Source: Isurus oxyrinchus (taxonomy: Eukaryota). Taken from it: DNA of 64,000 nt. Positions 1-64,000 of this stretch are shown here, one piece after another (within the stretch, counting starts at the first letter, position 1; the number at the start of each line of letters is the position of its first letter). The translations under genes and the position numbers were made by a program. The stretch is taken from NCBI GenBank assembly GCA_026770705.1, contig JANJGN010000152.1, positions 248,001 through 312,000 of the forward strand. Direction: 5' to 3'. The notes beneath the pieces are model-generated. The model was given only the letters and a program-made list of their open reading frames with translations. It did no database searches and was not told where the DNA came from.

Positions 1-587
1 CTGGTGCACTCCAGCTCCTGATAAATTTGTCCTTAGCCTGCTTATCTCTTCCCCCTGCTTACTAAACAAATTTTTTTAGATAGAATTACGAACTTCAAAA
101 TAGACAGAGCGTATAGCTACCCGAAGGCCCTCCATATCTATAGCTCAGTGCACTCGGGGCATTAACTGGTAGAATTCTACACTAATTATACGCTTTTCAG
201 TTTTAACGCTGCAAAAGGAAAGCTGCTTGGTAGAATTATTAGGAGTTTGACCTAGGATTGCTTGGATATAAATCTTTTTTTTACTGGATGCAGGCGTCCA
301 TTATTAGCCACCCTAATTGTCCTTGTCAGCCTCAGCCATGTGCTGTGAGATTAGAGACGCAAGTAGTCCAAGTTTCTTCTAAATATTTAATAATGGGCAT
401 TAGATTTGTAATCTGATTTCAAATTCCATCACCGGATGCGAACAGCGGTTCCTGGCATACTAACCCAGTGACAGCACCACTGCACCCTCGCCTTCCTCTC
501 CCTGTTAGTGAAAATGTTAGACAGACTGAGCTTCTTCAGAGTTTCGAAGAATGGGGGGTGATTTAATTCAATATAAGTATGAAGTAT

Positions 588-1120
588 AAAAGCAAAAAAC
601 TGCGGATGTTGGAAATCCAAAACAAAAACAAAAATACCCGGGAAAACTCAACAGGTCTGACAGCATCTGCGGAGAGGAACACAGTTAACGTTTCGAGTCC
701 GAATGACTCTTCATCAGAACTAAGTAAAAATGGAAAAGAGGTGAAATATAAGTTGGTTTAAGGAGGTTGCGACAGGTAGAGCTGGAATGGGGGGCAGTGA
801 TAGGTGGAGATTGCCCAAAGATTTCATAGACAAAAGGACAAAGAGGTGTAGACGGTGGTGATATTAGCTAAAGAATGTGATAATTGTGACATTAAGGGTA
901 GAAAGCAGGATGAGCAAGGTATAGATAGCCCTAGTGAGGGTGGGGTGGGGGGAAGGGATCGAAATAGGCTAAAAGGAAGAGATAAAACAATGGATGGAAA
1001 TACATTTAAACATAATGGAAATAGGTGGGAAAAGAAAAATATAAATAAGGTATTGGAAAAAAGGGGGTTGGGAAAGGGGGTGGAGATGGGGAACAGAGAT
1101 CATGATCTAAAGTTGGTGAA
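588..1120 (-). mobile_element. Penelope-like element 3' fragment
   Basis: Collinear with 39716-40220, the region downstream of the GIY-YIG ORF; ends at gatctaaagttggtgaa, which corresponds to the ORF end. Confidence 0.8.
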
Positions 1121-1505
1121 GTATATAAGATTCTGAATGGTACTGACGAGGTGGATGTGGAAAGTATGTTCCCTCTGGTGGGTGAGTCCAGAACTAGGGG
1201 GCACTGGTTGAAAATTAGGGGTTGCCCTTTTAGGGCAGAGATGAGGAGTTTTTTTTCTCTCAGAGACTTATGTGACTTGGGAATTCTCTGCCTCCGACGG
1301 CAGTGGAGGTGGAGTTATTGATTTTTTTAAGGCAAGTGTACTTTGATTCTTGTTAGGCAAGGGAATCAAAGGTTATTGGGGATAAATGGGAATGTGGAAT
1401 TCTAAACACAAACAGATCAGCCATGGTCTTATTGAATGGTGGAGCAGGCTCGAGGGGCACAATGGCCTACTTCTGCTCCTAATTTGCATGTTCGTTTGTA
1501 TGTTC
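1121..1505 (+). mobile_element. CR1-type LINE 3' fragment
   Basis: Typical CR1 3' end (ccagaactaggggg...gagatgaggag...aatggcctacttctgctcc); similar to 61423-61795. Confidence 0.8.
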
Positions 1506-2104
1506 GTACATTAGGGACTTATGGTTATAAAGTGTGGCTTTATAAGAAAGATTATGTCTGAGGCATCGATATATATACCCCAAGTTTTTTTTTAAAACAG
1601 GTCCAAAGACGCCGTATAAGGAATGAATCATAGACATTACCTGCTCAGACTTCCAAAGAACACCTGATGAAATATCACAAGAGATTTCTATTAAAGCCTT
1701 TGATGTTAGGGGGTGACATACTCAGTTTGATTAGGTCGGCTGACAGGATATAGGTAAAATAAGTTTGGGATAGATTTGGATCTGTTTATCAAGCCCAGCC
1801 CCAGATAAAAAGCACTAATTCTTCTCTTTCTGATGGGGTACGTTCAGACCATGCAACTACAGAGGATCTAGATTTCCATATTTAAAGGTGACACTGAGCA
1901 GTTTCCACGTTGTCAACATGAACTGCAAATAGAGATCGATGCCTATTCAAAGTTACTCTTGTTATGCTGATTTCACATTCATTTGCACTTCCGTCAATCT
2001 GTCTCTTTAACCTTGGACTATCCATCAGTCTGGGTAATTATCGATCTGCTGGTTTATCTATCTATTTGTGTACAGATCATGAAATTTAATGGTGCATTAA
2101 GTAG

Positions 2105-2395
2105 TGTCCATACTTCTGGGCAATAAGCTTCCAGTTCCACCCCAGGACATGTTGGCCACGGAAGATGCATTCGTGACGTGGCAAAGCAGGTTGATTATCA
2201 CCCTGTAAATCCTTCCTTACACCTGATGGCAGGTGGCAAATGCAGGCGATTATTTGTTTATATATGGACACTTCACTGTACCTCCTTTTTCATGTAAATG
2301 TTTTAAGCCACCCTACTACCTACGTCTGTAGTTTATTTTTATCATCAACAAGGCTTGATTTAAAAAGAAACGCTATTGTTTTGGCGTAATGACCC
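2105..2395 (+). pseudogene. Possible highly decayed V-domain relic (FR1-like PPQDMLATEDAFVTWQ)
   Basis: Nucleotide similarity to 26800-26930 (ccaggacatgttggccacggaag vs ccaggatttgttggccatggaag); many stops; no RSS seen. Confidence 0.25.
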
Positions 2396-3287
2396 GACCT
2401 TTATTTAGGCAAAATGCTAATCGTTGTCTTTCTTATCGACAGATAGTCATGGATACAATTCTACATTGAGATATGTGACAGGACGTCCATTTGAAGCTAC
2501 AGCATTTCCTTGAATCTTGAAACCTTTACTCTCTTGTCGTTCTCTCTCTCTCTTTCTCTTTCTCCCATTCAGTTCTTCAAACCCGTCAAGAATCCAGCCG
2601 ATTCGTTGCAATGTCCGTGACCTTTGCTAACATGTTATCAGACAGTAGGGGGCGTTGCAATTGTTCGTTCAATCCTGATTGAATCGAGACATGGCCGGGC
2701 AGCCAGAGGATGATTTCTGGACCCAACAATCGGAACCCCTAATTAGCAAAATCTTTATAAAGACCTATCAATGTAAAACGTGAGAGCAAAGTATTAAATT
2801 GAAAGGAAAGCCTAATGCATTTTCCCAAGCCACCCTGCTCCCAAGCAGCTGAAGTCCTTGGTAATATACAAAAGCTGTTATCACCCTTGCCTCGGGCAGG
2901 CAGAAATATAGACCTGTCTGTAGATAAATGGAATGATAACACGCGCATGAACATAGCAGATATGGGTTGCAAAATGGGTTCGGGATGAATGAGCTGCACA
3001 CAAGATAGAGCTGCTTTTGTTGTACAGTGTTTCTTTGGTTAATACATTTAGCTTAATTAAGGTTACATAGGATCTCAACGTATTCCATGCATTCTGTGCA
3101 AACATTACTGTGGAAAAGCACAAAGAGGGACTTTAAACTAAGGCTGAAAGCCGATCAATATGGGGGTGCGCTGGGTTGGGTGTTTCCAAAGCATTACGCA
3201 ATGCAGCAGCACGATCTTCAGTTAAAGTTATGGGACCTGAAACTGCACAGCAAGGCAGAGAAGGAAATGAGAACCCAGATGTAAAAT

Positions 3288-4138
3288 GGAACTTTGCACC
3301 GGTAAAATGCTATGACTGGATATGATGGATCTAGCAGATCCATCAATACAAGTCTTGTGACCTCAACTGATAGCACTTTCCATGCTTTGGATCACGTTAA
3401 AACGATCGCCTTCCCCTGCCTCTTTAGCTTATTACTTGTATTGGGTATTAGTAGGAACGCAATTGCTTAGTGGCACATCATAAGATTAAAGAAACTCTCG
3501 TCCCCATCTGATGTGCTTGTGCTGGACTTAACCATCACCAACTTGTTGATTATTGCTGCTTCCAACAGATCCTAGCAGATCCTGAGCACCAAAATATAAT
3601 TCAGGGACGTGATAACAGGCAAAGCAGAAAAGGAGAAGAGCCAACATTCCAGCATCTACAGAATTACCTGGAAAAACTCAGCAGGTCTGGCAGCATCGGC
3701 AGAGAAGAAAAGAGTTGACGTTTTGAACCATTTTTCCAGCATCCACAGTTTTTTGTTTTTATTCCAGCATCTATCTTCAAAAGTTTCTTTTCATCAACTC
3801 CATGGGTTGCTTCCCAGTTCCCACTCCTGTCAGTTTCTGTGATGTCAGGACATAGAAGATGAACAGGATCCGGACTGGAATAGCGAACGGCATAATTTCA
3901 GAAATCAGCACGAATATTTCCCGTGGCCTCCACGCCGTGGACATTTCCTTGCATGAAACTGTATTATATAATATCTTTATCTGTCTGAAAATAGTAATTA
4001 AACTCAGAGCTAAGACTTCCAGCCAAGTTTCAATGGACAGAATAACATAGTATCGATGCTTTCTCCAGGCCTGAGACCTGGTGAGGTGGGCAGCAGCTAT
4101 GTATTAGTCAACAACAATGCAGGCCATGAAAGGTGCAT
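3288..4138 (-). pseudogene. TCR alpha/delta-type V pseudogene interrupted by two insertions
   Basis: Leader-like exon 4138-4078 (MHLSWPALLLTNT*LLPTSP, phase 1); acceptor ttttcag near 3985. Frameshifted pieces NTVS..., NYAVRYSSPDPVHLL, GKQPMELMKR, FSALPVITSLNYILVLRI, AFYRCKV join up once the inserts are removed. No RSS found. Confidence 0.5.
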
Positions 4139-4430
4139 ACAAGAGAAGGATAAAACTATTATATAACTGCATTGTGATATAATCTAGGGTAATAGCAATA
4201 ATGTCAACTGTGGAAGCAACAATAATCAACAAGTTGGTGATGGTTAAGTCCAGCACAAGCACATCAGATGTTGACGAGAGTTTCTTTAATCTTATGATGT
4301 GCCACTAAGCAATTGCGTTCCTACTAATATCCAATACAAGTAATAAGCTAAAGAGGCAGAGGAAGGCGATCGTTTTACCGTGATCCAAAGCATGGAAAGT
4401 GCTATCAATTGAGGTCACAAGACTTGTATT
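3345..4430. repeat. 220-bp inverted repeat pair (3345-3564 and 4211-4430)
   Basis: Arms read as reverse complements with only scattered mismatches. Confidence 0.95.
3659..3760. mobile_element. Short Penelope-terminus insertion with 13-bp TSD
   Basis: Flanked by attccagcatcta (3646-3658 and 3761-3773); sequence matches the Penelope terminal region. Confidence 0.85.
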
Positions 4431-4829
4431 TCCACTCTGATTGGATGGGTTAATCTCAGGCGAGGGTGTGAGGACTGTTACGTTCCAGCTCACAAATTTA
4501 TGAATTTGATGTAACATAGAATATGGAGAGCAGTGGAGAAAATAATGACCTTAAATCGTACAATAACAGTTGAGACTACGCGGTCAGATTATTGGCTGTT
4601 AACTTCCCACTTTTATCTCCAACACGTCAATGCTATTTCATTCGTACAGTTTGGCTAATGTACTTCTCGGAAAACTATGGATACCATCTGATATGAGAGA
4701 TCCCTGTGGTGACAACATGCGGGAATCAGAATCCTGTAAATTTACAGATGGAAATAAAGTTATTGAAGTACTCAAAATAATGTCATCCTATATGTTGGAA
4801 AGCGAGCTATCTGGACACTGAATAATGTT

Positions 4830-5390
4830 TCTCACTCTCCCTCAGAAATATGCCTGTCCGCTGCTTGGTATCTCTAATGACTCTCCCTGTGCATGGACAG
4901 TTATTTCCCTGCCTCTCTGTTTGAGCGAGATATTTGCAAACTGCCCACACTGACCCTCAGTCTCTTTCCCTCGGGAAGATATTTGACCCCTGTCTGAGAT
5001 TCCCTAGCCTTTACCTTTTATCTAAATGAAAACTGATTAACGACTCCGACTCCCAACCGCTGATGGAAATATCTGCACGCTGGCTCATGTCTTCAAGTCC
5101 CTCACCTCAGAAAGATATTGGTACACTGATTTGTATCTTTCCGTGCCTCCATCTCAATGAAATATTTGTGCACTAACCAATTGTTCTGAGTCTGCCTCCT
5201 CTGGGGAGGTATCTGCACGCTGACTGATATTGTTTAAGTTTTTCTCTCACAGGAAGATAGTTGCCCACTGACTGGTGTCACCCTTTGCGCTTTGAGTCAG
5301 CAAAATATCTAAAGATTATATGGTGCCCCTAAGCCCCTCTCTTGGAGGTACATCTGCACACTAACTGTTTGCTCTCGGTCCCTTTTCGGA
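4830..5390. repeat. Diverged tandem repeat, period about 48-52 bp
   Basis: Recurring motif agatat(c/t)tg...cac(a/g)ctgac. Confidence 0.55.
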
Positions 5391-5451
5391 GGCTTGGGTA
5401 GGAGGAGGGGTAGGGGAGGGGAGGAGGTGGGTGCGTGTGAGGAGGAAGTAG

Positions 5452-5982
5452 CGGAGAAGGTGGCGTAGCGTTATTGTCACTGGACTAGTAATTCAGCGAC
5501 CCAGAGTAATGCTCTGCACACTGGGGCTCGAAACAATGTGGGTCACCCTGTAATGGCCTAGCAAGTCACTCAGTTGTATCAAGCCTCTAGAAAGCATATA
5601 AGAAGTAAAACCGCACGGGCAACCCGGCATCAAATTAAGGCACCGGAAACTACAACAGCAAACTCAACGCTGTCGACGTTGCAAAATCCTTCTTACTGAC
5701 ATCTGGAGGGTTTGTGCCAAAATTGGTAGAGCTGCCTCACAGACATGTAAGCAATAGCCTGAAATAGTCATCCTCGCGGAATCATACAAGACAGGTAATG
5801 CCCCAGGCACCAGCATCACCATCCCTGGGTATGTCGTGCCCCAACGGCACGGACAGATCCAACAGAGGTGGCGGCGCCGTGGTACACAATCGGGAGGGAG
5901 TTACTCTGGGAGCCCTCAACATTGACTCCGGGCCCCACGAAGTCTTATTGCATCTGGTCAAACATGGACATCTACACCTGAT
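5452..5982 (+). mobile_element. 5' fragment of a non-LTR retrotransposon (tRNA-like head, then endonuclease start)
   Basis: Head matches the SINE heads at 47640 and 51617; 3' part (DSGPHEV..HLVKHG) overlaps the start of the LINE at 20690. Confidence 0.7.
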
Positions 5983-6782
5983 AACCTTTGATTCCTTTGC
6001 CTAACAAGAATCTACCTAGTAGATCAGATGTCAGTACACACTGAGATTTCCATATCCTCAATGCGATATTCAACATTTTCCATATTGTCGACATGAACTG
6101 CAAACAACCATTGAAGGACCAGGGCAACGTATTCATCAATATTTAAAGTAATTCATTCACTGCTGAGGTTTTTCTTACGTCTATTATTTGCCATCTCCAA
6201 AGTAAATAACTCTCTCCCTCTCGTGTCGCAGGTTTATGCCTGTTTCCTTATGCAGCAAAATCTGTCTCAGCTCCTTTATGTCTCTATCTTTGTAGCTAAC
6301 GATTAGACCCCCGATTTAGATTGATGCAGGACTAAGAAGAAAAAGCCGAGCGGAAAATTTACCTAACAGCCCAGCTTTCTTTCGCTACATGTAATTGTAC
6401 TGGACATTTTTTTAAAAAGGAAGGCGCCGCTGGTTTGTGTAATGAATTATTCATTTATTTACTCAAATGCTGAACTTTGTATACCGATTGTCAATGAAAT
6501 AATTAGAAACACAGGTGAGCAAACATACCGTTCGAAATTGTACAACATTTCCTTGAGGATAGAACTCGTCCTTGGTCACCTCCCATCCCGTCTTCTGATA
6601 ATAAGTAATTTTATTAATTAAACACTCAAGTCCGTATTTGGAAAACACCTGTATTACCTCTCCTAACATGACGCCAGATTGGAGGAACCATTGCAGTTGT
6701 TATTTCGTTCTGAAGCCCTCCAACCATTCAAGGTTGAACGCACCCTTTGTGTCCACAGGGAGCCTTGTTGCACATCCCTCAT

Positions 6783-7160
6783 GGGAACATAGAAACAGAG
6801 GACTTACGAGCAGAAATAGGCAATTCAGCACTGGGATTATGCTCCGCCATTTGATAAAATTATGGCAGATCTCGTTATGGTCTCAACTCAGCATTCTAGT
6901 CTGGAAACTATATTTGCCTCTCAAAACAAATATCCAATTTAGCCTTGAATAAAGTCAATGGCCCAGACAAAACCTTTTTCTGAGAAAAAGAATTTCACAG
7001 GCGAATGACCATCTGAGAGAAGACAAAATGTCTTCTCATCTCTCTCTTGAAAAGGAGGCAGCTTGTTTTGAAACAATGTCCCTCTAGCTCTAGCTCTAGT
7101 CCTCATAATCTGGTAAAGGATTAAAAAATAGTTTGTTTCATATTCAATCCTGCTCTGAAC
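6783..7160 (-). mobile_element. Degenerate CR1 3' fragment
   Basis: Reverse complement resembles CR1 3' end (aacatagaaacagagga...aggcaattcagc; cccctctagctctag). Confidence 0.55.
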
Positions 7161-7669
7161 TCTGATTTCCAGCATCCATTTTCCCACATCTTTGCCTCCA
7201 GTTCATCACTAATTTAATGTTAGATTGTCTTAGTTCAATGAAGCGAATTCTCCACTCTGAATCAGGAGGTTATATCCTCACTCAAGATTGAACCCTTCAT
7301 TTAGGCCGCATTGACCGCTAGCGCTGGAAGGGCACTGCCCAGTCGGCGGTGCTGCCTGCCTGGACGAGAGATTAAATATTCTTCCACAATTTGTGCCAAC
7401 TCCAGCCAATTTAATTTTCCCTCCTAACATACCTAGTGGAAAGTGCCTGTGTAAGCAGTTCGGATTGCAATTACACCCTCTCGCCTCCGCAGAGCCCCAT
7501 CACTTCCGTTTTGCTTTTGTGTCTCGGCTGCAGGGGATTTCCGGTGTTGGATTCAACTCAACTTCTCTGCTTCGCACAATGTCCCAAATCTTGCTATTCC
7601 CGTTTAATAAGGATATCAGCTCATATTGAAAGGTGGATGGAATGGATGATGTTGAAGTGGGCCTGAATT

Positions 7670-7790
7670 ACATCCACACTTCAGCGGTTCAAGAAGCCAG
7701 CTCACCATCACCTTCTCAAGCGTAACTAGGGATGGGCAATAGATGCTGGCCCAGCCAGCGAAGCCCACATCCCGTGAATGAATAAAAAAT
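7670..7790 (+). mobile_element. LINE/SINE 3' tail
   Basis: cagcggttcaagaagccagctcaccatcaccttctcaag...gctggcccagccagcgaagcccacatccc followed by an A-rich end; same tail at 11545-11645 (-), 17035-17080 and 51930-51990. Confidence 0.75.
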
Positions 7791-9119
7791 CCTACTGGTC
7801 TAACTCTCCCTGAGCATTCCAGCCCCATTGCAGCTGTAGAGAATCTCCAATTACAGATACATGCTGACCTCTCTGCGCCCCAAATTACTCCAACTCTTGC
7901 TCGTTAGCTATAAATACAAACTTGAAAACAAAGCCTTATGCTGAAGCGATCACATATTGTATGTCCTTAACCTGGGATTGAATTGTTTCTGCGTGCCCTT
8001 TCTCGAGGTTCCCGGCCCTCAGACCGCACCCCAGATGATATCCACGATCGGTCTTGGTTCCTTACGTGAAACGCTAGTGGAGGCGACGAAAAACTCCCTA
8101 AAGCAAGCCAGTCGCAGCAGTAAAATTTGTTTTTTATATTCTATTCATGGTCTATTCAGTGAAGCTCGCATGAGGCTAGAAAGCATCCTGGGAGTCCCGG
8201 CTGATAGACTCTGCTGCATTTTGCCCTCAGTCCAAACTTTCCGCGTTGCCCTACATTACATAACACAGCAGCTACTGCTTATCCTGAATACATTACTTTA
8301 AAATCTTCGTAAATTACATTTATTCTGACGCTCCACCCTTTGCTTTTGAATTTTCATCAATTTTCCAATTGGACATCAAACTGAAATTTGAAAGAGGCAT
8401 ATCTAAAACAGCAACAACGACGTGCATTTATATAGGCCCTTTAATGGAATTATACAGCCCACAACCCTTCGCAGGACCATTTTGAAACAAAATTACAAAG
8501 CGAAAGACTTAGGGAGATGGTAGGTCAGAGCAGCAAAAACTTGCTCAAAGACGTAGGTTTTAAGAAGTGTCTCAAAGGAGAATAGATATTGGTCAGCTGT
8601 GATTAGATACAAATGGCAGCACTCGGCTGAATATGCATCGAGCAACTGGTTGGGATGTCAATGCCGCGAATCCAAACCTCTTCTAGAGCTGAGATCTGGA
8701 GAGATTATTGTAGTGAAAGTGCTTGATCAGCCTCCTGCGTTTGCTACCGTTCTCTTCACTTAGCCATCGTGTTTGTTGTGTTATTTATGAAACTGCATTT
8801 GAAACCCTTATCTATCCTTCAGCAAACCCACGATCATTGGTCTTGGGGAAGTTTCAGAGTCCATTTACAATATTGCTAGTGTTCTGTGATTATAGATACT
8901 GAAGGAATCAAAGTTGCAATTGAAGGGGCAGATAACCATATTGAATGATTGATAGATGCAGTGATAGACACAGTGATTGAGACAGGTGAACTGACACATG
9001 GAGGCACAGGGCGAAAGTTCAATTATGAGGCCAATAGGGATGTGAAAAGGGCAGAGATAAATATAGGTGCAAATATATAGATTTCACGTGGAGATAGAGT
9101 GAGATTGGGACGTTTAGGG

Positions 9120-9830
9120 AGAGATGCGTTGGCATCCTGCTATCCACAAGAAATGATGATGAGCACGCAGCACACAATCCATTTAAGTGGGGTCTATTAC
9201 CTTGGTACACCTTCATGAGGGTTGCCAGGGCCAACTCTTAACAGGCAGGTTCAGCCACAATTGCAGCACATGAAGCCGTCAAGTGACGTTGCACTTTGTT
9301 GTTCTTAACATGAGCGCCTGTTGCCAGGCTGCAGTAGCCATTGATCACGGGGGTAGTGCACGTCAGCCCATAAAAGGTGTCACCATTTTCCTATTTCACC
9401 CGCTACTGACGTCTGATACCGACCGTGGGTGTTCAGGCCCTTCACGTCACGCCTGAAAGTTTCCTTGAAGTAGGGCCCTGGCGCCCAGGTGGTCGCCTGG
9501 CTCGGGATAAGTCACCATACAGAAGACCCCTGGGTTTGCGGCAATCATCCATTCTGTGGATATGCCCGATCTACCGAAGCTGCCACTGTTTGATTGGTGC
9601 CAGCACACTTGGGAGCTATGCCTTTGATACAGCTGTCAAATCTGTGATTCTGTCCTGGTGGACTCTGCCCAGAATGCACCACAGGCAGCGAAGATGGAAA
9701 TTATTGTGCTTCTTTGACTGGTAGCCATAAGTCGCCAATATTTTACCGCTATGAAACAAAGTGCTGAGAGCATGGGCCTTATAAGCAATCAGCTTGACCT
9801 AAAGGGGCAGGTTTGAGTTACACCATGTAC
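9120..9830 (-). mobile_element. RTE-clade LINE 3' fragment
   Basis: Minus strand resembles RTE C-terminal region and is collinear with 49050-49760. Confidence 0.6.
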
Positions 9831-10030
9831 GTTTCGTGGGTTGGGCAAAGATAGTGGTTGTAATCGCATGTATACATGGGGCTTTGCATCAAGGGAATGT
9901 TACCGTGGACCCGAGGTAGCAGAAGTTGCTAATCACTTCGAGTGGGATATTCTTTACTGTGATCAGACGTGGAGATTTCCGCTGGAACCTTGTCCCAAAA
10001 CCATAGCTTACTTGACACTTATATTCAGGA

Positions 10031-10189
10031 CGAACCAGTGACTGACATGGGAGAGACAACCCATGAGCATCGTCAGTGCAGAGGGGTCTCCTGATTGGGA
10101 CACGATGTGCTTTTGTATTTGCTTTAAATCCTGAAAGATTGCAGAGCTTGCTGTCTGACCTATTCTGCAGGTAGACGACTCCCACAATG
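10031..10189 (+). pseudogene. Internally deleted V relic
   Basis: Acceptor atattcag; FR1-like QPMSIVSAEGSP; FR3-like KIAEL..SD; heptamer-like CACAATG at 10183-10189; no nonamer. Confidence 0.35.
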
Positions 10190-10714
10190 AGAGATAGAGA
10201 TAGATATAGAGAAAGAAAGGTAGGAACACATAGAGATATAGTGGCATAGAGCGACATGCAGGTAGATAGTGAAATATAGATAGAAAGATAGATAGATATT
10301 TGGAGAGGCAGAGGCACGTAGACAATAATGGAACGATTATGAGATACGTTGATAGACGGACACTTAATGATGCATAGCTAGAAAGATGAAACATGCATGA
10401 TAGTTAGATGGAAATACACAGTGAAAGATACTGAGAGTGATAGGCAGATAGAAAGATATATACATAGACAGAGGAGTAAATAAATGGACAGATGGCGAGT
10501 ACATGAGTAAACAACATTTACAAAAGCCACAAAATACATCGAGATAGACACACGTTTAAGATTGGAGAGATTACACTAAAATTTATTCAGCTGAAAATGG
10601 TGTAAAATTTCCTCCATTTGCCCATACAAGATAGCTTTCTTTTGCATTTCTTTCAGCTCAAAACAACGGCAAACTCAACCCTGTCGACCCTGCAAATTCC
10701 TCCTTACTAGGCGT

Positions 10715-11180
10715 TTAGACTTACAGACGTTTGCTGCGCTGAAGGATGCCACTCGGCCCATCGTGTCCACGCCGGTCAACAAAGATCTGACCACACTAAT
10801 CCCATTTCCCAGCGCTTGGCCTATAGCCCTGGTGGCTATGGCAACACACGTGAATATCTAAATACTTCTTAAATGTTACGAAAATTTCACACCCGTTCAG
10901 GCAGTGAGTTCCAGACTCCCACCGCCCCCTGGCTGGAACAGAAATCTCCCGACCTCATCTCAGCCTTCTACCTCTTACCTTTAATCTAAGCACCCCCTGG
11001 TTATTGACCCCTCTATAAATGGAAAACGCTCCTTCCTATCTATCCTATCTATGCCCCTCATAATCTTATAGACCTCTGCCAACCTTCGCTACTCCAAAGA
11101 AAACAACACCAGCCTATCCAATCTTTCCTCATAGCTCAGAAGCTCCAGCCCAGGCAGCATCCTGGTAAATCTCCTCTACA
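10715..11180 (-). mobile_element. CR1 3' fragment
   Basis: Minus strand gagatttaccaggatgctgcctgggctggag...gaggaaagattggataggctgg, typical of the CR1 ORF2 end. Confidence 0.8.
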
Positions 11181-11188
11181 GCATTGCA

Positions 11189-11485
11189 AGGACTCATGGT
11201 ACAGAAATACACTGGCGTCGGAGACCAAGGCTTTACTAATCGTTGACTCGGTGATGTCAGTAGTTTTAGCAAACCTAAGAGAGAATCAGTCTGCAAAGTA
11301 GAACTTTCAATTTGTTATCCATCCATGGAGTGGGTGGACAGCGGAGGGTGCTTGGAATGTTGACTACTCCACAGCACATAAGGGTCAGAATAACTTGGTT
11401 GAAGGTGCAGTTCAGGGTGATAATACTTCCTCTTCAGCCGTCATTTCAGCAGCCGACTATTCTACTGTGTGTTGATGGCTCAATT
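11189..11485 (-). pseudogene. TCR alpha/delta V pseudogene exon
   Basis: Acceptor atgtcag; frameshifted translation ELSHQHTVE*SAAEMTAEE/GSIITLNCTF/SYSDPYVLWSSQHSKHPP...FAD*FS...TISKALVSD/VYFCTMSP. RSS position is occupied by CR1. Confidence 0.8.
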
Positions 11486-11643
11486 CTGACATAAATGTTG
11501 GGAATAGTCACCATCTCATCATCAGCAACATCGTTATCAGTGCATCGTTTTATTCATTTACGGAATTTGGGCTTCACTGGCTGAGCTAGCATTTATTGCC
11601 CATCCATAATTGTCATTGAGAAGGTGGTGATGAGCTGCCATCT

Positions 11644-11929
11644 CTTGGCCTAAATAGCCAAGTGGTTATGGTACTGGGTTTATAACCCTAAGATCAAGAG
11701 TTCAAATCTCACTATGGCAAACAATGTAACTTCATCTGAAACAGATGGAAATGGGTTTGTACTCAAAAAAGTTACAGCCAAATATCCTTTGCTTGGCCTA
11801 AATAGCCAAGTGGTTATGGTACTGGGTTTGTAACCCCAAGGTCAAGAGTTCAAATCTCACAATGGCAAACTATGAAACAATGTAACTTCATCTGAAACAG
11901 ATGGAAACGGGTTTGTACTCAAAAGAGTT
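11644..11929 (+). mobile_element. Tandem dimer of a tRNA-Thr(UGU)-derived SINE-like unit (148-bp period)
   Basis: Two near-identical copies starting at 11644 and 11792; A box TAGCCAAGTGG, anticodon loop TTTGTAA (copy 2), B box GAGTTCAAATC; inserted in a LINE tail. Confidence 0.75.
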
Positions 11930-12359
11930 GAACGCTACAATCCGTGTGGTGCAGGTAAACAAACACAAGGAATCGCAGGATTTAAAATGAAGTTGGAATC
12001 AGCTCCCGTGTGTCTGTTCATCTGCATTAAATTATATTACAATAGTAATAATATTAACAGGAATAATGCGACACAAATATGCAAGAACATCGTTCAACAA
12101 GTTGAGAACCCGGTGATTTATCCAATTAGTGCACATTTACCTGAGATCGCCACCAGATGGAGCTCCCACATCGTGCTTGTTTGTTTACTGCCACAGGAAG
12201 GGCACAATAACATGACGATTAAGATCTTGATCTAGTAATCCAGGAGGCCATGTAGTTCTCGGAAGTCAACCTTTCCATCTCATGTGTTGCATAATGTTAA
12301 TTTTCTTTCCCTCCTGGAATTCCTGCTTCCAATTAGGGCACTGCTTTTCCCACAATAAC

Positions 12360-12681
12360 ACAGTTTCTCTCACTATCAATACCTTTGTTTACCTTGTTGT
12401 CTGTTTGTTTGTCTCTCATCGTCTCTCCGCCTATAATGTCTTCATATTCCTACAACTTTTCCCTTCCCCGTATCTTCATCCATTTCCCTCTATTATCTCC
12501 ATCTGTTTCTCTCCCTCGCTCTGTTTCTGCCTCTACCTCTATATTTATCACAGTCTCTCCCTCTGGGTCACTCACTGCATTTTCATTTTTTTTCTCTTCA
12601 TTTCATGCTTTAATGTGCCCGTACTGCTCCATCTGTTTCTCCTTCTGTATTTGCATCTAAATCCTACCCTCTCTCTCTTTA

Positions 12682-12714
<33 letters not shown>

Positions 12715-12960
12715 CTCTCTCTCCCTCTCTTTCTCTCTCATTTCTACCCTTTATCACTCTCTCATTTCTCTCATTGCTTCTCTCTCTGTTAATCTCTATG
12801 TTTCTCCTTCATTTTCTGGCATTGCCTTCCCTCCTGCTAATCGTCGCCCTGTATCTCCATCAGTGTTTTGCTCACTGTCTCTCACTCAGACTTTCTCTCT
12901 ATATCTCAATCCGCGTTTCTACCTTTGTCACTCCCTGATTTTTTTCTGTCTGCCTGTCGA
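12360..12960. repeat. CT-rich low complexity with (TG)n at about 12690-12713
   Basis: Direct reading. Confidence 0.9.
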
Positions 12961-13069
12961 TATGATTCTCCCCGCAGACTCTCAGTTTTGAAAGAAAAGC
13001 AAGTATTTAGATGAATCTTAAATTCTCAATGCGTTGAAAATGTCCAAATGTTCCTTATACATTCTGTTC

Positions 13070-13341
13070 CCTGGAGATTATTTAGCATTAAATGACGTTT
13101 ACTGTTGTAGAAGGCGAGGTTAGTCAATAATGTGCAGCCACTGCAGGCAATACAATTCATGTGTTTCCGGGCCTGGGCACAACAACAGGCCTCAAATGCG
13201 CGTACATTAAAGGCATTTGTTTCCAAAACCAATTGCGGTTATTCATCATTTTTAAGCTCTAATTAAATGCAGGGGAAATTGCAGTATTGAAACAACCGAT
13301 GGGCTCACTCTGCATCAGACACAATGGATGTGTACCCTTGT
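13070..13341 (+). pseudogene. Possible decayed V relic
   Basis: Frameshifted pieces TVVEGE..., MCS, WAQQQ, SDTMDVYPC at roughly V-domain spacing; followed by a Penelope fragment. Confidence 0.3.
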
Positions 13342-13563
13342 ATGAAAGCAAAATACCACGGGTGCTGGAGATTTGAAATGAAAGCAGAACATGCTGGAAA
13401 GGTCTGGCAACATCTGTGGAGAGAGAAGCAGATTGAACGTTTCGGGTCCAATATTAATCTCCTTCCCAATTCCGGGCTTGCCCACCAGTACTTCCTGAGC
13501 AAAAGGAGACAGTTGTGGCTTTTATTGAAAAGGATAGATGAGAAATCTGGCTCCAGGGGGCAT

Positions 13564-13740
13564 ATCAGCGAGTGCACCGCATCAGCGAGTGCACCACATC
13601 AGCGAGAGCATCGCATTAGCGAGAGCAGCGCATCATCTAGAGCATTGCATCAGCGAGAGCAGCGCATCAGCGAGAGCAGCGCATCAGCGAGAGCAGCGCA
13701 TCAGCGAGCGCAGCTCATCAGCGAGAGCAGCGCATCAGCG
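13564..13740. repeat. 17-bp minisatellite GCATCAGCGAGAGCAGC, about 10 copies
   Basis: Direct reading. Confidence 0.95.
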
Positions 13741-14779
13741 TTAGATTGAATCCTTGCCCTCCGTGATGATATGAAAGATATTTACTACGAAAGTAATGTT
13801 CTTGATTTCAAATCGCAATAATTCCCGATGAAACTAATCCTCCAGTAATATTCCTGATCCACCGAGTGCAGAAACCAGGAAACACAATGAATGGAATTAG
13901 CTTCATACTTTTGATCTTTAGCGAGGACTGACAATCTCCACACCCAACACTGCTCTCCTCAATACAGTTGACGTGTTTGTGAATTACAGGTCCACATACA
14001 CCATCCGTTCAGCAGGGAAAGTGTTAACAGGGTCGGCTGAAGCCTGTTACTGTTTTATTGCTATTGTTTTCTCATGTTGCTAACCTTCAGCTCTTGGCTG
14101 TTGGCCAGGTCTGTTCCGGAAACAGTGTTTAGTTCAGTCAGGCGGAGATCAATGCACCATCCAGCAGCGGAGGAGTCCATTCGGACCATTTTGCTTGTGC
14201 CAGCTCTTCGTATGCCCAATGCAATTAACCTCTCATCCTTGCTCTTTCCCCAAACCCAAGACAATTCTTCATTCACATGTTTGTAACATTATTCAATTAA
14301 TTCATTTTAAAAAGGAAGTAGCGAACTATAGTCGGGAATAGAGGTTATTGTTTCAAATGAAAAGTGTGTTTCATTTTAAACCTTATGATGAATGATTAAG
14401 ATATTAAGAATGTAAAGATATTGTAAATATATTTCACTGAGCAGAGTTTGTCTGATCTCACCTACTGCTTACCTCTCCCATTCTGCTCAACCCTGTCAGT
14501 CAATCCCTACTTCATTCATGTAATAGGTGGAATTGGTTTAATTCACCGTGTTGCTTTACTCAAAGCTTTCAGAGCACCCTGGTCCTCTATTTACCTTTCT
14601 ATTTGCCGTGGATTGCCCTAATGATCAGTGAGAAGCTCTTTTAACGTGAGCTTCCGGCACTGATACCAGCGCAATATGAACACTTTCCATTCACTCCACC
14701 CACCTCGCGGACCCAAACAGTTGAAGGGATAACATTGTGTTTAATTCCTGTTCTACTCACTGTTCCATTCACTGTTGCC

Positions 14780-14985
14780 CGATCTGATGTCACGAATTGG
14801 AGAGTAAAGGAGCTCTCAGCTGATTGGACGAATAACAGAATAAAGGACCTGATTGGATGCCACCTGCTGATTCTGTCAAGAATGAACCAATAGGCAGAAA
14901 TGCCGGATGTTGCGCAATATTAACCAAACTTTTCACGAAAACAATTTCAGGTACACGCCCTCTACTCTGAAAACATCCTCAGCAG
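14780..14985 (+). promoter_or_regulatory. Orphan V-gene promoter paralogue (CRE-like TGATGTCA, multiple CCAAT/ATTGG boxes)
   Basis: Collinear with 20130-20340, which lies upstream of a V leader. Confidence 0.55.
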
Positions 14986-14994
14986 AAGGAGTGG

Positions 14995-15374
14995 AGATCA
15001 AGAATGTGGGAGCCTGCTCCCAGTGCTGACGGTACAGTTGTATGAAATAGAAACCAGCAGTGGTCGCATAACTCAAATTAATGTTCACCGAGTCTCCTTC
15101 AAACTGTTGCACTCTCTCCGGCTCCTGCAAAACAGAGTCTGCAGCATGAATACCTGCAGAAATTTAGAAATAGAAAGCTTTAACTTTTTATGAGAATTTT
15201 TTATCACCAATTGTTATTAAGTTAAAAGAATATATGCAAATACAGGGAAAAGGCAGTTAAAGGGAAGATTACTGTCTCAGTGTCACCATCAAGATGAAAA
15301 TTGGGTAACTTGTGAGTCTTACCAGTTAAGAGAGCTTCAGCTGCGAGGACTGATTAAAAAGTAACACCCATCAT
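14995..15374 (-). pseudogene. TCR alpha-type V pseudogene, 3' truncated
   Basis: Leader 15374-15323 MMGVTF*SVLAAEALLT|gtaag with internal stop; acceptor tttctgcag; exon from 15153 GIHAADSVLQEPERVQQFEGDSVNINLSYATTAGFYFIQLYRQHWEQAPTFLIS. Confidence 0.85.
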
Positions 15375-15779
15375 GTTCACTGAGCTGATGGTAGATTTGA
15401 ACAAAATGTGTTTCACCAGAATTGTTTTAGTTGTTGAGTATTAGCCGGACCTCGCAGCCGATTTGTTCACCCCTGAAAAAGTTAACAGGTGAATGTGTAT
15501 AGAATGTGTCAACATTTGTGATTAAATATAACCCATGAAACACACACTGAGGATTTTAGCTCAGATTCACCGGGTAGCATGACCAGTATTATCAGTAAAG
15601 TACGCAAGGAACACGTGGTTCCTGATTCGATAGTAAACAGCACGCTGTTTAAAATATGTGGACGCTCGGAGTCTTATGCCAATGGCACTTTTTTTTACCT
15701 TTTGGGGAACTGAGGGGCGTTTCTCAGCCCTGCGATTGGCTGCTCTCTCAGATATGAAGTCAGCTCTAAACCATTCACT

Positions 15780-15912
15780 TGGATAAAAACAAAGAAAACT
15801 GGTTACATTTCCAGTTCTGTCGAAGGATCATGAGGACTCGAAACATCAACTCTTTTCTTCTCCGCCGATGCTGCCAGACCTGCTGAGTTTTTCCAGGTAA
15901 TTCTGTTTTTGT
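15780..15912 (+). mobile_element. Short Penelope-terminus insertion with 15-bp TSD
   Basis: tctaaaccattcact at 15765-15779 and 15913-15927. Confidence 0.85.
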
Positions 15913-16535
15913 TCTAAACCATTCACTGTTGGTTCAGCGTAATATACAGTTGACACTGACCAATCACCTTCCACCGCTGGCTCTTTCTGCCTATCTTTCT
16001 CGTTCCCTTGCTCTGTCTCACATAATCAATCATTCTGTCTCTTTCTCGCTTTAATTCGCTTTCTTTATAATTCAATGTCTCTATCTTTAGATAGATAGAT
16101 CTTTCGCTCTCATTAAGTCATTGGGGATCATCTTGTACTGGTAAAGTGCCGAGTTTAGCCATTCACTATTTTTACCCCAGACACTCTGAAATGTGCTGAG
16201 CCTTAGGCCGCCTTTGAAACTAGGTCACTTTTGAAACTAGTCCCTGACAGATAGGCAGCAGGCCCAGAACCATTACAAATACAGATTGGTTCTGGTATTC
16301 ACCCGGGGGCTCTACAGGTTTTCATTAAGCGGACAATGAGAAGTTTGAATTTGATCCTGGAGTTAACATGATCGTTGAATGTCACATTTCGCAACAATGA
16401 CAAACATTGACCTTAACGAGAGGAATCAACTCGAATTAGACTGCATTGTTGCAATTCATTCTCTGCACTGGTTCTCTGGGGTTGAACTCTTTGCGTTTTC
16501 TTAATATTTGAACCCTTGATTGTCGACCTGCACCC

Positions 16536-16574
16536 AGTTTCTGGATGAGACCCACGAGACACTCAGTCCCTGTG
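16536..16574 (-). promoter_or_regulatory. 23-RSS of the V at 16575 (CACAGGG-23-CCAGAAACT)
   Basis: Spacer counted as 23 nt; directly after YCALG. Confidence 0.85.
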
Positions 16575-17015
16575 GGCCCCAGCGCGCAATAATGCACGGA
16601 GCTGTCTGTCATCTTCAGCTCTTTCATGAACAAGTGAAAAGTGCTTCCTGGCGGGTTGAGGTTCCCGTTGGAGTGTTTAAATCCAGAGCTGTATCGTTAT
16701 ACCCGTAAATATCGGCTCTGATCAGATACTGAGGAGTTTGCTGTGGAACCTGGCGATATCAGAACAGGTTATGCTGTGTAGCTCAACTCGATACAGAGTA
16801 ACTTGCAGGTTATTGCTGAACCTTCGCCCTCTCCTGCTTCGCAACATTGTTCTGGCTGGGAACCTGAGTCTCCAGTTCTCGTCTCTGAAAATAAACAGCG
16901 GCTACACAGCGGATTAGAAGGAGCATTAGAAAGAGAATTATCATCCGGAGATGGGAAATTGCACAAGGATCGCGTACTGGCCTGTGATCAGGAACATAAC
17001 CATAGTCAGAGCAAC
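16575..17015 (-). pseudogene. TCR alpha/delta V pseudogene
   Basis: Leader remnant ALTMVMFLITG near 17010-16978; acceptor ttttcag at 16885; ETRTGDSGSQPE...EGEGSAITCK/YSVSS*ATQHNLF*YRQVPQQTPQYLIRA.../FHLFMKELKMTDSSVHYCALG with stops and frameshifts. Confidence 0.9.
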
Positions 17016-18203
17016 TGGGAATAAGGAATAAAAGCTGGCCCAGCCAGCGAAGCCCACACCTCGTACATGAATAAAAAAAGACAGTTCCACCCCCATGGTT
17101 CCAGTCTGATCTCCAGAAACAGCAGCAGCGATCACCGTCTGTACCAGACCTGGAATGGGAGAAATTGAAAGAGCCAGTGGCATGATATGCGATCGGCTGG
17201 GATTTCTTCACTCTGCCAATTTTCATATCTTCAAGCAGCTACTTCCTGTTGAAAGGAACCGTGATCTTTAGCAGCTGACCAGAGTGCGCCCTCCCGTAGA
17301 CAGCACAACAGCTTTGAAAAAAAAAATAGGACCACGTGCACAGTCACATAAACATCGAGAAATATAAACACACAGGAATATACACACAGGGACATACATG
17401 AACATCCAGACGTATGAACACACGGACATATTTACACAGGTATACACGCACGGATACACATGAACATCTAGGCATATGTCCAAGCGCAGTCATAACATTA
17501 AAAGTGAGCCAACATAAAGCCAGTTATGTTTTTGAGGTTTTTGATGGAAATTCGGCTGAGCTGGTTACGACGAAAATCAGAATTCTTGATCAGAGCGCGT
17601 CTCCCGTGTTCACTACAAACCTCGTACAGCACACAGAATCAAACGTGCCGATTCAGAGAAATAGGCGGACAGACAGGTAAACACAGTTACTGACACAAAA
17701 CAGATCCACTCCAATGTAGACGCAGATGTGGATTAACACAAAGATAGAAACAGGCAGATAAACACAGTCATAGACACACAAACAGATCTAATTCACCATG
17801 GGCCCACATATTGAAAATCACCAACATAGGCAGACAAATAAACAGGGTGATTGACACAAAACAAATAATGCAGACTTGGAAACAGAGACAGTGAAATACA
17901 AATATAAAAACACATCCATCTTGTGCTTTTACCTACTGTGGTTATCTGTTTGTGCATGCATTTCTGTAACTGAGGTTTTATGGGAATGTGACTATGCGGC
18001 TCCGCGAGGGTGTGTTGTCCAGCTGAGGGCGCTCTCTGATCACGTGATCGCGACCATGTTCCCGTGCGACATGAAGTCGTTGTTCAGGGAGATACAAATG
18101 GGGAAGAAATTCCCGCTGACCTGCTGTGATCTCGGCGCTGTTTCATTTTTTTACCCCAATGATCAAAATATCTGATTCTGAAGTTCAGACTTGAACCAAG
18201 GAG

Positions 18204-18391
18204 ATGAAACTCTGCCTGGCTTTGGTTATTGTCTCGATCACTAGTCGGTGATATTGGGCACTTCCTATAATTTTCTCCCATCTTTGTATAATTTCCCAAT
18301 TCCATCTCTGGGAGATTCGTCTCTTTCTGTCACTTCACCTAACCTGCTGTGTGTCCGTTGTTTATTTTCAGAGATGAGTGATGGAGATTCA
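18204..18391 (+). pseudogene. TCR V fragment (leader plus first codons; remainder deleted)
   Basis: Leader MKLCLALVIVSITS; intron/acceptor gtttattttcag|AGATGAGTGATGGAGATTCA paralogous to the 16.9-kb V. Confidence 0.7.
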
Positions 18392-19402
18392 TTGCCTGAG
18401 AAAGAACAAGAAATCGGATCAGAAGATTCCCCGGGAATTTACACAGAAAAATGAATGAAGAAATACATCCTGATCTGATTGTGATCCGCCAGCTTGAAAT
18501 CACTGCTCTCAGATTTAGAGAAATTGAAATTTCTCAATCATTTTAAGTTATGGCCAAATTTAGAAATTTCCACTTCCATGCACAGAATTATGGACTTCTG
18601 AATGAATACCCGAGCCAACTGTTGTCGTAAGTGTTCTGGGTGTTCTGTAGACTCTTCAGGTCATATTTTTAATTGCTATTTCACCAGTGCAGCTATGTTC
18701 ACTTCATCATGTCTCTGGGCTCTTTTGGCTGTGACTAGTAATGGAGATTATTGACTTTGACAGTGATGACAGGGAATGAATTGCGTTTCATTATTTTCCA
18801 CTGAAATTGTTAGGGAGAGGGGTGAGCGTTAGAAGGGGCGGATATAGAGAGAGGGAGGGAGAAATAGGCAGCGTGAGACCGGGATAAAAGGGAGATCACT
18901 GGAATGCATAGGTGTAGAGAGAGATGGAAAGAGAAAGACAATGAGTTAAGCAAAGTGTATGAGATCAGGACAGAGAGATAAAGAGAGAGGGGCAGAGGCG
19001 GGAAAGGAGTAGGAACAAGATGAAAGGTGCAGACGAAAAGGCAAAGAGAGGAAAACGCCGGATTAAGCAGATAGATTGACGCAGGAGCACCAAGGGAAAG
19101 AGAGGAAGAGAGAGAGAGGCTGAGAGACAGACAGACAGACTGACAGACAGAATCGCTCACACAGCCAGACAAGGAAAATGTTGGACAGGAGACTTCAGTC
19201 ATTGGCTCACAGCCAGCGCCGCTTGGCATACATCTGCTGTCAGTTCTGAGGGGCCAGACAATCGTGTCAAAGAGAAACGCCCAGAATTCCCACTACAAGC
19301 GAAATCTCCCCCTTCGCTGAATTTGCTCCTTAATATCGGACCAGAAATGTCAACATAGATAAAACATTCTGTTCATTTCTATCATAGCTTAAACAAGACA
19401 CC

Positions 19403-19778
19403 ATGCGTTCACCATGTTCCTCACTGGTAGCAATATGGTACCTGGTGAGTCTATGTTTAGGTGATCAGTTTTTGAAACATTCTTTATTTTGCCGCAACGA
19501 GTGACTAAGATTCAGAATCTCAGGGTTCGCCTTCATGCTTAACACTGCATGAAGAAAAGATCCTGATACGAAGCTGCAGTTACTCCACGTCCCATGGCAT
19601 TCACTATCTCCACTGGGATGTCCTGGAGCTCCGAGATATTTACTGGGGAAATACAGGCTGGCGCAAGAGGCTAAGCCTCCAGATCTCCCAGAGCGGTTTT
19701 CTGCTGATTTGGAAAAATACAAGAAAACTATTCCCTTGACTGTCTCTGTCTCTGCCGTGTGTCACATGGACTGAATGC
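19403..19778 (+). pseudogene. TCR alpha/delta V pseudogene
   Basis: Leader-like exon 19403-19444|gtgagt; DSESQGSPSCLTLHEEKILIRSCSYSTSHGIHYLHW/PGAPRYLLGKY...LPERFSADLEKYKKTIPLTVS..SAV with deletions. Confidence 0.85.
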
Positions 19779-19816
19779 CACACTGTTACAGAGGCTCAGT
19801 TAGGCCATAAAAAACC
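19779..19816 (+). promoter_or_regulatory. 22/23-RSS (CACACTG-22-TAAAAAACC)
   Basis: Directly follows the V exon. Confidence 0.75.
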
Positions 19817-20129
19817 AACTTCTCTCACAGATCACTGTTAGCATCTGGATTGTTAACTGTTAATAGTGCTAAAGATTAATTTAGGATAGTGGCATATTTA
19901 TGTGTTGCAGATCCTATATAATTCTATGTACTATTCCTCTCAATATCAGCTGTGGTTGATTCCCATGGTCAGTGGGCAGGTCTTTGAATGTGGCTCGCTG
20001 GCATTGGTACAAGAACAGCATTAGTTCTTTCCCCTCACTGTCACCACCTCACACAATGACCCTATTAAAGAGCCAAAATTGGGTTCAGTCCTCGTCTCGG
20101 ATCGTGTCATCTACACTGATTCGCTGCAT

Positions 20130-20345
20130 CCTCTCTGACGTTATGAATTGGAGAACAAAGGATCTGTGAGTTGATTGGATGAATTGGAGAACAAAATACG
20201 GTGGAGCTTATTGGACATCACTTGTTGCCTCGCTCAGGAATGAACCAATCGCTGGAGAGACCAGATCTGCATGAGCCCGTTCCCAACTCGAGACTGAAAC
20301 AATTACAGATTCAGTCCGTTCTGTTTAAACCCACCATCAGCTCGT
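20130..20345 (+). promoter_or_regulatory. V-gene promoter (TGACGTTA, ATTGG/CCAAT boxes)
   Basis: Immediately upstream of a leader exon; conserved with 14780-14985 and partly with 15380-15460 (-). Confidence 0.55.
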
Positions 20346-20351
20346 TGCAAA

Positions 20352-20677
20352 TATATTGGTTTTACTTTTTATCCATTTCTCACAGCTGTAGCTCTCTTAC
20401 CCAGTAAGTCCACAAGTTGCACAACCTTCCTCTTGCATAGATCTTAAAGTTAATTTCACTGTTCTCTCTTTCAAGTTGCAGCATGTTCCGTCACCTGATT
20501 TTATTAGATAGAATAAAATGATAATGCAATCTTAACGGTCTGCATCTCTAAATTCCCGCAGGTGTTGGTGGTACAAATTCAATCTCACAGGAGCCGGTTA
20601 CAGCGCTGCAGTTGAAGGAGATTCGGTGATCATTGCTTACAGCTATTTGACCACTGATGCCTCATATTCTATGCAGC
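20352..20677 (+). pseudogene. TCR alpha-type V pseudogene (paralogue of the 15-kb V), truncated by a LINE
   Basis: Leader without ATG (YIGFTFYPFLTAVALLP|gtaag, ends 20403); exon from 20562 SVGGTNSISQEPVTALQ/EGDSVIIAYSYLTTDASYSMQ. Confidence 0.85.
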
Positions 20678-20689
20678 CATGCCCCCGGG

Positions 20690-23130
20690 TCCGGACTTCG
20701 GACCCCATGAAGTCTCAAGGCATCTGTCCAATCATGGGGAAGGAAACCTCCTGCTGATTACGACGTACGGCCCTCCCTCAGCTGATGAATCAGTGCTGCT
20801 CCATGTTGAACACCACTTGGAGGAAGCAATGAGAATGGCAAAGGCGCTGAATGTACTCTGGGTGGGGACTTCAATGTCCCATCACCAAGAGTGGCTCGGC
20901 AACACCACTACTGACCGAGCTGGTCGATTCCTAGAGGACATAGCTGCTAGACTGGGTCTGCGGCAGGTGGTGAGGGAAACAACAAGGGGGGGGGGAAAGA
21001 TACTTGACCCCATCCTCAACAACCTGCGTGCCGCAGATGCATCTGTCCATGACAGTATTTGTAGGAGTGACCACCACACGGTCTTTGTGGAGACGAAGAC
21101 CCATCTTCACACTGAAGATATCGTCCATTGTGTTTTGTGGCACTCCCGCCTTGCTAAATGGGATAGATTGCAAACAGATCTAGCAACTCAAGGCTGGGCA
21201 ACCATGAGGCACTGGGGACAATCAGCAGCAGCAGAATTGTACTCGAACACAATCTGTAACATCGTGGCCCGGCATATCCCCTACTCTACTATTAACAAGA
21301 AGCCAAGGGAACAACCCCGGTTGAATGAAGAGTGCAGGAGGGCATGTCAGAAGCAGCAACAGGAATACCTAAAAATGAGGTGTTAACCTGGTGAAGCTAT
21401 AACACAGGACTACTGGCGTGCAAAATAGCATAAACAGCAAGTGATAGACGGAGCCTAGCATTCCCACAACCAACGGGTCTGGTCGAAGCTCTGCAGCCCT
21501 GCCACATCCAGTAGTGAATGGTGGTGGAAAATTAAACAACTCACTGGAGGGGGTTGGTCCAGAAATATCCCAATCCCCAATGATGAGGGAGCCCAGTATA
21601 GCAGTGCAAAAGATAAGACTGAAGCATTCGCAATAATCTTCAGCCAGAAGTGCTGAGTGGATGATCCATCTCGGCCTCCTCCGGAGGTCCCCAGCTTCAA
21701 TGATGTCAGTTTTCACCCAATTCGATTCAGTCCACGTGATATCAAGAAATGGCTGAAGGCACTGGTTGCTGCAAAGGCAATGGGTCCTGACAATATTCTA
21801 GCAATAGCACTGAAGACTTGGGCTCCAGAACTTGCTGCGCCCCTAGCCAGGTTGTTCCAGTACAGTTACAACACTAGCATTTACCTGGATATGTGGAAAA
21901 TTGCCCAAGTACGTCCTGTACACAAAAAGCAGGGCAAGCCCAACCCGGCCAATTTCTGCTCCATCAGTCTACTCTCGAACATCAGTGAAGTGATAGAAGG
22001 AGCCATCAACAGTGCTATCAAGCGGTATTTACTTGGCAATAACCTGCTCACTGCGCTCATTTTGGATTCCATCAAGGTCACTCAGTCCGTGACAGCATTA
22101 CAGCCTTGGTTCAAACTTGGACAAAGAGATGGACTCGAGATGTTAGGTGAAAGTGACTGCCTTTGACATCCAGGCCGAATTTGGCAGTATGGCATCAAGA
22201 AGCCCTAGCAAAACTGGAATAATGGGAATCAGTGGGAAAACTCTCCGCTGTTTGGAGTCATACCTAGCACAAAGGAAGATGGTTATGGTTGTTGGAAGTC
22301 AGTCATCTCAGCCCCAGGACATCAGTTCCTCAGGGTAGTGTCCTGGCCCGACCATCTTCAGCTGCTTCATCAATGACCTTCCTTCCATCTTAACGTCAGA
22401 TGTAGGGATGCTTTCTGATCTTTGCTCAAGGTTCAGCACCATCCACGACTCATCAGATACTGAATCAGTCCGTTTCCAAATGCAGCAAGGGCTGAACAAT
22501 ATCCAGGCTCGGGCTGAGAAGTGGCAAGTCACATTCACGCCACACAAGTGCCAGACAATGACCAACTCCAACAGAATAGAATCTAACTATCGTCCCTTGA
22601 CATTCATTGGCGTTACTAACGCTGAATCCCCCACTATCAAGTACCTGGGGGTTACCATTGACCAGAAACTGAGCTGGGCTAACCATATAAATATTGCAGC
22701 TACAAGAGCAGGTCAGAGGCGAGGAATCCTGCGACGAGTAACTCACCTCCCGACTCCTCAAGGCCTGTCCACCATCTACAAGGCACACGTCAGGAGTGTG
22801 CTGGCGTACACTCCACTTACCTGGGTGAGTGCAGCTCCAACAACACTCAAAAAGCTTGACACTACCCAAGGCAATGCAGCCGGTTTGATTGACAACTCGC
22901 CCACAAACATTCACTCCCTCGACTACGGATGCACATTTGCAGCAGTGTGTACCATCTTCAAGATGCAGTGGAGGAATTCATCAAGCCTCCATAGGCAACA
23001 TCTTCGAAACCCATGACCAATACCATCTAGAAGGGCAAGGTCAGCCGATAGATGGGGACACCACCACCTGGAAGTTCCCCTCCGAGCCACAAACCATTCT
23101 GACCGGGAAATATATTGCCGTTCTTTCTCT
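20690..23130 (+). mobile_element. Non-LTR retrotransposon (CR1/L2-group), decayed endonuclease plus reverse transcriptase
   Basis: ORF pieces with APE motifs (LDPIL, SDHH), KAMGPDNI, ISLLSNISEVIE, KYLGVTIDQKLSW; stops and frameshifts. Confidence 0.9.
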
Positions 23131-23134
23131 GTTC

Positions 23135-23830
23135 TTTCCCTGTTATCTCTTCAAAAGACTCCAACAAGTTACTTAAACATTATTTCCCCTGAACAAATCC
23201 ATGCTGGCTTTCCTTAATTAACTGCATTTGTCCATGTAACTATAATTTTGTCCTGCATTATTGTTTCTGGAATTTTCCCCACTAGCGAACTAAACTAACT
23301 GGTCTGTAGTTGCTGGAAGAGTACCAAAGAGTTTTGCATTCTAGACCAAGCACAACACCTCATGAGGAATTGAAAGGCATTAGAGAGGGTTCAGAAACGT
23401 CTCCTGGACATTGTTGCAGGGAGGAGCAACTTTATTTACGTGAATAGATTGTAGAATTTGGCACGAACCTCCTTGAAGAAGGGAAGATTGAAAGGAAATT
23501 TGATACAGGTCTTCAAAATCGGGGGGGGGGGGGGGGGGGAGGTGGGGGGGTTGGGGGGAGGGGGGGCGGGGTCCTTCACAGACTAGGCAGGGGCAAATTG
23601 TTCCATTTGGCGCAAGAATGGAGAACCAGAAGACACCGGTTTAAGGTAATTGGGAGAGGAAACAATCCGGCGAGGGGAAAACCCTTTTCACACTGTGGGT
23701 GATTTGGATCTGGAATTAACTGCATGAAAATATGATGGAGGCAGGATCAATTAATGCTTTCAAAAAAGAAATAGATTATTATCTGAAAAGACAAAACATT
23801 GCTGCGCTACGAGGAAAAGAGCGACACTAG
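23135..23830. mobile_element. CR1 fragments (- then +) with a poly-G tract
   Basis: aaatccatgctggc...ctaactggtctgtagttg (-); cattagagagggttcaga...ggagaaccagaagacac (+). Confidence 0.6.
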
Positions 23831-23999
23831 GTGATTAGCACAGCACATACAGGAATTATGTAGTTCTGTGGTTAATATCTAAAACAGTAACTGAATTCGG
23901 CATTGACAGCATCTGCAATAGCAGAGTGTGTCCAGTAGGTGACAGTGAAACCGTGATTGCTGACATTACCTGAAGTGTGCATTGTCTCAATCAGTTCTG

Positions 24000-24690
24000 C
24001 ACCGTACCTTGTCTCTGTTCATGCTGAACAAGGTCCGGTGTCTATTTATATTACACCAATTCATGTCCCTGATCATTAGACAGCAGGCTGCGTCTCAGTT
24101 GTTTCTGTAAAAGGCTCAATCTCAATTGTTAATATACTGGACCAAGGCCATATTACACAAGGCATTCTGTCAGTTATGACTGTATTGAACCATGTCTTGG
24201 CTAATATGGCAATATTCCATGTTTCAATTGTTGCTGCATTAACATTTCTCTCTACTTATACTAAACCAGAACATGTTCCTGTTTGCATTTCAGGAGGCCC
24301 TGTCTGAGTTATTAATACGGGAATCCCTGCCAAATTTATAATAAACTAGAGGATGTCTCAGCTAATGCTGCATCAATCTATGTCTCTGTTTATATCACAC
24401 GATACCCTGTGTCAGTTATTGTTGTGCTATAACATGTCTCTCTCACTGCTGTGCATGTCCACATCTCTGTTTATATTAACCCAGGACCTTTGTTGGTAAT
24501 TACTGCACTAGGCTCTGTCTCAGTTTATATCACACAATTTCCTAAATCAGTTAAAGCTACACTGGGCCCCGTATCTGTTAAAATAACACTGGCCCCTGTT
24601 TCTGTTATGACTGCACTGGCCCATATCTCTGCTTATATTACACTACACCCAGTCTCTGTTATTACTGTATTAGTCTATGCCCCTGTTAAA
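24000..24690 (-). repeat. Old diverged copy of the 27-bp satellite
   Basis: Recurring cctgtctcagtt(t)at(a/t) motifs. Confidence 0.75.
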
Positions 24691-25639
24691 TGGACAGATA
24701 ATATTATAAGTAAAGATGTTGTGCTCGTAATTGGCCTGTGGCTTTGGCCTAAAATGGGCGGTATCGGAGTGACCGTCTGTTCTGCGCAGCGCCTGATATT
24801 CAGTTTCAGTGCGTCAATGGAATTACATTTCAGATATCGCCTGTTCTGTGTGTTTGTATAGAAACAAATCATTTTCACGCTTCCACTGTCATTCCACAAA
24901 TATATAAGATTTATCTTCACCAGAATGTTTCAGCGTTTTACTTTCTCTTCTTCAAACTGTAACTGCATATCTTTTAATACCGAAAGTTTTTATTGATCAT
25001 TTTCTGTTATGCATTCTTGTTTAGAAATTCGTGTCATATTGGTCATTCCGTTGCTGAGGCGGGCATGTCTGTCAGAAAACTTGCTAAATCTCCCTCTTCT
25101 TTCTGTCTGAGAAAGCGGATAATTCACTGAACCACTTTGTTCTCTCTCTCTCTCAATGCTCTCTTCCTCTTCCTCTTTCTCTCTCCCTCTCTGTGAGACA
25201 TTCCCCTTTTTATTTTAAATCTCTTATTTTCTAATAAATCTATTTAGAAAAACCATTTTTTAAACAATTCTCCTTCATTTCTCTCAATGATAATCTTCAG
25301 CCCATCCCGCCTTCAGTGAATGTGTTAAAACACAAACAGTTCATGTATTTTAATTGTAGATAGTTTAATACTGTAATAATTTGTTGGTAACCATTCTGTT
25401 GTGTGCTCTTGTTGAAAAAGTGGTGTTGATATGAGAACAGTACGTTTATAACTCTCCGGCTTATTATTCCTATTGATGGAAAGGATTGAAGCACCTGCTG
25501 CTCTCCAGAGAACTTTCACTATCTCTGTATCTACAGTTTATAACTGTTATCTTCAACAAATTCCAACCCAACCACGTTAATATTTTTTGGACTGATTTGC
25601 CAGCCCCTAGCCTGCATATTCTATGTAATCTTATCGAAA

Positions 25640-26280
25640 ATGAGACAGAGCCTGCTGGAGCAATAACAGGGACCGGACCTGTTATAATAAAACCGAAATA
25701 TGGACTAGTGTTGTAATGATAGAGACAAGCTCTGCTGTAATACAACTAGAGACATCAGTTAGCGTAACAATAGGAGAGATATTACTGGTGAAATATGAAC
25801 AGATATGGACTAATTCAGTAATAACAGAGATGGGATCTCGTGTAATATAAAGCTAAATGTGGACTACTACAATAACAACAGTAACAGAAACCGGTGTGTT
25901 AGAAAAAGAGATATGGGCGCGTTCAATAATTAGAGACACAGGAACTAGCCTAATACAGACAGAGACATGGGAAAATGCAGGATGACACGAACGGGTCCTG
26001 GGAGTAAGATAAGCAGAGATATGGGCTAGTCCAGGAATAAGTGAGACGGGATCTGGTAGAATATTTGAATAAGCAAGTCTTTGTATAATCATAATAGAAA
26101 AAATACTTTGTGCAATAATAAAAGAAAGACGTCATAGTGGAACACTAACTGGGACAGGGATAACTTATCAATACTAGAAACAGGGTCGATTGAAAACTGA
26201 CAGGAACAAGGTTTTCAGTAATAATAATACAGGTTTGCACTAGAAATTGAATAACGGGAAGGCTCCTAGTGTCACCATTA
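25640..26280 (+). repeat. Old diverged copy of the 27-bp satellite
   Basis: Recurring aataacagagaca(t/g)gg..tagtg motifs. Confidence 0.7.
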
Positions 26281-26799
26281 CAGATGCAGCGACTTAGACA
26301 ATGAGAATCGACACATGGAATAGATTAATAACAGCAGAGTTAAGTAAAACAAATATAGTGTTTGATGCAAGAATAACAGATCCAGTCTGCAGGGTATTAC
26401 TGAAGGCGTCACTGGGTCCACTCTGATGACACAGTCAGTATCTCGTGCACCCACATCCAAATTGGGTCTGATATAAACGAGTGTGTGTGTCTGTGTGTGT
26501 GTGTGTTTGCGTGTGTTTGCCTGTGTGTGTCAGTGCCTATTGATATGAGGGTAAATATTTTGTCTAATGCCTGATAACAGAGTCAAGCCCCATTGCAATA
26601 TGAATAGGATGGAGTTAGCGTAATGACACTGACACGGTCAAGTGTAATTGCAGCAAATGCTGCAATTGCTCTGCAGGACAGGCAGAATCTGAGGAGACAA
26701 ACAGAATTAATGGTTTACATCGATACCGTACATGGACTTGAAAACTCACTCTGTTTCTCTGGAAAGCTGCTCTGCACCAGAGTGGAACATTTGGTAACA

Positions 26800-27430
26800 G
26801 TCCTGTTTCTGGGTTGTAAGACCTTGGTTCAAACTCCACTCCAGGATTTGTTGGCCATGGAAGGAGAGTTCGTGCGACTCCAAGCAGATTTTTAATACGC
26901 CTCCAGAATTCTCCTCCCTCTCCACATCTTTCTCCAAGAGCACGAAGGCAAAAAAAACAAACAGATTCTCCACGTTCTGAAAGCCTGTGGAGTTTTTCCA
27001 GTATCTTCTGTTTTTATTTTAGATTTCTAGCATCTGCAGCATCTTTTTACTAATGGAATTCGACCTCGGAGCAGATCGTGTGAGCATTGACAATTCTGTG
27101 GCACTCTCACCCCTCTCAGAAGGCTGAATGTTCAAGCCCCAGTCCAGGGACTCGACAGCATGTGTAGGCCAATGCTCACGGTGATAGTTTATATGCACGC
27201 CTTTCTGTCAAATTATCCATTATTTTCTTACATCTCCATCCAGCGAAGGACGGCTTTCTGGGACATAATGGTTACTTTGATGATCCTGCCCTCTCCAGAA
27301 ATACAAACAACCTCTCCCTCCTTGGGTTAAGAAGGGAGATATGACTGCCGGGCCGGGGTCAGACTGGACTTTGGTATAATGATAATCACAGAGGCCGGCT
27401 CCGTCTATCACTAACAGAGGCTGCGGGTAA
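26800..27430 (+). pseudogene. Possible V-domain relic split by repeat fragments
   Basis: LVQTPLQDLLAMEGEFVRLQ at 26824-26883; Penelope/SINE pieces 26950-27200; then EGRYDCRAGVRLDFGIMIITEAGSVYH; no convincing RSS. Confidence 0.3.
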
Positions 27431-28551
27431 TCTTGCATAAAAGGATGCAGGAGCCTAATAAACATCTGATTGTAATCTAGAGGGAAAGTGTAAGGACGCT
27501 ATGGTGTTCATGGTCTTAGCGCAGGGTGCAGTGTTATGGTGAGTGACACAGGGATTTATGTGGTAAAAACGGAATGGAAACATGACAGAGGCCCGTGTGA
27601 CTGAGTGCACCTGACCAAGAGCTGTTATACCCAAGGGGAGGACAATTATGGCGGACTCCACAGATTTCTGATATCTGAGAGGACAATGCTGCGTCTGTCA
27701 GAGGAACAGAAAATAATCTACTCCTTCCCATTCTTACCAACAGTTCTCCATTTACACAGACAGGCAAGGGCCGGACCCGGCAGTTTGTAGAAATCAATGT
27801 TTAAATCTTCAGCGTGAGGCACACGATGACTGAAAAGATTAAACACCAAAACCTCACCAGAAGAAAATTCAGAGCCACAAATGTCAAGGATAATCGTGCT
27901 TTTTACTAAATAAGTTCTATCCCGTGTTATTTTATTCAATGTAGTGATTTGTAAATAGTAATGAACTTCTGAAGGATTCCTGGTAATTATCGATACACAA
28001 GCTCAAGTACTGTCAAACGACAGGATTAGCACACGACGAAAGTTGTACAATTATTGCATTTTATTCGGGTTCAATGAGGGACAGATCTGGATACAGAAAA
28101 GGCCCTAGGACAATGCTATAGATGATCGATCCTGTTGGTCCCTTCCATATATTCCAACAAATTTTAAACTGTTCGAAGTTAAATCTAATTCATTTTACAA
28201 AGTTACTATTAAATCAGATTCCCTCACCCTTTCAAGCTGTGCATTCCAGTTCATAACAACTCGCCATGTAAAAAAAATAAACAATTATCCTTATGTCTTC
28301 CTCTTCAAAAAAGTAAATCTGTCTCTCCTGGTTACCGACCCTCCTTCCAGTTGAAATATTCTCTCTCTATTTACCCTATCAAAACTTCCACAATTTTGAG
28401 CACTCTTACTTGAAGACACACAGAGGGGAGGAGAGAGATATGCAGAGAGATAAACAGATAAAACTGAGCAAATGAGACTTAAAATGAAAAAGGGAGACGG
28501 AGTATTGCAGAGAAACAGAGGAAACAAGTTCCGAATGACAGTGTGTGCAGG

Positions 28552-28597
<46 letters not shown>

Positions 28598-29766
28598 GTG
28601 GCGGGTGATGGAGTGGTGGGGGTGGTGGTGTGTGGAGGGGCTGTGGGGGGTGGGGAGGGGGGAGTGGGGGGCGGGGCAGTGGAGAATGACAACGAAAATT
28701 GAAAGACAGCAAGATCTCATTTCCCGGCTTCAGGGACCCGGGGGAGCTCAGTGACTGATCCACTGACCACCCAGTTATGTCCTGCAATAGAAGCTCTAAG
28801 CAGATCACAATAGGCTCATTTGTAAATGTCACCACAATGTGATCTGTGTGACTCTGCCCTAACTCTGTGGACAGATATAGGTCGCCTTGACAGATGTTCT
28901 CACCAGATTGTGGCCCCTGGATTTATTTTCTGCTCAGAAGTGAGATGTGCGGTTTGGAACCGGCAGCAGAAAAACAGGAAGTTGTGTTACCTGAGAATGA
29001 AACAGCCGGCGTCAGTTTCATGTTATCACCATGAACAGTCTTCCTGCCTGTGAGGGTGAACTCACTCTGACAGCATCAAGAACAACCACACAGATTGCTG
29101 CCGGTCTCGGTATTACATTCACATCCATTCCCAATTTAAAGAATTAAATAAATGAGGTTATTTTGGTTATAACATATTAAATGAAGGCGAGATGGACTGA
29201 AGGTTATCACCGGGAGAAAAGAGGGGAAATTGAAACAGTAATATCGCCCACAAGGGTTATTCTAAAATGGAAAGTTTTACGAGGCTTTTGTGCTGTTTGA
29301 GAGAAAGAGAAGAGAGAGGTTAAGTGAGTGAGCTGGTGTCTTTATGAAACTGAATTTTCCCCTGTTGAGGTTTTGGCGCTTAATCTTTTCAGTGATAATG
29401 TGCCTCAAGCAAAAGATTTAAACATTGGTTCCTCGGAACTGCCAGATCCAGCCCTTGTGAGTCTGTGTAAGTAAGTGGAGTGAAGCCTGGGAGAGAGAAG
29501 AGAGGTTAACTGATTTTGGTGTATTCTGAGACAGAGGAGGAAAGGATGAAGTTCAGTGAGTCATTTGAAAGATGTGTTTGCCTTGACAACGGAATGGCCA
29601 GCTTCGCATTACTTCCCAGAGCACGCAAGACAATGCATTATGGATAAATATTTACGGCAGCATAGGCAGCATATAGATATGTTCTCAATAAACTATCGTG
29701 ACGTGCTGATAAATAATTATAATGTCTTTTGCAAGCAATTAAATATGATATGTTCCAGGCGCACTC

Positions 29767-29896
29767 NNNNNNNNNNNNNNNNNNNNNNNNNNNNNNNNNN
29801 NNNNNNNNNNNNNNNNNNNNNNNNNNNNNNNNNNNNNNNNNNNNNNNNNNNNNNNNNNNNNNNNNNNNNNNNNNNNNNNNNNNNNNNNNNNNNNNN
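29767..29896. other. Assembly gap (130 N)
   Basis: Run of N. Confidence 1.
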
Positions 29897-30604
29897 ACAT
29901 ACTTAGAAACACAGTGACACACACATGCACAGACACACACACTGACACAGACACATGCACACACACTCACACCTTTCACACACAGAAGCATTAGTTATTA
30001 GGAGCCTGCGGCCGCCTATTCGTCTGAGGACGCGATTTCAGACCCAGTCTCTCACAATCAGTGGACACGCCAAAAGCAAACAGAAATTCCTATTGGAAAA
30101 GTGGAAAAAAAAAACCTGGAAATTAAAGAAAACTGTGAGCAATTGCCACTGATCAACTCAAGTATGGGTGAGTCATCCCGAAGACATTTCTGCTCGTGAC
30201 TAAGTTGTGCAATGTGCAGTGCAATGTGGTTCACCTTTATTTCTGTTAATCAGTCTGATTAAGAAAATGTTACAAGATTCACCCCAATTTTTCAACACAA
30301 ACATTACACACATTACACCAGAGCAATTAGAAATTGCACCCAACGGCTAATAGTTATTAACAAGACTAAACGTATTCTCCCAACCCCTTTTTACCTGCGG
30401 TATATTCTAACATTTTAAAAATTAACATCCGTCTATCCACCTCACTTTCTCGCTAGCTCTGTCTAGTTAGTAGAAACCTTTCATAATGCAGTAATAACTG
30501 AGACTCGGTCTAGTTTATTAATAAATGGGATAGGACATTTATAATATAAGGTGAGACAGAGGAGAGCACAGTAATTAATGAAGCAGCCTAATACAGTAAT
30601 ATCA

Positions 30605-31745
30605 AAGAATCACAGAACTTTAACACCACAGAAGGAGGCCATTCGGCCCATCTTGTCTGCACCGGCTGTCCAAATGAGCACTCTGACCTTATGCAATTGC
30701 TCTGAATTTTCCCCGTACCCTTGCACTTTGTTTTATTCAAATAATCATTTAATTCCCTCTTGAATGCCTCGATTGAACCTGTCTCCCTCACACTTCCAGG
30801 CAATGTATTTCAGACCCGAACCACTCGTTGGGTGATTTTTTTTTTCACGTCACATCTGCTTCTTTTACAAATCACTTTAAATCTGTGACCTCTCGTTTTT
30901 GGTCATTTTACGAGTGGGAACAGCTTCTTCCTCTCTACTCTGTCCAGCCCACACATGATTTTGAAAACTTCAATCAAATCTCCTCTCAGCCTTTTCCTCC
31001 CCATGGAAAACAGCCCCAACCTCTTCAATCTATCCTCATAGCTGAAGTTTCTCATCCCTGGGAACATTCTTGTAAACCTCTTCAGCACTCTCTCCAACAT
31101 ATTCCCATCCTTCCTATAATATGGTACCCAGGACGGTACACAATATTCTAGCCGAGGTCTAACGAGGACCTTTTATAAATTCAGCATAACCTCCCTGATC
31201 TTGTACTCTATGCCCCTATTAATAGAGCCCAGGATACTAGATGTTGAATTAACTGCTCCCTCCACCTGTCCTGCCACTTTCAATGATTTGTGCACAAATA
31301 TGCCTAAGTCTTCCCGCTCATGCACTCCTTTCAAAATTGCACCCCTTATTTTATATTATCAATCGATGTTCTTTCAGCCAAAATGTTCTTTCACCCCACA
31401 CTTCACATCAAACTTCATCTGTCACCTATCTGCCCACTCCAACAAATTGTCTGTATCCTTTTGAAGTTCCACACCGTTCTCGCAGTTTACAACACTCCCA
31501 AGCTTCCTAACATCCTCAAACTTTCAAATTGTCCCTTGCACACCAAGGTCTAAATCATTAATATACATCAGGAAAAGCAAGGGTCCCAATAACGATCCCT
31601 GGGGAACTCCACTACAAATGTTCCTCCAGCCCGAAAGACATTAATTGACCATTACCCCCTGCTTCCTTTTTTTCAGCCAATTTTATGTCCACGTTGCCAC
31701 TATCCCTTTTATTCCATGAGCAATAACTTTTCTCACAAGTTGGTT
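30605..31745 (-). mobile_element. CR1 LINE 3' 1.1 kb
   Basis: Minus ORF LERVLKRFTRMFPGMRNFSYEDRLKRLGLFS...LRGDLIEVFKIM; [23 protein letters not shown]. Confidence 0.92.
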
Positions 31746-31869
31746 GTCAGGTGAATCCTAATAAAATACAAATGGGGACTTTGTGCAATGCAACAGCAGC
31801 TCAGAAATTGTCACTTGCAGTATATATAAAGGCACGGCTATGTGCATTAATAAATGAAGCATCATATAA

Positions 31870-32035
31870 GACCCCCCCCCCCCGCACCAACCTTAAACCA
31901 GCTTATATTTCACCCCTCTCCTATTTTTACTTAGTTCTGTTGAAGGGTCATGAGGACTCGAAACGGCAACTTTGTTCTTCTCTGCCGATGCTGCCAGACC
32001 TGCTGGGTTTTTCCAGGTATTTCTGTTTTTATTTT
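31870..32035 (+). mobile_element. Penelope 3' terminal fragment
   Basis: Matches 40910-41060. Confidence 0.85.
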
Positions 32036-32529
32036 AGTGCTAATTGGTACAAAGTCTAATATTATAAACAGCAGCAGGGTCAGGTGTAGTGATAACTGGG
32101 AAAGGACCAATTGCAACACAAATAGAGATATGGAGGACTGCAGTAATAAATCAGGAAGGGCCCATTGTACTATTAATAATGACTGTCTCTAGTGCAACAG
32201 TAACTTAAGCAAAGCATAGTTTAGCATTTACAGTTACAAATGAGGGTGTGAAATACATTGAACCAGGTCTGTATAGGAATTATTAAAACAGGGCCTTGAT
32301 TGACATAAACTGAGGTAGGGTCTAGCGCAGTGATTACTGAAACAGGGCATGGTTTATTAACAACTGCGACAGGGCCTAGTGCAATGATAACTGATACAGG
32401 GCTTGGATTGATGTAAACTGAGACAGGGCCCAGTGAAGTGATTACTTTCACAGGGCCGAGATTAGTATCAACTGAGCAGGGACCAATACAATGATTACTG
32501 ATACAGGGTCTAAATTGATGTAAAAGCAG

Positions 32530-33810
32530 AAAATGCTGGAAAACCACCACTAAATTCACTCAGCTCCTTCGCCTGCTTCGTACCTGTTCTGATGAGGCCA
32601 AAACAATGCTTCTGACATGCCTTCCTACTTCCTTAAACAAGCTTCCCACCCACTGTGGTTGACAGGGCCCTCAACTGTGTCTGACCTATCTCCCACGTCT
32701 CTGCTTTCACACATTCCTCTCTCTCACAGAATCATAATAGGGTCCCACTTATTCTCTCGTTTCACCTCACCAGCCTCTGCATTCAAAGGATCATCCTCCG
32801 CCATTTCTGCTAACTCCAGCATGGTGCCATCATCAATCACATCTTCCCCTCACCACCACACCCCTCACCACCACACCACCACCCACACCCCCGTAGGGGC
32901 CATTCCCTCTGGGACAGTCTGGTCCAGTCCTCCAACACCTCCAGCACCTCATCCCCTTCCCAAGGCATTTGCCCAAGCAATAAGAGAAGATGCAACACTT
33001 GCCCATTTACCTCCTCCTTCCTCACTATCCAAGGGCCAAATATTCCTTGCAGGTGAAGAACCAATTCATTGCACCTCCTTCAATTTGGCCTCCTGCATTT
33101 GCTACTCCCAATGCGTTCTCCACTTCATCGGGGAGACCATACGCAGACTGGCAGATGGCTTTGTGGAATACCTTCGGTCTGTCTGCAAGTATGACCTAGA
33201 CCTTCCTGTCGCTTGCAATTTCAACACACCATCCTGCTCTCATACCCATATGTTCCTCTTTGACCTGCTGCAATGTTCCAGTGAAGCCCAATGCAAACTG
33301 GAGGAACAACACCTCATCTTCTGATTATGCACTTTACAGCCTTACTCATTTATTCATCCTTTTATCCCTTTTTTAATCCCCATTTCTATTCCTTTTTGTA
33401 CGGTTTTTCCCCAACCACCGCCTCGTCCCCCTACCACACCCCTAAAGGTGCCATCATTACTTGTTCCCTCTTGTTATTTCTCAGTGTGCTGATTCTGGTT
33501 CTGCTATTAACACATTCTGATTTCTTACCTTTATGATTCTATCAGCACCTACTTTAATCTTACCACTACCAGTGACACTCCCTTTTTCTTTTTCCCATGA
33601 TATTTATCAGTCTCACCTTACCCCCACCTATTGCTTGCCTTCTATCCAGACTCACCTGCTCTACTGCGCTTAAACAACAAATGTCATCGCACTTTGAATT
33701 CTATTTCACTCTGAAGAAGAGTCAGATGGTCTCAAAAAGTTAGCTCTTCTTCTCTCACCACAGGTGAGATTTTCCAGCATTTCTTGCTTTTCTTTCAGAT
33801 TTCCAGTGAC
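32530..33810 (+). mobile_element. Decayed Penelope-like element (GIY-YIG region plus 3' end)
   Basis: ORF 32617-33324 ends FIGETIRRLADGFVEYLRSV...PVACNFN...LEEQHLIF. Confidence 0.85.
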
Positions 33811-36800
33811 TGCTGATACAGGGGTCTAGACTGAAACAAATTGAAGCAGGGCATACTGCAAAGATGACTGATACAGGGCCGAGATTAATCTAAATTGAGA
33901 CAGGGCCTAGTGCAGTGATTGCTGCAGGTCTAGCTGAATATAAGCTGAGACACAGCCTAGTGCATTCATGACAGACTCAGGACTTACATTAATATAAACT
34001 GTGACAGGGCATGGTGCTGTGATTATTGATACAGGTTCAAGATCAGTATATGCTGAGACAGTGCCCTTTACAGTGATAACTTTAAAAAAGGTCTTGATCA
34101 ATATAACCTGAGTCAGTGCCCTTTGCAGTGATTACTGATACAGGGTATAGCTCAATGTAACTGACACATGGTCTAGTTCAGTGTTTACTGATGCATGGTC
34201 TCAATCAATATAAACTCAGGCAATGCCCAGTGCAGTGATTACTGATTTAGGGCTGAGGTAAATATAAAATGAGACCGAGTCTAGTGCAGTGATTACGGAT
34301 ACAGGGTCCAGATCAATATAAACTGAGACAAGGTCTAGCACAGTCATTACTGATACAGGGTCTAGATTAATATAAACTGAGAGAGGGCCTAGTACAGTGA
34401 TTAGTGAAAGATGGTCTGGACTAATATAAACTGAGGCAAGCCAGAGTGCAATGATGACTGATACAGGATTTAGAGCCTGCATCAGTAATTACTGCACCAG
34501 GCCCTGTCACAGTTTATATCATTCAAGATCACATGTCAGTAATCACTACACTGAACACTGCCTCAGTTTATATTTACCTAGAGCCTGTACCAGTAATCTC
34601 TGCACTGGACACGGTCTCAGTTTATATTAATCAAGACCCTGTATCAGTAATCAATGCAATAGATGCTGTCTCAATTGATATTGATCTAGACCTGTATAAG
34701 TAATCATTGCTCTTGACCCTGTCTCAGTTTACATTAATCTTGGCCCCATATCAGTTATCTCTGCACTAGACTCTGTCCCACTTTATATTAGCTTAGCCCC
34801 TCAATCGGTAATCACTGCACTAGTTCCAGTCTGATTTTATGCTAATCTAGTCCCTCCAGCAGTAATCACTGCAAGAGCTTCTGTCCCAGTTATATTTATC
34901 TAGGCCCTGTATCAGTGAACATTTCACCAGGGCATGTCTCAGTTTTTGATGGTTCAGAAGCTGTTTCAGTAATCACTGCACTCAACCCTGTTACAAGATC
35001 TAGATTAATATAGAGTGAGACAGGATCTAGTGCTGTGTTTACTGATACATGGTCTCAATCAATATAAACTCAGACAATGTCCAGCGCCGTGATTATAGAT
35101 ACAAAGCTGAGATAAATATAAACTGAGACAGGGCCTACTGCCATGATTACTGACACAGAGCCTAGATTAATATAAACAGAGAGAGGCTCATTTGCGGTGA
35201 TTACTGATTTAGGGTTGAAATTGATATAAAATGATGCAGGGTCTAGTGCAGTGATTATTGATATAGGGTCTAAATTGATATAAAATTGTGCAGTGATTCC
35301 TGATAAAGGGTTGAAATTAATATGAACATGAGACAAGGCCAAGTGCAATGATTATTGTTACAGGGTCTAGATTGATATAAACTGAGACAGGGCCTAGTGC
35401 TGTGATTTGTGATGCAGGGTTGGATTGATATTAAATGAGACAGGGTCTTGTGCAGTTAATACTGACACAGGCTCTGAAATAATATAACCTGAGACAGGGC
35501 CATTGTCATGATTCGTGATGCAGGTTTGAGGTTAATATGAACTTAGAGAGGGCCTAGTGCAGTGATTACTGATAGAGGGACTAGATTGATATAAATTGGG
35601 CAGGGCATAATGCAGTGATTACTGATACAGGCTTTAGATTAATATAAACTGAGAAATAGTCCAGTGCCATGCTTTTTGGTTCGGGGTGCAAATTGTTATA
35701 ACCAGAACAGAGTCGAGTGCAGTGAATACTGAAACAGCTTCTGAACCAACAAAAACTGAGACATGCCCTGATGAAATGTTCAGTGATACAGGGCCTAGAT
35801 AAATATAACTGGGACAGAAGCTCTTGCAGTGATTACTGCTGCAGGGACTAAATTAATATAAACTCAGACTGGACCTAGTGCAGTGATTACTGATTGAGGG
35901 GCTAAGCTAATATAAAGTGGGACAGAGTCTAGTGCAGAGATAACTGATATGGGGCCAAGATTAATGTAAACTGAGACAGGGTCAAGAGCAATGATTACTT
36001 ATACAGGCCTAGATCAATATCAATTGAGACAGCATCTATTGCATTGATTACTGATATAGGGTCTTGATTAATATAAATTGAGACTGTGTCCAGTGCAGAG
36101 ATTACTGATACAGGCTTTAGGTAAATATAAACTGAGGCAGTGTCCAGTGTAGTGATTACTGACATGGGATCTTGATTGATATAAACTGCGACAGGGCCTG
36201 GTGCAGTAATTACTGATGCAGGCTCTAAATGAATATAAACTAAGGCAGAGTCTAGTGCAGTAATTACTGACAGTGGGCCTATTTCATATCAACTGAGGCA
36301 GGGCCTAGTGCGGTGATTACTGATACAGTGCCTAGATTGATAAAAGCTGAGGAAGGGCAAAATAAAATATAAATTGATACTGAAAAAGGTCTAGATCAGT
36401 GTCAACGTAGACAGTGTCTAGTGCAATGACTACTGACACAGGATCTAGATGAATATAAACTGTGACAGGGTCTAGTGCATTGATTCCTGATAGAGGGCCT
36501 AGGTTGATATAAAGTGAGGCTGGGCCTAGTGCAGTGATCACTGATACTGGATCTAGTCTAATATAAACTAGGGCAGGGGCTAGTGCAGTAAATAGTGATA
36601 CAGGGTCTAGAATAATAAAACTTGTTGCAGGGCGAAGTCCAGTGAGTACTGTTACGGAGTCTGGGTTGATGTAAACTGAGACAGGGCCATGTGTCGTGAT
36701 TACTGATATAGGGTTTAGATTAATAGAAACAGATGCAGGATCTAGTGCAGTGATTACTGACAAAGGGTCCTGATTAATATAAACTGAGACAGGGTCTATT

Positions 36801-39800
36801 GCAGTGATTACTCATAAAGGGCCTAGGTTAATATGAAATGAGACAGGTCATAGTACAGTGATGACTGATACAGGGTCTAGGCAAATATAAAGTGGGATAG
36901 GGCCAAGTGGAGTGATTACTGATACAGGGTCTAGATCAATGTAAACTGGGATAGGGGCTAGTGCAGTGATTACTGATACAGGGTCTGGGCTCCTATAAAC
37001 TGAGGCATTCCCTAGTTCTGTCATTATTGATACAGGGTAAGGGCTAATATAAATGGAGACAGGGTCTAGTGAAGTGATTACTCATAAAGGGCCTGGATTA
37101 ATATGGATGAGACAGGTCATAGCGCAGTGATTACTGATACAGGGTCTAGGGTAATATAAACTGAGACAGGGTCTAGTGCAGTGATTACTGATGAAGGGTC
37201 TAGATCAATATAAGCTGAGAGAGAGTCTAGTGCAGTGGTTACTGATACAGGGTCTAGATTGATATAAAATGAGGCAGGCCATCATGCAGTGTCTACTGAT
37301 ACAGGGCCTAGATAAATAAAAACTAGTGCTTACTGATACAGGATCTAGATCAATACTAAGTGAGAGTGTCCATTGCACTGATTATTATTCAGGGACTAGA
37401 TTAATACAAACTGAGATAGGGTCTAGTGCAGTGATTCCTGATGCAGGGTCTGAATCAATATAAACTGAGACAGGTCCAAATGCAGTGAGTACTGTTACAG
37501 GGTCTCGGTTGATATTCAGTGATGCAGGGCATAATGCAGTGAATACTGATACAGGGTCTAGCAAAATATAATCTGAGACAGGCTCTAGTGCAGTGATTAC
37601 TGTTACGGGGTCCACATTAATATAAGCTGAGACAGTGTCCAGTGTAGTCATTACTAATAAAGGGTCTAGATTGATAGAAAATGAGCCAGGGACGAGTGCA
37701 GTGTTTACTGAGCATGGTGTTGATCAGTATAAACTCAGATAATGTCCAGTGCAGTCTTTACTGATATAGCGCTGAGATAAATATAAACTGAGACTGGGCC
37801 TACTGCAGTGATTACTGATACAGGGTCTAGATTAATATAAGCTGACACAGGATCTAGTGCAGTGATTACTGATACAGTACCTGGACAAATATAATCTGAG
37901 ACATCATCTAGTTCTGTCATTACTGATACAGGGTCTGGACTAATATAAACTGACACTGTGTCCAATGCATTGAATACTGATACGGGACATGGATTGATAT
38001 GAACTGAGTGCAGATATTACTGATACAGGACCTAGATAAATATAAACTAGGACACAGGCTGGGGCAGTGATAACTGATACAGGGTCTAGATACATGTTAA
38101 CTGAGATAGGGCCAAGTGTAGTGATTACTGATACAAGGCCGAGTTTAATATAAACTGAGACAGGGCCTGGTGCAGTGTTCACTGATACAGGGCCTAGATA
38201 AATAAAAATGAGGACAGCAGCTATTGCAGTGATTACTGACACAGAGCCCAGATCAATACAAAGTGAGAGTGCCTGTTGCACTGATTATTATACATGGTCT
38301 AGATTAATATAAACTGAAATAGTGTCTAGTGCAGTGATTTCTGATGCAGGGCCAGTATCAATATAAACTGAGAAAGTGTTCAGTGCAGTGATTGCTGATA
38401 AAGGGTCTAGATTAATATAAACTGAGACAGGGCCAAATATCAGTGATTACTGTTACAGGGTCTAGGTTGACACGAAGTGGGGCAGGGGATAGTGCAGAGG
38501 TAACTGATACAGGGTCTAGAACAATATAAACTGAGACTGGGTCTAGTGCACTAATTAATGTTACAGGGTCCTAATTCATATATACTGAGTCAGCACGTAC
38601 TGCAGTGATTACTGATATAGGCACCAGATTAAGATGAACTCAGGCAGGGCCTTCTGCAGTGATTAGTGATACAAGGTTGGATTTATATAAAATCAGACAG
38701 GCTGTATTGCAATCATTACTGATACAGGGTCTGGATCGATATAAACCAAGACAGTGACCAGTACAGTGTTCGTTTACAGGGTCTAGACTAATATCAACTG
38801 ATACAGAGCCTAGTGCAGTGATTACTGATACAGAGTCTAGACTGATAAAAACCGAGGCAGGGCATAATGCAGAGATTAATGATACAGGGTCTAGATTAAC
38901 ATAAACTGACACAGAGCCCAGTGCAGTGATAACTAATGCAGGGCGAAAATAAATATAAACTAGGACAGAGGCTAGTGCAATGATTAATGATACAGGATCC
39001 GGATCAATATAAACTGAGATGGTGCCCAATGCAGTCATTATTAATACAGGGTCTAGATTAATAGAAACTGAGGCAGGGTCGGGTGCTGTGTTTACTGATA
39101 CATGCTCTTGATCAATTGAAACTCAGACAGTGTCCAGTGCAGTGTTTACTGATACAGGGCTGAGAGAAAAATAAACTGGGACAGAGCATAGTGCAGAGAT
39201 AACTGACACGTGGTCTAGAAGAATATAAACTGAGACAGGGCTTTGTGCACTGATTAGTGTTACAGGGTCCAGATTAATACAAACTGAGACAGGGCCTAAT
39301 GCAATGATTACTGATACAGGGTCTAGGTTAATTTAAACTCAGACAATGTCCAGTGCAATGTTTACTGATACAGGGCTGAGATAAATACAAACTGAGACTG
39401 GGCCTACTGCAATGATAACTGATACAGGGTCTAGATTAATATAAACTGAGACAGGGTCGAGTGCAGTGATTACTGATACAGTATCTGTACTAATATAAAC
39501 TGAGACAGTGTCCAATGCATTGATTACTGACACAGGATCTAGATTGATATGGACTGAGTGCAGATACTACTGATACAGGGCCGAGATAAATATAAACTAG
39601 GACAGGAGCTAGTGCAGCTATTACTGATACAGGGTCTCGATCAATATAAACTGAGACAGTGTCCATTGCAGTGATTACTGATGCAGTGTCTGAATCAATA
39701 TAAACTGAGACAGTACAAAAACAGAATTACCTGGAAAAACTCAGCAGGTCTGGCAGCATCGGCAGAGAAGAAAAGAGTTGACGTTTCGAGTCCTCATGAC

Positions 39801-42505
39801 CCTTCAACAGAACTGAGTGAATATTAGGAGAGAGATGAAATATAAGCTGGTTTAAGGTGGGGAAGGGGTGGGGGGAGAGAAGTCGGGGGGTGTTGGTGGT
39901 GGTGTTGGTGTGGTTGTAGGGACAAGCAAGCAGTGATAGAAGCAGTTAATCAAAAGATGTCACAGACAAAAGAACAAAGAGGTGTTGAAGGTGGTGATAT
40001 CTAAACAAATGTGCAAATTAAGAATGGATGGCAGGGCACTCAAGGTACAGCTCTAGTGGGGGTGGGGTGGAAAGACTAGCTGGGTATAAAAAAATTAAAA
40101 ATAATGGAAATAGGTGGGAAAAGAAAAATCTATATAAATTATTGGAAAAACAAAAGGAAGGTGGAAGAAACAGAAAGTGGGTGGGGATGGAGGAGGGAGT
40201 TCAAGATCTAAAGTTGTTGAATTCGATATTCAGTCCAGAAGGCTGTAAAGTGCCTAGTCGGAAGATGAGGTGCTGCTCCTCCAGTCTGCGTTGGGCTTCA
40301 CTGGAACAATGCAGCAAGCCAAGGACAGACATGTGGGCAAGAGAGCAGGGTGGAGTGTTAAAATGGCAAGTGACAGGGAGGTTTGGGTCTTTCTTGCGGA
40401 CAGACCGCAGGTGTTCTGCAAAGCGGTCGCCCAGTTTACGTTTGGTCTCTCCAATGTAGAGGCGACCACATTGGGAGCAACGAATGCAGTAGACTAAGTT
40501 GGGGGAAATGCAAGTGAAATGCTGCTTCACTTGAAAGGAGTGTTTGGGCCCTTGGACGGGGAGGAGAGAGGAAGTGAAGGGGCAGGTGTTGCATCTTTTG
40601 CGTGGGCATGGGGAGGTGCCATTGGTGGGGGCTGAGGAGTAGGGGGTGATGGAGGAGTGGACCAGGGTGTCCCGGAGGGAACAATCCCTACAGAATGCCA
40701 CCGGTTGGGGGGGGGGGGGGGTGCGGTGGGGTAGGGGTGGTGAAGGGAAGATGTGTTTGATGGTGGCATCATGCTGGAGTTGGCGGAAATGGCTGTGATA
40801 TCTTTTGATTATCTGCTCCTATCACTGCTTGCTTGTCCCTACAACCACACCACCGCCTCCCCCCACCACAACTTCTCTCCCCCTCCCCCAACCCACCCAC
40901 CCCCCCACCCCCACCTTAAACCAGCTTATATTTCACCCCTCTCCTAATATTCACTCAGTTCTGTTGAAGGGTCATGAGGACTCGAAACGTCAACTCTTTT
41001 CTTCTCCGCCAATGCTGCCAGACCTGCTGAGTTTTTCCAGGTAATTCTGTTTTTGTTTTGGATTTCCAGCATCCGCAGTTTTTTTGTTTTCATAACTGAG
41101 ACAGTGTTCAGTGCAGTGATTACTGATACAGGCTCTAGGTAAATATTAACTGAGACAGGGCCTGGTGCAGTGATTACAGTGACAGGGCCTAGTTTAATAT
41201 AAACTGAGACAGGGCCTGGTGCAGTGTTCACTGATACAGGACATAGATAAATATAACTGGGACAGGGGTTGTTGCAGTGATTACTGCTGCAGGGACTAAA
41301 TAAATACAAACTGAGACTTGGTCGAGTGCAGAGATAACTGAGACAGGGCCAAGATCAATAAAAATTGAGGCAGGGTCTAGTGCACTGATTAATGATACAG
41401 GTCTAGATTAATATAAACTCAGACAGTTTCTAGTGCAGTGATTACTGACACAGGGTCTAGATTGATATATACTGAGGCAGGGCATACTGCAGTGATTCCT
41501 GTTTCAGGGTCTTGAGTAATATAAACTGAGACAGGCTCTAGTGCAGAGATTACTGATACAGGGTCTAGCTTAATATAAACTGAGGCAGTTTCCAGAGCAG
41601 TGATTACTGATACAGGCTCTAAATTAATATAAACTGAGACAGCGGCTAGTGCAGTGATTACTGATACAGGGACTAGATTAATATGAAGTAAGACAGGCTA
41701 TCATGCTCGTATTACTGATACAGGTACTATATTAACATAAATTGAGCCTGCATCTAATGCAGAGATTACTAATACAGGGTCTAAATCAATATAAATTGAG
41801 ACACTGCCTTGGACATTGAATACTGATACAAGGTCTTGATTAATAGAAGCTGAGGCAGGAGCAAGTGTAATGATTACTGATACAGGCTCTAATTTGATAT
41901 AAACTGAGGCAGAGCATAGTGCAGTGATTACTTATATAGGGTCAAGATAAGTATAAGCTGGGACAGAGTCAAGTGCAATGATTACTGATTAAGGTTATAG
42001 ATTAATATAACTTGAGATGGGCTCTACTGCTGTGATCACTGATTCCAGCTCTTGATTAATATAAACTAAGACAGGCTCTACTGCAGTGATTACTGTTTCA
42101 GGGTCTAAACTAATAGAAACTGAGACAGGGTTTGTGTAGTGATTACTGAAGATTAATATAAACTCAGGCAGGGTCTAGTGCAGTGATTCAGCATCTAGAT
42201 TACTAAAAACTGAGACTGGATCCAGTGCAGTGTTTACTGATACAGCGTCTAGATTTATATAATTTGAGGCAGGGTCTAGCGCAGAGAAGACAGATACAGG
42301 GTCTGGATTATTATAGACTGAAACAGGGTCTGGTGCAGTGATTACTGACATAGCGTCTAGATTAATACAAACTGAGACAGGGTCTACTGCAGTGATTACT
42401 GACACAGTGTCTAAATTAATATAAACTGAGACAGTGTCTAGTGCAGTGATTCCTGAATTCTGCTCTGGACGAATATAAACTGAGACAGGGCCAAGTGCAA
42501 TAATT
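33810..42505 (+). repeat. 27-bp/54-bp dimeric satellite array (CAGGGTCTAGTGCAGTGATTACTGATA + CAGGGTCTAGATTAATATAAACTGAGA)
   Basis: Roughly 270 monomers; contains an inverted block (34468-34992) and a Penelope insertion. Confidence 0.97.
39715..41093 (-). mobile_element. Penelope-like element, 5'-truncated, with inverted terminal repeats
   Basis: ORF 40701-40201 with CxxC pairs and GIY-YIG (LVYCIRCSQCGRLYIGETKRKLGDRFAEH...LEEQHLIFRLGTLQPSGLN); about 39716-39965 inverted vs about 40795-41055; flanking aactgagacagt is a possible TSD. Confidence 0.95.
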
Positions 42506-43759
42506 ACTTCATCATTGACGCCCGTATCCCAAGAACAAATTAAAACGCTGCAAAATACTGCGGATTCTGGAAAACTAAAGCAAGACAAAAAAAATAACAC
42601 TCAGCAGGTCAGTGGGCATCAATAGAGTGAGAAAAAGATCAAACTTGCAGGTCGATGACAGATGCAAAATCTCCCTTGGTATTACTCTGTAGAGCAGGAC
42701 TGATCTTCCCACTATCCTTCACCAATATTCATTCTTCAACTAAAATTACATATTATCTAGTCATCTTTCACAGCTTTATTCATGGGATCTTGCTGTGCAC
42801 AAATCACCGGATGGATTTCCAACATCACAGCAGTGACGAAACTTCAACAAAACTACGAGTTTTAAGGATTTTAGGGTTTCATCAGGTCATAATCAACATT
42901 CTTTCAATGCAAACTCTTTCTAAGTGTTAGCATTTTAAAATGCTAGTTGTGATACGTTGAAAACTGTGAGACTAATATAATAATAGGTCGCTCCTCTGGC
43001 TGCTGTTTTAAACTGTCCGGTTTAAATGGGTTAAGTCTTCCAATAAATTGACATTCAGTGGAATTCTAGCCTGTTCAAAGATTCTTCGTTGATTGTGATA
43101 GGACAATTTTCAGAACTGAATTATTAATTTAAATGTAATTTTAATTGTTTGAAATAAATAACATCTGTTCTAATGGATCTTGAAGTGGTTTCTATTAATT
43201 TTGTACCAACTGTCAATATTCTTAAAATAAACCCTTGTTTTGAGTTGGAACCAATCAATAAGTGTCTGTGTTTATCTGGTTTTGCTGCCATGGACACTTC
43301 ATTGAAACCAGTGAGGCGTTTATGTAAATAAACACAGAAATAGAAGTCCCAGATTAGATTCTGGAGACACAAAAACACAGCAAATATTTCCCCATTAACA
43401 AAGCACAGAAATGGAGTCAAACATGCAAATACATCAACAGATTCCAGTAGCAATTGTTTTTTGGACATTTTTAAAATCAGTTATGTGAGAATTATGTCAC
43501 GATGACATCTGTGTTGAGAATTAAGAAAGATTCCCACTTATCATGAAATATAATGTCACGGCAAATGTGTTTGTACAGATTTCCTGTATCCTCTGTCTCT
43601 CTCTCTGTCTCTTTCTCCTCTCTGGTTCTGTGTCTTGTCTCTCCACCATGGGTCATTGTCTTCACTCCACAACATGAAGTGAATGTCTAGCCAATGTATT
43701 CTCCCAGCACGATTCAGACACTTCAAACTAAATGGATCTAATGAAATGGATTGGAATCC

Positions 43760-44770
43760 GTGGAGGGAACTTTACTCTAAATCAGTTTTGAGTCTTCAAT
43801 GACCTGGGAGTGCTTGATGGGAAACTGCAAATGAAAATTTACTCTGCGCCTAACCTGTGTTGTAGCCAGTAGCGAGGATTTGATGTGGCCGTGCCAAAGG
43901 ATCTTTCCTTGTATCTAACCCGTGCTGTCCCTGCCTTTGCAGCGTCTGATGGGGCAGTGAGGAGGGAACTTAATTTTGCACTGTACCTGCACTGTACCTG
44001 TCCTAGGAGTATTTGATACGACTGTGTAGAGGGAGATTTACTCTGTATCTAAACTGTGCTATACCTGACCTGGGAGTAATTGATAGGGCAGTTTAGAGGG
44101 AGCTTTACTCTGCATCTAAACTATGCTGTATTTGACATGCCTGTGTTTGATGAGACAGTGTAGTCGGAAATTTGCCCCATATCTAAGCCCTGGGAATGCC
44201 TGATGTGACGGTGCATAGGCAGCTTTCCTCTTTCCCTGCCCCCAGTGTCGAGCTGCCTGGGAAATGTCTGATGGAACAGTGCAGAGGAAACTTTACACTG
44301 TTTAGTACCCTTACCCTATACACCTTGACTGTGTTTGAGCGGACAATGTAGAGGAAGTTTTACCCTGTATCTAAACTATGCTGTACCTGTCCTGGGAATG
44401 TTTGATGGCGACAGTGTAGAGGGAGTTTTACTCTGAATCTAACCCGTGCTATACCTGACTTGGAAGTTTTTCATCTGACGACATAGAGGGAGCTTTACAT
44501 CATTAATCTTGCCCCATGCTACACCTGCAGCTGTTTGATGGAGCCGTGGGCCTTGTCTCTGCATTACACTAGGTCATGTCTTACCGTATCTAAACCGCCC
44601 TGTACCTGCCCTGGGAGTGTTTCATGGTGAGAGTTTCGAGGGAGTTTCACTCACTTTGACACGTGCTGTACCTTCCCTGGGAGTGTTCAATATGGCAATG
44701 TAGAGGGAACTTTAAATTTTGTGCCTGGCCCCATGCTGTACCTATCCTGGGAGTGCTTGATGGGACAGTA
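43760..44770 (+). repeat. 67-bp tandem repeat (tgtatctaacccgtgctgtacctgccctgggagtgtttgatgggacagtgtagagggagctttactc)
   Basis: Period 67 measured between 44041 and 44108; isolated copies near 58820-58930 and 59545-59620. Confidence 0.9.
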
Positions 44771-46110
44771 GACCTGGTCTCGATATTGCATTCGACCGTG
44801 GCCCTGTCCCTGTTTATATTAATCAGGCCGGACCCTGTCTCTGTTTATATTACACTAGAACCTGTCTCTGTATTACACTAGGCCCTGTCCCTGTTTATAT
44901 TACACTCGACATGTCTCTGTTTACATTATACTCGACATGTTTCTGTTTATATTGCAACAGACACTGTCTCTGTTTGCATTACACTCTGCCTTGTCCCTGT
45001 TTATATGACATTCAACATGTCCCTGTTTATATTATACTCGATATGCCTCTGTTTATCTTGCACTAGACGGTGCCTCAGTTCAGATTGCACTAGGCCCTGT
45101 TCCAGTTTATATTACACTCAACATGTCTTTGTTCACACTGTACTAGACCCTGTTTCTGTTTATATTACATTAGACCCTGTGTCTGTTTGAATTACACTTG
45201 GCACGTCTCTGTTTATATTACACTCGACTTGTCTCTGTACTATTTTTGCACTCGATGCTGTCTTTGTTGATTTGAACTATGCCCTGTCCCTGTTTACATT
45301 AAACTGGACCCTGTATGTAATTGGACCCAGTCTCTGTTTGTAATACACTAGACCCTATTTCTGTTTATCTGACACTAGACCCTGTCTCTAATTATATTAC
45401 ACTGGACCCCGTTTCTGTTTATAATACTCTCGACCCTGCCTTTGCTTCCATTAAACAAGGCTCTGTCTCTGTTCTTATTATACATGACATGTCTCTTTAT
45501 ATATTGATCTAGAACTGTCTCTGTATTTCAGCAGACGCTGTCTAAATTCTGTGCTAGATCATGTCTGTATTTAAATTACATTAGGCCCTGCCTCAGTTGG
45601 TCTTACACTGAACAAGTGCAATAACGTGGAAATTAGCTGGGGTGGAAACAGTGAAGATAATACAGCAAGATGGTGGGAACAGTAAGGATGCAAAAATTCT
45701 TTTGGGAACAATTATCTTGGGTGCTTATTTAGATGTCGTGACTTGCCCTCCCTGCATCCCAGATTTGTGTTCATAAACTGCAGATCTCTCTTACCTTGCA
45801 GCTGTTTAAATTTAACTCCTATTTCTCGGGTCTAGTGCAATAAAGTAAGGGGATATAGTAATGTAATATAAAGAGAGGACAATTACATAAGTAACTGAGA
45901 CAGGATCTCATGTTACAGAAACAGAAGCATGGACTAAAGCAGTAACAATATGACAGGCCTAGTGTAGTATGAACAGAGACACGGTGGAGTGCAGCAATAA
46001 CCGAGACAGGGTCCAGTGTTACAGTAACAGAAACATGGACTACAGCAGTGATAATGTGGCTGGCCCAGTGTAATATAAACAGAGACAAGGTGGAGTGCAG
46101 CAATATTGAT
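44770..46110. repeat. 27-bp-satellite-related arrays (- to about 45620, then + 45830-46110)
   Basis: Recurring gaccctgtctctgtttatattacacta. Confidence 0.85.
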
Positions 46111-46114
46111 AACA

Positions 46115-47015
46115 GATGTCCTGAAGTCCCACAGAACCAGATACGATATGCATGGAGATACCTCCTGGTGATTACCCTCCCTCAGCTGATGAATCTGTAC
46201 TCCTTCATCTTTTGCACTACTTGAAAGAAACACTGAGTGTAGCAAGGGCAATGAATGTGCCGTGAATTTGCAAAATCAATTACCATTTGACAAGACCACT
46301 AATGACTGAGCTGCAGGGTCCTGAACGACATATCTGCCAGACTGGACCTGCCACAGATGGTGATAGAGCCAACACGATAGAGAACCCTATCCCATCTCGG
46401 GCCGATCACACTATTGATATAGGTGTGATTGACCCCTGCACTGTCCTTGTTTAAACCAAGGCTGGTATTCACACTGGGCACATTCTCTATTGTGTTGTGC
46501 TGCACTGCCGCCATGCTAAACATGATACATTCAGAACAGATCTAGCATCTCAAAACTTGGCATCAACGAGATGCTGTTGGCCATCAGCAGCAGAATAATT
46601 GCATTAAGTCCCAACCTGTGATCTCATGGTGAATAACTTACCTCCGGGCTCCCCGAAGCCTTTCCACCATCTGCAAATCTGCAAGTCAGATGGCTGTTGG
46701 AAGTTGTTTACTTTCCTGGATGAATGTAACTGCAGCAACACTCAAGAATCTCCACGCCAACCAGGGGAAATCAACCCCTTGGTAGGCACCTGATCCAGGA
46801 GTTAAACATTCATTCCCTTCACCAACGTTACACAGTGGCTGCAGTGTGAACCATCCACAAGATGCACTGCAGTAACTCGCCAAGGCCTCTTCAACAGCAA
46901 ATTCCATGCCTGTGACCTCCACCTCCCAGAATAACAAGGGCAACAAGCACATGGGAACGCAATGCCCTGAATCCTCCTGCGCATAGTACTCAAGAGTCTT
47001 GGGCACTGGCAATAG
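46115..47015 (+). mobile_element. Decayed LINE of the same family as 20690-23130
   Basis: ccctccctcagctgatgaatc, gaacagatctagca, accatctgcaa...gcagcaacactcaaga are collinear with that copy. Confidence 0.75.
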
Positions 47016-47639
47016 AGAAGCGATATCTGAAATCTAATTCTGCTGACTGCGCTGAAAATGAATACCAAGTGCTGCGTAGCATATGCAGCTGATCCGTTAC
47101 CGCCTGTTTCAGGCTATTGCCATATACCGATTTCTAGCCTAACATCTATATTTATAATATTATCTTTCATCTCACAAAAACATGGAGTAACACGGCCATA
47201 ATTTAAACAGAGGCATAGATTAAAGCAAAACACTGCGGATGCTGGAAATCTAAATAAAAACAGAAAATGCGGACAAACTCAGCAGGCCTGACAGCATCTG
47301 TGGAGAGAGAAACAGAGTTAATGTTCCGAGTCCATGTGATTCTTCTTCAGAGACATAGTCTAGTGCCCTAGTTAAAATGATTAGGTATGGACAATATAGT
47401 CATAGTCAAGATCTAATATAATATGAAAAGAGACAGGGCCTCGTTTAATATAAACAGAGACAGGGTTTAATGTAATATAAATAGAAACAGGGTCCAGTGC
47501 ATTACAAACTGAGATGGCTTCTAGTGGAACGTTATCGAGATGGAGTCTATTTTAATACAAACAGAGGCCTGATCCAGCACAGTAGAAATAACGTAATTCC
47601 CAGGAAATTAATAACAGAACCAGAATCCTGTATAACATG

Positions 47640-48170
47640 GAAGGGGCGATCGTGCAGTGGGAGCGTCACTGGATTAGTAACCCAGAGATCCAGGCCTTTT
47701 CCCTGGGGATAGGGGCTTGAATCCCATTATGGCAGCATGTGGAATGCAAATTCAATTAATAAATCTGGAATTGAAAGCTCGTCTTAATAAGGGAGACCAT
47801 GAAACTATAATCGATTATATTAAACATCCATCTAGTTCACAGGTACCCTTTAGGGAAGAAAATCTGCCGTCCTTACCCAGTCTAGACCATATTTATTTTC
47901 TTCACTCATGGGAATGTGGGCGGCACTGGCTAGGCCAGCATTTATTGCCCATCCCTAATTGCCCTTGAGAACAGTGTGGCTTGTTAGGCTATTTAAGAGT
48001 CAACTACATTGCTGTGGGTCTGGAGTCACATGCAGTCCAGACCAGGTGGCATTAGTGTGAACCAGATGAGTTTTTACGACAATGTTTCATGGTCATCGTC
48101 AGATATTTGAATTCAAATTTCAGCATCTGCCGTGGTGGGATTCAAACACAGACCCCAAGCAAATTACTGG
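47640..48170. mobile_element. Two tRNA-derived SINE copies in opposite orientation (47640-47885 +, 47895-48170 -)
   Basis: Both match 51617-51992. Confidence 0.75.
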
Positions 48171-49049
48171 CCCAGTGAGAATACAACTGCACCACAGCTT
48201 CCCATACATATAACTCCAGACCGACAATTTTGTGAGGTCCCATTCTCGGGTTATTTGTTTAATTGCCCACCACCATTAACGACTGGATGTGACAGGACTG
48301 CAGAGGTAAAATCCAATCCGTTGGATGTGGGATCTCCAAGAATATGTGATATGAATATTGGTATTGACTGGTGCAGTATTAATTGAAATGGCGTACAGTG
48401 AAATATAAACAGAGACAGTGTTTGGTCTAACATAAAAATAGATGGAGTCCAAATTAACAAGACAGAGACAGGGTCCAGTGCAGTGTTAATTGAGACAATG
48501 CCTGCTTTATGGAATGTATCCTTCAAGATTTCAAATCCATCTGCTGGCCAAACTTTGCAATTGCAGCTCCTGTGAAAATGTCGCTGTCAGGTTAGACCTT
48601 TGACATTATTGTATCAAGAATCCACTTCCCCAGATGTAGTACCACATCACCTTCTGCGGGAGGTGTCAAAATTTAACACAATTCAACTAATTGCAGATGA
48701 ACGTGGTTGATTAGCGCACGTTAAAGTCAGCACCAGAGTAAAGTGGCCCAATTCCTGGTGATGCAACTTTTTTCATCTTGATTAAAGGGAGGGATGTTGA
48801 CCAGGGCGCTGTACAGAGAAGGCGGGAATTTTAATATCCACCTCAACAAACATGATGCTGGGGAGAGCTTATTGGTTCATGATACCACCTGAAAGTCAGT
48901 TAGGGTCATTTTCTTCAATAGTTCAGAGATACGGAGCCTCCCAAAAAGTCAAGGTGGGATCTTAAGTTGAAGCACAAGATGCCATTTTGGTCTCAGTGTG
49001 TGTGTGAGTGTGTGTGTGTGAGGTAAAGAGAGAGGAGAGGGAGAAGCAG

Positions 49050-50610
49050 ATCATATTGTTTGCAACTGAATTTCACGAAGATCCTGGAAAAACTTCCATC
49101 CATGAAAGGTCACAGACAGACAATGGAAACAAACCATTTCAGATGTGCTGATGGCCAAGGAGGCCAATTGTTGTGAGGCAGGTTCTGCTGGAAGTGCTGC
49201 ACATGAATGTACAAAATGTCGTTGTGGCTTGTTTTTTTTCCAGCGATGGCTTCTATTGCCAAACTGCTGTAGCCACTTGTCATCATGATGGTTCACGCCA
49301 ACCCACAGGAGGTGTTGCCATTTTCCTCAGTCGTGTGTTAGTTAGACAGTTGTGATAATCGATATTCAGGGCCTTCACTTCAAGCATCCTTGAAGCAGAG
49401 CTTTGGGCATCCCACTGGTTGTCTGGCTCCGGCTCCCTCTCCTTACAGAAAGTCCTTGTGCATGTGAACATGATCCACCCTGCAGACGTTCCCAAACCAC
49501 CAGCACCTCCTCTGTTTCATGAGCTCTTTAGTCTTAGGAGATCTGCCTTTGAGTGTACCACTGCATTCATGACTTTATCCTGCCAGTGCATACCCATAAT
49601 ATGCATCAGGCAACAAACATGGAAATTGTGGAGCTTCTTTTCTTGATAACTGTAAGTCGTCCATATTTCACAACCATACAGCAAGGTGCTGAGATCACAA
49701 GCCTTATAAACCATCATTTTGGCCCTAAGGGTCAGTTTGATGTTATTCCAGGGGCGTTTCATGAATCAGCCAAAGCTGGCACCTGCTTTCCCCATGCGGG
49801 TATCACGTTCTGAAGCAAGGAACAAGCTGCCTGTCACTGTGGAACGCAGGGAGCAGAATTTACTCCCATCCGGGTGTTATTTAGTGTGATCAACGGCGGA
49901 AATGCAACACCTTGTCCCAAGACCAGGGTTTCTTTCATGTTTATAGTCAGGGAGAACAAGTTACAGGCATGGAAGAGTCAGTTCATCAGTCTTTGTGGAC
50001 GAGTTTCCAGTTTGATGACAAAGTTATCAGCTTCGAGCAATTCTTTGATCAGGATTCAATGTGGTTTTTGTCTTCGCTATCTGTCTTCTAGATTATGGGG
50101 CTTGCGGTCTAACCAAGTGTAACAGTAGACTCCTTCCATATCTACAGTGAAGGCAAAGATCAGAAGCATGGGGAAGAAGATGTCAAACAGAGTGGGACTA
50201 GGAGACATGGCCTGTTTCACTCCGAATCTGTCGGAAGTGGAATCATTAATCTGTACAGTGCAATGCATGTTGTCATGCAAGGAGTGAATGGACTGAGGAG
50301 CTTTGGTGGGCAGCCAATTTTCCCCAAAATCTTGCACAGTTCTGTTCTGCTGACGGTGTCGAGCGTATGGATCAGATCATGTCCAGAGTATACCTTCTGA
50401 CACCAACACCACACTGTGCTTCGGCCTGCAAGTCGACGAAGTCTTTAAAGTATGACCCGAGCAAAGGCCTTCCCCGAGACTCTATGCGTGAGATATTCCT
50501 GTAGTTGTTGCAGTCTCACCTGTCAGCTTTGTTTTCAAATAGTGCCATGATTATTGTTACTCATCTCCTGCAGAACGGATCTTATCTGTTAGCAGAGGAG
50601 GATAAGGTCG
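49050..50610 (-). mobile_element. RTE-clade LINE, decayed RT and C-terminus
   Basis: GCPPKLL, GVKQ..SPTLF.IFF, KMMVYKAC.LSTLLYGCEIWT motifs. Confidence 0.88.
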
Positions 50611-50630
50611 TGAAGGCTGAGAAATATACA

Positions 50631-50810
50631 TAATTATATGTACCAATCATTATCAATTCACAAAGATAAATAATTATATTCACCAATTAGCATCCATTCA
50701 TGCAGATAAATAATTATATTCCCCAATTACCATCCATTCACAAAGGCAAATAATTATATTCATCAATTATCATCCATTCACAAAGATAAATAATTGCTTT
50801 AACCAATTAT
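50631..50810. repeat. 40-bp minisatellite, 4.5 copies
   Basis: taattatattcaccaatta.catccattcacaaagataaa at 50631, 50671, 50711, 50751, 50791. Confidence 0.95.
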
Positions 50811-51157
50811 TTTCAGTATTTTATTTCATATAAAATGTAATTGCGGTTCATGTAATATCATTAACATTGATTGAGATCACGTTGACCATTCTGTCAGCAA
50901 GGAATCATATCTGTCCCAGAATTCAGTGGGAAATGGAATTAAATCAGAGTGAGGATAATGAGCAGCTACCCAGCAGCATCACCTCATCATCACACAGAAA
51001 CTCCTGATATGTAACTGGAGTGTGTGAAGATTTGTAAAGTGATGGTATGAATAAAGCTATCTGGACTTGATATTAGTTGATAAATATTTAAATCCAGATT
51101 TGTTATTTCCCTCGTCTGGAAGGTAATGAAATATTTGCGGCCCTCCATTGAGTTTCA

Positions 51158-51516
51158 CACTATTTCTGTCCCACAGTAATAATGGTTACTCTGTAACCTT
51201 CATTTATTTGGGTGAGGACATGTTGAATGTTTCCACAGTTTCCAAGTATTACAATCTTCCACCCTAATCCGAATTAGGTGCCCGCTTTCTGTCTTAAAGA
51301 TGATGATTCACCATCAGCAGGGGAGAATCAACAGTAGCGCAGGGACATTTCCAGCCTTCTCTTGGTGACGTTCAGCTCGTTAGTTCCCGATAGCCAGGGG
51401 ATGGAATTCATCCAGAAAATCTGGAAGGAGTGAAGATATTAGACTGACACAAATGAAATACAGGACCAGTTTCAAGATATGATGTGGTCAAGCACAAAGA
51501 TGAAAATGGAGAACAT
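51158..51516 (-). pseudogene. Decayed antigen-receptor V relic of uncertain class
   Basis: Leader-like MFSIFIFVL from 51516; acceptor ccttccag at 51421; IGN(Y)ELN.HQEKAGNVPALLL; VLT..MKVTE; TATTACTGTGGG (YYCG); degenerate heptamer AATAGTG. Confidence 0.5.
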
Positions 51517-51616
51517 CTTTCAGGCGCATCTATGCATCGATCAATGCATTCACTGATTCCTTGATCAAAATATTCATTCCTGCATCACTGCAGTCATCCC
51601 TCTTTTCTTTGGCAGA

Positions 51617-51992
51617 CGGTGGTGTTGTATTAATGTCACTGGGCTAGTAACCCAGAGACCCAAGCTATTCACCTGGGGACACGAATTCAAATCCCACCAT
51701 GGCAGCTGGTGAAATTTAAATTAAATTAGAAAGCTGGGATTGAAAACTGGTCCCATTGAAGAGAACCATGAAACTATGATCTATTGTGGAAAAAGGTCAC
51801 CTGATTCACTAATGTCCTTTAGGAAAGGAAATCTGCCACTGTACCTAATCTGGCCTACATGCTACTCCAGATCCACAGCAACATGGTGGACGCTTTCTGC
51901 CCCCTGAAATAGCCTCACAAGACACTCAGCTCAAGAGCAGTTAGGGAAAGGCAACAAATGCTGGCCTTGCCAGTGACTCTCACATCCCGTGA
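51617..51992 (+). mobile_element. Full-length tRNA-derived SINE
   Basis: A/B-box-like head (cggtggtgttgt...gaattcaaatccc) and LINE-type tail (gggaaaggcaacaaatgctggcc...cacatcccgtga). Confidence 0.85.
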
Positions 51993-53694
51993 AAGGGTAA
52001 AGAGGCAGAAAAATCACACAAACACACATGTTTTTCTATTTCAAAATGTATCCTCTCTCTGAGTCCTCTCTGCTAGTCCGTCTGTAATTCTTTCTATCCA
52101 TCCATCCATCCATCACAATATTATGATGTGTTGGAGAGATCCTCAATGAGCTATTGATGCCAACAGGGTGTCAGAGAAGCTGGATAACTTTTCTTTCCTG
52201 GGAGATTGGAACAGTTCACATAGGTTCACAGCTTAGAAAAATGAAACTGACTCCAGTGTTGTTGCTCGGTAGATTTGTCATAAATAAGCCTTGTTGACAA
52301 TGTTAAGGGTTTGAAGTTGGCATGCAGCCAAGCGGTCAGTACTGAGGAAACAGATCTTTCATTTACTGCACAAACCGGCAGAGGCTTCCTGTAAATAACT
52401 TTGGGCATTCGAGCCTCCCTGACTGCAGCCGGCTGGCTTGCTGCCAAATACTCTGTGGGGCAGATTAGCCTGGATATGAATGAACAAAATGGGATTCAGC
52501 AATTCAAACAATATTGCTTTCAGTCATACATGGAATACACATTTTAAATGGCATTTTATCCAGCGAAATATTTTAATGAGTGCCGTGTTCACTGAGGTTA
52601 AACACGATCAGAAAATATTAAATTGACCATTTACCAGTTAATTTATATTATTTCTAAGTAAAGGGCATCCCAGTTATTAAAGCCTGTTTATTAAGAACTT
52701 CATGAAGTGCGAGAGAGCAATATTGATGGTCCCAATGTCCCAGTCCAATGAAATGAGTGCAATGGCAAAACTTAAAAGAAATTAAATTGAATGAAATTTG
52801 TTGAATTGCCTTAATTCCGCAGGAATTCCTTGAATATCTCCGAGTTGTGCACCTCATTTAACCTGAGGCGCCTCTTATTCCTGATTAGCGCCGTGTACTG
52901 TACAGTTTAATTTGTGCTGATTTCGATTATTTAACAGTCCCTCTCATAGCTGCCAATAAGTGGAGAAATGATCAGTTCATGACCCGCTTCAGTGGAAGAT
53001 AAAACATTTATTCTTGTGCTATTGTGTAATATGCCCCAAAGTCCTGATATCCTGTGTTCCCAATACCAGTGAATGGTAGATAGCCGGTGGCCAATAGAAT
53101 TAGCTGCAATGATTTGGATGATGAAGGATAACTTTACTGATCTCCGTGTCCGTTCTGATTCATTAACTTCTCTGTCAAAAGTTGATGTAAAATTTTACGT
53201 TTCTCTGTCAATTTACTGTTTAGTTATCAGGCCGGTGGTCTTCTTTTTCCGCTAATTTCCACAGGGCTGTCTTCGGGTCAGGAGCAATTCGAGAAATGCA
53301 AGGAGGGACATTGTATAATGTGAGGAGTTTCTTCTTATCTCTGGACCCAAACTGTATGGCCATAGCCACCCATTTTGTAAATAATATCACTTTGTTCATC
53401 GCCCGCATTTAATTACATAAATCAATAATAATTCCAATGACTAATGATACTTTATTGCTGTAATGAGATAGAGACCCGGAGTTGCTGCAAAACAGACTGA
53501 CAGCCCCTTTATTCCCTGTTAATGTAACTTATTTTTTTTAGATTCAACCCGCTGTGAAGTAGTGCAGAAATAACTGGACTTAATTTACATTTGAATTAAT
53601 CATTTTTATGAACTATATCCCGATACAGATAAAATGCCCACTTTTAACAATAACCTATTGTAAATATCTGAGTCCATTCTGTTGGGGATGTGTA

Positions 53695-53785
53695 AGATGG
53701 GGCGTGGATCCTGTCGCCGCCTCTACCAGGGAATCAACAGGCGGCGCCTGGAATCCCGCCCCCTTCTGCCGGGTATTTAAATGCC
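53695..53785 (+). promoter_or_regulatory. IgH VH promoter: GC boxes and TATA (TATTTAAA 53774-53781), no octamer seen
   Basis: ggggcgtgg and cccgcccc upstream of a TATA about 95 bp before the ATG. Confidence 0.6.
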
Positions 53786-53872
53786 GCTCACTGGGACCGG
53801 AATCCAACAGTCCGGGAGCTGGTTTGTTCACTGAGTTCTGGACAGAACCATTTTCCCCAGATGACCAGAAGG

Positions 53873-54350
53873 ATGAGGCCGGCGATTTCTCTCAGTTTGT
53901 TGCTGACTTTCTTATCCCGTGAGTAGTTTTTATTGTCCAAGTCTCTCACTGTTACTGTCTGTGTTAGTCTCTCTCTAGAATGTTACAGAGTCAAGAATCA
54001 TTTCAACAGGGTTAATCTTCGGGGTTTTTGATATATTTTTACAGGTGTCCAGTCGGATGTTGTGTTGACTCAGCCAGAGGCAGAGACCGGGCGTCCCGGA
54101 GGCACCCTGAGACTGACCTGTAAAACCAGCGGCTTCGATCTTGACAGCTCCTACATGAACTGGGTCCGACAGGTTCCCGGACAAGGGCTGGAATGGCTGG
54201 TTTACTACGGTGATTCATCGGACAACAGCTATGCCCCAGCAATTAAGAATCGATTTACGGCGTCCAAAGACACTTCAAGGAGCATCTTCTCCTTGGACAT
54301 GACGAACTTGAAGATTGAAGACACCGCCATCTATTACTGTGCCAGAGAGT
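53873..54350 (+). CDS. IGHV: IgM-type heavy-chain V gene: leader exon 53873-53918 plus V exon 54045-54350, open
   Basis: [71 protein letters not shown]...RFTASKDTS...[10 protein letters not shown]; GT/AG phase-1 intron; elasmobranch IgM VH hallmarks. Confidence 0.97.
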
Positions 54351-54389
54351 CACAGCGAAAGGAACCAGGGCTGGACCCGAACAAGAACA
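54351..54389 (+). promoter_or_regulatory. VH 23-RSS (CACAGCG-23-ACAAGAACA)
   Basis: Spacer counted. Confidence 0.95.
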
Positions 54390-54755
54390 GATCGAGAGGG
54401 ACTCAACAACTTCCATCGTAATCTGACGGTCAGTACTTGTTTTAAATGTATTATTAACTGTAATGATCAGACCCAGACAACAAGCCACTTGTGACAAAAG
54501 TAAAACAGCAAATTTAACAGGAAACCTAACAAACCAATCGATATAATGGGCTGAGCTTTTCGCTGTGTTTATATTTACTGATAAGTTTCCGCAATTACAG
54601 ACCTGGATATAATACCCATTTTAACCTGCCTGACACTTGGAGGAGGGTCTCTATTCATTGAGTTTTGTAAATTGCTGCATGAATTCTAAACCGGATCAGA
54701 AGTAAACGACTATTTGAAGTGAAGATTGGGATGCAGCACTGAACAGAGCAGGTGC

Positions 54756-54835
54756 AGTTTTTGTGCGTCTGTATTTCACTGTGATACTACAGTGGGTCAC
54801 AGTGCTGTGCACAGCGACATCCTCATACAAAAACC
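54756..54835 (+). other. IGHD: DH1 segment (ATACTACAGTGGGT, 54784-54797) with 5' 12-RSS and 3' 22-RSS
   Basis: AGTTTTTGT-12-CACTGTG / CACAGTG-22-ACAAAAACC. Confidence 0.96.
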
Positions 54836-55137
54836 TCAGCGAAAGAGTTTGTTCAAACTGGTGATCAATATCACAGCAGGAACGTCAAAGAAAATGAGAG
54901 TTAAGTAAAATAATGGGTAGAGGTTTGCAAAAAGGTATAAAAGTCTTCCGCTTTGTTCGTGTTGACGGACACTCTAAATCTGCACAGAGTCTTTAAAAGT
55001 ATTCCAATTGCATTTATAAATATATTCACCAGCACAGCTTGAAATATCTCACCGATTCGCTCTTAAGTGAGTCGGAATCAGGTTTTTGTGAGTGCAGTGA
55101 AATTAAATCTTTGTATTTTCAGTGAACAGTCTGCCGC

Positions 55138-55219
55138 AGTATTTGACATGGTGTGTCTCACTGTGATAACTGGGATGGCCCACAGTGTTACATTCCCTGG
55201 GCTGTGCCATACAATAACT
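55138..55219 (+). other. IGHD: DH2 segment (ATAACTGGGATGGCC, 55166-55180) with 5' 12-RSS and 3' 23-RSS
   Basis: AGTATTTGA-12-CACTGTG / CACAGTG-23-ACAATAACT. Confidence 0.94.
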
Positions 55220-55547
55220 GTCCCTGCACGAAAAAGACAGAAATCCACCATTATTTTAAATATTCATAAGTCAGGGGCAAAGTAAGTTCACGATAAATCT
55301 TCACGAAATTATATTTGCGTTGTAGTTATCTTTAGGTATTCATCAATGATCCTCATGTTTTACATTTCACAGAGTAACATATGAACATGTTCTTGTAAGC
55401 AGCAACCGATTAATGTATAATTATCACAGCTTTTCCATCTTAAACCATGTTTTTTGGGCAGCGCTGGACATAACTAATACTTCACTGTAAATATAGTTGG
55501 GTTGTAAAAGCGAGCACTGACCCAGGCAGACTCAATTAATGCTGAGG

Positions 55548-55625
55548 GGTTTTTGTATTGACAGTAACTGCTGTGGATCGCTACGGACTACTGGGGACAA
55601 GGGACCATGGTGACGGTGACTGCAG
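55548..55625 (+). other. IGHJ: JH segment (55576-55625, IATDYWGQGTMVTVTA) with 12-RSS and GTAAG donor
   Basis: GGTTTTTGT-12-TGCTGTG; WGQG motif; splice donor at 55626. Confidence 0.96.
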
Positions 55626-58600
55626 GTAAGAACCATGCACTTATTTAGTAACTGCTTTATTTGAGTCTTTGCTTTATATTTTTGTCTATTTTAATAACTG
55701 ATTCGTTTACTGAAACTTGGGTTTGCTGGATTCTGTATGGAGATATTTTACAATGTTTCATGTGTTTCTGCTGAAATTGAGTTATATAATTCGGCTGTGT
55801 CTCAACAAAAAGGGATTCAATCCCTGGCTGTGGTGATTTGGTGTTTATCTGCTGAATTTACTATGTGGCCGGGTTATGTGAAGTATCTAACATTTGTGAA
55901 AACAGTTTGACGTTCCTGCAATGTTTAATCTCGGTGACATATAATGGCTGCGGGTTTTACCATCTGTTGCACAAAGGTTTAAATATGTTTGAAATCAAAC
56001 CCAATATCAGTAACATATGCTTAAGTTTCAATGTTAATTTATTGAACATGTTCCGCCTACTCACAATGCTGTTGACATTATTCCATATTTCTCTTTAGTT
56101 TAATTATTCATTAATTTGGTGACGAGCGGGTTGTCTGGTTTTGATATTGAGATTTTCTTGCAATGTTACATTGGATTCTGTTGGAATAGTTTGTGGAATT
56201 GAGCTGCTTCTCCATGAAACGGGTTTCAGTCCCTCAGTGATGTGTTTTGGTGTTTTTCTCCTGATGAGATTGTGTGTCTGGGTGACTTTGAACAAGTAGA
56301 ATTTGTGGAACAGTTTGGCGGTTCTGCATTGTTTCTGCTTTGTTTAAACTCGGTGATATTGAGCGGTTACACGTTTTGTGATTGAAAGGAAACAGTCTAC
56401 GCGTTTGTTTCTGCTTGAAGCGCCATTGTCAGCAGAAAACGGGCAGAATTCAGAAATGGGGGAAAAGTGTTTAAAGATGCGTTAGAGCATTTTGTTTTTA
56501 TTTTAAGTCATAACTGCAGATTAAACTAAACCATGGATTAAGATGCTCAATCAGAACATAATTCGTTACTGCAATAAGAAACTATATAATTAACAAGTTT
56601 TCAAATTGTAGAGTAAAATTAATATAATTCAAGCAATTATAATGTGGTAATATTTCTCCATATTGACTGAACAGCTTTCATGTTAACCTAATTGATCATT
56701 AATCGCCTTTCACAATTCTGCTGTGCACTGCGCACTATTAACTTGATCGGGAAAATTTTTAGGGTGGAATCATTTTGTGATTATGTATGAAAACATTTCA
56801 ATGAGAGTATACTGATTCTACAGAATTGTTCACTTCCACAAGAGATTTTGAATTCTTTAAATCCCTGATAACGTTTGTATTGATTTAAAAACGAGTTTGA
56901 CATTGCAGGTTGGCAATATGTCTATCCGGTTATTACATTCTTTCTGTGCAGCCGTAACCATATTATTCCTTCAATGTCATTGGGATTGGATAGCGAGATA
57001 ATTGTCACTAATCTAATCGTAAACAGTTTTCTGGGGGGTGGAATTCGCTGGCAGTCAAGGAATTGTTCTTATTTTTTTTGAACTGCAGGAAGGTGCAAAC
57101 TGCGTATGAATAGAGATTGACAAGGAAACGCTTGAAATTCGAACAGATTAATTTAATTGCAAACATTAATGTTAGTTTTGAACTTAATAACAACATTCTG
57201 TCTCCCATTGCTGTACTGTGCACAGGACAGAATTATAGGAGAAGAACAGATTATATCTGAAATTCATGCTTAATACTTATTAACTATTAAATTGAAGAGC
57301 AAAATCTCTAATCGTTTTGCTGGTTATATTTCAGTGGCGCAGGTGATCTGAATAATTTTTTCTCATCAAATTGTATACTGATTAATTTGGATCGTCTTTC
57401 AATGAACAATATATTTAACAATTAAATTATAGTGATTTTATCAAGGAAGCACTTTTATTGATAATAAGTAACTGCGAGGAACATTTTTTTACATGTAATT
57501 TTGAGTTAAGACAAGTTTGCTTTAGCAAACAAATGATGTTACAGTTCGTAGACACTTGATGTGATGTTACCTCGGCCAGATTTGAAAGTATTTAAAATAT
57601 TCCACTCATAAATTCGTCTTGTGAATTACTCGATGAGAATAGATGGAATTTATGATTTCTCAATGCGTTCAGAAACACGCATAGTTTACAATTTTGTATG
57701 TTAAAACAGAGCAGTGGAAGTAAAAGTAAAATAGTAAATAGTGATTAAATTTAAGTAAAATTGATATTCTTGCCTGAAGGTTACCATCTCGTAATTTGAA
57801 GTTTATTGTTTAACATTGTTTCAGTGTCAAGTTGATTTAAATAAACCCCAATTATTTCACAAAGTACCAGGGAGAAACAAATTTTCAATTTTTGAAAACC
57901 ATATTTTTCATATTGTAGAGTAGAAATCAATTAACAAGGAAATAAATTGACAATAACAAAATAATTAACTTACAATATAATATTAGTGATAATTAATTCA
58001 ACATAAATGAACTCCAACAGTTAAATAGTATACTGTTCATTATTGTGAATGCAAATTCTCAGTGGAGAGAATTTTTAATTTTATCCAAAATGAATTTAGA
58101 AAAGAATATTTTTCTTATTCAGCTGTGCTCTGATCGATAAGGTGTTTCATCTCGATGATTTTATTGGTTATATTTATCCCTAAAATCAAATCAAATCAGC
58201 AGGTAGTTGGTTTCAATGTGAATGTTTTCTGATTTGTTTAATTCTTACCCTGTCATTGATTCTCTGTTACGGACACCAAATTACCCTGAATCTGTAATAT
58301 TTGCTGTGCTCACTTTCAGGGTAACTTAAATCTTACATTGTTTGGAGATTGGAGATTGACAGGGAGAATTAGTTGGACTTCAAAGGGAGTTTTGAAATGA
58401 AAATCAGATTAATTTCAAAGAAGTTATGGAATAATTGGAGTAAATTGACCATTGATTAATTAGAATCAAACAGCTTGAATGAAATAGACAGATTGAACAG
58501 ATCTATCTGCTGGGAACTCGCTTGTTGCACCATTTGTGTCTGTTCTGTTTCTGTGCGTGTGGTCACTGTGCTGGGACCAGAAATCTTCTTGACTGGTTGT

Positions 58601-58939
58601 TAACCTTCTGGTTCGCTCTCCTGTATTTCAGGAAGTGCAATTTCATTTATTTATTCAAAAAATTGTATCTGTGAGAAATGTGAAGGTTTGATTTTCTGAC
58701 CAGGCCCCTCAGAAATGAGATACCCAATCCATTGTAACAGTCAGAAAGGACAATTCAGAAATGACAGACAGACTGTCGAAGGAGGTTTGGTCAATTTTAA
58801 ACCAGTGATGTAGCTGTCTTTGGAGTGTTTGGTTAGGCAATGCAGAGAGAGCTTTATTCTATTTTAATCAGTGCTGTAGCAGTCCTTGACCTATTTGGTT
58901 GGACAGTGTGGATGAAGAAATTAGCCTGTATCTTATTTT

Positions 58940-59525
58940 TAATCCTATCATAGGATGTTGGGGACGCTGGCAAGGCCAGCATTTGTTGCTCATCCCTAAT
59001 TACCCCTTGCGGAACTGTTGATATGCCGCTTCCTAGAATAAGAATAACTCCCTGTGTACTCAGTGCTGATCAGTAGGGAGTTCCGGGATTTTGACCCATT
59101 GACAGTGAAGGAACGACGATATAATTCCAAGTCAGGATGGTGGGTGCTTTGGAGGGGGACGTACAGAGGGTGGTGTTCCCCAGCACCTGCTGCCCTTGTC
59201 CTTCTAGTTAGGAGAGGTTGTGGGTTTTGAAGGTGCTATCGAAGGAGTCTTGGCGAGTTGCTACAGTCCATCCTGTATATGGTACATACTGCTGTCACTG
59301 TGCGTCAGTGGAGGAGGGAGTGAATGTTTTAGGTAGCGGATGGGGTGCCAATTCTGTAGGCTGCTTTGTCCTGGATAATATCGAGTTTCTTGGGGTTTTT
59401 TGATGTTTCACTCATTGAGGCAATGTGCCTTGGAGATGGTGAGTTGTCTTTGGGTGATAGGAGTTGAATTACTCGCCACAGAATTCCCAGCCTCTGACCG
59501 ACTTTTGCAGCTGCAGCATTTATAT
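58940..59525 (-). mobile_element. LINE 3' part, same family as 20690-23130
   Basis: Reverse complement of 22700-23120-type sequence plus the shared tail. Confidence 0.8.
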
Positions 59526-60254
59526 TAAAAGTGGATTGAACCTTCTCCTGGGCATATTTGATGCGACAATGTAGAGGGAGTTTTATATCAAACCAGTGCT
59601 GTACCTGACCCGGAGTGTTTGCCAGTTTAGTGGAGAGATGGCTTTCTGTTGAATTCCACCCTTGCAGCTGATGGCAGGATTGTACTGGGGAGGAGTGGGG
59701 GCTTTAACTCATATCTTAACTTGTCCTGTCCCTGACCTGAGAGCCTTCTCACAGCAGAGATCAGCATCGAACTAACTAGCTGTGAGTCCTCCAGCCAGAT
59801 CTGTGAAAATAAATTGTTCCATTGCTCGGGTGAAATTACGCACATTAATTGTTTTAGCAATATTTTTGAAGAGAACATACATATATTTTAATGAATTAAT
59901 TATGTTTCACATTTTGAGTATCAGAAAATCATTGAATGTGAGTGACCTGAACTTGAACACAATTTCAGAGCAAACAGAATCAGGGAGTGACAGTGAGGCT
60001 CCAGAGAGCAGCGCCTGTTCTGATCTGATCAGAGGCTGCAAGCTTTTTAAATGATTGAAATGGACAATGACCAGCCTCCTGCTCCAAATAGTCAGCCACG
60101 AGGGATTTGGGGAAATGGAGCTGCCATCAAAAACTGAGCCATTGGATTGCCGCCTGCAGGGGGAGGAATGAATGACAGAAATGAGAGCATGAGGAGGACA
60201 TTCGGCCTTTTGATCCTTCCCTGCGTTCATTCAGATCATGGCTGATCTACCTCG

Positions 60255-61420
60255 ACACACTCAGTCTCTTTACCACACACCTCACTCGCTCACTCTCTCT
60301 GTCACGCACGCTTTCTCTCACACACGTGCACTCTCTCTCACATGCACTCTCTCTGACAGACACACACTCTCTATTTCTCCCTCTATCACACACATGCACC
60401 ACACACACACACACGCACACAAATATTCTTTCTTTCACACACAAACTCTCTTTAACATGCACACACTGTCTCTCACGCATTTCCTCTCTTCTACTCACAC
60501 TATCAAACAGGCACTCACATTCTCTCATACACATACATTCACAACTACACACTGTCTTACACATGTGCCCACTTACTCTCTCACACACACATGCACTCAC
60601 TCTTTCTCATACATGTACTCTCCTACACACATTCTCTCTCTCACACATGCATACCCACTCTCTCTCTCACATACATGTACCCTCTCTCCCACACACAGAC
60701 ACACTCTCACCTATGCACACACACGCTCTCCATTCTCTCTCTCACACACATACAGACACATCATACACTCTCTCACATGAGCATCCTCATTGTCTCTCTC
60801 TCACGCACACACACAAACACAAACACATTCCATCTCAAACATACACACTCTGTTTCTCTCACACATGCACTGTCTCTCATTCTCTCTTTCTCTCTCCCTC
60901 TGACACACACCGTGGCTCACTCTTTCACACACTCTTTCTCTCTCTCACACACTCACACGTTCTCTCTCTCACACACACTCTCTCCCCCCACACACGCGTA
61001 CTCTCTCTCTCACACACTCTCTCTCACACACTTATACTACCTTTCACTCACACCCGTACACATATACTTCCTCTCCCTCTCTCTCTCACTGTCACACACA
61101 CAGTCGTTCTCTCTCTCACACACACACACACACAGTCGCTCTCTCTTATACACACATACTCTCTCTCCCACAACACACACTTTCTCTATCTCAGACATTC
61201 TTACAAGTATGCTCCCTATGACACACACATACATACACTCTCCCTCTTTCTCACACAGACACTTTCTCTCTCTCACACACACACAGTGGCTCTCTCACAC
61301 ACACACATACACACACACACGCGTGCACTCTCTCACTCTCTCTCTCTCCCTCTCTCACACTCACTCTCTCACACACACACACTCTCTCTCACACACTTTT
61401 TTTTCTCTCTCTCTCTCACA
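60255..61420. repeat. CA/CT-rich low-complexity tract
   Basis: Direct reading. Confidence 0.95.
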
Positions 61421-61422
61421 AA

Positions 61423-61795
61423 CCTATAAAATCCTTACAGGACTAGACAGGTAGATGCAGGAAGGATGTTGCCAATGGTGGGGGAGTCCAGAACCAGAGT
61501 TCACAGTCTGAGGATATGGGGTAGACCATTTAGGACTGAGATGAGGAGACATTTCTTCACCCAGACAGTGGTGAGACTGTGAAATTCCTTACCACAGAAA
61601 GTAGTTGAGACCAAAACATTGTATGTTTTCAAGAGTGAGTTAGATAAAGAACTTGGGGCAAAAGGAATCAAAGGGTATGGGGAGAAAGCGGGAGCAGGTT
61701 ATTGAGTTGGATGATCAGCCATGATCATAGTGAATGGCTGAGCAACTCGAAGGCCCGAATGGCCTACTCCTGTTCCTAGTTTCTATGTTTCTATA
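61423..61795 (+). mobile_element. CR1 3' fragment
   Basis: ggggagtccagaaccag...gagatgaggagacatttcttcacccag...ggcccgaatggcctactcctgttcc(tttctatg)n. Confidence 0.9.
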
Positions 61796-62257
61796 TAAAT
61801 ACACATTCAATTGCATGTACACTCTCTCTCACGCACACATACACACATTCTCACACACAGATGTGGGCTGAAAAGATTCATTGCAGAATAAAAATCCGCT
61901 AAGCTGCAGGCATGTTCATTGTTCTATTTCTGATGTATTTTTGTGTAAAATGAAATTACACAAGTGGCATCACTATATATGTGGAGAATTTCCAAGTGTG
62001 GAACCAAACGCAAAGAAACAAGAGAAAGGGAGGGTGTGGCAGAGACCACGGCCGCCTGGATCCCCATCACTGGTGCACACTTGGTGCAATATGTCTGCAC
62101 GGCCCATCCTGGTTTTGCTGTAACCTTCCCCTCCAGCCCCCTCAGTCTGCCTATTCGCACACTGACACGGGTTTCTCAAAGAAAGGCATCGGCATTAAAG
62201 CAGCTGGCCAGTGATCTACACTGCTGCCTGACTTTACACAGCCAGTGTTATGGAAAG

Positions 62258-62422
62258 ATGGAGAATCAGGACAGGATCTTTGGGGAGGAAGAGGAGGAAG
62301 TGTAGGTGGTGGAGCTGAATGGCGGAGCCCCCAGCTCAGCTGTGGGCAACAGGCAACGGAAAGCTGAGCCAAAGTGGAAAATCATCTGGAGAAACATCGC
62401 CTTGATGAGCCTGCAGCACCTG
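62258..62422 (+). pseudogene. Stearoyl-CoA desaturase (SCD/SCD5-like) N-terminal fragment
   Basis: MENQDRIFGEEEEEV*VVELNGG...PKWKIIWRNIALMSLQHL matches the SCD motif VWRN(I/V)(I/V)LMSLLHL; in-frame stop at 62303; cut off by a simple repeat. Confidence 0.75.
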
Positions 62423-62424
62423 CG

Positions 62425-62885
62425 CACCCTCACTACCCACAATAACTCACCCTCACTCACTCACCCTCACTCACTCACCCTCGCTCACTCACCCAACTTC
62501 ATTCATCCTCATTCACTCACCATCAATTGCTCATTCACCCGCACTCACTCACCCAGCCTCATTCACACTCATTCACCCACCCTCAGTCACCCACCCTTAT
62601 TGATCCACCCTCAATTATCCTCACTCAAACTCACTCACCCACCCATCGTCGCTCACCTACATTCACTTACACTCAATAACTCATCCACCCACCCTCACAC
62701 ACCCACTCACCCTCACTCATATCCCCACCCTCACATAACCACCAACCCTCACTCACCCACATTCAGAAACCCACCCACGCTCACTCACCACCAACCCTCA
62801 CTCATTCCTTCATTCATCCACGCACCCCCGCTCTGTCATTCAGTCATCCTCACCCTGTCAATCAGGCACACGCTCACTCACACGA
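62425..62885. repeat. (CACT/CACC)n low-complexity tract
   Basis: Direct reading. Confidence 0.9.
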
Positions 62886-63019
62886 TCACTTTTCCTAAAT
62901 CGGTGTATGGGAAGGCGAGAACTGCGGGGAAGAGAGACCTGGAAGTGAGGACTGAGGCCTAGCAATTCCAGAAAGTGGAGCATGGCCCAAGGGAGCATCG
63001 AGCGTCGGTGGAAAATGCA

Positions 63020-64000
63020 GAGAGGCGGGGCTAAAGCGCAGAGAGCCTGGGGGAAAGGGCAGGCAGGTGGGGGGAAGGAAAGAGAGTTGGGGAAAAGGGT
63101 AGCGATCCAGTGGAAAGTGCATATAGATGAGGCAAAGGAATGGGCAGAGCCGGGGGAAGGGCAGGCACCCGTGGAATAAGTGCAGAGAGCTATGGGAGAA
63201 AGGGTAGAGAGGCGGGAGGGGGAAAGGGCAGGGCGGCAGAGATGGGAAAGGGCAGAGAGGCGGGAGGGGGAAAGGGCAGAGAGAGGAGAGGGGGCAAGGT
63301 CAGAGTGGGGGTATGGGCAAGGGCAGAGAGGGGGGAGTGGGCAAGGGCAGAGAGTGGGGATTGGGCAAGGGCAGAGGGACGAGAGGGGGGAAAGGGCAGA
63401 GAGGCGGAGGGGGGAAGGGCAGAGCAGCGGAGGGGGAAAGAGCAGAGAGGCAGGAGGGGGAAAGAGCAGAGAGGCGGGAGAGGGAAAGGGCAGTGAGGGG
63501 ACAAAATGGTTAATGAACTAGGGAAAAAGTCAGTGAGCCGGACAAAAGCACAGAGTCGTGGAGTAAATGCAGAGAGCTGGGGGAGAAAGGACAGAGAGGT
63601 GGGAGGGGGAAAGAGTAAAGAGGAGGCGAGCAAAGGGCAGAGAGGCGGGACGTGGAAAGGGCAGAGAGGCGGGACGTGGAAAGGGCAGAGAGGCGGGACG
63701 TGGAAAGGGCAGAGAGGCGGGACGTGGAAAGGGCAGAGAGGCAGGAGGAGGAAAGGGCAGAGAGGCAGGATGTGGAAAGGGCAGAGAGGCGGGACGTGGA
63801 AAATGCAGAGAGGCGGGACGTGGAAAGGGCAGAGAGGCAGGAGGGGGAAAGGGCAGAGAGGCGGGAGGTGGAAAGGGCAGAGAGGCGGGACGTGGAAAGG
63901 GCAGAGAGGCGGGACGTGGAAAGGGCAGAGAGGCAGGAGGGGGAAAGGGCAGAGAGACGGGAGGGGGAAAGGGCAGAGAGGCGGGAGGTGGAAAGGGCAG
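63020..64000 (+). repeat. G-rich 24-bp minisatellite GGGCAGAGAGGCGGGACGTGGAAA, running off the window end
   Basis: Degenerate from about 63020, highly regular from about 63630. Confidence 0.95.

Follow-up and report, generated by a model that had tools for sequence, protein, structure and literature searches.

An IgM minicluster downstream of six TCR V relics

The window, which is the whole stretch of 64,000 nucleotides of the shark Isurus oxyrinchus analysed here (contig JANJGN010000152.1, hereafter C152), contains a complete IgM cluster and, upstream of it, six broken T cell receptor (TCR) V segments that are of alpha/delta type. The cluster extends from 53873 to 55625 and comprises, on the forward strand, a leader exon (53873-53918), a VH exon with an open frame (54045-54350; Pfam V-set, E 8e-18) that falls within the IgM VH clade (97/87), the V 3' RSS with a 23 spacer (54351-54389), a canonical D1 unit (54756-54835: 12-RSS 54756-54783, D1 54784-54797, 22-RSS 54798-54835), a 12-RSS (55138-55165) with a full-length D2 (55166-55178) identical to that of the canonical sister cluster on C140, and a JH with an open frame and an intact splice donor (55578-55625). 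Exons that we take, from their motifs and order and not from database matches, to be Cmu1-4, the secretory tail and the membrane exon follow 3' of the window end, at the window equivalent of 68.2-74.1 kb. This order, leader-V-D1-D2-J and then Cmu1-4, secretory tail and membrane exon, is that of an elasmobranch IgM minicluster. An earlier, sequence-only reading of this DNA had described an intact IgM VDDJ; the cluster is indeed complete with open V and J frames, but the inversion of its D2-J spacer had been missed.

With 97 V, J and C DNA probes, we obtained seven match clusters in the window, corresponding to the six relics and the VH, against none in the reversed-window control. DNA profiles were required to detect all of the relics, as a protein-level HMM detected just four of the six. 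Those on the reverse strand are a pseudogene at 11195-11495 (three stops, four frameshifts, RSS lost; an intact V at C26:23.91 Mb is 67% identical in DNA, and C242 carries a homologue, E 7e-66), the 5' two-thirds of a pseudogene at 14919-15189, in which other residues stand in place of the first Cys and of the conserved Trp (best PDB matches, TCR alpha chains, E 3.3e-05), and a pseudogene with a degenerate 23-RSS at 16529-16900 (two stops, two frameshifts; 79% DNA identity to an intact C242 V; 100/100 in the tree). On the forward strand lie a V exon 5' stub of about 70 bp at 18356-18427 (nhmmer E 2.4e-07; surrounding DNA matching C242 at E 6e-29; too short for the tree), a pseudogene at 19474-19816 in the same orientation as the IgM cluster, with a 22-spacer RSS (19779-19816), and a V exon 5' part at 20535-20742, interrupted by a LINE near 20.66-20.7 kb. 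LINE endonuclease and RT fragments, both under the Pfam cut-off, were seen at 20658-23013. The claim of at least six clear TCR-type V pseudogenes at 11-21 kb, 33-43 kb from the IgM, is borne out in number (six, at 11.2-20.7 kb) and distance, but all are broken; stops and frameshifts occur in three, and "clear" applies to four or five, because the 3' half is missing in two and one is only a 5' stub. A V segment at 3288 was rejected for want of a DNA-probe match; an inverted repeat of 220 bp has one of its arms there.

In a V tree that omitted the stub and had no identified TRBV or TRGV among its sequences, the starred clades that contained the five relics (98/90 to 100/100) also held intact non-Ig V genes, and no relic fell in the Ig clade (99/98). 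The V phylogeny that had been proposed as a check thus places them with TCR alpha/delta-type V. Three reverse-frame false V calls were removed before the V profiles and the tree were made. The best single-domain PDB matches were TCR alpha, and within the 70 kb of C242 that was compared, all six relics have DNA matches (best E between 1e-13 and 7e-66). The relic families also occur upstream of D-delta/J/C on C242, the position of TRAV/TRDV segments. A protein homologue search with the 73-aa relic, aimed at longer TCR chains, found none, and one with an intact V gave three matches, including two gene models from sharks at 58-61%, with no named TCR chains among the three.

A run of N (29767-29896) lies between the relics and the IgM cluster. 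The matching place is contiguous and N-free in C26 and C140, which cross the site with 72 and 118 bases, respectively, between the aligned flanks, and the relic-to-VH distance is 39.2 kb in C152, 39.1 kb in C26 and 39.0 kb in C140, confirming the linkage that the gap had put in doubt. The 27/54-bp satellite occurs on both sides of the run, as had been stated, with patches on the left at 23980-26059 and the main arrays at 32026-48500 (8 matches left, 77 right, 0 in the control). V relics had likewise been placed on both sides, but the DNA probes detected no TCR V to the right of the run.

Inversion of the D2-J spacer

The canonical signals, as defined from sister clusters, are V-23, 12-D1-22, 12-D2-12 and 23-J. 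The window cluster departs from this order in its D2-J spacer, which is flipped between the two heptamers; D2 therefore has a 23 signal on its 3' side and J has a 12 signal (12-D2-23/12-J). The spacer has intact heptamers and a length of 395 bp in four of the four copies compared, whether inverted or canonical; within the inverted spacer of the window (55181-55575, reverse strand relative to other clusters), the former J 23-RSS now stands 3' of D2 (55181-55219) and the former D2 12-RSS stands 5' of J (55548-55575). When RSS orders were compared, L001 and L002 read 12-D2-23/12-J and L003-L010 read 12-D2-12/23-J. Among the 40 clusters scored, from 130 candidates, the spacer has the opposite orientation to that in the window in 34, the same orientation in two (C152 and C26:36.12 Mb) and is absent from four. 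Exact patterns on the J side gave 2 inverted and 38 canonical matches, and 0 in the controls.

The breakpoints, 55181 and 55575, lie exactly where the heptamers of a 12/23 pair meet the coding sequence. Neither signal end is trimmed, D2 has its full length, and each coding end carries a 2-nt palindromic insert, CC (55179-55180) after the GG that ends D2 and GA (55576-55577) before the TC that starts J. The chance of two such exact palindromes is 1 in 256, given 2-nt inserts, and the added bases are probably P nucleotides, which, according to PMC2193153, arise at untrimmed ends only. The distance from the J start to the Trp codon is 16 nt in the window, against 14 nt in every one of the 38 canonical matches. 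The first J base is T only in the sister copy on C140 and A in 36 of the 38 canonical J, and the putative P assignment on the J side takes the T of C140 as ancestral. No 5-bp target duplication was seen at the inversion junctions.

Probable inheritance of the inversion

The two inverted copies, on C152 and at C26:36.12 Mb, are about 0.4% apart (5/1311 sites from V to D2), with 1/395 differences in the spacer and 60 in about 8900 bases upstream, and their junctions are identical. Since two diverged copies have the same junctions, the inversion is probably heritable. It is also derived, since the C140 sister, 1-2% away (26/1311 differences from V to D2 and 4/395 in the spacer), and the next-closest copy, 8-9% away, are both canonical, and contigs from public sequencing runs have the canonical order. 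This order was found in four of the four runs examined, out of 20 matching, in contigs with strand-change joints at the inversion ends; no contig across the inverted junctions was among those listed for these four of the 20 runs. The runs compared contain at most 0.40 of the window words each, so that the inversion rests on two assembled contigs.

This dependence on assembled contigs, and the high duplication of the region, with three near-identical copies of the relic-IgM block, would favor an error of assembly, or a hybrid joint formed somatically in a clone of lymphocytes, rather than an inherited change. We regard this as very unlikely, since the identical junctions occur in two contigs with substitutions between them, a misjoin would not place palindromic bases exactly at both heptamers, and a single lymphocyte clone would not change two diverged copies identically. 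The two copies may be alleles or recent duplicates, and the assembly may also have contributed to one of them. C152 matches C26 over about 187-455 kb of C152; a plain C26 allele along the whole length was rejected, as the flanking IgM clusters are only 87-88% like their C26 counterparts. Clusters already joined in the germline occur in the same field, three D1-D2-joined and three D2-J-joined, as judged at the junction, and point to nearby RAG activity in the germ line.

Intermixing of IgM clusters and TCR V genes

One relic family has at least 77 relatives (150 of 310 candidates scored), all of them on C26 at 23.1-40.3 Mb or on the unplaced C140, C151, C152, C242 and C301, and those on C26 are interspersed with IgM clusters at 27.3-40.0 Mb. 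Along about 17 Mb of C26, IgM clusters alternate with TCR V, intact and broken, and the D-delta/J-delta/C-delta/J-alpha/C-alpha core lies on the separate scaffold C242. The relic block and the IgM form a duplicated unit, found again at C26:29.68-29.72 Mb with 90-95% identity. Annotation of the flanks, which had also been proposed as a check, revealed Cmu 3' of the window, but the DNA probes, applied to the window and to 20 kb on its upstream and 40 kb on its downstream side, gave no TCR D, J or C. A weak C-delta match downstream was rejected, as it sits on Cmu4.

TAILV or VH-delta genes are IgH-like V genes, with or without D, that lack their own J and C and adjoin TCR delta D/J/C. The window cluster, with its own J and Cmu and without nearby TCR D/J/C, is not of this type; C242 carries the VH-delta-like gene of this genome, which lies some 5 kb upstream of D-delta and falls outside the IgM clade.

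The sequence-only reading had viewed the region as an IgH/TCR boundary or intercalation with possible relic-IgM rearrangement in cis. Intercalation is correct, and such intermixing in elasmobranchs is already described in PMC12227049. A special boundary with cis-rearrangement, in contrast, is hardly credible: the physical linkage is real and the relic RSS at 19779-19816, with its 22 spacer and same orientation, is now formally compatible with the 12-RSS of J, but IgM and TCR V alternate on both sides, TCR D/J/C are absent from the neighborhood as delimited above with the core on C242, the relic block and IgM were duplicated together, and the rearrangement could not yield a protein because all six relics are broken.

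Proposed origin and predicted consequences

Taken together, we interpret the window as an interior piece of a shark IgH/TCR alpha-delta field, in which six dead TCR V lie upstream of a complete IgM whose D2-J spacer was flipped heptamer to heptamer, likely by germline RAG (probability of about 0.87). Judged from the sequence, the flip is best read as a double hybrid joint made recently by RAG in the germ line, as the breakpoints are at 12/23 heptamer borders, the signals are exchanged between the coding ends and the coding ends appear processed. RAG would have cleaved next to the 12-RSS of D2 and the 23-RSS of J in the germ line (germ cell or early embryo), the coding-end hairpins would have been opened two bases off-centre to leave P nucleotides, and the excised signal fragment would have been religated backwards, instead of forming coding and signal joints. 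A flip independent of RAG, in which the heptamers served as a short inverted repeat for template switching or crossing-over, is very unlikely. The two heptamers do have five bases in common in inverted orientation, but such an exchange adds no bases, whereas 2 nt were added outside each heptamer, and it predicts chimeric or unchanged heptamers, whereas each was transferred whole, together with the spacer and nonamer belonging to it.

The germline hybrid joint would give the layout V-23, 12-D1-22, 12-D2-23, 12-J, which is the D-delta/J-delta layout of this genome; the D-delta on C242 is flanked by 12 and 23 RSS. D2-to-J joining is predicted to persist, because the signal pair is unchanged. If only the 12/23 rule applied, joins of V to J and of D1 to J would become newly legal and produce a shorter CDR3, D2 could join the 12-RSS D-delta/J-delta, and the window J could accept a 23-RSS TCR V. 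These predicted joins would be barred to the sister genes. Joining of VH to TCR delta is independent of the swap, because D1 already has a 22-RSS in canonical clusters.

A more speculative proposal, which we consider rather doubtful, is that an intact IgM just after a germline RAG swap, TCR-delta-compatible at D2 and J, may be expressed and D-skipping (V-J, V-D1-J, short CDR3), or may act as a V-D1-D2 donor to D-delta/J-delta, or as an acceptor of TCR V onto J-Cmu. If true, this would be a living example of a 12/23 layout change between Ig and TCR loci, and would show how VH-delta-type genes begin. The value of the locus is that the states before and after the swap coexist in one genome at 98-99% identity, with hairpin-type inserts at both junctions and a gene otherwise intact. 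Through the swap one can therefore test directly for recent RAG activity in the germ line, and ask whether joining in shark clusters obeys the 12/23 rule and nothing else and whether IgH-TCR chimeras are favored by a delta-type layout.

Comparison with known systems

The Ig/TCR intermixing is already known and adds little; the D2-J swap is the main feature. Deiss 2019, Ott 2021 and Criscitiello 2010 are said to treat TAILV/VH-delta and IgH-TCR delta trans-rearrangement. We found no report of a shark D2-J hybrid joint in the literature searched, and these three or Kokubu 1988 could contain one; it is absent from the available parts of PMC2435157, PMC3457774 and PMC5192425. Swapping of 12/23 signals by germline hybrid joints has been proposed as the cause of the differing signal layouts of receptor loci, with one documented case cited, namely a horned shark IgH cluster in which a hybrid joint inverted the D1-D2 spacer in the germline (Kokubu et al. 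1988, cited in PMC2193153). As in that case, an RSS-bounded spacer in a shark V-D-D-J is inverted, the 12/23 signals are exchanged, and the event is read as a germline RAG hybrid joint. The mako flip differs, as far as the same partial source describes the horned shark, in that it involves D2-J and not D1-D2, has P-type inserts at both junctions, has an un-inverted sister (98-99%) in the same genome, and results in a TCR-delta-type 12-D-23/12-J.

Like the germline-joined Ig genes of cartilaginous fish in PMC2193156 and PMC5192425, the mako cluster would have the marks of RAG-type processing, P regions among them, fixed in DNA that is inherited; those genes, however, carry coding joints with the signals deleted, whereas the mako cluster keeps both signals and should still be rearrangeable. 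The linkage of IgH miniclusters to TCR alpha/delta, in which V exons of TCR type lie among the IgH clusters, is shared with the elasmobranch AgRC of PMC12227049, whose account, in its accessible part, reports no RSS swap such as that in the mako cluster. With TAILV/VH-delta genes and IgH-TCR delta trans-rearrangement (PMC12227049 and PMC3457774, in the parts available), it has in common a V of IgH type for which a path to TCR delta D/J may exist, but unlike TAILV/VH-delta genes it retains a J of its own and a full Cmu, and it falls with IgM VH.

TCR-type V relics and their linkage to the IgM cluster

Using DNA profiles of 97 V, J and C probes, we recovered six TCR-type V relics at 11.2-20.7 kb and the IgM VH in the window (G000:C152:248001-312000); the same probes gave zero matches in the reversed-window control. 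All six relics carry stops, frameshifts or truncations, and threaded alignment gave 67-79% identity to their best intact relatives. In a tree of 82 V domains, with an alignment of only 100 columns in which W_20k is less than half filled and TRBV and TRGV are absent, the five relics of sufficient length all clustered with intact non-Ig V genes bearing a 23-RSS, each in a starred clade. Neither the IgM VH clade (97/87) nor the broader Ig one (99/98) contained any of the five. All six have DNA matches to C242, the scaffold bearing the TCR delta/alpha core, and the best PDB matches of the relic at 14.9-15.2 kb are TCR alpha chains. Tree placement, C242 matches and PDB matches together point to TCR alpha/delta-type V pseudogenes, in agreement with the sequence-only reading, which had put at least six such pseudogenes about 33-43 kb from an intact IgM VDDJ and would have been refuted had they not grouped with TRAV/TRDV. 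Elsewhere in the genome, an open-frame TCR V family (L032-L034, L036, L038), amplified to several copies, has substitutions at the first Cys and at the conserved Trp, together with a degenerate nonamer.

The proposed linkage of relics and IgM across the N run (29767-29896) was borne out: the block is present as three near-identical copies, on C152, C26 (36.07-36.15 Mb) and C140, the latter two traverse this interval without N, and the relic-to-VH distances agree within 200 bp. The supposed V relics on both sides of the run were not recovered, since the 97-probe profiles detected no TCR V to its right in the window. Nor did these profiles detect any TCR D, J or C across the window and its flanks (20 kb upstream, 40 kb downstream), the core being on C242; Cmu1-4, the other flanking element suggested for annotation, lies downstream of the cluster with a secretory tail and membrane exon (window-equivalent 68.2-74.1 kb).

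Other elements of the window include a 220-bp inverted repeat (3345-3564 and 4211-4430; arms 96.8% identical, 646 bp apart), at which no V was found and near which the ORFs tested had no Pfam match. A higher-order satellite of long 27/54/108/162-bp arrays (35288-42508) separates the V relics from the IgM promoter region, and a GIY-YIG endonuclease fragment at 40201-40818 (-) is presumably of a Penelope-type retroelement.

A mixed Ig/TCR field

One relic family has at least 77 matches, many of them open-frame (150 of 310 candidates scored); on C26 they span 23.1-40.3 Mb, and the rest are spread across five unplaced scaffolds. IgM clusters fill C26 27.3-40.0 Mb. These distributions place the window in the interior of a mixed field, not at an edge. 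Of the proposed IgH/TCR boundary or intercalation, the intercalation therefore stands, with relics amid IgM clusters, and the boundary does not, as both gene types spread widely over C26. The arrangement as first noted is real, but already known. The window genes are of cartilaginous-fish type: one intact TCR V of the same field matches shark gene models at 58-61%.

The compact TCR delta/alpha core occupies G000:C242:523000-750000, an unplaced scaffold. It holds NAR-TCR-like V sequence accompanied by supporting V cassettes, a VH-delta-like V and a single D flanked by 12/23 signals, then a J array and C exon, followed by a second, long array with a C exon of its own. By order and motifs, and without a database match, we take the D, J arrays and C exons to be D-delta, J-delta, C-delta, J-alpha and C-alpha. 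Of its two IgH-like V genes, that at 582.5 kb is broken and that at 584.7 kb is open with a 23-RSS. Close kin of the supporting V-delta are dispersed amid IgM clusters (L055, L056 and L060; C26:29.96, 31.15 and 33.54 Mb), and group with it at 100/100; one is 90% identical to it.

An inverted D2-J spacer in the IgM cluster

The leader, VH, D1, D2 and J of the cluster (53873-55625) are all intact; the sequence-only reading had likewise called the VDDJ intact. An RSS scan placed a 23 spacer 3' of D2 and a 12 spacer 5' of J, because window 55181-55575 (query bases 1282-1676) runs opposite to most other clusters: a genome search, with 40 of 130 candidates scored, found it in opposite orientation in 34, in the same in 2 and absent in 4. 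Exact patterns likewise matched 2 J segments in the inverted state and 38 in the canonical one. At eight canonical loci that were inspected, the signals run 12-D2-12 / 23-J, the D2 5' signal of L005 being below the scan threshold. A cryptic 23-spacer signal within D1 (54756-54794, -), also present in L002-L005, shares its nonamer with the D1 12-RSS.

In either orientation the spacer measures 395 bp and its heptamers are whole. D2 is full length and ends GG, followed in the window by CC; GA stands directly 5' of J, which then begins TC, as does the J of the sister copy on C140 immediately after its heptamer. The length of J to the Trp codon is 14 nt in 38/38 canonical segments and 16 in the window. 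Both inserts are exact palindromes of untrimmed coding ends, which is how PMC2193153 defines P nucleotides. The J-side P reading depends on the first base of C140 being ancestral, as 36 of 38 canonical J begin with A; C140 is the nearest copy, and its T, shared with the window, favours this.

The two inverted copies (C152 and C26:36.12 Mb), either alleles or duplicates, differ at 5/1311 positions in V-D2 and 1/395 in the spacer; the corresponding counts against C140 are 25-26 and 3-4, and the next cluster is 8-9% away. These counts thus place the inversion after the C140 split and before that of the inverted copies, unless it was moved by gene conversion. In four public runs, from organisms A and B, strand-change joints at the spacer ends show the canonical order, and none of the pieces listed from these runs bridges the inverted junctions.

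Further germline RAG products, in the form of joined segments, occur in IgM clusters of this field. D1-D2 is joined in L166 (C26:37.96 Mb), L167 (C26:27.35 Mb) and L168 (C26:28.17 Mb), all with different junctions and with the signals toward V and J retained; D2-J is joined in L165 (C26:38.82 Mb), L169 (C151), L170 (C210) and, from BLAST coordinates only, at C26:32.92 Mb. In L048 (C26:24.43 Mb) and L057 (C26:27.18 Mb), the VH exon continues into J-like sequence with no RSS, apparently a fully germline-joined VDJ.

Probable origin, predicted consequences and known cases

The inversion probably arose when RAG cut the signal pair of D2 and J in a cell of the germ line, the coding-end hairpins opened two bases off-centre and the signal fragment was reinserted in reverse; sealing by end-joining enzymes or by RAG itself would fit the sequence equally. 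Normal VDDJ assembly should go on, because D2 and J still have the original two signals between them. Joins predicted to become newly permitted under the 12/23 rule are V-J and D1-J, those of D2 with D-delta/J-delta, and those of a TCR V with the window J. The swap would extend trans-rearrangement options rather than create them, because V-D1 of canonical clusters is already available via the 22-RSS.

PMC2193153 describes one germline hybrid-joint inversion in the horned shark and puts such inversion forward as the route to RSS swapping; PMC2193156 shows P regions in germline-joined light chains. We found no report of a D2-J hybrid joint in the literature searched, which covers part of the relevant papers. 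Whereas the D1-D2 spacer is inverted in the horned shark case, it is the D2-J spacer in the window cluster, and this signal swap is a fresh, unusually clean and directly testable instance of a rarely documented event.

What the first reader, a model, noticed from the sequence alone, without database searches (positions are those of the whole stretch)
53873..55625. IgM VH-D-D-JH cassette with a TCR-delta-type RSS grammar (23 / 12-22 / 12-23 / 12)
Seen: all downstream-facing RSSs are 22/23 and all upstream-facing ones are 12. Under the 12/23 rule this permits V-J, V-D1-J, V-D2-J and V-D1-D2-J by deletion, as in TCR delta. It also makes VH, D1 and D2 compatible with TCR D-delta/J 12-RSSs, and TCR V 23-RSSs compatible with DH/JH. 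Inference: a wider CDR3 length range and a mechanistic route to Ig/TCR chimeric chains.
Basis: partly seen in the sequence, partly recalled or inferred. Interest (0 to 1): 0.75.

Follow-up and report, generated by a model that had tools for sequence, protein, structure and literature searches.

The report
Shark IgM gene with flipped D2-J signals
This is an unrearranged shark IgM heavy-chain gene cluster in which the short stretch between the second D piece and the J piece appears to have been turned around, giving the gene the joining rules of a T-cell receptor instead of those usual for shark antibodies.

Summary
Window 53873-55625 holds a split leader, an intact VH, two D segments and one JH. 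The six recombination signals read V-23 / 12-D1-22 / 12-D2-23 / 12-J. Simulated sequence never gave more than 3 signal-like hits in 1300 nt; the window gives 7.

I first took this for the textbook shark layout. That reading did not hold. Contigs of public runs of the same organism show paralogues at least 95% alike in which a D2-like coding end abuts the J-type 12-signal heptamer. In them the J coding end abuts the reverse complement of this window's D2 23-signal. The breakpoints fall exactly at 55181 and 55575, the ends of the 395-nt signal-bounded D2-J interval.

This is the mark of a germline RAG hybrid-joint inversion. A precedent exists for the horned-shark D1-D2 interval (PMC2193153). 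The scan reported the same flip earlier on another piece of this genome (s1-871160).

The flip newly permits V-to-J and D1-to-J joins. The Ig/TCR-chimera inference is mostly not specific to this grammar, and such chimeras are already published. No repertoire evidence was obtained. That 12-D2-12 / 23-J is the usual layout rests on recall and on unchecked scan notes.

The parts
53774..53781 (+). TATA-like motif (TATTTAAA), about 90 nt upstream of the leader ATG
   Evidence: Motif scan. No exact octamer was found in 53300-53873, only two 7-of-8 matches at 53583 and 53589. The promoter role is inferred.
53873..53918 (+). Leader exon ([15 protein letters not shown].., phase 1). An alternative in-frame ATG lies at 53861.
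   Evidence: Sequence. The leader aligns with those of Heterodontus HV01 and a Chiloscyllium protein. The splice joint 53918->54045 (GT..AG) is present in 3 of 3 RNA-like runs and 0 of 1 DNA-like run. Those contigs carry 0-4 differences, so they may come from close paralogues.
54045..54350 (+). VH exon, intact (Cys25, Trp39, Cys98, YYCARE)
   Evidence: Translation. Pfam V-set at 1.3e-17. 81% identity to a Chiloscyllium punctatum protein and 76% to Heterodontus francisci Ig heavy chain V region HV01. Alignment.
54351..54389 (+). V 3' signal, 23 spacer (CACAGCG / ACAAGAACA), 13 of 16
54756..54783 (+). D1 5' signal, 12 spacer, 15 of 16
54784..54797 (+). D1 coding, 14 nt, open in all three frames
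   Evidence: Frames read by eye.
54798..54835 (+). D1 3' signal, 22 spacer, 16 of 16 (perfect heptamer and nonamer)
   Evidence: Its spacer holds the reverse complement of part of the nurse-shark primer RSS-D1 printed in PMC2435157 (compared by eye).
55138..55165 (+). D2 5' signal, 12 spacer, 13 of 16, weak nonamer
   Evidence: 73% alike to the D1 5' signal over 33 nt.
55166..55180 (+). D2 coding, 15 nt. It ends ..GGCC, where CC could be P nucleotides of ..GG.
   Evidence: Paralogue contigs show a 13-nt D2 without the final CC (loose ends). The P-nucleotide reading is inference.
55181..55575 (.). 395-nt signal-bounded D2-J interval. It is inverted relative to paralogous clusters. It carries the 23-signal (55181-55219) at its D2 end and the 12-signal (55548-55575) at its J end.
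   Evidence: Joint '55181 <-> 55579 opposite strands' in X11 and X16. X5 loose ends behind 55168, behind 55575 and before 55579. Length.
55576..55625 (+). JH coding (..DYWGQGTMVTVTA), splice donor GT at 55626
   Evidence: Contigs of X11 and X16 leave the window exactly at 55625 and run on into non-window sequence (table 7). By my reading this looks like the start of a C-mu exon 1.

Best explanation
This is a germline, apparently intact IgM-type heavy-chain minilocus (leader, VH, D1, D2, JH) of a shark. By earlier scan notes its C-mu lies beyond the window end.

Its 395-nt D2-J interval, bounded by two recombination signals, has been inverted. Most likely RAG cut both signals in a germ cell and rejoined each signal end to the other segment's coding end, forming two hybrid joints. 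The 12-signal that usually follows D2 now precedes J. The 23-signal that usually precedes J now follows D2.

The resulting grammar is V23 / 12-D1-22 / 12-D2-23 / 12-J, the TCR beta/delta type. D2-to-J joining stays legal, and V-to-J and D1-to-J become legal under the 12/23 rule.

The best two signals in the cluster are the D1 3' 22-signal (16 of 16) and the J 12-signal (perfect nonamer). Both D2 signals have weak nonamers. I therefore predict a raised share of V-D1-J junctions that skip D2, and some D-less V-J junctions.

Shown here: the segments, the signals, their spacers, and the relative inversion at both ends.
Inferred: the direction of the change, the RAG mechanism, and all effects on the repertoire.
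For: Anatomy and spacers. The excess over chance is (7 hits in 1300 nt, against at most 3 in 200 simulations).

IgH identity of the V.

Segment spacing of 433, 368 and 395 nt fits the roughly 400 bp given for nurse-shark miniloci (PMC2435157, passage).

Relative inversion:
- One contig in each of X11 and X16 joins the reverse complement of 55224..55181 to J coding from 55579.
- X5 contigs run from a D2-like coding end into CACAGCA, the reverse complement of this J's heptamer.
- X5 contigs run from 55575 into the reverse complement of a D2-like coding end and its 5' heptamer.
- X5 contigs run into 55579 from the reverse complement of the 55181 heptamer and the start of its spacer.
- Both breakpoints coincide with heptamer borders.

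Precedent: two horned-shark clusters related by inversion of the signal-terminated D1-D2 interval, read as a germline hybrid joint (PMC2193153, passage).

Scan notes (leads, not support): s1-871175 and s1-900113 give 12-D-12 / 23-J in other clusters. s1-871160 reports the same 395-base flip on another piece.
Against: I could not read any paper that states the usual spacer layout of shark IgM clusters. Eight ids were not held, and ten searches gave no such passage. 'Usual = 12-D2-12 / 23-J' therefore rests on my recall and on unchecked scan notes.

Only the ends of the interval are shown to be inverted: 44 nt at one end and short loose ends at the other. The interior is not shown.

No listed contig bridges 55180/55181 or 55575/55576 in the window's own arrangement, and 137 pieces were not shown. 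The arrangement therefore has no independent read support from me.

The direction of the change is not tested.

V-exon contigs in the RNA-like runs differ from this VH at 1-6 places, so expression of this copy is not shown.

TCR-beta shows that 12/23-legal V-to-J joins can still be blocked ('beyond 12/23', PMC2642999, abstract in the listing).
Confidence: 0.72

Rival explanations
1. This is an ordinary shark IgM cluster. The 23 / 12-22 / 12-23 / 12 layout is the normal one, and the contigs with the other orientation are the variants.
For: This was my own first reading (stated). No paper I could read gives the spacers. The same grammar was noted on at least one other piece of the genome (s1-871160).
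Against: One search shows the opposite arrangement in three runs (X5, X11, X16), assigned to three different samples and studies in the run list. Several scan notes on other clusters give 12-D-12 / 23-J. By my recall, the published horned-shark and nurse-shark layouts and all bony-vertebrate IgH loci have a 23-signal on JH.
Confidence: 0.1
2. The TCR-type grammar is the ancestral state kept by this cluster, and the 12-D2-12 / 23-J clusters are the flipped, derived ones.
For: The inversion is symmetric, so cannot give its direction. TCR beta/delta and this cluster share the grammar. Lewis and Wu discuss signal swapping as a route between locus types.
Against: The flanks and signals of the two forms are at least 95% alike, which points to a recent event. 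A recent event in a minority copy is more simply a change in that copy. The window's D2 and J coding ends are each 2 nt longer at the junctions than the paralogue's, and D2 ends in a GG|CC palindrome, as expected if the window copy carries the hybrid joints.
Confidence: 0.08
3. The flip is an assembly artefact or a somatic event captured in the assembly. The 395-nt piece was mis-oriented, or came from a lymphocyte hybrid joint.
For: I have no bridging read for the window's own arrangement. X5 holds only 0.33 of the sampled words.
Against: An assembler has no reason to break exactly at two 7-nt heptamers. A rare somatic product would not win a consensus. A scan note reports the same 395-base flip on another piece (s1-871160; not checked by me).
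Confidence: 0.05

Closest known systems
Cartilaginous-fish IgM heavy-chain minilocus (VH-D1-D2-JH-Cmu), as in nurse shark and horned shark
   Same: One split-leader VH, two D segments and one JH about 400 bp apart. The V is 74-81% identical to the four shark IgH V regions aligned, all from the search. The J is spliced onward at its donor. The architecture is as described in PMC2435157 (passages).
   Different: The signals after D2 and before J are exchanged relative to what I recall as the usual layout, and relative to paralogues seen. C-mu is not inside the window.
Horned-shark variant cluster with inverted D1-D2 interval (Kokubu et al. 1988, as told in Lewis and Wu 2000, PMC2193153)
   Same: Two clusters related by inversion of a signal-terminated intersegment piece. 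This is explained as a germline RAG hybrid joint that swaps a 12- and a 23-signal.
   Different: Here the D2-J interval is flipped, not D1-D2. This is the swap that turns the whole cluster into a uniform TCR-type grammar and legalises V-to-J. The 1988 paper itself was not held, so I know it only through the commentary.
TCR delta / TCR beta locus grammar (V23, 12-D-23, 12-J)
   Same: Identical spacer logic. Asymmetric D signals allow 0, 1 or 2 D segments per junction, as described for TCR delta in PMC3457774 (passages).
   Different: The V is an IgH V. No TCR C or TCR-type V lies in the window; one search finds only one Ig-like domain. It works like TCR delta on paper but is not a TCR locus.
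Shark Ig/TCR trans-rearrangements (IgM/IgW V to TCR-delta D-J; Criscitiello 2010, Deiss 2019, Ott 2021)
   Same: They are attributed to close linkage of IgH clusters and TCR alpha/delta (PMC12227049, passages).
   Different: Those events use the VH 23-signal, which every cluster has. The flip adds only D2 3' and JH as possible partners. The three primary papers were not held.

Membership tests
Shark IgM heavy-chain minilocus | Split leader plus VH exon encoding an intact V-set domain of IgH type | tested here: met
   Leader intron joint in 3 of 3 RNA-like runs.
Shark IgM heavy-chain minilocus | Two D segments and one JH, each with signals, a few hundred bp apart on the same strand | tested here: met
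   Start-to-start distances are 433, 368 and 395 nt.
Shark IgM heavy-chain minilocus | C-mu exons downstream of JH in the same cluster | not testable with these tools
   No Ig-like domain other than VH lies in the window. Scan notes s1-866983 and s1-866871 place a C-mu beyond 64000. Contigs leave J at 55625 into non-window sequence.
Shark IgM heavy-chain minilocus | Usual spacer layout 12-D2-12 / 23-J (recalled, not read in any paper here) | tested here: not met
   The window has 12-D2-23 / 12-J. This is the point of the finding. It is a variant, not grounds to exclude the cluster from the family.
Germline RAG hybrid-joint inversion | Two related loci differ by orientation of the piece between two signals | tested here: met
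   opposite-strand joint at 55181/55579 in X11 and X16, plus matching loose ends in X5.
Germline RAG hybrid-joint inversion | Breakpoints exactly at the heptamer/coding borders | tested here: met
   the breaks fall at 55181 (first heptamer base) and 55575 (last heptamer base). The coding sides differ by 2-3 nt.
Germline RAG hybrid-joint inversion | Whole interval reverse-complementary between the two forms | tested here: inconclusive
   Only 44 nt at one end and loose ends of 12-23 nt are seen.
Germline RAG hybrid-joint inversion | Present in germline DNA, not only in lymphocytes | tested here: inconclusive
   The flipped form stands in the assembly. The tissue of origin and raw reads were not available. 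The usual form recurs in three runs, of three samples and studies.
TCR delta/beta locus | V23 / 12-D-23 / 12-J spacer grammar | tested here: met
TCR delta/beta locus | TCR-type V and C genes | tested here: not met
   The best V matches are shark IgH V regions. No C exon lies in the window.

The most novel reading that the evidence does not exclude
This would be a functional IgM cluster, lying within about 240 kb of TCR-delta V segments, that a germline RAG hybrid joint converted from antibody-type to TCR-type joining rules. It would be a living example of the single inversion that separates IgH grammar (12-D-12 / 23-J) from TCR beta/delta grammar (12-D-23 / 12-J). It would produce D-less and single-D IgM chains. 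Its JH and D2 could also exchange with TCR segments, which ordinary clusters cannot do.
Probability: 0.25. Interest if true: 0.75.

Novelty: new variant of a known kind. Interest (0 to 1): 0.5.

Why it matters
How the antibody heavy-chain and TCR loci came to carry different 12/23 signal layouts is an old question. The only worked example I could find in print is the horned-shark D1-D2 inversion of 1988.

A D2-J flip in an otherwise intact cluster gives a natural within-genome comparison. Near-identical V, D and J segments sit under two grammars. Repertoire sequencing sorted by cluster could therefore measure two things directly. One is what the grammar alone does to D usage and CDR3 length. 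The other is whether a 'beyond 12/23' block exists in sharks.

The finding also shows that RAG has kept reshaping these loci in the germ line.

Tried and rejected
Textbook reading. I first held that this is the textbook shark layout (stated). I dropped it after and the notes.

Literature on the usual spacer layout.
- I read passages of PMC2435157, PMC2193153, PMC12227049, PMC3457774, PMC5192425, PMC1131882, PMC2188853, PMC8692893 and PMC13433984. None states the spacers of D2 and JH in a shark IgM cluster.
- PMC4279169 has no mention of signals.
- PMC2191167 is held only as abstract and references.
- Not held: PMC3222143, PMC7909615, PMC454840, PMC7039070, PMC4874517, PMC2590587, PMC3190574, PMC332511.
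- My statement that a D2-J flip is not in print rests only (terms: hybrid joint, shark, germline, inversion, immunoglobulin). That search returned no paper with 'hybrid joint' and shark together other than PMC2193153. The primary shark papers could not be read.
- Supplements are closed. Table S1 of PMC12227049 (coordinates of IgH clusters near TCR alpha/delta) may list this cluster.

Other checks.
- Internal repeats in 54300-55700 gave nothing bearing on the flip beyond the likeness of the two D 5' signals.
- A look-up of earlier findings by sequence was blank.
- A degenerate scan of metagenome contigs for the FR2 codons found 0 stretches.
- Rearranged V-D-J junctions of this VH cannot be seen in contigs. 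No V-to-D or V-to-J coding joint was listed in the RNA-like runs, and this proves nothing.
- I searched the V exon alone. The joined leader+V model was not searched.

Full report
WHAT IS THERE

Window 53873-55625 holds a complete unrearranged heavy-chain variable cassette on the + strand. The leader exon is 53873-53918, followed by a 126-nt GT..AG intron. The V exon is 54045-54350 and translates without a stop to a 101-residue domain ending YYCARE.

Pfam places the domain in V-set at E 1.3e-17. In the protein search, 50 of 54 candidates passed E 1e-10. The best were shark proteins: 81% identity to a Chiloscyllium punctatum protein, 77% to a Scyliorhinus torazame fragment, and 76% to the Heterodontus francisci Ig heavy chain V region HV01. 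The alignment keeps both cysteines and the tryptophan.

D1 is 54784-54797 (14 nt), D2 is 55166-55180 (15 nt), and JH is 55576-55625. JH reads ..DYWGQGTMVTVTA and has a GT donor. No other Ig-like domain lies in the 64-kb window. Earlier scan notes place a C-mu beyond the window end; I did not test this.

THE SIGNALS

Scores are matches out of 16:

| Signal | Spacer | Score |
|---|---|---|
| V 3' | 23 | 13 |
| D1 5' | 12 | 15 |
| D1 3' | 22 | 16 |
| D2 5' | 12 | 13 |
| D2 3' | 23 | 14 |
| J 5' | 12 | 14 |

All six keep the CAC of the heptamer.

Ten hits were found in the whole window. Seven are in this 1.3 kb; the seventh is a cryptic hit inside D1. The other three are at the minimum score.

In 200 first-order Markov simulations the mean was 1.38 hits per 64 kb. 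No simulation had more than 3 hits within 1300 nt.

HOW MY READING CHANGED

I began by taking this for the standard shark layout.

Laying contigs of four public runs of the same organism on 53600-56000 changed that. Three runs, X11, X15 and X16, behave as RNA. All three carry the leader-intron joint 53918->54045, and the DNA-like run X5 does not.

In X11 and X16, one contig each joins the reverse complement of 55224..55181 to J coding from 55579. That stretch is this window's D2 23-signal plus 5 nt of flank.

In X5, four loose ends tell the same story from both sides:
- A D2-like coding end (13 nt, not identical to this D2) runs into CACAGCA, the reverse complement of this J's heptamer.
- A contig that follows this J's 12-signal up to 55575 runs on into the reverse complement of a D2-like coding end and its 5' heptamer.
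- A contig entering J at 55579 comes from the reverse complement of the 55181 heptamer and the start of its spacer.

So the organism has paralogous clusters at least 95% alike in which D2 carries the 12-signal and J the 23-signal. The two forms differ by the orientation of the piece between 55181 and 55575. That piece is 395 nt and ends exactly at the two heptamers.

HOW IT MOST LIKELY AROSE

An inversion of a piece bounded by two signals, with breaks at the heptamer/coding borders, is what RAG produces when it makes two hybrid joints instead of a coding joint and a signal joint.

The same explanation was given for two horned-shark clusters related by inversion of the D1-D2 interval. It was proposed there as a way for 12- and 23-signals to be swapped in evolution (Lewis and Wu 2000, PMC2193153, passages read). 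The 1988 source paper was not held.

At both junctions the window's coding ends are 2 nt longer than the paralogue's. D2 ends in GG|CC, which could be two P nucleotides. This is a hint, no more, that the window copy is the derived one.

I infer the direction of the change mainly from three things:
- The 23-J form recurs in three runs.
- Unchecked scan notes give 12-D-12 / 23-J for other clusters (s1-871175, s1-900113, s1-868742).
- I recall that published shark IgM clusters and all bony-vertebrate IgH loci have a 23-signal on JH.

I could not read a paper that states the shark layout (see Tried and rejected).

A follow-up of this scan reported the same 395-base flip on another piece of this genome (s1-871160). 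So the scan has found this before on other DNA. I cannot tell whether that piece is a second haplotype copy or a duplicate cluster.

WHAT IT SHOULD DO

In the usual layout, V-D1, V-D2, D1-D2 and D2-J are legal pairs, while V-J (23/23) and D1-J (22/23) are not. After the flip all six pairs are legal.

Three nonamers depart from the consensus at position 5 or 6: V 3', D2 5' and D2 3'. A passage in PMC1131882 calls these positions essential. The D1 3' signal is perfect and the J signal has a perfect nonamer. The newly legal D1-to-J pair therefore joins the two best signals of the cluster.

I predict frequent D2 skipping, and I rate this inference at about even odds. Legal pairs can still be blocked, as for V-beta to J-beta (PMC2642999, abstract in the listing).

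In nurse shark any adjacent pair can start rearrangement, and thymocytes carry many partial IgH rearrangements (PMC2435157, passages). An effect in T-lineage cells is therefore conceivable.

THE CHIMERA INFERENCE

IgM and IgW V-to-TCR-delta D trans-rearrangements are described as common in sharks. They are tied to close linkage of IgH clusters with TCR alpha/delta (PMC12227049; PMC3457774).

A scan note puts a TCR-delta supporting V 175 kb beyond this window's end (s1-868554; not tested). That fits the linkage.

These events use the VH 23-signal, which every cluster has. The flip adds only D2 3' and JH as partners for TCR segments.

WHAT THE READS DO NOT SHOW

All four runs were contigs.
- No V-to-D or V-to-J coding joint was listed for the RNA-like runs.
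- V-exon contigs differ from this VH at 1-6 places.
- Two differences, 53860 and 53879, are present in all four runs.

Expression of this copy and its junction types therefore stay untested.

No listed contig bridges either junction in the window's own orientation, and 137 pieces were not shown. I have no independent read support for the assembly at those two points.

Contigs of X11 and X16 leave J exactly at 55625 and continue into sequence that is not in the window. By eye this reads like the start of a C-mu exon 1. It fits IgM usage by this J family but not by this copy in particular.

VERDICT

The best explanation is an intact IgM minilocus whose D2-J signals were swapped by a germline hybrid-joint inversion (confidence 0.72). 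It is a new variant of a known kind of event. It is of moderate interest because it offers a natural test of what signal grammar alone does to a repertoire.

Noticed in passing
not in the window; seen when contigs of X11 (record 8) and X16 (record 20) were laid on window 54309-55613: A transcribed paralogue has the V end, its 23-signal and about 76 nt of flank joined directly to the 23-signal that precedes J. Both D segments are missing. With two 23-signals it could not rearrange legally. The join (54427/54429 to 55224/55222) is not at a signal border. The same join is in two runs of different samples, so it is probably germline.
   Followed up: partly
not in the window; X5 joint 54783->55585 with 21 letters between: A paralogue in DNA-like run X5 has the D1 5' 12-signal followed at once by 21 other letters and then J coding. 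It looks like a germline-joined D-D-J (V-DDJ) cluster. Its depth of 20.5 is close to the 14-20 of single-copy parts of that run.
   Followed up: no
window 55626-64000 and beyond: No C-mu exon lies in the 8.4 kb after J. Scan note s1-866983 treats the C-mu beyond 64000 as an orphan with no V, D or J within 6.2 kb upstream. This cassette, about 12-13 kb upstream of it by those numbers, is the likely partner, which would make the J-C intron about twice the 6.3-6.8 kb given for nurse shark.
   Followed up: no
window 60238-61454 and 62306-63633: There are long simple-sequence tracts in the J-C intron. One is a CA/TC-rich array giving long His/Thr/Ser/Leu pseudo-ORFs. The other is a G-rich array (GC 0.58, AT skew 0.39 in 62001-64000), which another scan note calls switch-like.
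   Followed up: no
window 20679-23016 (+) and 40204-40701 (-): These are decayed retroelement pieces. Weak Pfam matches, below the curated cut-offs, were found to the endonuclease-reverse transcriptase domain (E 2.4e-05) and to RVT_1 (E 2.6e-04). An ORF with a GIY-YIG domain (E 7.1e-05) has a similar C-terminal peptide in the ORF at 32617-33324, which suggests Penelope-like elements.
   Followed up: partly
window 32221-42600, minus strand: Many ORFs repeat a ..GPVSVYI.. / ..PVSVITAL.. peptide motif, which suggests a dispersed or tandem repeat family across about 10 kb. Strong GC skew lies in 30-42 kb.
   Followed up: no
window 29767-29896: This is a 130-N gap. A lone signal-like hit at 29910 (score 13) lies right beside it in CA-rich sequence and is probably chance. 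The gap was left alone.
   Followed up: no
window 54350/55576: An untrimmed direct V-to-J join with no added bases would read ..GAG TGA.., an in-frame stop. Productive D-less joins would therefore need trimming or N addition (read by eye).
   Followed up: no

What the first reader, a model, noticed from the sequence alone, without database searches (positions are those of the whole stretch)
55166..55625. Candidate germline RAG hybrid-joint inversion that swapped the DH2 and JH recombination signals
Seen: D2 has a 3' 23-RSS and JH a 12-RSS. Read on the minus strand, the JH RSS is CACAGCA-GTTACTGTCAAT-ACAAAAACC-CCTCAGC. Its post-nonamer flank matches the D1 3' RSS flank (ACAAAAACC-TCAGC, 54827-54840), so it looks like a D 3' signal turned round. 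Both coding ends meet the heptamer with a 4-bp palindrome (D2 ...GG|CC; JH GA|TC...), as 2-nt P additions would give. The JH 5' end is atypical (IATDYW rather than YFDYW-like). Knowledge, from memory and needing verification: horn-shark IgM clusters have 12-D2-12 and a 22-spacer JH, with a CACAGCA-GTTACTGTCA.. signal 3' of D2 and a CACAGTG-TTACATTCCCTGGGCTG.. signal at JH; here these sit in swapped positions. Inference: RAG cut at D2 3' and JH 5' in a germ cell and re-ligated the 395-bp signal fragment (55181-55575) inverted. This would be a natural example of RSS-polarity switching that left a still-rearrangeable cluster.
Basis: partly seen in the sequence, partly recalled or inferred. Interest (0 to 1): 0.92.

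Follow-up and report, generated by a model that had tools for sequence, protein, structure and literature searches.

The report
Flipped D2–JH spacer in shark IgM cluster
In one shark antibody heavy-chain gene cluster, the 395-base stretch between the D2 and JH pieces lies upside-down compared with sister clusters. This swaps their "cut-here" signals, as expected if the RAG enzyme once cut and re-ligated it in the germ line; one such case in sharks was already described in 1988.

Summary
The window holds one intact IgM-type VH-D1-D2-JH minilocus (53873-55625). Its recombination signals read V-23 / 12-D1-22 / 12-D2-23 / 12-JH.

Public DNA contigs from four studies were laid on the stretch. Sister clusters carry the 55181-55575 interval in the opposite orientation. 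Homology stops exactly at the two heptamer ends, at 55181 and 55575, and the heptamer-to-JH junction contigs are multi-copy. The window's layout is therefore a derived inversion, not the family norm.

There is no target-site duplication. Only the two new coding ends finish in 4-nt palindromes (GGCC, GATC).

Not shown:
- any independent read or contig that carries the window's own two junctions;
- inheritance;
- that the palindromes are P nucleotides;
- that the cluster rearranges or is expressed.

The kind is not new. Lewis & Wu (2000) describe a horned-shark cluster (Kokubu 1988) with an inverted D1-D2 interval as a documented germline hybrid joint that swapped signals. This is a second example at a new position. 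It gives JH a 12-signal and a TCR-delta-like grammar that would allow D-less joins. Other readers of this scan noted this same stretch, and other RAG scars elsewhere in this genome.

The parts
53873..53918 (+). Leader exon of VH ([15 protein letters not shown]..), GT donor at 53919
   Evidence: spliced to 54045 it gives an open 117-codon leader+V reading frame
54045..54350 (+). VH exon (..[22 protein letters not shown]), intact
   Evidence: translation; 81% to a Chiloscyllium punctatum V, 76% to Heterodontus HV01, Pfam PF07686
54351..54389 (+). VH 23-RSS CACAGCG-23-ACAAGAACA
54756..54783 (-). D1 5' 12-RSS (CACAGTG-12-ACAAAAACT on minus strand)
54784..54797 (+). D1 coding ATACTACAGTGGGT
54798..54835 (+). 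D1 3' 22-RSS CACAGTG-22-ACAAAAACC (then TCAGC)
55138..55165 (-). D2 5' 12-RSS (CACAGTG-12-TCAAATACT on minus strand; weak nonamer)
55166..55180 (+). D2 coding ATAACTGGGATGGCC; 3' end GGCC is a palindrome
55181..55575 (.). 395-bp RSS-terminated D2-JH interval, inverted relative to paralogous clusters
   Evidence: opposite-strand joints 55166|55575, 55180|55586 and 55181|55586; five paralog contig pieces in three runs end exactly at 55181 with 36-92 further letters beyond
55181..55219 (+). 23-RSS now 3' of D2 (CACAGTG-23-ACAATAACT); in paralogs this end abuts JH
55548..55575 (-). 12-RSS now 5' of JH (CACAGCA-12-ACAAAAACC on minus strand); in a paralog this end follows the D2 5' heptamer side
55576..55625 (+). 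JH coding (IATDYWGQGTMVTVTA), GT donor at 55626; 5' end GATC is a palindrome; paralog homology starts at 55585-55589

Best explanation
This is a shark IgM VH-D1-D2-JH minilocus. Its ancestor had the usual 12-D2-12 ... 23-JH layout. RAG cut at the D2 3' signal and the JH signal in a germ-line cell. Instead of forming a D2-J coding joint and an excised signal circle, the cell joined each coding end to the other segment's signal end, giving two hybrid joints. The 395-bp signal-ended fragment (55181-55575) was thereby put back inverted. D2 now carries the former JH 23-signal and JH carries the former D2 12-signal. Shown: the signal layout, the inversion relative to paralogs, breaks at the heptamer ends, and the absence of a target-site duplication. 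Inferred: that RAG was the nuclease, that the event was in the germ line and is inherited, and the consequence. The consequence would be that the cluster still obeys the 12/23 rule for D2-to-J, and that V(23)-to-J(12) and D1(22)-to-J(12) joins also become legal, so D2 or both D segments can be skipped (a TCR-delta-like grammar).
For: The layout was read directly and by scan.

laid Logan contigs of four runs (four studies, two organism labels) at 80% likeness or more. It gave three opposite-strand joints, all at the two signal/coding borders: 55166|55575 (X1), 55180|55586 (X1) and 55181|55586 (X4). Pieces about 86-91% alike from X2, X4 and X14 end exactly at 55181, the first heptamer base, and run on for 36-92 letters that are not D2. 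This fits '...23-RSS heptamer | JH' in the paralogs. The junction contigs have depths of 210 (X1) and 698 (X4), against roughly 20-60 for single-copy pieces, so the canonical junction is multi-copy and the window is the exception.

The flanks TGGCC and GATCG are not a direct repeat, so there is no target-site duplication. Only the two new coding ends finish in 4-nt palindromes, 2 of 2 against 0 of the 4 other ends.

The JH-side signal has a D1-3'-type post-nonamer flank. V, JH and all signals are intact.

For precedent and mechanism, Lewis & Wu 2000 (PMC2193153) describe a horned-shark cluster with an inverted D1-D2 interval as a germline hybrid joint. Lee et al. 2000 (PMC2193156) show RAG-type joining in shark germ cells.
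Against: No listed contig bridges 55180/55181 or 55575/55576 colinearly. No run holds more than 35% of the stretch's 31-mers. At about 40 positions across the whole stretch, (nearly) all contigs of all four runs differ from the window (table 3). The window's own arrangement therefore has no independent support beyond the assembly.

The joint table does not state topology. I inferred it from the pieces in table 8.

The coding sides did not align across the joints (D2 55167-55180, JH 55576-55585), so processing at the coding ends cannot be reconstructed. One germline-joined paralog carries ..ACTGGGGTGGCGAA.. (table 5c). This hints that D2 ends in TGGC, which would make 'GG|CC' not a P addition.

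A break inside the shared CACAG of the two heptamers would look identical, so RAG is not proven by sequence alone.

The primary papers were not held.
Confidence: 0.7

Rival explanations
1. The inversion is not in the germ line. It is an assembly error, or a somatic RAG product from lymphocyte-containing tissue that entered the assembly.
For: No independent contig was shown to carry the window's two junctions, and no run holds more than 35% of the stretch's words. Hybrid joints do form somatically (PMC2193153).
Against: The only inverted repeat at the two ends is 5 bp (CACAG), which is far too short to confuse an assembler. No N run is near; the only gap is 29767-29896. A single somatic event would be a tiny minority of reads and would not become the consensus. 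Both signals and both coding ends are intact.
Confidence: 0.13
2. The inversion is real and inherited but was not made by RAG, for example by microhomology-mediated repair or template switching using the CACAG/CTGTG inverted repeat of the two heptamers.
For: The first five heptamer bases are identical in both signals, so a break anywhere inside them gives the same sequence.
Against: Two independent breaks would both have to fall on the only two RAG cleavage sites in the interval. Both coding ends finish in palindromes. Germline RAG activity in sharks is documented, and other RAG scars are noted in this genome (unchecked).
Confidence: 0.07
3. There was no event in this cluster: 12-D2-23 / 12-JH is a normal or ancestral layout of this species or of a whole subfamily of its clusters.
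For: A subfamily that shares the inversion is not excluded.
Against: Multi-copy paralog contigs show the opposite orientation at both borders. First-reader notes on other clusters of this genome report (12)DD(12)-(23)J (unchecked). To my knowledge, published shark clusters are 12-D2-12/23-J.
Confidence: 0.06
4. RAG excised the signal-ended fragment and re-inserted it by transposition.
For: The fragment is RSS-terminated, as a RAG transposition substrate is.
Against: There is no 3-5 bp target-site duplication: the flanks are ..TGGCC and GATCG... Re-insertion exactly between the same two coding ends is what a hybrid joint predicts, not a transposition.
Confidence: 0.02

Closest known systems
Horned-shark (Heterodontus francisci) IgH cluster with an inverted D1-D2 interval (Kokubu et al. 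1988, as described by Lewis & Wu 2000, PMC2193153)
   Same: Germline V-D-D-J-C minilocus. An RSS-terminated intersegment fragment is inverted relative to a sister cluster. It is interpreted as a germline hybrid joint that swaps 12- and 23-spacer signals.
   Different: That case lies between D1 and D2. This one lies between D2 and JH, in another species, so a JH acquires a 12-signal and direct V-J joining becomes legal. The 1988 paper itself was not held, so details could not be compared.
Somatic hybrid joints of V(D)J recombination (Lewis et al. 1988, Cell; cited in PMC2193153)
   Same: A coding end is joined to the partner's signal end. Two such joints in one reaction invert the signal-ended fragment. 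Base loss or addition occurs at the coding side.
   Different: Those were seen in lymphoid cells and on substrates. This one is fixed in a genome assembly and presumed inherited.
Germline-joined shark Ig genes (Lee et al. 2000, PMC2193156; VD-J, VDJ and V-DDJ clusters)
   Same: A product of RAG-type activity in germ cells of cartilaginous fish. Joined paralogs of this very family appear in the public contigs (joints 54340->55589 and 54783->55585).
   Different: Those are coding joints that remove the interval and reduce diversity. Here nothing is deleted and the cluster stays split.
Canonical shark IgM minilocus V-23 / 12-D1-22(23) / 12-D2-12 / 23-JH (my own knowledge; layout of paralogs supported)
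   Same: Leader, VH, D1, D2, JH, spacing of about 400 bp, and the V, D1 and D2-5' signals.
   Different: The D2 3' and JH signals are exchanged. D2 is no longer obligatory under the 12/23 rule.
TCR-delta / TCR-beta signal grammar (V-23, 12-D-23, 12-J; established knowledge)
   Same: Identical spacer grammar, which permits D skipping and, in TCR-delta, D-D joins.
   Different: Here the grammar sits in an Ig heavy-chain cluster, by secondary inversion rather than by descent.

Membership tests
Shark IgM VH-D1-D2-JH minilocus | Split leader plus an open VH exon ending in YYCAR, followed by a 23-RSS | tested here: met
   V homology
Shark IgM VH-D1-D2-JH minilocus | Two short D segments, each flanked by signals, about 400 bp apart | tested here: met
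Shark IgM VH-D1-D2-JH minilocus | JH with the WGQGT motif and a splice donor | tested here: met
   (IATDYWGQGTMVTVTA, GT at 55626)
Shark IgM VH-D1-D2-JH minilocus | Cmu exons downstream | not testable with these tools
   The window ends at 64000 inside the J-C intron. Earlier notes s1-866871 and s1-866983 place Cmu just beyond it (unchecked).
Shark IgM VH-D1-D2-JH minilocus | Canonical signal layout 12-D2-12 / 23-JH | tested here: not met
   12-D2-23 / 12-JH. This is the variant feature.
Germline RAG hybrid-joint inversion (RSS swap) | Interval inverted relative to sister clusters while the flanks are colinear | tested here: met
   three opposite-strand joints plus the pieces in table 8; topology was inferred from the pieces
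Germline RAG hybrid-joint inversion (RSS swap) | Breakpoints at the heptamer/coding borders, with both signals intact | tested here: met
   homology ends at 55181 and 55575, which are the outer heptamer bases; intact heptamers and nonamers
Germline RAG hybrid-joint inversion (RSS swap) | No target-site duplication (distinguishes it from transposition) | tested here: met
Germline RAG hybrid-joint inversion (RSS swap) | Coding-end processing (trimming, P nucleotides) at the two joints | tested here: inconclusive
   GGCC and GATC are palindromes at both ends only, but the ancestral ends are unknown. A joined paralog suggests D2 ends ..TGGC (table 5c).
Germline RAG hybrid-joint inversion (RSS swap) | Present in non-lymphoid or germ-line DNA and inherited | tested here: inconclusive
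   no listed contig carries the window's own junctions; the tissue and identity of the assembled animal are unknown

The most novel reading that the evidence does not exclude
The inverted cluster is inherited, active and expressed. Because V-23 can now meet JH-12 directly, it makes D-less or single-D IgM heavy chains with very short CDR3s. It would then be a natural experiment showing, in a living species, how one germline RAG hybrid joint converts an IgH-type signal grammar into a TCR-delta-type one, which is the step long postulated for how 12/23 polarity came to differ between antigen-receptor loci.
Probability: 0.3. Interest if true: 0.7.

Novelty: new member of a known kind. Interest (0 to 1): 0.55.

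Why it matters
Signal polarity differs between antigen-receptor loci: V-kappa carries 12 and V-lambda 23, while JH carries 23 and TCR J segments carry 12. Germline hybrid joints are the textbook proposal for how that arose, but the proposal rests on essentially one documented natural case (horned shark, D1-D2). A second case, at D2-JH, would strengthen the idea that RAG keeps remodelling shark Ig loci. It would also supply a cluster whose altered grammar makes a concrete, testable prediction in repertoire data: D-less V-J and V-D1-J joins from an identifiable V/J pair.

Tried and rejected
- **Self-BLAST of 53800-56200 against the window:** no paralogous cluster is present, so no in-window comparison was possible.
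- **The look-up of encoding contigs:** I wanted it to fetch clusters of Chiloscyllium, Scyliorhinus and Rhincodon found through the V exon.
- **Papers not held:** Kokubu 1988 (PMC454840), Hsu 2016 (PMC4874517), Anumukonda 2022 (PMC9590256) and Zhu 2011 (PMC3190574). The text of Malecek 2008 does not spell out the shark signal layout.
- **Full-text search for the spacer strings:** no relevant paper.
- **Metagenome scans:** a JH pattern and the V protein both found nothing.
- **Earlier-findings look-ups:** they gave only titles.
- **RSS-like hit at 24414-24453:** read and dismissed as chance inside a repeat.
- **Transposition:** rejected, because there is no target-site duplication.
- **Two independent spacer-length changes:** rejected, because the whole interval matches paralogs in reverse complement.
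- **Expression:** not tested.

Full report
**What is there.** The window contains a single IgM-type heavy-chain minilocus and no second copy (self-BLAST).

Its parts, read directly, are:
- leader exon 53873-53918;
- VH exon 54045-54350, an open frame running [25 protein letters not shown]...YYCARE;
- D1, 54784-54797;
- D2, 55166-55180;
- JH, 55576-55625, which translates as IATDYWGQGTMVTVTA and is followed by a GT donor at 55626.

The V exon is 81% identical to a Chiloscyllium punctatum V and 76% identical to the Heterodontus francisci HV01 V region. Earlier notes of this scan place Cmu just beyond the window's end (unchecked).

**The signals.** A heptamer/nonamer scan and direct reading give:

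| Segment | Signal |
|---|---|
| V | CACAGCG-23-ACAAGAACA |
| D1 5' | CACAGTG-12-ACAAAAACT |
| D1 3' | CACAGTG-22-ACAAAAACC |
| D2 5' | CACAGTG-12-TCAAATACT |
| D2 3' | CACAGTG-23-ACAATAACT (55181-55219) |
| JH | CACAGCA-12-ACAAAAACC (55548-55575, minus strand) |

The scan found 30 loose hits in 64 kb against 2-16 in shuffles. The six good signals are clustered and ordered, so this is not chance.

I therefore used the one read-laying run.

- *Runs available.* Twenty public runs from nine studies, under two main organism labels, hold 26-35% of the stretch's 31-mers, and none holds more.
- *What was laid.* Logan contigs of four runs from four studies were laid at 80% likeness or more, so that paralogous clusters would show.
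- *Joints.* The joint table lists exactly three opposite-strand joints, all at the two signal/coding borders: 55166|55575 (X1), 55180|55586 (X1) and 55181|55586 (X4).
- *Pieces.* Five contig pieces about 89-91% alike, from X2, X4 and X14, cover the interval and stop exactly at 55181, the first base of the heptamer. Each runs on for 36-92 letters that do not continue into D2. These are records 11, 17, 18, 19 and 28 of table 8.

This is what a canonical paralog predicts. Its interval is the reverse complement of the window's, its 23-signal heptamer abuts JH, and its 12-signal follows D2. The heptamer-to-JH junction contigs have word depths of 210 (X1) and 698 (X4), against about 20-60 for pieces that look single-copy. 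The canonical junction is therefore multi-copy and the window's arrangement is the exception.

The topology of each joint is not printed by the tool. I inferred it from the pieces in table 8. The alternative topology, a long D2 that runs into the reverse complement of the JH 5' end, has no supporting piece.

**Mechanism.**
- The breaks lie at the outer heptamer bases on the signal side, at 55181 and 55575.
- Both signals are intact.
- The flanks (..TGGCC, GATCG..) form no direct repeat, so RAG transposition is unlikely.
- Of the six coding ends in the cluster, only the two at the proposed joints finish in 4-nt palindromes, GGCC and GATC. About 1 in 16 random ends would.
- The signal now at JH has the same post-nonamer letters as the D1 3' signal (ACAAAAACC..CTCAGC). 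The match is short but scores above all 200 shuffles.

Together these fit a double hybrid joint. RAG cleaves the D2 3' signal and the JH signal, and each coding end is then ligated to the other segment's signal end.

Lewis & Wu (PMC2193153) describe exactly this outcome. [quoted passage not shown] Lee et al. (PMC2193156) showed RAG-type joining in shark germ cells.

The same public contigs contain joined relatives of this family:
- a V-to-J joint with the same 33 inserted letters in X1 and X4;
- a 12-RSS-DDJ joint in X2 and X4 (tables 5 and 5c).

Earlier notes of this scan report retained signal joints in this genome's NAR-TCR cassettes (unchecked).

**What is not shown.**
- No listed contig crosses 55180/55181 or 55575/55576 colinearly.
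- At about 40 positions spread over the whole 2.4 kb, nearly all contigs of all four runs differ from the window (table 3). The exact cluster may therefore be absent from, or diverged in, those animals. Its junctions rest on the assembly alone.
- An assembler error is unlikely. The only inverted repeat at the ends is 5 bp, and no gap is near. A somatic event would not become the consensus. Neither was excluded.
- The coding sides did not align across the joints, so trimming and P additions cannot be reconstructed. A joined paralog with ..ACTGGGGTGGCGAA.. hints that D2 may end in TGGC, which would weaken the "GG|CC" reading.
- Paralog JH homology starts at 55585-55589. The first roughly 10 nt of this JH (GATCGCTACG) are therefore either family-specific or added.
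- A break within the shared CACAG of the heptamers by a non-RAG route would look the same.
The primary papers were not held.
- Expression was not tested.

**Consequence (inferred).** D2-23 with 12-JH still satisfies the 12/23 rule, so the cluster should rearrange. V-23 with 12-JH and D1-22 with 12-JH also become legal. Unlike canonical clusters, this one could make V-J, V-D1-J and V-D2-J joins, which is a TCR-delta-like grammar.

**Verdict.** The inversion relative to paralogs is supported, and RAG and germ-line origin are probable but unproven. It is a new member of a known kind, being the second natural example and the first at D2-JH. Interest is moderate.

Noticed in passing
window 54340->55589 and 54783->55585 (joints in public contigs): Germline-joined relatives of this cluster appear in DNA contigs. 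One is a V-to-J joint carrying the same 33 inserted letters in runs X1 and X4 (different studies and organism labels). The other is a D1-5'-RSS-to-J joint with 21 inserted letters in X2 and X4. These are inherited VDDJ-type and V-DDJ-type IgM genes.
   Followed up: partly
window 60291-61419, 62429-62801, 63194-64000: The JH-Cmu intron carries long CT/CA-rich arrays, followed by a G-rich 24-bp tandem array of more than 33 copies that runs off the window. Other readers noted it as switch-region-like.
   Followed up: no
window 53300-53873: There is no exact Ig octamer (ATGCAAAT/ATTTGCAT) in the 570 nt upstream of the leader ATG; the nearest matches have one mismatch, at 53583 and 53589. A TATA-like TATTTAAAT sits at about 53783 inside a GC-rich patch. 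This may bear on whether the cluster is transcribed.
   Followed up: no
window 20679-23016 (+), 32617-33324 (+), 40201-40701 (-): Long ORFs with a retroelement look, including reverse-transcriptase-like stretches and two related ..IGET.R.L.DRF.EH..EEQHLIF.. ORFs on opposite strands. These are interspersed repeats upstream of the Ig cluster.
   Followed up: no
window 50622-50810: A 40-bp AT-rich tandem repeat of 4.7 copies, 3 kb upstream of the V leader.
   Followed up: no
window 29767-29896: The only N run in the window (130 N). It is far from the cluster and was left as it is.
   Followed up: no
window 54351-54389 vs 55181-55219: The V 23-spacer and the 23-spacer now 3' of D2 share a ..C(A/T)GGGCTG.. 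core. This may reflect conserved 23-spacer positions and was not tested for significance.
   Followed up: no
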